The notes under the pieces: generated by a model
What the model was told of the DNA's origin: nothing
Databases searched by the model: none
The model's input: only the letters and a program-made list of their open reading frames with translations
DNA from: a virus
Taxonomy: Duplodnaviria; Caudoviricetes
IMG/VR virus record: IMGVR_UViG_3300028588_000786
Location: 1-29,651 of that record
Strand: one strand, 5' to 3'
DNA: 29,651 bases
In this document: in pieces, positions 1 through 29,651 of the stretch
How positions within the stretch are numbered: the first letter of the stretch is position 1
Layout: the number at the start of each line of letters is the position of its first letter
Position numbers and translations under genes: made by a program

Positions 1-327
1 TTACAGCAGATCAGGATCGGTTCCGCCAATATTAGGGCTGGTTACTTTGCTTAAATTGTAACTTACCTCACCATCTTGTTCGGTACCTTTAATTAGCCCT
101 TTTTCATATAAGCTCATTAAAACCTGCTCAGCATGGCGATGCAGTTCCTGAGGTGCTACTTGTGGTTCGTACTCGGTTAACTTGGCAGCTACATCGGGCG
201 CTGTGCCTTCACCTAACTGTGCCAGGGCGTATAAAACCTTGTCTTGCCAGTCGGCCTCAGGATGATAGGCCTCTGGTGGTGCCACCGGTTTAAACTGTTC
301 GTTGAAAGATTGATCTGCTTTATTCAT
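1..327 (-). CDS. Hypothetical protein, possible winged-helix fold (host flank)
   Basis: 108-aa ORF; 'KVLYALAQLGEGTAPDVAAKL...LMSLYEKGLIK' resembles a wHTH pattern; no phage features. Confidence 0.7.
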   Translation of the reverse strand: MNKADQSFNEQFKPVAPPEAYHPEADWQDKVLYALAQLGEGTAPDVAAKLTEYEPQVAPQELHRHAEQVLMSLYEKGLIKGTEQDGEVSYNLSKVTSPNIGGTDPDLL

Positions 328-450
328 AGTAGGTTAATAACATGTCGGTTAAACATATTGTTTCAATCGGTTGCAGTAAACGCTATCGTTAAAAATAACA
401 ATGGAAGCTGTTATATATGCTTAGTTAAACTTTAACTGCTATAATTGCAT

Positions 451-822
451 ATGATTAAGGCGTATCAACTTTATACAGCGGCCGACGGCCATTCTTACTT
501 TAAAGCAGGAAATGTAGCTGAAGCGGTAATTACCCGTGCCGAGTCTATCCGTTTTCAAGAGTCGCCTCCTGGATCGGTGTATGATTGGCATCCGGCCCCA
601 ACTATGCAATTTGTAATAAACTTACGTGGTACCTTAGAGTTTACCACCTATAAAGGCGATACCTTTACCCTTAAACCGGGCGAGGTATTAATAGCGTTGG
701 ATACCACCGGCAGCGGGCATAAATGGCGTTTGCTGGGCGACGACCCGTGGCAGCGGGCTTACGTAGTTTTTGATGCCACTACCGATATTAATTTTATACC
801 TGAGCAGGTAGCAGATGTGTAA
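451..822 (+). CDS. Cupin-domain protein (host flank)
   Basis: ATG at 451 preferred to TTG at 445; cupin motifs 'DWHPAP..QFVINLRGTLEF' and 'LKPGEVLIALDTTGSGH'. Confidence 0.85.
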   Translation: MIKAYQLYTAADGHSYFKAGNVAEAVITRAESIRFQESPPGSVYDWHPAPTMQFVINLRGTLEFTTYKGDTFTLKPGEVLIALDTTGSGHKWRLLGDDPWQRAYVVFDATTDINFIPEQVADV

Positions 823-837
823 GGGGGAACTGAACTG

Positions 838-1296
838 CTAATAGGTTGCTTTAAACCGGTGCTGATAGTACCATTCCATAATATAGGCGCCGTCTTGCCA
901 GGTAAGTTTGCCATCTGCGGCTACCTGGGCTTTTAAAACAGATAGGTTATGCAGGAAGGCACTCTTTAAATCGCCGGTTAAGCTTTGCAGGGTTTTAATG
1001 GCACAAGCGGTAATATCCTGAGGCGTAGCAGCGCCCGAGCAGCTGTCGGCGAGTTTTAACTGGATAAGCAATGTGGGAAGGGCTGCACGCAAAGCAACTT
1101 TAATTCTGTCGTCTGTTTCACCCGGAATAAGGGTGGTCAGGATATCGGCAACGGGGGATTCGACAAACGTTTTAATGTTTTCGGTTACTACCACGCCGGT
1201 ATGTATAGCGGTTTTTAATTCGGCCGGAATACGGTTAAACAGGCTTTGAATAGCTTTCCAGATCTTTCTGATCCAAACGGGAATTTTCATAATCAT
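838..1296 (-). CDS. Hypothetical protein, last gene of lysis cassette
   Basis: 152-aa ORF coupled to the holin by an ATGA overlap at 1293-1296; basic amphipathic N-terminus 'PVWIRKIWKAIQSLFNRI'. Confidence 0.75.
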   Translation of the reverse strand: MIMKIPVWIRKIWKAIQSLFNRIPAELKTAIHTGVVVTENIKTFVESPVADILTTLIPGETDDRIKVALRAALPTLLIQLKLADSCSGAATPQDITACAIKTLQSLTGDLKSAFLHNLSVLKAQVAADGKLTWQDGAYIMEWYYQHRFKATY

Positions 1297-1541
1297 TTTT
1301 TTATTTTAAGTTGACGATAGAATTTCACGGCCCATATTACCGCACGAACTACCCATGACAAAGCTGTAGCACAGCCCACCACGCAACCTGCGCAAGAAGA
1401 GATAGCGGCAACCAGTTTTAATGTTTCATCGGTAATAAGCAGCCCTTTTTGAGCGATAATGTAACTGCTCACGGCAGACAGCATGCCTACATGGGGCTTG
1501 TAGTTGAAATAGTGGTAGAGGTACTTAACGGAGTTTTGCAT
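1293..1541 (-). CDS. Putative holin
   Basis: 82 aa with hydrophobic segments and a basic C-terminus (KFYRQLKIKK); directly downstream of the endolysin. Confidence 0.6.
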   Translation of the reverse strand: MQNSVKYLYHYFNYKPHVGMLSAVSSYIIAQKGLLITDETLKLVAAISSCAGCVVGCATALSWVVRAVIWAVKFYRQLKIKK

Positions 1542-1996
1542 GGCGGGTCATATTGTTTGAGATTGTACTTGTTAATAATGCTGATGAGTTTTTGCGGGTA
1601 GGAGGGGTCGGTAGCGTAGCCGGCTTTTAAGAAGCAGCGGGCTTGTTCTTCGGGGGAAGTGCTTTTAAATACACCATGTGTAGTGTAGCGCTTGTTTACT
1701 TGCAAAAAGCGAACCCTATCGGCAAAGCCGGCAAGTAAAGATGGGTAATAACGGAATGCTTGTTTAAGTGTGATGGGTTTGTTGTTGACAAACTCCTGCG
1801 TTTGGTAGGTAACTGTTTGGCCTTTCCAGCCAGCGCTGGCTTTAATACCGAAGTAATTGTGATGCAAGGCAGATAATTTCGACTTACCATAATTGCTTTC
1901 GAGGCAGGCCTGTGCAATCATAAGTGAAGGAAATAGTTTTGTGCCCTGGCAGGCTTCAATAGCCGGAGGGGCAATTTGGGAGATGAAGGAGAGCAT
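1487..1996 (-). CDS. Endolysin, GH73 glucosaminidase (FlgJ-like)
   Basis: Motifs 'IAQACLESNYG', 'HNYFGIKA', 'FRYY', 'GYATDPSY..KLISII'; ATG at 1996 (MLSFISQIAP) is more likely than 2053. Confidence 0.9.
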   Translation of the reverse strand: MLSFISQIAPPAIEACQGTKLFPSLMIAQACLESNYGKSKLSALHHNYFGIKASAGWKGQTVTYQTQEFVNNKPITLKQAFRYYPSLLAGFADRVRFLQVNKRYTTHGVFKSTSPEEQARCFLKAGYATDPSYPQKLISIINKYNLKQYDPPCKTPLSTSTTISTTSPM

Positions 1997-2612
1997 GGAG
2001 GGTAATTTAGTGTTAGGTTGGGAATAGTAAGTCACGCACGCATTTGCGTGCATCCTTGCACTTAAAATTCAAATAATAGACAGTGGAGCAAATATTTTAT
2101 TATCTTCATCAACCTTATGCAGAATAAATATTTTGTATAATTAGATGGGCTAAGAGCTTTAGCAGTAACATTGTAATGTTTCCACACTGGACCGATAGTT
2201 TCAGTGGTTTACTGATGCGCGTTAGTAAGGAAACTGTTTAATTATATTTATATTAAGTTTAAACGGTATTTAATATCTTGCGGGAGTTTTAAGTTTGAAT
2301 ATAGCCTTTTGTATAAGCCGTCTTGCATTAATTGGCTTGGGGGTTGCATTCATCGTTAATTCGAAATTGATCGGATTCAAAAAAACTAAGATTTGGTTCC
2401 GAACGTGGCAAAGCTATCTAACCGCTAATGGGGCCAAGCAGTATGGTTCAACTTCACAAGCAGATTTAATTAGGGCTTGGACTATTAGAAAATCGTATTT
2501 GACGATTCTAATGAAAGCCTTTAAGAGTTGATAGTGGTGGCTGGTATCAAATCACCTTGGAAATTTAATAATTCAGTACTTTACTTCAAAAGTCTTCAAC
2601 ATATAAGAAAAG

Positions 2613-3620
2613 ATGTCAAGAAACAAGATTAACGCTTTGGAGTCTCTACGTGGCTTTGCAAGTGTTTACGTTGCAATAGGGCACTGGGTTTTATGGAATA
2701 AATCAAACCCAATACTTAAATTGTTCTTTAAATTTGGAACAGAGGCGGTGACGACTTTTTTTTTGTTATCTGGTTTTGTAATTTTCTACTCTACATTGAA
2801 GTCAAATGATATTAATTTGAAAGATTATTTCATTAGGCGTTTTAGGCGAATTTACTTCCCGTTTCTTTGTGCTGTCGTTATTTCCATCGCTATTTATCAG
2901 AGCATCGATATTTCTCTTTCCGAATTTTTGGGAAATCTTTTTATGCTTCAGGATCAGAGACGAACACCCGGTAATATCGTAAATCCATTTTTAGGCAACC
3001 AGCCATTATGGTCCTTGTCTTATGAGTGGATTTTTTACATTATATTCCCGTTTATTTTTAATGTGGTTAAAAATAAAGACAACCGGGTTCACTGGGTTAG
3101 CATTTTTAGCTTGCTTAGCCTTGTTATTTATCTTATTATCCCAAATCATATTTTGCTCGTCTTTGCATACTTTATCATATGGTGGACAGGCTTAGAGTTA
3201 GCAGAATACTTTTTTGGGGATAGAAAACAGAAGCGCTGCAAAACCCTTGTTATCTACTACATTGTTTTTATAACATTGCTTTCTGCAAATTGGCTGTTTT
3301 ACTACCATAGTAACAAAGTGCTTGATTTGGCATCTTACCCATTTTTACCTTTGCGTCAATTTATCTTTGCTTTGGTATGTTTATTAGCCGTTATCTACTC
3401 ATTCAAAGCAACGAAATTTATGGTAAACAAATTAGATATCTTTACCAAGGTTGCGCCTATCTCTTATAGCATTTATATTCTACATTTTCCTATATTAATA
3501 CAGCTTCATATACCAGTTCCCTTTTTTATCGAGATAACGTTCAAGTGTTTGTTGTTACTTGGAACCTCCTATTTAATTGAGGTTATATTGCAACCCAAGA
3601 TTAACAAATTGTTGAGGTGA
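2613..3620 (+). CDS. Acyltransferase family 3 (OafA/Oac-like O-acyltransferase), moron
   Basis: 'LESLRGFA..YVAIGH', 'FFLLSGF', 'RRFRRIY', 'WSLSYEWIFY', 'SYSIYILHFP'; polytopic; visibly AT-rich and opposite in strand to the cluster. Confidence 0.92.
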   Translation: MSRNKINALESLRGFASVYVAIGHWVLWNKSNPILKLFFKFGTEAVTTFFLLSGFVIFYSTLKSNDINLKDYFIRRFRRIYFPFLCAVVISIAIYQSIDISLSEFLGNLFMLQDQRRTPGNIVNPFLGNQPLWSLSYEWIFYIIFPFIFNVVKNKDNRVHWVSIFSLLSLVIYLIIPNHILLVFAYFIIWWTGLELAEYFFGDRKQKRCKTLVIYYIVFITLLSANWLFYYHSNKVLDLASYPFLPLRQFIFALVCLLAVIYSFKATKFMVNKLDIFTKVAPISYSIYILHFPILIQLHIPVPFFIEITFKCLLLLGTSYLIEVILQPKINKLLR

Positions 3621-3694
3621 TTTAGTGTTTATTTGGTAGCTGTGAATCATATGTAGATTAGAAAGAGGCCCGCTAATTTCTTAAATCTATGTAT

Positions 3695-3898
3695 TTAATT
3701 TAAAGTGCTATTGTTGGCCATTCGATAGCGAACAAGTCGAATCGACATGCCTCCTGGTGGTGCAATAAGCGAAATACTCTTAAACCCTGTTTGGGCCTCG
3801 ATGAATTGTCTACGACTCCCTTGTAAATTGATACCTCCAAATCCCATTTGTGCACGAAGCGGCTGGCTCTTTAAAGGCGTAAGACTAATACTAAACAT
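3695..3898 (-). CDS. Small hypothetical protein after spike gene
   Basis: 67 aa; ATG 6 nt after the stop of the 450-aa gene, same strand. Confidence 0.5.
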   Translation of the reverse strand: MFSISLTPLKSQPLRAQMGFGGINLQGSRRQFIEAQTGFKSISLIAPPGGMSIRLVRYRMANNSTLN

Positions 3899-3904
3899 GA
3901 GCTA

Positions 3905-5257
3905 TTAATTTAAGTAAAGGTTTGTTAGTGTAACTCTAAACTGAACCCAAACTACAGGAAAATTGAATGCATTTCCAACTTGATAGGATGCACTGCCATT
4001 GCCATAGTACTTATTTTCCCCGGGGTTAAAGTATAACTTTGGCTGCTGGTTTATTTCAAATTTGTAATACTCACCGGGGGCTCCATAATTACCGTTAGTC
4101 CAATCACTATTTTGTGCAGGCATTTCGTCACTGGTAGTCCAACGCATTTCAATAGACAACCTGTCGGGGTTGCCACCTCCGTTAGCGTTTGCGCCTGCGA
4201 ACACATTAGCATCGGGCACATTGTTATTAGTTGCTGGTGTAGCCGCATTCTTATTAAAGAGCAAAGCACCATTGTAAACCATTTGCATTATTTCAGTCGG
4301 GTTGGCAAAAGCCTTCCAAGGTGCTGATGATACATAACCACTGCTTTGGCCGTTCGTGATAATGGCATCCTGTCCACTTTGATCAATATTGACCCGCTCT
4401 GACAGTGAATTGTTAACTGACCATTCCGCACCTGTAGCAAATACACTGGTTACAGCATAGTTTGTGCCGCCAATATTTGTCAAACCATCACTCGCTTTAA
4501 GAAGATGAGGGCTATCGAATTGAAGTGTATAATCATATTTAGACGCATTATTAAACTTTGGAGCTTGATTAAAGCTATTTGCGTTGAAGGTAGGCTGCGC
4601 GGCTACTTGACTTGCTAAATCGGGATAAGCAGTACCGAGAATGGTTATAGGGCACATAATATTATTATAATCCATGTTTCCACCATTTACGTTTCGATAC
4701 CTTATTGATGATGAACTATTAAAATAACTGTTATTGCATCCTATTATGTAGGCAATACAATTAATAACTATGCAGTAATTTAAATTTATACCTGTACCAG
4801 CGTTCGCATTTTGGTTTGTAGTGATACTGCCAACATTGATAAACTTACAGTAATTGTAATTTAAGGTAGTACTACTACTAATAAACCATCCAACAGTTCC
4901 ACAACTTATAAATGTACAATTGTTGAATGCACTGGTCGATGTAGTATAAACCCCAAGATAGTTTTCAAAAGTTATATTGTTCATAATCACTCCAGAACTT
5001 CCTATTGTAAATAAATTAGTGCCGCTGCCTCTAAACTTCACCTCACCATCCGGTCGTATAGTTGTAGCAAACGACATTGTTTTTGAAATTGTCTCTTCAT
5101 ACATACCAGCACCAATAACTATGATTTGTCCTGCAGCTGTTACCAAGTTTAAAGCCGCATTAAATGTCGCCTTGGGAGTATCAGGTGTCAAACCATCGTT
5201 GGCATCATTACCCGCTTTGGAAACGTAAAAGTTGCCTGCTATTCTGAATCCGTTCAT
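3905..5257 (-). CDS. Putative tail spike / beta-helix (pectin-lyase-like) protein
   Basis: N-terminal 'YVSKAGNDANDGLTPDTPKATF' (DUF1565-like), then Asn/Cys-ladder repeats (FNNCTF, YNYCKF, LNYCIV, GCNNSY) typical of a parallel beta-helix. Confidence 0.7.
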   Translation of the reverse strand: MNGFRIAGNFYVSKAGNDANDGLTPDTPKATFNAALNLVTAAGQIIVIGAGMYEETISKTMSFATTIRPDGEVKFRGSGTNLFTIGSSGVIMNNITFENYLGVYTTSTSAFNNCTFISCGTVGWFISSSTTLNYNYCKFINVGSITTNQNANAGTGINLNYCIVINCIAYIIGCNNSYFNSSSSIRYRNVNGGNMDYNNIMCPITILGTAYPDLASQVAAQPTFNANSFNQAPKFNNASKYDYTLQFDSPHLLKASDGLTNIGGTNYAVTSVFATGAEWSVNNSLSERVNIDQSGQDAIITNGQSSGYVSSAPWKAFANPTEIMQMVYNGALLFNKNAATPATNNNVPDANVFAGANANGGGNPDRLSIEMRWTTSDEMPAQNSDWTNGNYGAPGEYYKFEINQQPKLYFNPGENKYYGNGSASYQVGNAFNFPVVWVQFRVTLTNLYLN

Positions 5258-5515
5258 ATTAAATTTGTTTATTATAATTCTTTTAAGCCCATAAACTCGT
5301 TACCGTAGGGCGGTTGTTCATAATTGTAGGTAACTACAAAATTGTAAGGTTATCACAAGGCAAATTATTGAGTAAATGTGTAGCCTTTACTACCGGTACA
5401 GTTTTTTAAGGTTCGGTTAATCTGTATCTGTACCACTAAAGATTGCACTTCCATGCTTTGTCCATATAGTTTTTCGCTATCTCACAGATGTCCGGAATGT
5501 ATTTGATAATACGTT

Positions 5516-6445
5516 TTAAACAAATTCTATAAATGCGGTGGCGTTTGTTGAATTTGCAGCAAAAGCTATGCGCCATCTTACCCATTTGCCCGCTGGTATA
5601 TTAATAAAGGTATCGGCGGCGAGCGGCAGCGTTGGCGTTAAATAACTTAGGCCATTATCTATACTATACTGGAAGGATGTTGCACCAAACAGCATCACAG
5701 ATTTGATTTTAGCAGCTGCCTTGAAGTATTCGGGACCAATACCATTGTAAGGAGCCACGAATATTAGATTATACTCTTTGTAAATTCCCGCCAATTTGTT
5801 TTTTTCAGCCGTGGTGTAGTCTTCGGTACTTAATACCTTAGTCCCATCTTTATCAACTTTTTTATTTAACTGTGCCTGTGCTTTGCCTAAGGCACCAACT
5901 ACAGTATCATTCTCACTGATCGTAGCTGTATTAGCGGTAGATAACCCCGAAAGCAATGCATTACGAACGAACAGGCTAATATTATCATAAAAGTATTTCA
6001 GCTTACTTAATATAGTTACCAGGTTATCGGTGTTCAGTAGCGAACCTTGAACTGAGGACAGCCCGCTAACCACTAATGTCATAACACTACTTAAAAAGTT
6101 ATCTAAGGTGTTTTTATAGCTGTTAGTAAAGTCATTCGTGCTTAATCCTTTGCCCGCTTCTTTTTGCACGTAATCGGTCAGGTTAACATCCGTTTGTAAC
6201 AACACCAAATTTGCATCGGCAATGCCATCCCTCCACCAGTACAAACTTACACTTGCACCATTGGCAATAACGCATTGCAAACCCTGAAAGCGTAAAGGAA
6301 GCTTAACCAAGTCCTTTGCTTCAGCCACATTAGCAAACGGTACTGTAGTACTGCCGTTGAATTTGCCATATCGCTTATCGGTGGATACGGGGTTAGTTAC
6401 ATCAAAAGGTTTTGCGAACTGGAAGCCCGCTAATTGTTCGGCCAT
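5516..6445 (-). CDS. Fibre protein with phage fibre repeat motif
   Basis: Two copies of a KVDK..GKGLSTNDYT..EKxKL-like motif (VQKEAGKGLSTNDFTNSYK; VDKDGTKVLSTEDYTTAEKNKL). Confidence 0.7.
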   Translation of the reverse strand: MAEQLAGFQFAKPFDVTNPVSTDKRYGKFNGSTTVPFANVAEAKDLVKLPLRFQGLQCVIANGASVSLYWWRDGIADANLVLLQTDVNLTDYVQKEAGKGLSTNDFTNSYKNTLDNFLSSVMTLVVSGLSSVQGSLLNTDNLVTILSKLKYFYDNISLFVRNALLSGLSTANTATISENDTVVGALGKAQAQLNKKVDKDGTKVLSTEDYTTAEKNKLAGIYKEYNLIFVAPYNGIGPEYFKAAAKIKSVMLFGATSFQYSIDNGLSYLTPTLPLAADTFINIPAGKWVRWRIAFAANSTNATAFIEFV

Positions 6446-6448
6446 AGT

Positions 6449-8035
6449 TTATATCGTTAATTCGTGGGTGTGTGGATCGCCATAAGGCACGGCTTGTTCG
6501 TACAGGTAAACATCGTAGCTTACGTCGCCGGTTCCACCATTTTTGAGGTTAAGGGTTTGTTTGCCGGCCAGGTAAATAGACTTGACGTCGCCATTGGTTT
6601 GCACATCTTTAGCAACCATTAGCGATCGGCCAATGCCGTTACGTACAGCTACAAAAAAGCGTTTATGCGTAGTGCCGGTGTTTAGGGTTATGGGTATGCT
6701 GCCGTTTTCCCAAATAAAATTTACTGAGCCACCACCCGATAGGCCTCTTAATGAGTCGCTGCTAAGTGCCACGCCATCAGGAAGGGTTCCGTAAAGGATT
6801 TTATATCTTGGAGTAATGCTTCGTGTTGCTGGTACCGTACCAGCTGCGAATTGATTACGGCTATCTGGCTCACCTGCATCATTGTTTCTGATAGGAGCTG
6901 CTTTATAACTGTAGGTAGATGTAAATGTTATAATCTCGGCGGTAGTAGTATAGTTCAATAAATCCGTAGGGTCTGTAGTGCCAATTTGCATAGCTGCGGC
7001 ATTGCCCACTTTATTAGTTACAACCAGCGGACTAATATCAGCTAATCCACCAGCATGATTATTTGTGTACAACGGATCAACTCTAAAATCAATTACCTGC
7101 CCAACCTCAATCAAATCAATATTTTGCCCTGCCTGTGTAGCGGTTACTTTGGCGGTTACATCTTGTGTTGCAACCGGTTTGTTGTAAACCGGTGGATTGA
7201 CATTTTGATAGGCTTCTTTGTATTGCTCAAAAGCACTGTTAGCGGCGGGCACCGTCATCCCATTGCTGTATTTACCGAAAGGTACGTTGCCGAAAACTTT
7301 GAAGGTAGGAGCGGCGGTGTTTAAGAAAATCTCATTTATAGCTGCTACAACTGTGCTTTTATTAACAGTGCTAAGGCTACTAAGGTTACCCAGTTCGGCA
7401 ATATCCTGGGTCATGTATTTACCAGTACCCCAATTACCATCAGCCTTCGGACCAAATATCATCCAGGTGTTAGTATTAATATAGAAGTCGCCGTTGGTAC
7501 CCACCATTTGGTTCGATGGATTTATAGTGCCACTTAAAACCGTTTTGCCGTTTGTGCCAGGTGCGCCGGTATCACCTTTAGGGCCGGGGCCACCTGCCGG
7601 ACCATCCAGCATCGAAAACTCCATTTCCCAGCCACCAGTTTTTTTTTGGTAGAATATACCATTAGCCGTGTTGATGTAAGTATCGTTAATTTGGCCGCTC
7701 GCAGTATCGGGTTCGCCCAAACCATAGGTAATACTATTGCCTGTTGGTGCGTTTGGTGGAAGTGTGAACACCTGCAACCAGCCGCCATTCCGTTTTTGAT
7801 AGAACGCACCGCTAAGGGTATTAATGGCTACGTCCAAGTCTTTATATTCGGTGTTTTGGGGGATGGTGGTAACAAAAAAGATTTGATTGCCGGAGGCGGT
7901 GGTAGCAGCTAGATAATCACGCAGCTTGTTGAAACTGAACTGGTAATCGGTTTGGTTACGTACCAGTACGCCCACATCATCGCCCGTAATAGAAGAAGGG
8001 GCAACAGGTAATTCGCTTATTTTTTTATCGGGCAT
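6449..8035 (-). CDS. Fibre protein with collagen-like segment
   Basis: 'MPDKKISELP' N-terminus; three 'D.YINT..G..Y.K..G.W'-type repeats; Gly-X-Y run GPKGDTGAPGTNG; 'LGNLSSLSTVNKSTVVAAINEI' fibre motif. Confidence 0.75.
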   Translation of the reverse strand: MPDKKISELPVAPSSITGDDVGVLVRNQTDYQFSFNKLRDYLAATTASGNQIFFVTTIPQNTEYKDLDVAINTLSGAFYQKRNGGWLQVFTLPPNAPTGNSITYGLGEPDTASGQINDTYINTANGIFYQKKTGGWEMEFSMLDGPAGGPGPKGDTGAPGTNGKTVLSGTINPSNQMVGTNGDFYINTNTWMIFGPKADGNWGTGKYMTQDIAELGNLSSLSTVNKSTVVAAINEIFLNTAAPTFKVFGNVPFGKYSNGMTVPAANSAFEQYKEAYQNVNPPVYNKPVATQDVTAKVTATQAGQNIDLIEVGQVIDFRVDPLYTNNHAGGLADISPLVVTNKVGNAAAMQIGTTDPTDLLNYTTTAEIITFTSTYSYKAAPIRNNDAGEPDSRNQFAAGTVPATRSITPRYKILYGTLPDGVALSSDSLRGLSGGGSVNFIWENGSIPITLNTGTTHKRFFVAVRNGIGRSLMVAKDVQTNGDVKSIYLAGKQTLNLKNGGTGDVSYDVYLYEQAVPYGDPHTHELTI

Positions 8036-8038
8036 GGC

Positions 8039-8659
8039 TTAATACAGGGTATCTAAGGGTAAAAAGTTGTCTATTTCGGCAACACCGGTAGTGTCATTAA
8101 AATCGGTACGGTCAATGCCGCGGATGCGTGGACCGGCCTGACGAGCGCTTTTGTTACGTTCGTTGTAACGCCATAACGGGTAGTCGGCTTGATTATCCTG
8201 CAAAAATTTCTCCACCTCGTTGGCATGGGCATTGGCTACGCTGCGTTGTTGCTGTACCAGTTTCAAAATGTCGGGCGTGCTTACGGCTTGAGCGTTATCG
8301 TAATGCTTGATTACTGGTCCGGTAGCGGTAAAGTGCACGCCATTGCTTTCAATAAAGCGGGCAAAGGTGAAGTATACCAAGGTAGAGGCAAGGCCTTCGT
8401 AGGTTACAGTATAGCCCGAGCGGTCTGTATACTCGCAACCATTGAACAGCTTTTTGTAAACCTGCGGCGCATCGGTTTTCATTTGCCCGGCATCGTCGAA
8501 GTATTTTAAGAGCTGGTAATACAAAGGGTAGCCTAAAAACGGTTTCAGGTCCAGTTCCTGTGCTTTTTTGATGAACACCTGCAGGCGCTCGGGCTTTATA
8601 TTGGTGGAGATGTCTTCAAATTGCTGAAAGACGGTTGGGGAGATCAGTATGGGGTTCAT
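8039..8659 (-). CDS. Putative head-tail adaptor (DUF6712-like)
   Basis: Directly after portal; 'FIKKAQELDLKPFLGYPLY' pattern; ATG at 8659 preferred because the 7 codons to 8680 lie in a heptamer repeat. Confidence 0.55.
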   Translation of the reverse strand: MNPILISPTVFQQFEDISTNIKPERLQVFIKKAQELDLKPFLGYPLYYQLLKYFDDAGQMKTDAPQVYKKLFNGCEYTDRSGYTVTYEGLASTLVYFTFARFIESNGVHFTATGPVIKHYDNAQAVSTPDILKLVQQQRSVANAHANEVEKFLQDNQADYPLWRYNERNKSARQAGPRIRGIDRTDFNDTTGVAEIDNFLPLDTLY

Positions 8660-8729
8660 AGTCAATAGTTCTTGGTTCATGGGATAGATGTAGGTTGAGT
8701 GGAGTTCACAATGATCTAAAAGCCATTAA

Positions 8730-10013
8730 CTATGAACTCACATTTGCCATCGCTTCCGCCTCGGCTTGTTTAAAACCGTAGGCATGTATGAGTATGGCAA
8801 TTTTGTTTGGGATAGGTATGGCCGAAAGCAGGATTTGGTTGATGCTGGTACCGGCGGTCATGCCGGCGCTATCATCGGCTACGTTGCCGGGTACCGGCAG
8901 TATGTTCCAGTTGCCCGATGGGTTTAGGTTTTGATGGAATTTGCTGAAAAGCTCGGCAAATATTTCGCTTAGCTCTAAGCGGTCGGGGGCGGTATTGTCG
9001 TTAAACTCACGGATGGCCTCCTTTTTTTCACCGCCATTACTCAATCCAGATGATTTTTCGGCGTTGATAAGTTCTTTAGGAACTGAGAAGCCTTTGATAA
9101 TGCGCGCCTCTACCGATTTTTCGGTAGCCTCAAACAGCTTATCGTTATTTTGAATGGCGTAAGGCTTAAATTCCGGTTTCGATGCTTCATCCTCATATTC
9201 AATTACGATAATCTTTTGCGAGCTTTTAGTGCCCTGAAATGCGCCCAGATCTTTTTCCAACTGTGAGGGAGAATTACTGCTTTGGCTATCTGGAGAAGTA
9301 TTGTCAGCTTCTTCCCGCCGGGCTTGCATAAACAACATGGTCGATGGTAAAAAGCCGGTGGTTACTTCGCGGTTATTAAAGATTTTGATGCCGGCTTCGG
9401 TTTCAAAATCTTCCCATACGCTGTCAGCTTCTATCAGCGGATAATCGTCCACCTCCGGGTTAAAGTAGTAAAGCTGCCCTTTGTAGTTTTCCCAACCACC
9501 GGCTTTAAGTACCTGTTCATCAATTACTGTGGGATCGGGGTTGTATTGATCAAGGAAGACGATTTTGGAACGCATCACATGCTTCCAGCTTTTGCGGCCC
9601 CAGTCATTGTACAGGGCATACATACCTGAGGTTTCGGCGCAGTCCACATTTCCCATGCGTATATCTTCAAACTTCACATAATGGGCGGATGCTATCTGGT
9701 AATTGGCATTATAATTCAAATGGATGCCAAATCCGCTGAACAAGGCCTTGTCGGTTGCAACAGCTTTAAGTAGTTTAGCCAGGGTCAGTCCCTTATTGTT
9801 AACTAATTGCTTACCCAGATCTTTCTCTTCGAAGCCGTTACCGCCTATGAATTTAGATCGTTTGTTCCAGCAGTCTTTTGCCGTTGGGGATGCGGCCACC
9901 AGTTCGAGCATACGTTGCGGATAAGCGTTGTCGGCATCGTAGTTGAGTATGCCATAGGTTTGGTTAGGCCGCACCTTTATCCGGCGTTCTATTTGTGGTA
10001 GGTAGGTTTTCAT
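8730..10013 (-). CDS. Portal protein
   Basis: 427 aa; 'NYDADNAYPQ', 'NGFE', 'GFLPSTML', 'RIIKGFSVPKELI...GLSNGGE' resemble Bacteroidota phage portals; size and position fit. Confidence 0.8.
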   Translation of the reverse strand: MKTYLPQIERRIKVRPNQTYGILNYDADNAYPQRMLELVAASPTAKDCWNKRSKFIGGNGFEEKDLGKQLVNNKGLTLAKLLKAVATDKALFSGFGIHLNYNANYQIASAHYVKFEDIRMGNVDCAETSGMYALYNDWGRKSWKHVMRSKIVFLDQYNPDPTVIDEQVLKAGGWENYKGQLYYFNPEVDDYPLIEADSVWEDFETEAGIKIFNNREVTTGFLPSTMLFMQARREEADNTSPDSQSSNSPSQLEKDLGAFQGTKSSQKIIVIEYEDEASKPEFKPYAIQNNDKLFEATEKSVEARIIKGFSVPKELINAEKSSGLSNGGEKKEAIREFNDNTAPDRLELSEIFAELFSKFHQNLNPSGNWNILPVPGNVADDSAGMTAGTSINQILLSAIPIPNKIAILIHAYGFKQAEAEAMANVSS

Positions 10014-10015
10014 TT

Positions 10016-10116
10016 ATAGTATTAAGTAGTTAGTATCAAGTATCAAGTACTTGTATAAAGTTGAGAGTGATAAGGTTGTAGGCAAATCTTGATACTCAAT
10101 ACTTGCTACTTGATAC
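10016..10116. repeat. Heptamer-tandem inverted repeat (TATCAAG/TAGCAAG family)
   Basis: tagtatcaagtatcaagtac ... cttgatactcaatacttgctacttgatac between tail tube and portal genes. Confidence 0.8.
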
Positions 10117-10123
10117 CCAAAGT

Positions 10124-10714
10124 TTAAGCTGCTGTCAACGCTTCCAGTGCCGCAATGGTGGTAGCGTAAGAGGCCGAGCCGGAGTCGGAAATGGATACGG
10201 CACGTGGAGGGTAGGGTTCGCGTAATTTATCGGGGTTGGTTAGTTTAAGTTTGTAACCACCTTCTAAGCCTTCGTCGGCGGCATTACGTTCGGCTTCGGT
10301 GAGGATCAGGCTGTTTACGGCACCAAATAACTCTACCGATGAATCACTTTCTTTATAGTTGTTAATGACGATGGCTTTAACTCGTCCATAACCCATGGCA
10401 CGCAGCTGTCCTTTAATATCTACTGAAAGACCAGCAATGTTAAAGTCGATTTCTTCGGTATAACGCGGACCAACCTGTGTTTTAGCCAGCTTGCTCATGG
10501 CGTTGAAGCTGTTGTTGGTGCCTTCAAATTTGAACACCTTGCCGCCGCCTACTTTCTCCAGGTCATCAATAATAAGCGGGTTAGTGGTGTTATAGGTGAT
10601 CTTAATATCGTCTTCGTTAAAAATGTAGATCACATCTTCAATGCCCGAGGTAACGGGTTGTGCAGTGGCAAGGCTAAAGCCTGCGTTTATTTTGTTATAA
10701 ATGGATGTTGGCAT
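10124..10714 (-). CDS. Putative major tail tube protein
   Basis: 196 aa beta-rich structural-type protein after the capsid gene; 'SGIEDVIYIFN', 'KVFKFEG', 'ELFGAVNSL', 'GGYKLKL'. Confidence 0.55.
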   Translation of the reverse strand: MPTSIYNKINAGFSLATAQPVTSGIEDVIYIFNEDDIKITYNTTNPLIIDDLEKVGGGKVFKFEGTNNSFNAMSKLAKTQVGPRYTEEIDFNIAGLSVDIKGQLRAMGYGRVKAIVINNYKESDSSVELFGAVNSLILTEAERNAADEGLEGGYKLKLTNPDKLREPYPPRAVSISDSGSASYATTIAALEALTAA

Positions 10715-10764
10715 GTTTGGTTATTGGGTTTTGTTATTAAGTTATTTGGAATGGTATAGTATAG

Positions 10765-10898
10765 AGTAATTAGTATCAGGTAGCAAGACAGAAAGGAGCT
10801 ACAAGGGGAGAAACGCAGGAAGCGACTTTCAGAAATTGTGTAAGGAAAGGTTGAAATGATAAGGCAGGCAAAAATCTTGATACCTGATACTAATTACT
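10765..10898. repeat. Heptamer-tandem inverted repeat (same family)
   Basis: 24-bp arms agtaattagtatcaggtagcaaga and tcttgatacctgatactaattact, one mismatch; between capsid and tail tube genes. Confidence 0.85.
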
Positions 10899-10904
10899 TG
10901 CTAC

Positions 10905-12116
10905 TTAAATAGCTGACAGGTAAAACAGTTCGTTGGCGAATTTAAAGTTTACGGCAGCTTTCATACGCGCTTTCATGCGTACCACATTGTCGTTAGTATA
11001 TGGCTTCATGTACACGGTGGATAGCTCACTTTGGTCGCCCAGGAGATCGACACCTAAAAACAGGTTACTGGAACGTGCGCCCAATATGGTGTTGGCCTGC
11101 CAGTGGTTCATCAATTGCAGCGGAAGACCTAAGTAATCCATCTTCTTTTTATCGGTAAAGGCATTGAGCACGTTAGTGGCATTGTTGGCCTGTGCCTGGG
11201 CGTAAGCATAACCTACATGTAACGGAATTTGCAGGTTGAAATCTTCCTGGCTGCGGTCGGCCGGGTCCAGTTGCGAGTACACGTTGCTGAGCACTTCCAA
11301 AACATTTTTTGCGTTAATAAAGCTGATGCTTGCCGCAGTTGATGTGCCTGTGAAAGTAGCGGCCTTGCGGGTGTTCATCTCATTGTAATTACGAATGAGC
11401 TGGAAAGTGGTTGCGCTTAACACTTTAATAAAGTAAGACTGGCCTGGCAAATCAATACCGGTTGCACTATTGGTGATATCTTTACTGGTGCCGGTTGCCA
11501 CTGTAATGGTTATTACATCGCCATCGGTAAGTACTGTAGTGCTGGCTACGGTTACTACACCTGCAATGCTGATAGCCGATACCGACATGGATGTAGATGA
11601 TTTTCCTAATCCAACTTTGTAGGTGTCGGTACTGGCAGCAATGGAGGGAAGTAAACCTTTAAATGCTGCCGAAAATGTAGCTTCTTTAGTGGCGTCTTTT
11701 CCCAACCAGTACAAACGCTCATTGGCAATTTGTATTTTGGTAAGGTAGCGCTGCACCATAAAGTCCGACAGGTCTACCACGCCTTCGTAGTCGCCGAAGG
11801 CACCCGGGGCCAAACGTTGCGATTCCCAGCTTTGTACCAGTTTATCCCATTGTTCCTGTTTCATAAACTCGTAGGTAACAGGGTCCAGGTAAGTTTCGGC
11901 CTGCAGGGCAGTGGTAGCCTGGTCGTTAAACATGCCCGATGGGTTTTGCAACTTAATGTCGTCGTCAACATCAAGTATTACCCTTTTCGATTTTACATCG
12001 TTAATTACTGTTAATAGTCCGCGTTTTACGGAATCGGCTTCAAGCAAGGTGCTGGCCATAAAACCTGCCAGCGCTTCGCCGGCATAGGTGTTGTTAGTGA
12101 AGGTAAATTGAGCCAT
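10905..12116 (-). CDS. Major capsid protein (probable HK97 fold) with internal inserted domain
   Basis: Follows protease/scaffold; 'TYAGE', 'ERLYWLG...FKGLL', 'NLFLGVDLLGD..VRMKARMKAAVN' resemble Bacteroidota phage capsids. Confidence 0.82.
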   Translation of the reverse strand: MAQFTFTNNTYAGEALAGFMASTLLEADSVKRGLLTVINDVKSKRVILDVDDDIKLQNPSGMFNDQATTALQAETYLDPVTYEFMKQEQWDKLVQSWESQRLAPGAFGDYEGVVDLSDFMVQRYLTKIQIANERLYWLGKDATKEATFSAAFKGLLPSIAASTDTYKVGLGKSSTSMSVSAISIAGVVTVASTTVLTDGDVITITVATGTSKDITNSATGIDLPGQSYFIKVLSATTFQLIRNYNEMNTRKAATFTGTSTAASISFINAKNVLEVLSNVYSQLDPADRSQEDFNLQIPLHVGYAYAQAQANNATNVLNAFTDKKKMDYLGLPLQLMNHWQANTILGARSSNLFLGVDLLGDQSELSTVYMKPYTNDNVVRMKARMKAAVNFKFANELFYLSAI

Positions 12117-12229
12117 TTAAAATAGTTGCGTGTGTGGAGTGGCCAGAGGCCAGGTTAGATATTTGTGAAAGGTTAGGTTAGGGTTTTGATCAGCGTATTT
12201 ACGGCATCTCACAACCGGCATCGGGCAAC

Positions 12230-13438
12230 TCACTTATTGTCGCCAACCGCTTGCTTTACCGCGTTTTGTGCGATGGTAGATTGCGGTGCAAAAAAGGGCT
12301 GAGTTTCGGTTGTTGCTTTGTTGCTACGTTTTGAACCTTCGGGGGTAAAGGTTGATTTGATCTCGTTTTTTACCTGGGTGTGGGTTTGCTGCAGGCGGGT
12401 TTGGGCGCTTTGCAAAGTGTTGCGGGCTTCGGTAAGCAGGGCGTTTTGGGCATGAAGCTTAGCTTTAAGGGTAGCTACCTGGTTCTGCACATCGTGCGGT
12501 TTAGCTTTGCCTTTGGGTTTCCCCGCTACCTCTTCATCCTCGCCACTGGCAGCTTCCTCAATAGTTTCTACCTTTTCTACTTTACCTCCTTTGGTAGTTA
12601 GTTGCTGGCCATCGGCAGTGGTGTACACATCGTCAACGGCAGGTTCGTCCAGGTCTTCGCTGTTGTACACTTCGGTGCCGGGTTCCAGGTCGGCGGTGTG
12701 GTGTAGTGGTCCTTTGTCGGTCATGGTTTGCTTGTTCATCACTTTCTTAAAAAAGTTCATCAGCTTGTTTAAAACCGATGTGGTTTTGTCAATCAGGTCG
12801 GCATTGTGCATGTTCATTTGTTTTTGGGGTGATTTATGGGTGTTGACTAAAATTTTGTTGATGCAGCGCTGGTAAACGGCCGGTGCTGTGCTGGTGCATT
12901 TTTGCAGTATGGCACTGTTGGTAATAATGGTTTGATAATCTTCAATGCTGTCTATAAAACCAAGTGCCAGCGCCTGATCGGCCGTCATCCAGGTTACGGC
13001 GTTAATGAGGCTATTTATGGTGATCTCGTCAAGGCCGGTCTTGTCGGTGTAAATTTGGGCCAGACGGGTTTGCACAGTATTGAGCATTTGCACGTCTTTC
13101 AGCAATTCGTCGGCGTTGCCACCGCTGCCGGCCATGGGTTTGTGGATCATGAGCAAGGCATATTTGCTCATGATAATTTTGTGCCCACCCATGGCTACAA
13201 TTGATGCTGCTGATGCGGCCAGGGCATCAATGTAGGTGGTTACATGGGCGGGATATTTCTTTAACAGATCGTATATGGCAATGGCATCGAAGGCCGAACC
13301 GCCTGCCGAGCTGATGTGCAGCTCCACATCTTGCCCTGCTGCCAGTTGCAATTGTTGCTGCAAGTAAGCCGACGACAAGCTGCCGGAGCCAATACCATCC
13401 TGATCGGTATCGTAGAGGTAAATTTTGTAAGTGTTCAT
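12230..13438 (-). CDS. ClpP-type head maturation protease fused to C-terminal scaffold
   Basis: 'ISSAGGSAFDAIAIYDLL', catalytic 'AASAAS' and 'MIHKP', 'TWMTADQALALGFID'; acidic and coiled-coil tail; ATG at 13438 (MNTYKIY) preferred to TTG at 13525. Confidence 0.9.
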   Translation of the reverse strand: MNTYKIYLYDTDQDGIGSGSLSSAYLQQQLQLAAGQDVELHISSAGGSAFDAIAIYDLLKKYPAHVTTYIDALAASAASIVAMGGHKIIMSKYALLMIHKPMAGSGGNADELLKDVQMLNTVQTRLAQIYTDKTGLDEITINSLINAVTWMTADQALALGFIDSIEDYQTIITNSAILQKCTSTAPAVYQRCINKILVNTHKSPQKQMNMHNADLIDKTTSVLNKLMNFFKKVMNKQTMTDKGPLHHTADLEPGTEVYNSEDLDEPAVDDVYTTADGQQLTTKGGKVEKVETIEEAASGEDEEVAGKPKGKAKPHDVQNQVATLKAKLHAQNALLTEARNTLQSAQTRLQQTHTQVKNEIKSTFTPEGSKRSNKATTETQPFFAPQSTIAQNAVKQAVGDNK

Positions 13439-13710
13439 GGTTGATAGTTGGTGGTTCAAGGGGCGCAGTTGAGCAGATAGTCTTGAACCGGAATTTGAAG
13501 AATTTATTGGATGGGCAGAATACAAGTTGAGCAGCAGATGTGAATCCTATTAATTCAGTTTCAATAAAATTTTTAATTTCGAAATTCGAATGTTCAATTT
13601 CGAATTTTGAGGAAATGGAGACGGAATTCTTTAATTCTTTAATTTAGTAAATTCCGGTTCAAGATAAGCTTTGATTCTGGTTTCAGATGGGGTTTCTCTG
13701 ATTGACAATT

Positions 13711-13758
13711 CAAATATCGGGAAACTTTTTGTTTGTTTTCGTGACACTGTTTTGTCAC
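13711..13758 (-). promoter_or_regulatory. Putative late promoter 1 with palindromic operator GTGACA-N6-TGTCAC
   Basis: Palindrome at 13741-13758; minus-strand GATATTTG (TAnnTTTG-like) at 13711-13718, 22 nt away. Confidence 0.55.
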
Positions 13759-13806
13759 ATAAGCTAATTGGTGAAGGAGTGGTGTTATATGCTGGTTGGC
13801 ATAGTT

Positions 13807-13854
13807 CAAAGGTGCGAATAATTATTTACATAGTTCGTGACACTGTTTTGTCAC
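13807..13854 (-). promoter_or_regulatory. Putative late promoter 2 with identical palindromic operator
   Basis: Palindrome at 13837-13854; minus-strand CACCTTTG at 13807-13814, again 22 nt away. Confidence 0.5.
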
Positions 13855-14083
13855 AAGCGTTAAAACTGTTAAGCGCACGCCAAATAGTGCGTTTATCTTT
13901 ATCGAACTTTATTTCAGCTTCTAACACAGCCTGGTACTTATTCAAATTACGGGTTTGCATTTGAGCCTTAATCCAAAGGTAGATCTCGCGGTACAGGAAA
14001 ACTTTATCGGTTATAAAGCCGGCTTTATACATTTCCATAAAAGTGCCGTTATCGAACAGGGTGTTGGCTAAGTTGATATTCAT
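13826..14083 (-). CDS. Small HTH-like DNA-binding protein, candidate late regulator
   Basis: 85 aa; C-terminal 'KYQAVLEAEIKFDKDKRTIWRAL' fits a helix-turn-helix; lies just before the head genes. Confidence 0.6.
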   Translation of the reverse strand: MNINLANTLFDNGTFMEMYKAGFITDKVFLYREIYLWIKAQMQTRNLNKYQAVLEAEIKFDKDKRTIWRALNSFNACDKTVSRTM

Positions 14084-14276
14084 TTTGGGGAAGCGAGGTT
14101 TTTGGGTGCGAGGAAGAACGGGAGCGGGATTGTAGGTGCGAGGAGCGAGGTTTAAGGTTGCGAGGATCCGAGAAGAGGAATGCGCGGGACTGTAGATATC
14201 AATCGGAGCTCATTACTGCAACTGCCGTTCACCCCTGCCACTAAAAGTCTTGTATCTTGTTTCTTATCTCTTGCCT

Positions 14277-16814
14277 CTACAAATTCACCCTATCCACCGT
14301 TTGGGCAAGGATGTTTTGCTGGTTGTTTACGTCTTTCACATCTACGTAAATAGGTGGAAAGTTATTAATGAGCTGGTAAGCCAGGGTATTGGCCATGTCT
14401 TTTTGGTCGTTCACGGGCTGACTGTAGTAGCGGTTGGCGTTGCCGCCATCAGTAAAGATGCCACCTATGGCATAACCTCTGCCGGGGTTAGGCATCGAAA
14501 AATCTCTGCCCCCATGTGCCACGTTGATAGCACTCACCAGGTTACGCGCCCAGGGGTTGCGCATCGCTTACGACACCACGACCGCCTCGCCCGAACGCAG
14601 GTAAGCGTTGGTGTTATCGGTACGGCTGTAGCCGGATAGGAGGGCACCCCGACCGTCGGACACGAACATACCGCCTGTTGCCATGCCCGGCTTTTGCTTA
14701 GCGATTTCAGCAATGGATGTAGCGCCTTGAACGGCCATAAAAGCTGCCTGTGCTATACCTAAAGCCTGTCCTATAAATGGTATTCCAGAATAAGCTTTAA
14801 GTGATTCTATTATAGATTGTTTAGTACTGATAATGGTGTCAGCAATCGACGTAGCTTTTTTTGCTAAAAATGCGGCCTTGTAAATGGCTGAATCTTTTTT
14901 GGTGTTTTTTAAAACAGCATCTATTAATTTATCACCGGCATGAATCTTTGATTGGGTAAGTTTGTTTTCAACGTCGGCTTTCTTCTTGGCATAATCTGAT
15001 TCTATTTTGGCTGTATCATTACCGACCTTTTGAGCTGCTGTAACAGCTGCTGTATGTTGTGCATCTAATAAATCTTTTTGTAGTTGTAATGCCTTTATAT
15101 TTTGGCCTCCTTCCTGAGCTTGGTCTATTCCGGTTTGTAGCTTATCCTGTTTTTCTTGCTGATCAGAATTCTGATTTATATCAGCTTGGTCATTACCCTT
15201 TTTAGTTTGCAGCCTGGCTTTAATATTTTGGGCACGAGTGATAATTGCATCTTCAGTGCTTTTAGCAAGGACATCGGTTGTAGCGGCTTTGCGGGTCTGG
15301 GCATCTAAAATTTCTTTGTCAATAATAGCTGCTTTAGCTAAGTATTCATCTTCTAATTGTTGCAAAGCTAAATCCTTAGCGTTCTTGCCTGCGGCTTTAC
15401 TGATTTTTAATAATTCAGTTTCATATTCATCCAGCTTTTTGCTGTCCTCATCCCTGAATTTTTTATTGATGGTGGTTAATGCATCGGCTTCTTCTTTTTT
15501 GAGTTGCTCAACTGTTTCTTGGTTGTCTTTATATTTTTCTTGAAGTTGTTTGAAATGTTTTTGTGTATCATATATTTCTTTAGCATACCCTTGCAGTAGC
15601 TTTTCACTCATGCGGGCCTGTGACGCTATCCGCTCTTGGTTGGCTTCTATAGTAGCATCTGTGATTTGTTTTATTTGCTTAAGATTGGTCTGATGATGCT
15701 TGGTGTGTATAATACCATTTTTAGTGACTACTTCCGTTGCTTTTTCCGATACTACTATGCCCGTTTTATAAGCAGTTTCAATAGCATTAAAAGATTTAGA
15801 AGCAAATTCTTTAGTTTTATCTATCACATTGCCTATTTTGGTTGTAACATTGCTAATACCTGTTGATAATTGTAGTACACCATCAGCCAGCTTTTTCGGA
15901 TTAAAGCCATTGGAGAATGCACTTGTAATTACTCCAAAAGCCTTGACCCTATTGTTAAGATTATCAATGAAGCTCTTGAATACTTTTTCGACTGTATCAA
16001 TCGGGTGAAGGAAAGCATCTACGAATACCCCACCAAATTTGCCAACAGTATTTTTAACGATGTTGATAGTTGTGGTGACCGCAGCCAAGATTTTCTTGAA
16101 CTTATCGGCTCCTTCAGTTGTGCTGGTAAAGTACTCTACAATAGACTGAAGAACCACAACCAGTAAGCCAAAACCTGTAGTTTTTAAAGCTGCACCAATA
16201 CCATTGAATCCGGTGCTTACAGCCGAGATGCCACTTTTCATCGCATTGAACCCACCGGATGCATCAGTTAGCATGTCGGAAAACTCTGGCCCAAATTCAC
16301 CCGCCTTGCTGCCTAATGTGTCCATTGAAGTGCCCAGGAAATTGATTGACTCATTATGGGCATCAAAAACCTCGCGGCTTTTAGCCAGTTTATTTTCCTG
16401 CTTTTCAATGGTGTTCGACAGCTCGCCTATTTTAAGATTAAGTGCTTGTAAACCCTTGGTATGATCTCCCTGCTCTTTACTTAATAGTTCATATTGTTCA
16501 AGCAAACCATTAAGTACTAACTTGTTTTGGCGCATAGAGCCATCTGTCAGATTTAGTACAGAAACATTTTTATCAAACTGAAGATTAGCGCGTTTCAGCA
16601 CCTCCTCAATCTTTTGAATGCTAACAGTGCTATCTTTAATGTTTTTGTTGAACTCGCGGAAGATCTTGCCTAACTCACCTTGGCCTCCTGTAAGCGTATT
16701 AAGGCTTTTGCCCAATTCACTCACGCGTAAATCCAATTGTCCGGCAATAGCCAATGCCTCTTGTAATTGTTGGTTTGAGTTATTCATTTTTATGTTATAT
16801 GTGCCATTTGGCAT
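14277..16814 (-). pseudogene. Tape measure protein interrupted by one in-frame TAA (14568-14570)
   Basis: Coiled-coil plus amphipathic repeats and C-terminal 'ATGG...GYSRTDNTNAYLRSGEAVV'; reads TCG TAA GCG ATG CGC, so the 748-aa and 95-aa ORFs share one frame (845 codons). Confidence 0.75.
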
Positions 16815-16822
16815 AGTGTATT

Positions 16823-16846
16823 ACTGCACTGTATTTACAGTGCAGT
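16823..16846. repeat. Perfect 11-bp inverted repeat just upstream of the tape measure start
   Basis: ACTGCACTGTA-TT-TACAGTGCAGT. Confidence 0.8.
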
Positions 16847-16852
16847 GTGTTA

Positions 16853-17482
16853 TTATTTAACTTTTCTAAATTTTGTGATTTCCTTTTCAGATGTGTCATT
16901 GGCTTCTATATAAAACGGGCCACCCTCCTCTACATAGTCAGTAGGAATTTTGTATAGGTCTGAATAATAATCTTTGAACATAGCTTTTTTGTTAGGCTTT
17001 ATTATAAAGTACAGGGTAGGGAAATATTTGCCGTCAATTTTTTGATCCATTATTTTGTAATCAATATAAGTACCTAAAACTGCACTTTTCATCTTACATA
17101 AGCTATCACTACTAATTTGCCATCCGCGACACATAGCATAAGGCTTGTTTGATGAATTTAAGTTAGATTTAATAACTGATTTTTTAGACAAGTCAATGTC
17201 CATATCATCAACGTCACTATTATGAATTGGTCTTACCACCTGATACAGTTCTGTATCGTAAGCACCGTATTCAGAGACTTTATTTATGCGCCATTCCTGG
17301 GCGTATATTTTATCACCGGGATTAAACTTGTTATACTTAGCATTTAAGTAATATAACGTTAATACTTGTTTGTTGTAAAGAAACAACCCTGCTAATACAA
17401 TTAAAAAACCTGCTATAATTCCCCAAGTCAAATAATTTCGTTTAATTTTTTTCTGTGGTGTAAGGTTATTGTGGCTGTCCAT
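16853..17482 (-). CDS. Membrane-anchored hypothetical protein (moron, paralog B)
   Basis: Single N-terminal TM segment; AT-rich; alignable by eye with 17605-18288. Confidence 0.8.
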   Translation of the reverse strand: MDSHNNLTPQKKIKRNYLTWGIIAGFLIVLAGLFLYNKQVLTLYYLNAKYNKFNPGDKIYAQEWRINKVSEYGAYDTELYQVVRPIHNSDVDDMDIDLSKKSVIKSNLNSSNKPYAMCRGWQISSDSLCKMKSAVLGTYIDYKIMDQKIDGKYFPTLYFIIKPNKKAMFKDYYSDLYKIPTDYVEEGGPFYIEANDTSEKEITKFRKVK

Positions 17483-17604
17483 TTTTAAAATTGATTACTA
17501 TTGTTTGTGTGAATAAAATTGCTAGCGAGCAGTAAGCCTAATGCCATAAAAAATATAGTTGTAAAAGATCACGAGCGGCACGCTCACGCCAGTCAAAGGG
17601 GAAG

Positions 17605-18288
17605 CTAGCTTATAGCAAGGTGACTACTCTTCAGCTTAGAGGTTCTTTTTTTAATAGATTTTACCGTATCTTTTTCAGTTAATATTGGCTGCATAGATCT
17701 AACTCGTTTAAAAAGAGGAGCTTCTTCTAACCTCGCCTCATGTGCATCAATGTAAAAATAATCATCTGCATAGGTACGATTATTAGGTAATTTAATTTCA
17801 TTAGCATCATCTATAGATGCAACTGTTTTGTTAATTGTGATTGCGTACCAATAATCCTTATGACCGCTACCGTCAGCATAATATATAGCAGATATACTGT
17901 CACTTTTTAAATATGTGCCTAAGCACGTTGTCTTGTATTTAAACATTGAATCCTGACCTATATTTGTTTCTGAACGGATCATTTCAGAAAGCTGAAATAT
18001 GGACGTATCGAGTTGAGAAATAAATTTTAATTTTTGCCACTCTGGAATATCCATCTGCTTTATGTCATCAGCATTAAAAGGTCTGATTCGTCTCCATAAC
18101 CAAATAGGACTGTATAGATTAGTTTTTTGGTGAAGCTTTGAGCTATCAGCGTAAATTTTGTCCCCTACTTTCAATTTACCCCATGTTAATTTTAGATTAT
18201 TACATGTTGACCATTGCATTACTATAAAAGTAAAGAGAAATACAAGCAATATAAAACCAGTAAATCCCTTATTTCTTCTAAAGCTCAT
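17605..18288 (-). CDS. Membrane-anchored hypothetical protein (moron, paralog A)
   Basis: N-terminal TM/signal segment; shares 'GDKIYA', 'RP....D...MDI', 'LGTY', 'FYI.A' with 16853-17482. Confidence 0.8.
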   Translation of the reverse strand: MSFRRNKGFTGFILLVFLFTFIVMQWSTCNNLKLTWGKLKVGDKIYADSSKLHQKTNLYSPIWLWRRIRPFNADDIKQMDIPEWQKLKFISQLDTSIFQLSEMIRSETNIGQDSMFKYKTTCLGTYLKSDSISAIYYADGSGHKDYWYAITINKTVASIDDANEIKLPNNRTYADDYFYIDAHEARLEEAPLFKRVRSMQPILTEKDTVKSIKKRTSKLKSSHLAIS

Positions 18289-18512
18289 TGAATAATAGAT
18301 ATAAAATTTTCAAAATCATCTCTTGGATTTTAGACGCGATCGCATTCAATATACCACTTATGTTAATTGCTAATAATATTGGTAAATATAAAGTCCATTT
18401 TCCAAACTTCCAATACTGTGGAAAAATAATCCTCAAAAAAAGTTAAGGGTTTCTATTAAATTCTCTAATTGTTGTTTGGGTTAAACCACGCTCCAATAAC
18501 TCCCGCGCCTTT

Positions 18513-20528
18513 CTACCCCAACTTCACTAATTCTACCTTGGTGGGTTGCCCTTTGCGCCAACTGTCTATTTTGTTAATGTAGTAGTAAGCGCCGTCCTGT
18601 TGCAGGTAAATGGGGATGAGCAGGTCAAGTTCTAAAACATCGCGGGGGGTGAGCATAAACCAGCGCACTACCTTTTTGGTTTGTTTGAGGATGCGTTCGA
18701 GTTCAGGGTAGTATTGCTGGCGTAAGTTTTCGAACAATAAACTATGCTGGGCACCACTTTTATGAAAGTATGGTGTGCAAATAGCATAGTTGTTAATTTG
18801 AGACTGGCCGGAGCCGTCGGTAAATTTGATGCTTCGATTATTTTGCAGCAGGCTAACCATATCGTGTATTAGTAACCTGGGTTGTGTGCTTATGCTAAAA
18901 TCAGTGGCGTTGCCATCTGTAGTGATATCAACCTTTTTTATTTGCGCAATGCTGCCGCCAATATATGGCCTGTTAAGCGTAGGTGCAAAAATGCTTTCAA
19001 ACAAAGTTCCGTTGGCCGGTAAGGTTTTGTCGGCTACGTTTATTTGTCCGTTGGCCATATCTTTAGGTAATACGTTATCATCTTCCTTGTATTTCAGATA
19101 GTTAATTTGCGCATAACCACCTAATTGAAACGTAACAGTTTTGCCCTGGTTAAGGCAACGCGTGGTCCAGTCTTTGGCCATCGGTATGTTATTTACAATA
19201 TCCCGAAAAGAAGATAGTGTGATCATACGACGGCCGCTATCGGTTTGGCAAATAATGCCGAAGCGTTGCAGGGTATCTTTAAGCAGGTCTTTCTGACTAA
19301 TGTCGGGTAAAATACGTTCACATTGCACCTGCTGACCAAGTAAAACATTTCCTTGCTTTTCGGTAACTGTTAGTGTGGCGCCTGCATATATTTGAAAGTA
19401 TACATTCTTTTTTAAATTCTGGTCAATATCGTAACACACTTTAATTACCTGCCCAACCAGCAGGTTATGCGAGGTGCTTATTTTTTGATTACTATATGTT
19501 TTACTGAACTTGCCATTTATCCTTTCAATATCGTCGGAAGCATAACGGTTACTCACCAGTACATTGGTTTGCCCGGTTCGGGGGTCATAGGCTTTAATAG
19601 ATATGTTAACCGCACCGTCGGTTTTATCTGAATAAAAGTATAAGGTAAAGTCAACAATAACATCAACTTCCATATCGGTCCGGGCCGTGTAATAACTCGA
19701 TCCCGCATTATAGTTACTCGAACTGCCTTTTACAAGCTGATAAAATTTTAAGTCTTCATTGGCGCCGTTTTTTTTGTACTCGTAACCCTGGTTACTTGTA
19801 CTTTGTGCCGTAACAGAGAAGCCACTGCTACTGGCGTCGTAGCTAATGCCGTGCTCAAAATTATCGTTAGCAAACTGAATAATCAGTTTATTATACAGGT
19901 CTTGTTTTAATAAAAAGCTTTCGGGATTAATGGTATAGCCGGTGGGCTGTAACATAAGGCCGATAGCGGTTTTTAAAAAAAATCCAGGTCGCAGGTACCT
20001 GATATCAATCTCAGGAGTTCCGCCAAAATCTTCGGGTATACGGCCATAATCAACTACCGGCCAAATCCAGCCCTCGGTTCTGAACTGGGAACTAACTACG
20101 TTATCCAGCGTCCAGGTGTGGTCATAATTGCGCCAGGCAGCATTATAAAAAGGGATGGCGCTATCGCCTGCATCGTAAATTTTACCATCAATAGATTCAA
20201 AAAAATCTACATTGCCCGATAGTACGGTTATGCTGGCTGTATCTTGCTCTACGGTGTTAAGTTCTGCAATGCCATAAGGGATGATCTCCATACCGTCCTG
20301 CACCAGTTTAGCCGTGTATTGCTGATAGGGTTCAAGGCTGGTGAACGCCACCTCATCAGGAAAGCCTAATATTTGCCGGTTGCGCTGCGTGAGGGGCAGC
20401 TTAAACTGGTTGCTGGTATTGCCCTGCTGGTTCTTTACCTCGGCCAGGTTATTAATCTGGAAGGTAAGCGCTATGGGGCTGTCGTCGGTTAAATCGACCA
20501 GGGTATCGTTGAGGAAGAGTTGAAGCAT
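18513..20528 (-). CDS. Tail tip / baseplate hub-like minor tail protein
   Basis: 671 aa; 'LFLNDTLVDL...LTFQINNLAEV..QQGNTSNQFKLPLT..NRQILGF' N-terminus and 'YYYINKIDSW...TKVELVKL' C-terminus resemble Bacteroidota siphovirus tail proteins. Confidence 0.72.
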   Translation of the reverse strand: MLQLFLNDTLVDLTDDSPIALTFQINNLAEVKNQQGNTSNQFKLPLTQRNRQILGFPDEVAFTSLEPYQQYTAKLVQDGMEIIPYGIAELNTVEQDTASITVLSGNVDFFESIDGKIYDAGDSAIPFYNAAWRNYDHTWTLDNVVSSQFRTEGWIWPVVDYGRIPEDFGGTPEIDIRYLRPGFFLKTAIGLMLQPTGYTINPESFLLKQDLYNKLIIQFANDNFEHGISYDASSSGFSVTAQSTSNQGYEYKKNGANEDLKFYQLVKGSSSNYNAGSSYYTARTDMEVDVIVDFTLYFYSDKTDGAVNISIKAYDPRTGQTNVLVSNRYASDDIERINGKFSKTYSNQKISTSHNLLVGQVIKVCYDIDQNLKKNVYFQIYAGATLTVTEKQGNVLLGQQVQCERILPDISQKDLLKDTLQRFGIICQTDSGRRMITLSSFRDIVNNIPMAKDWTTRCLNQGKTVTFQLGGYAQINYLKYKEDDNVLPKDMANGQINVADKTLPANGTLFESIFAPTLNRPYIGGSIAQIKKVDITTDGNATDFSISTQPRLLIHDMVSLLQNNRSIKFTDGSGQSQINNYAICTPYFHKSGAQHSLLFENLRQQYYPELERILKQTKKVVRWFMLTPRDVLELDLLIPIYLQQDGAYYYINKIDSWRKGQPTKVELVKLG

Positions 20529-20547
20529 GTTTATGGTTACGGGTTTT

Positions 20548-20720
20548 GAGGTGCGAGGAGCGGGAAGTTGGTTGCGGGGTTTTTGGTTGCGAGGTGCGAG
20601 GAAGTTGATTGCGACTTAATTGGTTGCTAGGTGCGGGGGAAGTCAGTTACAGGGATCAGGTATTGAGTTACTGATAGTCTTCCCGCAACCTTAAACCTCG
20701 TACCTCGCAACCAAAACCTC
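20548..20720. repeat. Heptamer-tandem inverted repeat (GCGAGGT/CCTCGCA family)
   Basis: ggttgcgaggtgcgagg ... cctcgtacctcgcaacc; related tracts at 14092-14170, 24808-24840 and 27146-27170. Confidence 0.75.
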
Positions 20721-20728
20721 ACCGCCCC

Positions 20729-22906
20729 TTACTGCGTTTGGATATTCAAGCCCGGCAGGTTAAAGGTAATGCTGAAGGGGGCCTGGCCGTTGCGGGTTTC
20801 GTACTCGGCAAAGGTGGCGGTGTTGAGCACTACGGTTTGCCATTTTACAGGATTGTTGCTCACCAGCATTTGTACTTTGGGTGAGTATTTGATGGATTGC
20901 AGCCCCTTAATATCTGCTACCGAAAGATCTTCGGCCATAACTTTCATTTTAACGCCGGCGCTTTTGCTAATTACGTCTTCCATGGCATCCTGGTTGGCCC
21001 AATCAAGAATGTGATTTTTAACGATCACGGCGTTCTGTACGTCGAGCGTGACTTCCTGGTTATGTACAAAGCGATAATAGTTCCACGAGCCTGTGAGGCC
21101 TATCCAGCGCAGGTAAACAGACTGGTCGTTGCCGGCACTATCTACCCGTATGGTTTGTGTTTGGGTAATAGTGCGTATGGTATTCCCGGAATCGGCATAT
21201 TTAAGTTCAAGGTTGAAGTAATGTACGCGGCTGCTAAAGGCGGTATTAATACGAAGGCGGTTCTGGCCAATGTGCCGGGCGATGCTTTGGGTAATGGGCT
21301 GGTTAGTAATCGGCTGCCGGAAGATCACCAGTTTGCTATTATCCTGGTTGAGCAAAAATGAGTTGTCTTCGTTAAGCAGGTAGGTTGTTTCCACGCTATC
21401 GGGTAAAGGGCGGCGGTTAATATCCAGCGGAGTAATTTCGCAATATACATTCAGGCCGGCCAGGTCTTCGCTATAAATAAATCCAACATCAAACGGGTAG
21501 CCTGCGCTGTAGGCTGGTTCGGCAAAGTCGGTAACCCAACGGGCGCGCTTACTGGCACCGTCCACAGTTTTGAAAGGCACAAAGGCCGCCATGTTGCCGC
21601 CATGCTCATCGCCCAACTGGCGGGCAGCATACAGCACGTAATAGGGTTTAGGTATGTTGATGTAAATAGGTGCGGTGTCGTTCCCATCGGTATTTTGCCA
21701 AACTTCGGCATAACTGATGGTGTAGCTGGCGCTCAGGTTGTCGTCGCGGAAGTTTACCTGGGTGTTGTCGCTATCATCTTTTGCCCTGAGCAGGCTTTGT
21801 AAAAAGCTGGAGATATCGGCTTTAATGATTCCGCTGTTGTTAGGCCTGTGGGTAGCCTTAATGGTTTGCTGCTGCCCCGTAAGCTTATCCTGGTAAGTAA
21901 TTTGGGTGCTTATATAGTAGTAAGGTCGTAGCTTATTAATGTTAATAAAACCTCCGTTTGCCTGGCCCGCTATGTAAGGTGCGTCAATAGTAATAGCACT
22001 GCTATTTAGGCTGACACTTATAATTTTAAAAACGCCATTGTACACTCCGGCATTAATGTACACCAGGTCATCTGTAGCTACGGTAGCTATGCCGTTGCTC
22101 AATGCGCCGTTAATTACAAATGTTGCCTTTTGCCCGGCACCGGCATCAATGTTAGAAACACCAAAATCGCGCCGTTGGTAAGTAAAAACTACTGGGTTGA
22201 ATGCAGCGCTCCAACGGCCAATGTTGCCGCTGCCCAGGTCGACTGTTGGGTCGGCCACAAGTAAGCCTGATACCGTGGGTAAAGTAAATGTTTGATTTGC
22301 CGGGCAGCCGCTTGCGTCTCTGATATAAGCTGTATAGCCTCCACCGCTTAAGTTGGTAAAGGTGGGCGACAGTTGGTAGGCACCCTCATTAAGTTTGTAT
22401 TCAATTGGCCCCGAACTGGCTGTTGCATGAACAGTTACCTGCCCATCTTTACTGCCGGTATTGCTCTCCTTTTTGTCGATAGTAATATTGCTAATGGCAG
22501 CATCACAAATGCCCGGTGGTACGTAAGTGCCGTTGTTTTCAATAACATTGCCAACCAGGCGAACATCAAAAGTGTAAGTGCCATCAGCGGTAGATTCATA
22601 AATCAATCTATCTTCATAAAGGGTTTGAGTAAGGCCTATCAAGGTTGCTGTTAGTACTTGGCCAGGTTCGCCATTTTCATATTCCTGGTAATCTACAGTA
22701 TCATAAGTCCCGATTGCTCTGGCACCTGTTTCATCGGTTAATTCAATATATATTTTGGCAAACCTGCGGTAGCCCGATGCTGTTGACCGGTTTAAATCGT
22801 CAATACTGTTTATGAAATTGCTTTCACTAAATGTAGTTGGCAAATTAGGCTCAACGGTTGGTTTTTCTGTCCGGTAACGGTATTTTATTTCAGCATATTT
22901 AGCCAT
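20729..22906 (-). CDS. Minor/distal tail protein containing an SprB-like repeat
   Basis: C-terminal 'VYLRWIGLTGSWNYYRF...LQSIKYSPKVQM'; internal 'DGQVTVHAT..SGPIEYKLN...FTNLSGGGYTAYIRDASGC'. Confidence 0.68.
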   Translation of the reverse strand: MAKYAEIKYRYRTEKPTVEPNLPTTFSESNFINSIDDLNRSTASGYRRFAKIYIELTDETGARAIGTYDTVDYQEYENGEPGQVLTATLIGLTQTLYEDRLIYESTADGTYTFDVRLVGNVIENNGTYVPPGICDAAISNITIDKKESNTGSKDGQVTVHATASSGPIEYKLNEGAYQLSPTFTNLSGGGYTAYIRDASGCPANQTFTLPTVSGLLVADPTVDLGSGNIGRWSAAFNPVVFTYQRRDFGVSNIDAGAGQKATFVINGALSNGIATVATDDLVYINAGVYNGVFKIISVSLNSSAITIDAPYIAGQANGGFININKLRPYYYISTQITYQDKLTGQQQTIKATHRPNNSGIIKADISSFLQSLLRAKDDSDNTQVNFRDDNLSASYTISYAEVWQNTDGNDTAPIYINIPKPYYVLYAARQLGDEHGGNMAAFVPFKTVDGASKRARWVTDFAEPAYSAGYPFDVGFIYSEDLAGLNVYCEITPLDINRRPLPDSVETTYLLNEDNSFLLNQDNSKLVIFRQPITNQPITQSIARHIGQNRLRINTAFSSRVHYFNLELKYADSGNTIRTITQTQTIRVDSAGNDQSVYLRWIGLTGSWNYYRFVHNQEVTLDVQNAVIVKNHILDWANQDAMEDVISKSAGVKMKVMAEDLSVADIKGLQSIKYSPKVQMLVSNNPVKWQTVVLNTATFAEYETRNGQAPFSITFNLPGLNIQTQ

Positions 22907-22942
22907 AGGGTAGGGGGGAGGTAAGGGGTTTTTAAAGTGATT

Positions 22943-23395
22943 TTAATTATAGTTTTCGAACCCCATGTTTTGCAGTGTAATTGTTAAGCCAACACCAGTT
23001 GTGTTCACATCATACTTGTTGTAAACCGGCAAGCATTTGGCTTTGCTGCCTGCAGTTATTTTGAAGATCCGTGCGGGTTCAGCAGCCGTATAACGCGAGG
23101 CTTTTACCAGGAACTCGTTGGCTAAATACAGGGCCTTGCTAACGTGAGTTTCGTTATTGGCAGTGTATTGATCAAAGTTGGTTTTAAATAAAAATTCGAG
23201 ATAAACTGTGAAGGTGTTATGGACCGATCCATTGATAGCCGGCAGTAATTCTATGGCTTGCAGTGGATACATAAATACACACGGAAAAGCTTCATCATCT
23301 GCCAATAGATTTAATTCATTAGCTGTACCGTAAATGAATCCGGGTGTGCCCGATAGTTTTTGAGTGATGTTATAAATGTGATTGCGGATAGGCAT
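22943..23395 (-). CDS. Putative tail completion/terminator protein
   Basis: 150 aa in the tail block with 'FPCVF' motif; assignment rests mainly on size and position. Confidence 0.45.
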   Translation of the reverse strand: MPIRNHIYNITQKLSGTPGFIYGTANELNLLADDEAFPCVFMYPLQAIELLPAINGSVHNTFTVYLEFLFKTNFDQYTANNETHVSKALYLANEFLVKASRYTAAEPARIFKITAGSKAKCLPVYNKYDVNTTGVGLTITLQNMGFENYN

Positions 23396-23614
23396 ATAAT
23401 TGATAAGTGAATTGGTGATGGTTGGGTTTTTGAATGAAAGATTGCATATTACTTTTAGTTATATCAAGCCGAAGTTGCCATGTCTATTAGAATTTCGTTG
23501 GAATAAACAATGTAAGCAAATGACCTTAATAAAGACTTTAGTATTTTTACATATAGCAGAGATTTTGAGTTAAGTATAGTATTTAGCTAAAGTAACTTTA
23601 GATAGCTTGAATAC

Positions 23615-23881
23615 TTATTTTTGCGCCTGTAATAATTCGGCATAACGCTTTTGAAAAGCCGACTCCGTTTTGTTTAGCAGTAACTTGGTGAGCACCCTAT
23701 TGTATGGTAAGTTTAGAATAATCTGCCATTTGGTTACATCGCCTCCGGCCAATGCGTTCACCGTATTAATGTACCTAAACGGTTCAAAATCTTTAATGCC
23801 CGCCCGCTGTTCCAACGCTGAAACAGGCGATGCCAGAAGCCGGTTTTCGGCTTCAATAAGTTTGGATAGTTCAAAAAAAAA
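23615..23881 (-). CDS. -1 frameshift extension of tail assembly chaperone (gpGT-like)
   Basis: The -1 frame is open from 23902 (after TGA at 23903-23905) through the T9 run at 23873-23881 to the stop at 23615; no ATG start. Confidence 0.7.
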   Translation of the reverse strand, partial: FFFELSKLIEAENRLLASPVSALEQRAGIKDFEPFRYINTVNALAGGDVTKWQIILNLPYNRVLTKLLLNKTESAFQKRYAELLQAQK

Positions 23882-24459
23882 TAGCGTGCAATAGGCAATA
23901 CGTCAGTAACCGGCAAGCGTTCTACCTCACTTGTAAATTCAGCAGCTAACTCTTCATCGTACGGCTTTTCGGTTACCTTGCTATAAAAATAATGTGCCAA
24001 AACCTGGCTACAGGTTTGCAATGAAGGGTTAAAATTTTGCTGCCAGTTTTCGTCGCCATGTAAGGCAATATGCTTGCTGATCTCCTCGGCAATAATATCT
24101 CTCGAAGCCATAAAAGCACCAGCCGGTTCAACCGATAAATTTTTCATCACTTTTACTTTTTGAAGCTTTCCGTCAATTGCAAATATTACGGTTTGAGGGA
24201 TAGCTTCACTGTTGTAAAGTTCTTTAATTTCATGAGCCAGCATCAATACCTGTTGGTTAAAAACCTGCAGCTCGCTAAAGCTTTTTACCTGCTGCAATTC
24301 CTGCAACGGCACCCCCGAAAGTATTTGAATAGCCTGCAGATCGTCCAGCTTTTCGGCCGCCTGCATGGCCATTAATTGTCCCAGTTGAAGCTCGTGCAAA
24401 GTGGTGGGAATGCTAACGTTTAATTTACCGGTTAAGGTTTGAAGTGTTTTTTGAATCAT
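23758..24459 (-). CDS. Tail assembly chaperone (gpG-like)
   Basis: 233 aa; contains TAT TTT TTT TTG (YFFL) slippery site near the 3' end, overlapped by a -1 frame ORF. Confidence 0.65.
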   Translation of the reverse strand: MIQKTLQTLTGKLNVSIPTTLHELQLGQLMAMQAAEKLDDLQAIQILSGVPLQELQQVKSFSELQVFNQQVLMLAHEIKELYNSEAIPQTVIFAIDGKLQKVKVMKNLSVEPAGAFMASRDIIAEEISKHIALHGDENWQQNFNPSLQTCSQVLAHYFYSKVTEKPYDEELAAEFTSEVERLPVTDVLPIARYFFLNYPNLLKPKTGFWHRLFQRWNSGRALKILNRLGTLIR

Positions 24460-24599
24460 CGGGTTGGGTTCATTAGTTCAATTGTTCATTGGTGAACGTC
24501 GGGTCAGAATTTTAAGTCCTCCTTTCCGGGGAGGGTTTGGTAAGGCTCTTCTTTGTCATCTCCCGGCTTCGGGTGAAAGCGGGGGCTGCAGGTGATGGC

Positions 24600-24745
24600 C
24601 TGTTTGTTTTTAGAGATGAGCGGAAAGCTGGCAAAAAAGCGGGCCGGGTGTATGGCCTGTGCAGATGAAGCTTTTTTTTGCCTTGTCTTTTTGGATAATT
24701 TTGTGACTAAGACAAAAGTATCTGGCCACTGCGGCCAAGAGCAGA
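24600..24745. repeat. Dispersed host repeat / MITE-like element between terL and chaperone
   Basis: Minus strand 'acttttgtcttagtcacaaaattatccaaaaagacaagg...aagcttc...ggccatacacccggcccgcttttttgccag' with several short hairpins in a noncoding gap of about 390 bp; family recognised from memory only. Confidence 0.4.
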
Positions 24746-24846
24746 CGAAGTAAGTTTATCAGCACTAACTAAAGTTAATTACTCACTTACTTTTCTACAC
24801 AAAAATACCCCGCTCCCCGCAACAAAAATCCCCGCAACTTTTCCCT

Positions 24847-26055
24847 CTACATCATCCCCATTCCCTCATCGCCCCAAACCGCTTGAGGTTTCCAGGGCAG
24901 GCGCGAACGGGTTTGGCCGGTGCTGCTTATCTGCAGTTTGTTGAGGGCCACGTAGCGCAGTGGATCTATGAGGTGGTTCCAACTGTCGGTAGGTACGTTG
25001 AGCGGATTGCCCGATGGATCTACCTTCCATTGGTAGCGGTCGAGCTCTTTGCGCAAATTGGTGCTGCGGCGTGTTACGTTAATGCGGTAGCGGCGTAAAA
25101 TGTCTATCGATAGTTTAATGCTGTCGTTTCCTTTCCTGGCCGGTACTATGTTCCAGCCCAGTCGCCGCAGTTCTTCTATCGATTTAGGTTCGGCACTGTC
25201 GGCCACCATTTCGGTGTTCTTGCTCATACCCATGGCTGCCATGCGCATGTGGAGGTCGGTGTTGGTGAGCTGGGTTTCGTACAGTAGCTCGTTCACCCAT
25301 AGTTCACCGTTTTGCAAGTAGACCTCTAGCAGGCCTGTTTCATCATTACTGAAGCCAAAATCGAGCCCGTAGGCAATGCGTTTGGCTTGATGCGGGATTT
25401 CTTCGCACAGTAACCAGTTGCTGAGCACCACGCCCCTTATTTTGCCGGTTAAGCCACGGGCGTATACCTTCCATTGCTCTTCGTCCTCATGACGTACCTT
25501 CTCTATTTTTTCGCGAATGGCATCCTCCAAAAAAGGGTTATGCCGGTGGTCGGAGATCAGCAGTTGTACACCCTCGTGGCCTATCAGTTTGTCGTGCACC
25601 CAAAATGATGCGTTGGGGTTATAGTCTATAAAAATTCGCTTGCGGGTACGTAAGGCCAGTTCCGTGTAAATGGCATAGGTAATACCGTTGGCTTCGTTCA
25701 CAAAAAGGTAATCGCGCTTACCGCTTTTGGCATCCTGGGCATCGTCGTAACTTTTAAATTCGAGCAAAGATCCGTTATGAAACTCATAAATGCGGTCCGA
25801 CTTGTTAAACGACCTGATCATGCTTTGCAATGCTACCGAACTGCTTACAATGCTTTGTGCATCGCGCATGGCCCCTGCTTTAAGGTTGGGTATATCCTGA
25901 CTTACCACCGTAATTACCACTTTAGGCTGCTGGCAAGCCAGTGTAAACAGCACCTGCTCTATAGCATAGGTTTTTCCCGAACTGGTGCCGCCCTGGTTAA
26001 CCACCACCTGCGCTGTAGCATTGTAATTGTGTTTAAAGAGTACAGAGGTTTGCAT
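24847..26055 (-). CDS. terL: Terminase large subunit, PBSX/SPP1-like
   Basis: Walker A 'QGGTSSGKT', Walker B 'YLFVNEA', 'DYNP', nuclease 'GLDFGFSND', 'ADSAEPKSI', 'NHLIDPLRY'. Confidence 0.95.
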   Translation of the reverse strand: MQTSVLFKHNYNATAQVVVNQGGTSSGKTYAIEQVLFTLACQQPKVVITVVSQDIPNLKAGAMRDAQSIVSSSVALQSMIRSFNKSDRIYEFHNGSLLEFKSYDDAQDAKSGKRDYLFVNEANGITYAIYTELALRTRKRIFIDYNPNASFWVHDKLIGHEGVQLLISDHRHNPFLEDAIREKIEKVRHEDEEQWKVYARGLTGKIRGVVLSNWLLCEEIPHQAKRIAYGLDFGFSNDETGLLEVYLQNGELWVNELLYETQLTNTDLHMRMAAMGMSKNTEMVADSAEPKSIEELRRLGWNIVPARKGNDSIKLSIDILRRYRINVTRRSTNLRKELDRYQWKVDPSGNPLNVPTDSWNHLIDPLRYVALNKLQISSTGQTRSRLPWKPQAVWGDEGMGMM

Positions 26056-26063
26056 GTTCTTCG

Positions 26064-26169
26064 GGTATCAAGTAGCTGATTTGGTATCAAGTAGCAAGTG
26101 TTTTAGTATCAAGAAAAAGGTTTGTATGGCAACTAAGGTCTTGCTACTTGCTACTAAATACTTGCTACC
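26064..26169. repeat. Heptamer-tandem inverted repeat (same family)
   Basis: ggtatcaagtagc...ggtatcaagtagcaagt ... cttgctacttgctactaaatacttgctacc between terS and terL. Confidence 0.8.
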
Positions 26170-26664
26170 TTAAAGAGCCACTTCCTGTTCACAGGTGGCG
26201 GGGGTGGGTCCTGTTTCCAGGATTTCTATTTTGATGCTTACATCGCTTGCAGGTGCCTCACCGGTTGGTTTTTCCAGCCAGCCTAAACTTTTTAGGGCAA
26301 AGATGGCCCCGGTAGCGGGTTGCTGGTGCAGCATTTTTTCGTATTCGGTTTCAATTTGCAGCCGGGCACGTTTGAGTATAGAAGCGAAGCGGCCGTTTTT
26401 TTCGTAAGCTTCAAAGGCTTGTAAGCTATCGAAGCCCAGGTGCAGGGCCATGCCGCTTAATGTAGGTGGCTGCGGCTCACGGTCCCAAATTTTTTGATCA
26501 CGCATTTCGGGCGGACTTTTAGCCGTAGGTTTAAAGGGGAGGCATTCGGTATGATGCTCGCCTTCTATCCACTTAAAGTAGTTGGCTATGCAATGGTTGA
26601 TGTGTTCAACCTTGGTAAATAAAGTGTACTTGTTCTTCATTATGATAAGAGTGCCGGTTGGCAT
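26170..26664 (-). CDS. terS: Terminase small subunit, P22 gp3-like
   Basis: 'PPTLSGMALHLGF...RARLQIETEYE...TGAIFALKSLGW'; directly upstream of terL; start at 26664 or 26640 more plausible than 26718. Confidence 0.85.
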   Translation of the reverse strand: MPTGTLIIMKNKYTLFTKVEHINHCIANYFKWIEGEHHTECLPFKPTAKSPPEMRDQKIWDREPQPPTLSGMALHLGFDSLQAFEAYEKNGRFASILKRARLQIETEYEKMLHQQPATGAIFALKSLGWLEKPTGEAPASDVSIKIEILETGPTPATCEQEVAL

Positions 26665-26805
26665 AAGGAGAATGTAAAAGTAGGCAAAATAATTGAGAAA
26701 TGCAAATATTATTAGCAATTTGTTTAAAGGGTTTTTGCTGGTTTACTGAAAATAGTGATAGTCATATTATCTATTTAATTATCAATTCCGCATCTTTGCA
26801 GCACT

Positions 26806-27141
26806 ATGAGACCCGGAGATAAAGTAATTTGCATTAACGATAAAATAGACGCCGATAAAGCCGAAGAAATACGCCGCGACTTTGAAATCTGGATTACTAA
26901 AGATCAGGAGTATACCCTTCGCGAGATCCTTGATAATAACGGTATTGTAACCGGTGTTTTATTGGAAGAGGTTCATAACTTCCCTAAGTTTTTCAACCTT
27001 ATTAACCGCTACCAGGAACCGGCCTTTGCTATCTGGCGTTTCCGTAAGCTGAACTACGCCACCGCGCAGCAAGCTGAGGAGCATACCGAAGAACTCGTTG
27101 AAGTAGGCCGCCCCGCTAAAGAAGAGGAAGGCCAGTTTTAA
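26806..27141 (+). CDS. Hypothetical protein (host-like)
   Basis: 111 aa, 'MRPGDKVICIND'; CATCTTTG -7-like promoter motif at 26791-26798 just upstream. Confidence 0.8.
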   Translation: MRPGDKVICINDKIDADKAEEIRRDFEIWITKDQEYTLREILDNNGIVTGVLLEEVHNFPKFFNLINRYQEPAFAIWRFRKLNYATAQQAEEHTEELVEVGRPAKEEEGQF

Positions 27142-27219
27142 TTTCGGTTGCGAGGATTGAGGTGCGAGGATAGGGGAAGATAGAAAATTTAGTCTAAAAT
27201 ATTGCTTGAAAAAACTTGT

Positions 27220-27312
27220 TGTCATCTCAAACGATAGTGAGAGATCTTTTGGAATTGACAAGTTGTACACTTATCGCCCTCGAAAAGATTTCTCGTTATC
27301 ACTCGAAATGAC
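27220..27312. repeat. REP-like imperfect inverted repeat
   Basis: Arms tgtcatctcaaacgatagtgagagatctttt and aaaagatttctcgttatcactcgaaatgaca; the differences between arms are transitions. Confidence 0.75.
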
Positions 27313-27372
27313 AGGATTAATTTAGCACTGTAACATAAACCAACAAATAACTTTTCCTCACAGACCACAGAC

Positions 27373-27894
27373 ATGATCATTCGCCAAGCTACTTTACAAG
27401 ATATAAACCCTATAATGCAACTCATTGCAGAGGTATTGCCTATAATGCAGGCTACCGGCAATTTGCAGTGGGATGATACCTATCCTAATGCAGCAGTTTA
27501 TACCAGCGATGTAGAGGCAGGGCAACTTTGGGTTGCCGATGTGGACGGTATGGTGGCCGGTGTTATAGCAGTTATTGTGAATGAGCAGGAGCCTGAATAC
27601 GCGCAGGTGCAGGGTTGGGATATCACCGAACCTTGTATAGTGGCGCACCGTTTAGCGGTTAGTCCGCATATGCAGGGGAAGGGCATTGCCGCCCAGCTGT
27701 TGAAACAATGCGAGGTGGTAGCCATAGAAAACAGCATCAACTTAGTGCGGTTAGATACCAATACAGTTAACCGGCCAATGCAAAACCTTTTCCTGAAACT
27801 GGGTTATAACCTGGGTGGTGAAATTACCTTGAACAAACGTCCCGGCCTAACCTTCATGGCTTTCGAAAAACGGCTGGATCTCCAAAACGCTTAA
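27373..27894 (+). CDS. GNAT family N-acetyltransferase
   Basis: 'HRLAVSPHMQGKGIA' acetyl-CoA motif A; 'RLDTNTVNRPMQNLFLKLGY'. Confidence 0.93.
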   Translation: MIIRQATLQDINPIMQLIAEVLPIMQATGNLQWDDTYPNAAVYTSDVEAGQLWVADVDGMVAGVIAVIVNEQEPEYAQVQGWDITEPCIVAHRLAVSPHMQGKGIAAQLLKQCEVVAIENSINLVRLDTNTVNRPMQNLFLKLGYNLGGEITLNKRPGLTFMAFEKRLDLQNA

Positions 27895-27984
27895 TCAACT
27901 TTAGTTTAGTGTAATATGCATATCAAATGCTTCATGCGTTATCTCACTATTTATGATAGTAATGCTATATGGCATAGTTGATTG

Positions 27985-28404
27985 CTAAAAGCTGAGATCG
28001 TAAGCATAGGTCTCGTTTTCAATCAGCTGGGTTAAAATAGATTTTAGTAACGCCTCCCTAACCCATTGCTGCTCGGCAGGGGTGGCGTCGTTATTATACC
28101 AATTTAAAGGAGCACTAATAGTGATGCGGGTGGTGTACAGATATTTCTTTTTAGGGTGCATGCGCGTGCCTTCATAACTGTTCAGGTTTTCGGCTTTAAT
28201 GAGTTTGGTTAAATGGCTTACCGGTATGTTGAGTTGCAGGCATTCGTCCAGAGTGTTTTTGTAGTCTTGCTTATCCTCCAGCCACAGTGTGAGCGTTTGT
28301 CCGTTCAGTTCATGGTCGGCAATGGCAATGCGGCTGTAGGTGTAATCAACCGATATAATCAGCCACCACAATTCGTTACGGGTTTTTTGGTTCATTTTTA
28401 TCAT
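27985..28404 (-). CDS. Hypothetical protein, second gene of repressor-divergent unit
   Basis: 139-aa ORF with natural composition ('ELWWLIISVDYTYSRI', 'WLEDKQDYKNTLDECLQ'). Confidence 0.75.
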   Translation of the reverse strand: MIKMNQKTRNELWWLIISVDYTYSRIAIADHELNGQTLTLWLEDKQDYKNTLDECLQLNIPVSHLTKLIKAENLNSYEGTRMHPKKKYLYTTRITISAPLNWYNNDATPAEQQWVREALLKSILTQLIENETYAYDLSF

Positions 28405-28468
28405 GGGAGTATTTTGTTACGTTGTTAGGTAATAGATAGGGGAGGCGGAGTAGTTGGTTATTGTCTCC

Positions 28469-28532
28469 TGTCAGTCTGAGCTTGTTGAAGACTTGTATGC
28501 CTTGCTAAGTCTTCAACAGGCTCAGACTGACA
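28469..28532. repeat. REP-like 26-bp inverted repeat / possible terminator
   Basis: tgtcagtctgagcttgttgaagactt-N12-aagtcttcaacaggctcagactgaca, one mismatch. Confidence 0.85.
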
Positions 28533-28565
28533 ATCACAGAAAGAGGTCATAGACAGCTTGCATAA

Positions 28566-28754
28566 TTATTTAAAAGCAGGCTGCCAGCCGGGCAAGTATT
28601 GCTGAATGGCTGCTATTTCCTGCTCATATTTTTGGCAGGCTGCTTTATATCCGCGGTAGCGCAACTTTACCCTGCGGCTGGCTGGTACATTTAAGTTGGC
28701 AGTAGCCCGGGTGTTGCCATCAGTGTTTTGGAGAGCAGAGTATACGAGGCGCAT
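28566..28754 (-). CDS. Small hypothetical protein in cro position
   Basis: 62 aa, first gene divergent from the repressor; 'YKAACQKYEQEIAAIQQYLPGWQPAF'. Confidence 0.65.
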   Translation of the reverse strand: MRLVYSALQNTDGNTRATANLNVPASRRVKLRYRGYKAACQKYEQEIAAIQQYLPGWQPAFK

Positions 28755-28898
28755 GGTATGAGATGTAGTGTTGTAATTATAGGTTCTTGTAAATGGTTGT
28801 TATAAGATAGACTCGTGATAATTGATGTTTATCTTTATTTAAATACATACAAATTTGTAAAATTCAATTTTTTTGTATTTCTTTGAGTTATTACAGAA

Positions 28899-28930
28899 CA
28901 AATATAAAGAAATTTCTGTATTATTGTCAA
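28899..28930 (-). promoter_or_regulatory. Bacteroidota sigma70 leftward promoter overlapped by TACAGAA-N15-TTCTGTA inverted repeat
   Basis: Minus-strand TATATTTG (perfect TAnnTTTG) at 28899-28906 and TTG at 28928-28930, 21 nt apart; inverted repeat arms at 28892-28898 and 28914-28920. Confidence 0.65.
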
Positions 28931-28937
28931 GAAAAAG

Positions 28938-28946
28938 TTATCCACA
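28938..28946 (+). promoter_or_regulatory. Consensus DnaA box TTATCCACA
   Basis: Exact 9-mer ending 12 nt before the repressor ATG; function unproven. Confidence 0.35.
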
Positions 28947-28958
28947 AAATTAAAATCT

Positions 28959-29651
28959 ATGGAAAGTATTAATAAGGTTGGCAAAATAAAGACTATAAGA
29001 CCCGAAACATTAGAGTTTATAATTATATATAACCAATTGAAGGGTAAAGCTTTTAGCGGTAATGCAGAACTGGCCGAAGCATTAGGTTTTAATTCGCCAA
29101 GTTCCATTACAGAAATAATAAAGAGCCGCCAAAATATTGATACAGAAAAACTGCGTATTTTTAAAGAAAAATATCAGTCTTTTCTTAATGGTACTGCTGC
29201 TTTACCTGCGCCGGCTGCACCCAAGCCATATTTAGGCATCCCTATGTATGAGGTAATTGCCACTGCTTCGGGAGTGGAGGTGTATAATGATATTAACGAT
29301 ACGCAGCCCGTGGGTCACATGTATTTCCCTGGAATTGAGGACTGCGATTTTGCCTTACCTGTTTGGGGGCACTCTATGTACCCTTATCTTGAAAACGGTT
29401 GCTGGGTAGCGTTGAAAGTTATTCATGATAAAAAGATATTACCGGGTGAGGTGTATTATATAGAATGGGGCGATTACCGCATGTACAAGCGCTTATTGTC
29501 CACCGAAAAGGATGACGAAGTAATTGCGCATTCCGATAATGTTACTGAAATGATTGCCGGCCGTTTAAAGTATTCACCTTTTGTGATCAAAAAATCGGAA
29601 ATTAAAAAGCTTTGCCTGGTGAAGGATATCCACAAAAAGCACAACCATTAA
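28959..29651 (+). CDS. CI/LexA-like repressor (HTH plus S24 peptidase)
   Basis: HTH 'NAELAEALGFNSPSSITEII'; Pro/Ala linker; catalytic Ser in 'VWGHSMYP' and Lys in 'MYKRL'. Confidence 0.9.
   Translation: MESINKVGKIKTIRPETLEFIIIYNQLKGKAFSGNAELAEALGFNSPSSITEIIKSRQNIDTEKLRIFKEKYQSFLNGTAALPAPAAPKPYLGIPMYEVIATASGVEVYNDINDTQPVGHMYFPGIEDCDFALPVWGHSMYPYLENGCWVALKVIHDKKILPGEVYYIEWGDYRMYKRLLSTEKDDEVIAHSDNVTEMIAGRLKYSPFVIKKSEIKKLCLVKDIHKKHNH

Follow-up and report, generated by a model that had tools for sequence, protein, structure and literature searches.

PBSX and the PBSX-like defective phages of Bacillus are described as single contiguous clusters of 28-33 kb, one of which adjoins a tRNA in B. pumilus (PMC8347963, PMC12946183). 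They combine a divergent repressor, a short early block, a headful-type terminase and head, tail and lysis genes with a damage-inducible design, conservation within host groups and a fibre region that is their most variable part. PBSX itself has a contractile tail with the sheath protein XkdK and a sigma-like late activator, Xpf (PMC8347963). The gene transfer agents (GTAs) RcGTA, CcGTA, BaGTA and VSH-1 are presented in PMC11841831 as co-diverging, vertically inherited head-tail-packaging clusters under purifying selection, devoid of replication genes, often annotated as prophages and said to be without a packaging start site. Outside Alphaproteobacteria, FpGTA of Faecalibacterium is a near-ubiquitous, podovirus-like genus-level operon, found by experiment to package host DNA, for which the choice between transfer and killing is described as open (PMC12946183). 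Few lineages have yielded the known GTAs, and the reason for which cells retain a lytic particle system is an open question.

We describe here a locus of phage-derived head, tail and packaging genes that occupies a fixed chromosomal site in Mucilaginibacter and is vertically inherited. The layout described above for PBSX, from the contiguous cluster to the variable fibre region, recurs in it, with a putative headful-type terminase and a predicted damage-inducible design. Unlike PBSX, it displays a Bacteroidota siphovirus-like ancestry, a ClpP protease, a LexA/CI-type self-cleaving repressor, a polymorphic tape measure with a membrane cassette and recurrent site-fixed terL deletions, and neither a tail sheath nor a sigma-like Xpf was matched among the 37 open reading frames (ORFs) of the window, the whole stretch of DNA analysed. 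It resembles the GTAs in its co-divergence, vertical inheritance, lack of replication genes, purifying selection and frequent annotation as a prophage, and differs from them by a possible packaging start site and in that its locus also includes a phage-type repressor of its own and the lysis genes. As for FpGTA, the operon is nearly ubiquitous in a genus outside Alphaproteobacteria and both transfer and killing are conceivable; unlike FpGTA, it is long-tailed. No sequence link to known GTAs was shown beyond the general HK97 fold. An RcGTA-like viriform was considered and rejected: the gene order differs from that of RcGTA and follows Bacteroidota prophages, and the capsid, at 10-11% identity, is no closer to that of RcGTA than to other HK97 folds (Foldseek). 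We regard the locus as an independently evolved GTA/PBSX-like system and do not assign it to the GTAs. No publication on it was found in the literature.

The window is the complete 29,651-nt IMG/VR record IMGVR_UViG_3300028588_000786 (Caudoviricetes); its own flanks are therefore unreadable and were read in relatives. Its ORFs were annotated by domain, PHROG and protein-family profile searches, giving the following features.

1..822, host genes (108-aa ORF and cupin), which separate the lysis end from the tRNA-Leu pair
838..2053, minus strand, lysis cassette: glucosaminidase endolysin (PF01832), 82-aa holin-like ORF and conserved 152-aa ORF (the last in 37/80 loci)
2613..3620, plus (opposite) strand, O-acyltransferase (PF01757), predicted surface modifier; 16 family members at the same position among 36 loci clustered
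3905..8035, minus strand, hypervariable fibre / receptor-binding module (528, 309 and 450 aa; weak tail-fibre PHROGs)
8039..8680, minus strand, DUF6712 protein (PF20459; 75/80 loci), probable head-tail adaptor
8730..10013, minus strand, portal (phrog_11226, E 3e-77), stop-free in the best matches of 76 loci
10124..10714, minus strand, probable tail tube (phrog_21217; nearest named Atlas cluster the TP901-1 tail tube, 0.86, a lead only)
10905..12116, minus strand, major capsid protein, HK97 fold with beta-rich insertion domain (predicted structure)
12230..13525, minus strand, ClpP-type head maturation protease-scaffold (NF045542 above cut-off; phrog_94)
13826..14083, minus strand, conserved 85-aa ORF ahead of the head operon (68/80 loci, median 72%), HTH-like by eye, putative regulator
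14277..16814, minus strand, tape measure protein (phrog_3336), interrupted in the window copy
16853..18288, minus strand, cassette of variable content, upstream of the tape measure gene, for proteins that are membrane-anchored or exported (locus comparison)
18513..22906, minus strand, two large putative tail-tip genes, 725 and 671 aa (phrog_33698), with no internal stop in the best matches of 45 and 60 loci
22943..23395, minus strand, 150-aa virion gene (relatives median 66%; homologues in related prophages), by position a putative tail completion gene
23615..24459, minus strand, tail assembly chaperone pair (overlapping ORFs, predicted -1 frameshift); slippery T run in FF codons identical in 5/5 motif-recovered sequences
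24847..26055, minus strand, terminase large subunit (TerL), PBSX/SPP1-like (PBSX-family model TIGR01547, E 1.5e-22, below the model cut-off; relatives named PBSX family terminase in RefSeq)
26170..26718, minus strand, terminase small subunit (TerS), P22 gp3-like (PF16677, GP3_package, E 2.7e-9; phrog_606)
26806..27141, plus strand, 111-aa host-type ORF (family in 21 loci)
27373..27894, plus strand, host-type GNAT acetyltransferase (PF00583; 28 loci), moving together with the repressor block
27985..28404, minus strand, conserved 139-aa early ORF (42/42 repressor loci; no known family, no Atlas match), candidate late-gene activator
28566..28754, minus strand, 62-aa early ORF adjoining and divergent from the repressor (family in 31 of the loci clustered), perhaps Cro-like by position
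28959..29651, plus strand, CI-like repressor with HTH and S24 self-cleaving domain (PF00717)

The labels of tube, adaptor, tip and chaperones follow from position and weak leads. The capsid gene was without a named family in profile searches; a structure model built from a 111-sequence alignment (pLDDT 89) matched HK97-fold capsids (best 5WK1, E 7.8e-10, Foldseek), and capsid identity is 76-98% across 80 loci. Profile searches and this model bear out the initial annotation, which had read from the sequence alone a siphovirus-like set from TerS to lysis with an S24 repressor in about 29 kb, and a gap of about 2.3 kb between repressor and terS with two small ORFs and two host-type genes on the opposite strand. 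The gap measures 2.24 kb; the small ORFs, on the strand of terS, encode 62 and 139 aa, and the opposite-strand genes are the GNAT gene and the 111-aa ORF. The initial annotation had overlooked that the set is not intact: an in-frame TAA at 14568-14570, where relatives read GAA, ends the tape measure short of its C-terminal 97 aa, which are conserved. This codon also occurs in a contig of the likely source run, and the gene is unbroken (826 aa) in genome G001.

A TerL match was found in 194 of the 229 Mucilaginibacter species genomes (162/229 at E<1e-100), nearly always as one copy per genome and with no internal stop among the 150 matches listed; it was only partial in 32 of the 194 positive genomes and absent from 35/229, some of these assemblies being incomplete. 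Of 80 loci, 55 have a tRNA-Leu within 10 kb of the capsid gene on its downstream side, the same tRNA-Leu pair adjoining the lysis end (about 90 bases past position 1 of the window, as placed in G001), and three further loci were recovered in extended regions. The element tree and the host rpoBC tree have 26/32 splits in common, against a mean of 0.21 and a maximum of 3 in 10,000 label shuffles, with two strongly supported element splits in conflict with the host tree. The repressor is single-copy in 50/50 MCP-positive genomes; it lies on the lysis side in three genomes and 21-41 kb from terL in three others.

Across 35 intact genomes, median dN/dS between close pairs was 0.031-0.088 for ten genes (capsid 0.034) and 0.17 for TerS, rpoBC giving about 0.02 in the same genomes; the 139-aa early ORF reached 0.047 and the 85-aa ORF 0.049. 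The tail-tip genes ranged from 0.03 to 0.19 in close pairs, one 725-aa pair being near identical. These low ratios span species whose synonymous sites are near saturation. The Walker A/B motifs and three nuclease Asp of TerL are invariant in 40/40 intact copies, and the ATASG, GHSMYP and RMYKRL motifs of the repressor essentially so in 42/42 sequences. The locus is under purifying selection, and the domestication of a phage gene set is well supported.

No integrase, helicase, primase, SSB or recombinase was found among the 37 window ORFs, in agreement with the initial annotation. Likewise, no helicase, primase, recombinase or linked integrase was detected among the 69 ORFs that flank the locus across 100 kb in G001, among the 76 common families at the loci or in 150 of the 171 rare ORFs near the repressor, an absence that covers the locus and its linked flanks. 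The exception, one of 41 repressor loci, is G189, in which an initiator-like ORF (27% identity, E 1e-26, to the initiator of a prophage in G034) stands beside the 139-aa gene.

Taken as a vertically inherited head-tail-lysis cluster at one tRNA-Leu site, under purifying selection, without integrase and almost never with a replication gene, the locus probably works like PBSX or a GTA. DNA damage would lead to RecA-dependent cleavage of the repressor, as its intact S24 residues suggest; a few cells would assemble tailed HK97-type particles, which would fill with chromosomal DNA in place by headful packaging, because the locus cannot excise or amplify, and the cells would then lyse. The benefit would fall to the population, with particles either bringing DNA to kin or killing non-kin. 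The initial annotation had proposed such a particle locus, and vertical inheritance, fixed site, purifying selection and the lack of an integrase or replication module sustain that part of it; flanking integrase or replication genes, patchy occurrence at variable sites and dN/dS near 1 were not observed. The family-wide range including Pedobacter that it anticipated does not stand, close portals occurring only in Mucilaginibacter genomes.

It is possible, and we tentatively retain this among the alternatives, that selection maintains the locus for killing. It would then encode a headed bacteriocin of PBSX type that hits non-kin by means of its variable fibres and tape measure; the O-acyltransferase and membrane cassette would provide self-immunity, and any packaged DNA would be ballast. 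In PMC8347963, PBSX-like regions are reported to vary most among their fibre genes and to kill related strains. Next to a conserved head, the tail and surface module of the present locus is hypervariable: in relatives the fibre modules carry LamG, GDSL, SASA and collagen domains, lectin and esterase domains among them, and the endolysin is swapped for lysozyme, GH108 or CHAP; surface-modifying genes adjoin. Between species the middle of the tape measure is 7-25% identical and its C-terminus 80-87%, while the upstream array of membrane or exported proteins comprises 0-7 genes per locus at about 29% pairwise identity, with orphan tape-measure N-terminal fragments in 13/54 cassettes. The co-variation of tape measure and upstream gene is weak (partial r 0.20, adjusted for shared ancestry by capsid distance alone). 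Such a variable module fits a PBSX-type killer as well as a GTA. Conversely, the tail looks non-contractile, unlike that of PBSX; tailocins of the non-contractile type need no head, yet constraint is as tight on portal, capsid and TerL as it is on the tail genes.

Recurrent deletions raise the question of where packaging starts. In 21 genomes they begin at terL codon 96 (hot spot at about window position 25768), their other end lying at one of a small number of CA|R sites. The left breakpoint is constant to one base after this codon in 38 distinct junctions, without conserved bases at the cut, and the deletions always run downstream; on the right, the same few CA|R sites serve as end points in different species, in-frame within glutamine codons. 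Such a constant break within terL hints at a cut anchored in the locus. The deletions look young, as recent and independent events in terminal lineages: no stop was found in 21 TerL stumps and six orphaned capsid fragments, pN of the remnants is at or within the intact range, and the name M. gossypii is borne by both intact and truncated TerL in one cluster. The particle system is costly, and the recurrence of terminase-removing deletions that yet look young fits a benefit to the population and not to the producer cell.

These breakpoints could mean that packaging begins at a pac-like site within terL and proceeds one-way through the cluster to the tRNA side, making the locus a non-excising lateral transducer and not a random GTA, with deletions as repaired scars of aborted packaging; we find this doubtful. 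In the account of PMC6316719, the SPP1 terminase cut position is set by complex geometry and the nuclease is non-specific, which agrees with the fixed, always downstream breakpoints, and TerS retains its P22 gp3-like domain and Ku is encoded in 5/5 genomes tested. However, headful ends are imprecise according to the same source, yet the right ends recur at few sites. Moreover, the pac of SPP1 overlaps terS rather than terL, and a search with one junction pattern turned up no reciprocal circle junction. RelE-type toxins cleave mRNA at a CA|R-like in-frame position and, given this match, the deletions might conceivably have arisen by an RNA-templated route. Recurring with base precision between sites that share no homology, they indicate a mechanism of DNA rearrangement that is so far unexplained. 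It is rather unlikely, as a whole, that the locus is the first genus-wide GTA-like system in Bacteroidota, independently domesticated from a local siphovirus lineage, that packages the chromosome from a fixed site within its own terL and repeatedly yields non-producing cheater lineages by site-specific codon 96-to-CA|R joining.

It is improbable that the locus is retained to defend the cell or to donate parts, by repressor immunity, by exclusion proteins or by interference of its capsid with related phages, instead of for particle release. The repressor match survives in 24/35 genomes without terL, the repressor family and head genes are common to related temperate phages and the membrane cassette is present, but this reading does not account for TerL motifs, portal, tail tip and lysis genes all being strongly constrained together.

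That the locus is a prophage spreading in the genus, whether still mobile, dependent on a helper or grounded only recently, is disfavoured as very improbable. Sister prophages (G425, G266, G034 and G150) share with the locus an unusual order: terminase, chaperones, tip, tape measure, protease, capsid, tube, portal, adaptor, fibres, lysis. They are patchy and at other sites, unlike the locus, and those of G425 and G266 add Sak4, a helicase, an initiator and an integrase directly after lysis, where the locus has none of these. The G034 prophage has an initiator, no integrase having been found, and shares the repressor and the 139-aa gene (a 62% homologue adjoining its repressor). In G150, a second copy is an integrase-bearing prophage of at least 37 kb, with its integrase after lysis, a capsid 76% and a portal 72% identical; a quick tree places it, on a long branch, within the resident copies, so that head genes are exchanged with live phages. 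These homologues, the initiator-like gene of G189 and a synonymous divergence about 3x that of rpoBC could speak for mobility, but rpoBC is expected to show low dS, the element is single-copy at one site with a congruent tree, and neither G001 nor the window shows a duplicated tRNA 3' end of at least 16 bases at the far side. From the capsid of the G150 prophage, head size may be phage-like, with a capacity perhaps >4-14 kb, the range of known GTAs. Together with the fixed terL breakpoint and the variable tail and surface module, this capsid is some evidence leaning away from a plain random-packaging GTA.

A dead prophage in neutral decay, suggested by the nonsense codon of the window copy and the frequent deletions, is refuted at genus level by dN/dS of 0.03-0.17 near synonymous saturation and invariant catalytic sites, and may hold for single broken copies, including that of the window.

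The GTA/PBSX-like locus occurs in a genus that is common in soil and associated with plants and has many species in culture, isogenic-like pairs that differ naturally in having or lacking the terminase exist within one named species and sister prophages show what it lost, so that prevalence, cost and benefit are directly testable. Low-depth contigs of relatives were present in one metatranscriptome, of uncertain RNA origin as it has no DNA control. Intergenic stretches of the window match repeats scattered across the G001 chromosome, and viral catalogues count the locus many times over as separate proviruses (148 stretches).

The window carries a real, genus-wide and domesticated locus, which is apparently undescribed. 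It takes up the whole of its 29,651-base virus record, and flanking sequence was read in relatives instead. Among its 37 ORFs scanned against protein family models, TerS was identified by a match to PF16677, TerL by a match to Terminase_3 (the PBSX-family model also matches, with a score below its cut-off) and the portal via phrog_11226. Further matches comprised a ClpP-type head protease, the tape measure, fibres (weak matches), a glucosaminidase endolysin, an O-acyltransferase and the S24 repressor, and none of the 37 matched an integrase, helicase, primase, SSB or recombinase. The tube, adaptor, tip and chaperone genes are named from their position or from weak support. Four genes are referred to repeatedly:

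10905..12116, minus strand, capsid gene
14277..16814, minus strand, tape measure gene
24847..26055, minus strand, terL
27985..28404, minus strand, ORF of a 139-aa protein

The product of 10905-12116 is an HK97-fold capsid according to a structure model built on 111 homologues (pLDDT 89), with the TW1 capsid as top Foldseek match (E 7.8e-10); this model supersedes an earlier one from a shallow 20-sequence alignment, which had a pLDDT of 41 and an uninformative viral fold search. The 139-aa protein is without match in Pfam, PHROG and Atlas, and those of its 580 homologues that are named belong to Mucilaginibacter or Bacteroidetes.

The initial annotation had proposed a replication-less particle system akin to gene transfer agents (GTAs) or PBSX. 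The domestication of the locus is borne out, and a GTA function is plausible. The reading that we consider probable is a host-owned, likely damage-inducible particle system that would stay unexcised, fill its particles with chromosomal DNA in situ and lyse the producer cell. As far as partial texts allow the comparison, the locus is alike in architecture and evolution to PBSX (PMC8347963, PMC12946183) and to GTAs (PMC11841831, PMC12946183). It agrees with the three genomic criteria for GTAs. By homology it is set apart from RcGTA, and the sheath and sigma factor of PBSX are absent from its scanned ORFs. The literature on Mucilaginibacter prophages, phage-like particles and gene transfer agents, and that on gene transfer agents in Bacteroidota/Sphingobacteri-, of which few subscription papers were covered, yielded no description of it. 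In the part of PMC12074574 available, proviral sequences are reported in Mucilaginibacter genomes, and its Table S6 may list the locus as a prophage.

The region around the tape measure, fibre and lysis genes is highly variable. Over residues 1-675 tape measures share 7-25% identity, against 80-87% at the C-terminus, and the gene is preceded by 0 to 7 membrane-anchored or exported proteins (16853-18288 in the window). Tape-measure N-terminal fragments occur in 13 of 54 of these upstream cassettes, and the similarity of tape measures weakly tracks that of the upstream genes (partial r 0.20, permutation p 0.0005, data points not independent of phylogeny). Fibres bear LamG, GDSL, SASA or collagen domains and are flanked by acyltransferase, FkbM methyltransferase or glycosyltransferase genes, and four families alternate at the endolysin position. 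This variable module shows a predicted target specificity that is still changing, as expected under kin delivery as well as under non-kin killing. Killing as the selected function, which overlaps the chromosomal-packaging reading, is possible but less likely than not; packaging anchored at the locus, which overlaps it as well, is slightly less likely still. Gene transfer, killing and locus-anchored packaging are not separable by present genomic data. The membrane-protein array with its interleaved tape-measure fragments (window 16853-18288; L088:11849-15756 in another fetched locus) resembles orphan immunity arrays, and in some lineages (L011, L013, L157) the tape measure gene is relocated ahead of the chaperone genes.

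The window copy itself is probably tail-defective, judging from a nonsense TAA at 14568-14570 of its tape measure gene, where G001 (M. terrae) has Glu, which removes the conserved last 97 residues. The stop is also present in the contig of the likely source run, which shows no differences, and contigs of relatives have GAA.

Temperate prophages of the same phage family point to the ancestry of the locus. Those of genomes G425 and G266 share the unusual gene arrangement of the locus, their proteins being 25-56% identical, with Sak4, helicase, initiator and HNH genes before terS and an integrase immediately past the lysis genes; G425 additionally carries a helicase loader and a resolvase. The G034 prophage, in which no integrase was found, has a repressor 51% and a 139-aa gene 62% identical, plus an initiator. 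Genome G150 has, in addition to the resident copy, a second cluster (L437-L438, G150:C126) in which a capsid 76% and a portal 72% identical are combined with a different terminase; an integrase follows its lysis genes. A quick, unfinished tree places this cluster, on a long branch, among the resident copies, and a tRNA-Met lies inside it. We infer that a temperate phage of this family integrated at tRNA-Leu early in the genus, that its integrase and early block were lost, and that exchange of head genes with live phages is still ongoing. Defence or parts donation as the function of the locus is unlikely. A profile link of the window capsid to the G425-type capsid family was too weak to retain (E 8e-4, probability 24%). 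None of the GenBank phages matches the window capsid, and their portal matches reach at most 31% identity.

The position of the locus also bears on whether it could still be a mobile prophage. In G001 it is flanked by housekeeping genes only, for 35 kb beyond the lysis end and 31 kb beyond the repressor end, and the order past the lysis end is tRNA-Leu(GAG), tRNA-Leu(CAG), a BNR gene and tRNA-Lys. Of 80 capsid loci, 55 have a tRNA-Leu, and extending the regions revealed one at 3 more; the remaining 22 are short or had not been extended, and two of them are second, divergent copies. The repressor and the 139-aa gene remain linked in 41/41 fetched loci. On the repressor side, host-type genes (GNAT, RNA-binding protein, RES-Xre pair) are interleaved, with local inversions, and in six further genomes the repressor lies on the lysis side or at a distance of 21-65 kb. 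The 76 common families and 150 of 171 rare ORFs examined contained no linked integrase, helicase, primase or recombinase; what did match was an SSB of host type, a DnaE-type polymerase and a ClpP. The exception is G189 (L096:15682-16428), where an initiator-like ORF homologous to the G034 prophage initiator directly follows the 139-aa gene. Three of 20 lysis-side regions (L139, L140, L143) contain tyrosine integrases, which sit beyond the BNR gene/tRNA-Lys and were taken as unrelated mobile elements. The search for an att duplication at the far end returned no match longer than 12 bases. A mobile prophage is very unlikely.

Several rearrangements were noted at this site. Between terS and the repressor, G001 has a defence-like insert, an AAA_21 ATPase with DUF4276 (L089:4108-5854), and one clade (L098-L101, L106, L108) a RES-Xre toxin-antitoxin pair. 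G150:C118 (L440) has a second repressor block, 50% identical, across the tRNA-Leu/BNR/tRNA-Lys cluster. G087 (L080) shows an apparent inversion, broken at about residue 580 of the 725-aa tip gene and about residue 93 of the capsid gene; it lies close to where the circular record ends and may have arisen in assembly or display.

The species-genome collection yielded the capsid from 107 stretches; 80 were retained, which are 76-98% identical and, with few exceptions, carry the name Mucilaginibacter. TerL matches 194 of the 229 genomes in the genus of M. terrae (a tally that includes the unpublished G133), almost always once, and 162 of them at E<1e-100; none of the 150 TerL matches listed has a stop codon. 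The portal matches 33 of 301 sampled family genomes. Since all 25 portals at 71-96% identity belong to the genus, the close form of the locus was not found outside it among these genomes; the remaining matches are two in the genus at 34-40% and six elsewhere at 28-39%. The repressor is single copy in 50/50 capsid-positive genomes. In G156 (L401-L403), a genome without repressor match, a divergent copy lies in blocks about 120 kb apart.

Vertical inheritance, which had been anticipated, is reflected in the 26 of 32 splits common to a six-gene element tree and the rpoBC tree (shuffled maximum 3), with two conflicting splits at support of at least 0.99. Nei-Gojobori dN/dS in 35 intact genomes (pairs with host dS<0.6, excluding those with saturated dS; 25-71 pairs per gene) came to 0.031-0.088 for ten locus genes and 0.17 for TerS, compared with about 0.02 for rpoBC; chosen close pairs gave 0.03-0.19 for the tip, fibre N-terminus and 152-aa gene. 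The Walker A/B motifs and three nuclease aspartates of TerL are invariant in 40/40 intact copies, as are the S24 Ser, Lys and cleavage motif of the repressor in 42/42. Neutral decay is scarcely credible.

The terL gene is recurrently deleted. In 21 of the 32 genomes whose TerL match is weak, TerL ends at codon 96 (plus or minus one base), a hot spot corresponding to window position ~25768 (codon 96/97; L231-L266, L275, L343-L386), and a second copy in G186 ends there too. On its far side the stump is fused to capsid codon 88 in 6 genomes, to the final 14 tape measure codons in 5, to three sites of a holin-like gene in 7, to a fibre gene in 2 and to the 152-aa gene in 1. Adding IMG/VR and JGI contigs gave 40 distinct junction sequences, two being unrelated terminases; the pattern used for collection scans misses right partners beginning with T. 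At the counterpart of the right end in intact relatives (n=38), the cut falls between CA and G in 24, between CA and A in 7 and one base off in 3. In-frame glutamine codons occur at 7 of 8 distinct right-hand sites, against 36% expected (hand count; p 0.004, post hoc). By eye, left and right sites share no recombination motif or homology beyond this CA-purine cut, and a reciprocal excision circle (capsid 87 to terL 97), for which one pattern was tried, had 0 matches in viral contigs.

A database or pipeline artefact is ruled out by truncated proteins in RefSeq and the same junctions in IMG/VR and JGI contigs; one RefSeq cluster holds an intact 419-aa and a truncated 114-aa TerL, both named M. 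gossypii. A single inherited deletion is likewise rejected, carriers being scattered over the host tree with synonymous differences like those of intact genes. Because of this scatter, and because the orphaned fragments have 0 stops and normal pN, the deletions are recent and independent. Other breakpoints (TerL 32-36, 141-154, 228-240, within terS) mostly lack the CA-purine cut; codon 32 is a possible second left hot spot (L419 in G056, L434 in G207), with non-CA right ends. A repressor match persists in 24 of 35 genomes without TerL, and in several of these the site persists with larger deletions. Loss of terL is a rule and not absolute, since L010 lost its tube-to-holin DNA and G227 apparently kept most of terL.

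A terminase cut followed by end joining fits these deletions in part: it accounts for the fixed left end (compare the SPP1 terminase in the available part of PMC6316719), and Ku is present in 5/5 genomes tested, but the reused right ends do not fit. An RNA route via RelE-type toxin cutting is a speculation; such toxins cleave mRNA between codon positions 2 and 3, CAG included, according to the accessible part of PMC7180214. RtcB is present in 4 of 5 genomes tested.

As to expression, a sigma-70 promoter scan, ill-suited to Bacteroidota, found 13 against 8.8 expected, near chance. In the metatranscriptome run X6, contigs of relatives cover parts of several genes at depth 2-5; having no silent control, this run was set aside as evidence of expression. 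Small-share runs were left out as habitat evidence. Short-unit and inverted repeats occupy intergenic stretches of the window (10014-10123, 10715-10904, 14084-14276, 20529-20728, 26056-26169, 27142-27372, 28469-28532), and several intergenic stretches match REP-like repeats dispersed at many places across the G001 chromosome.
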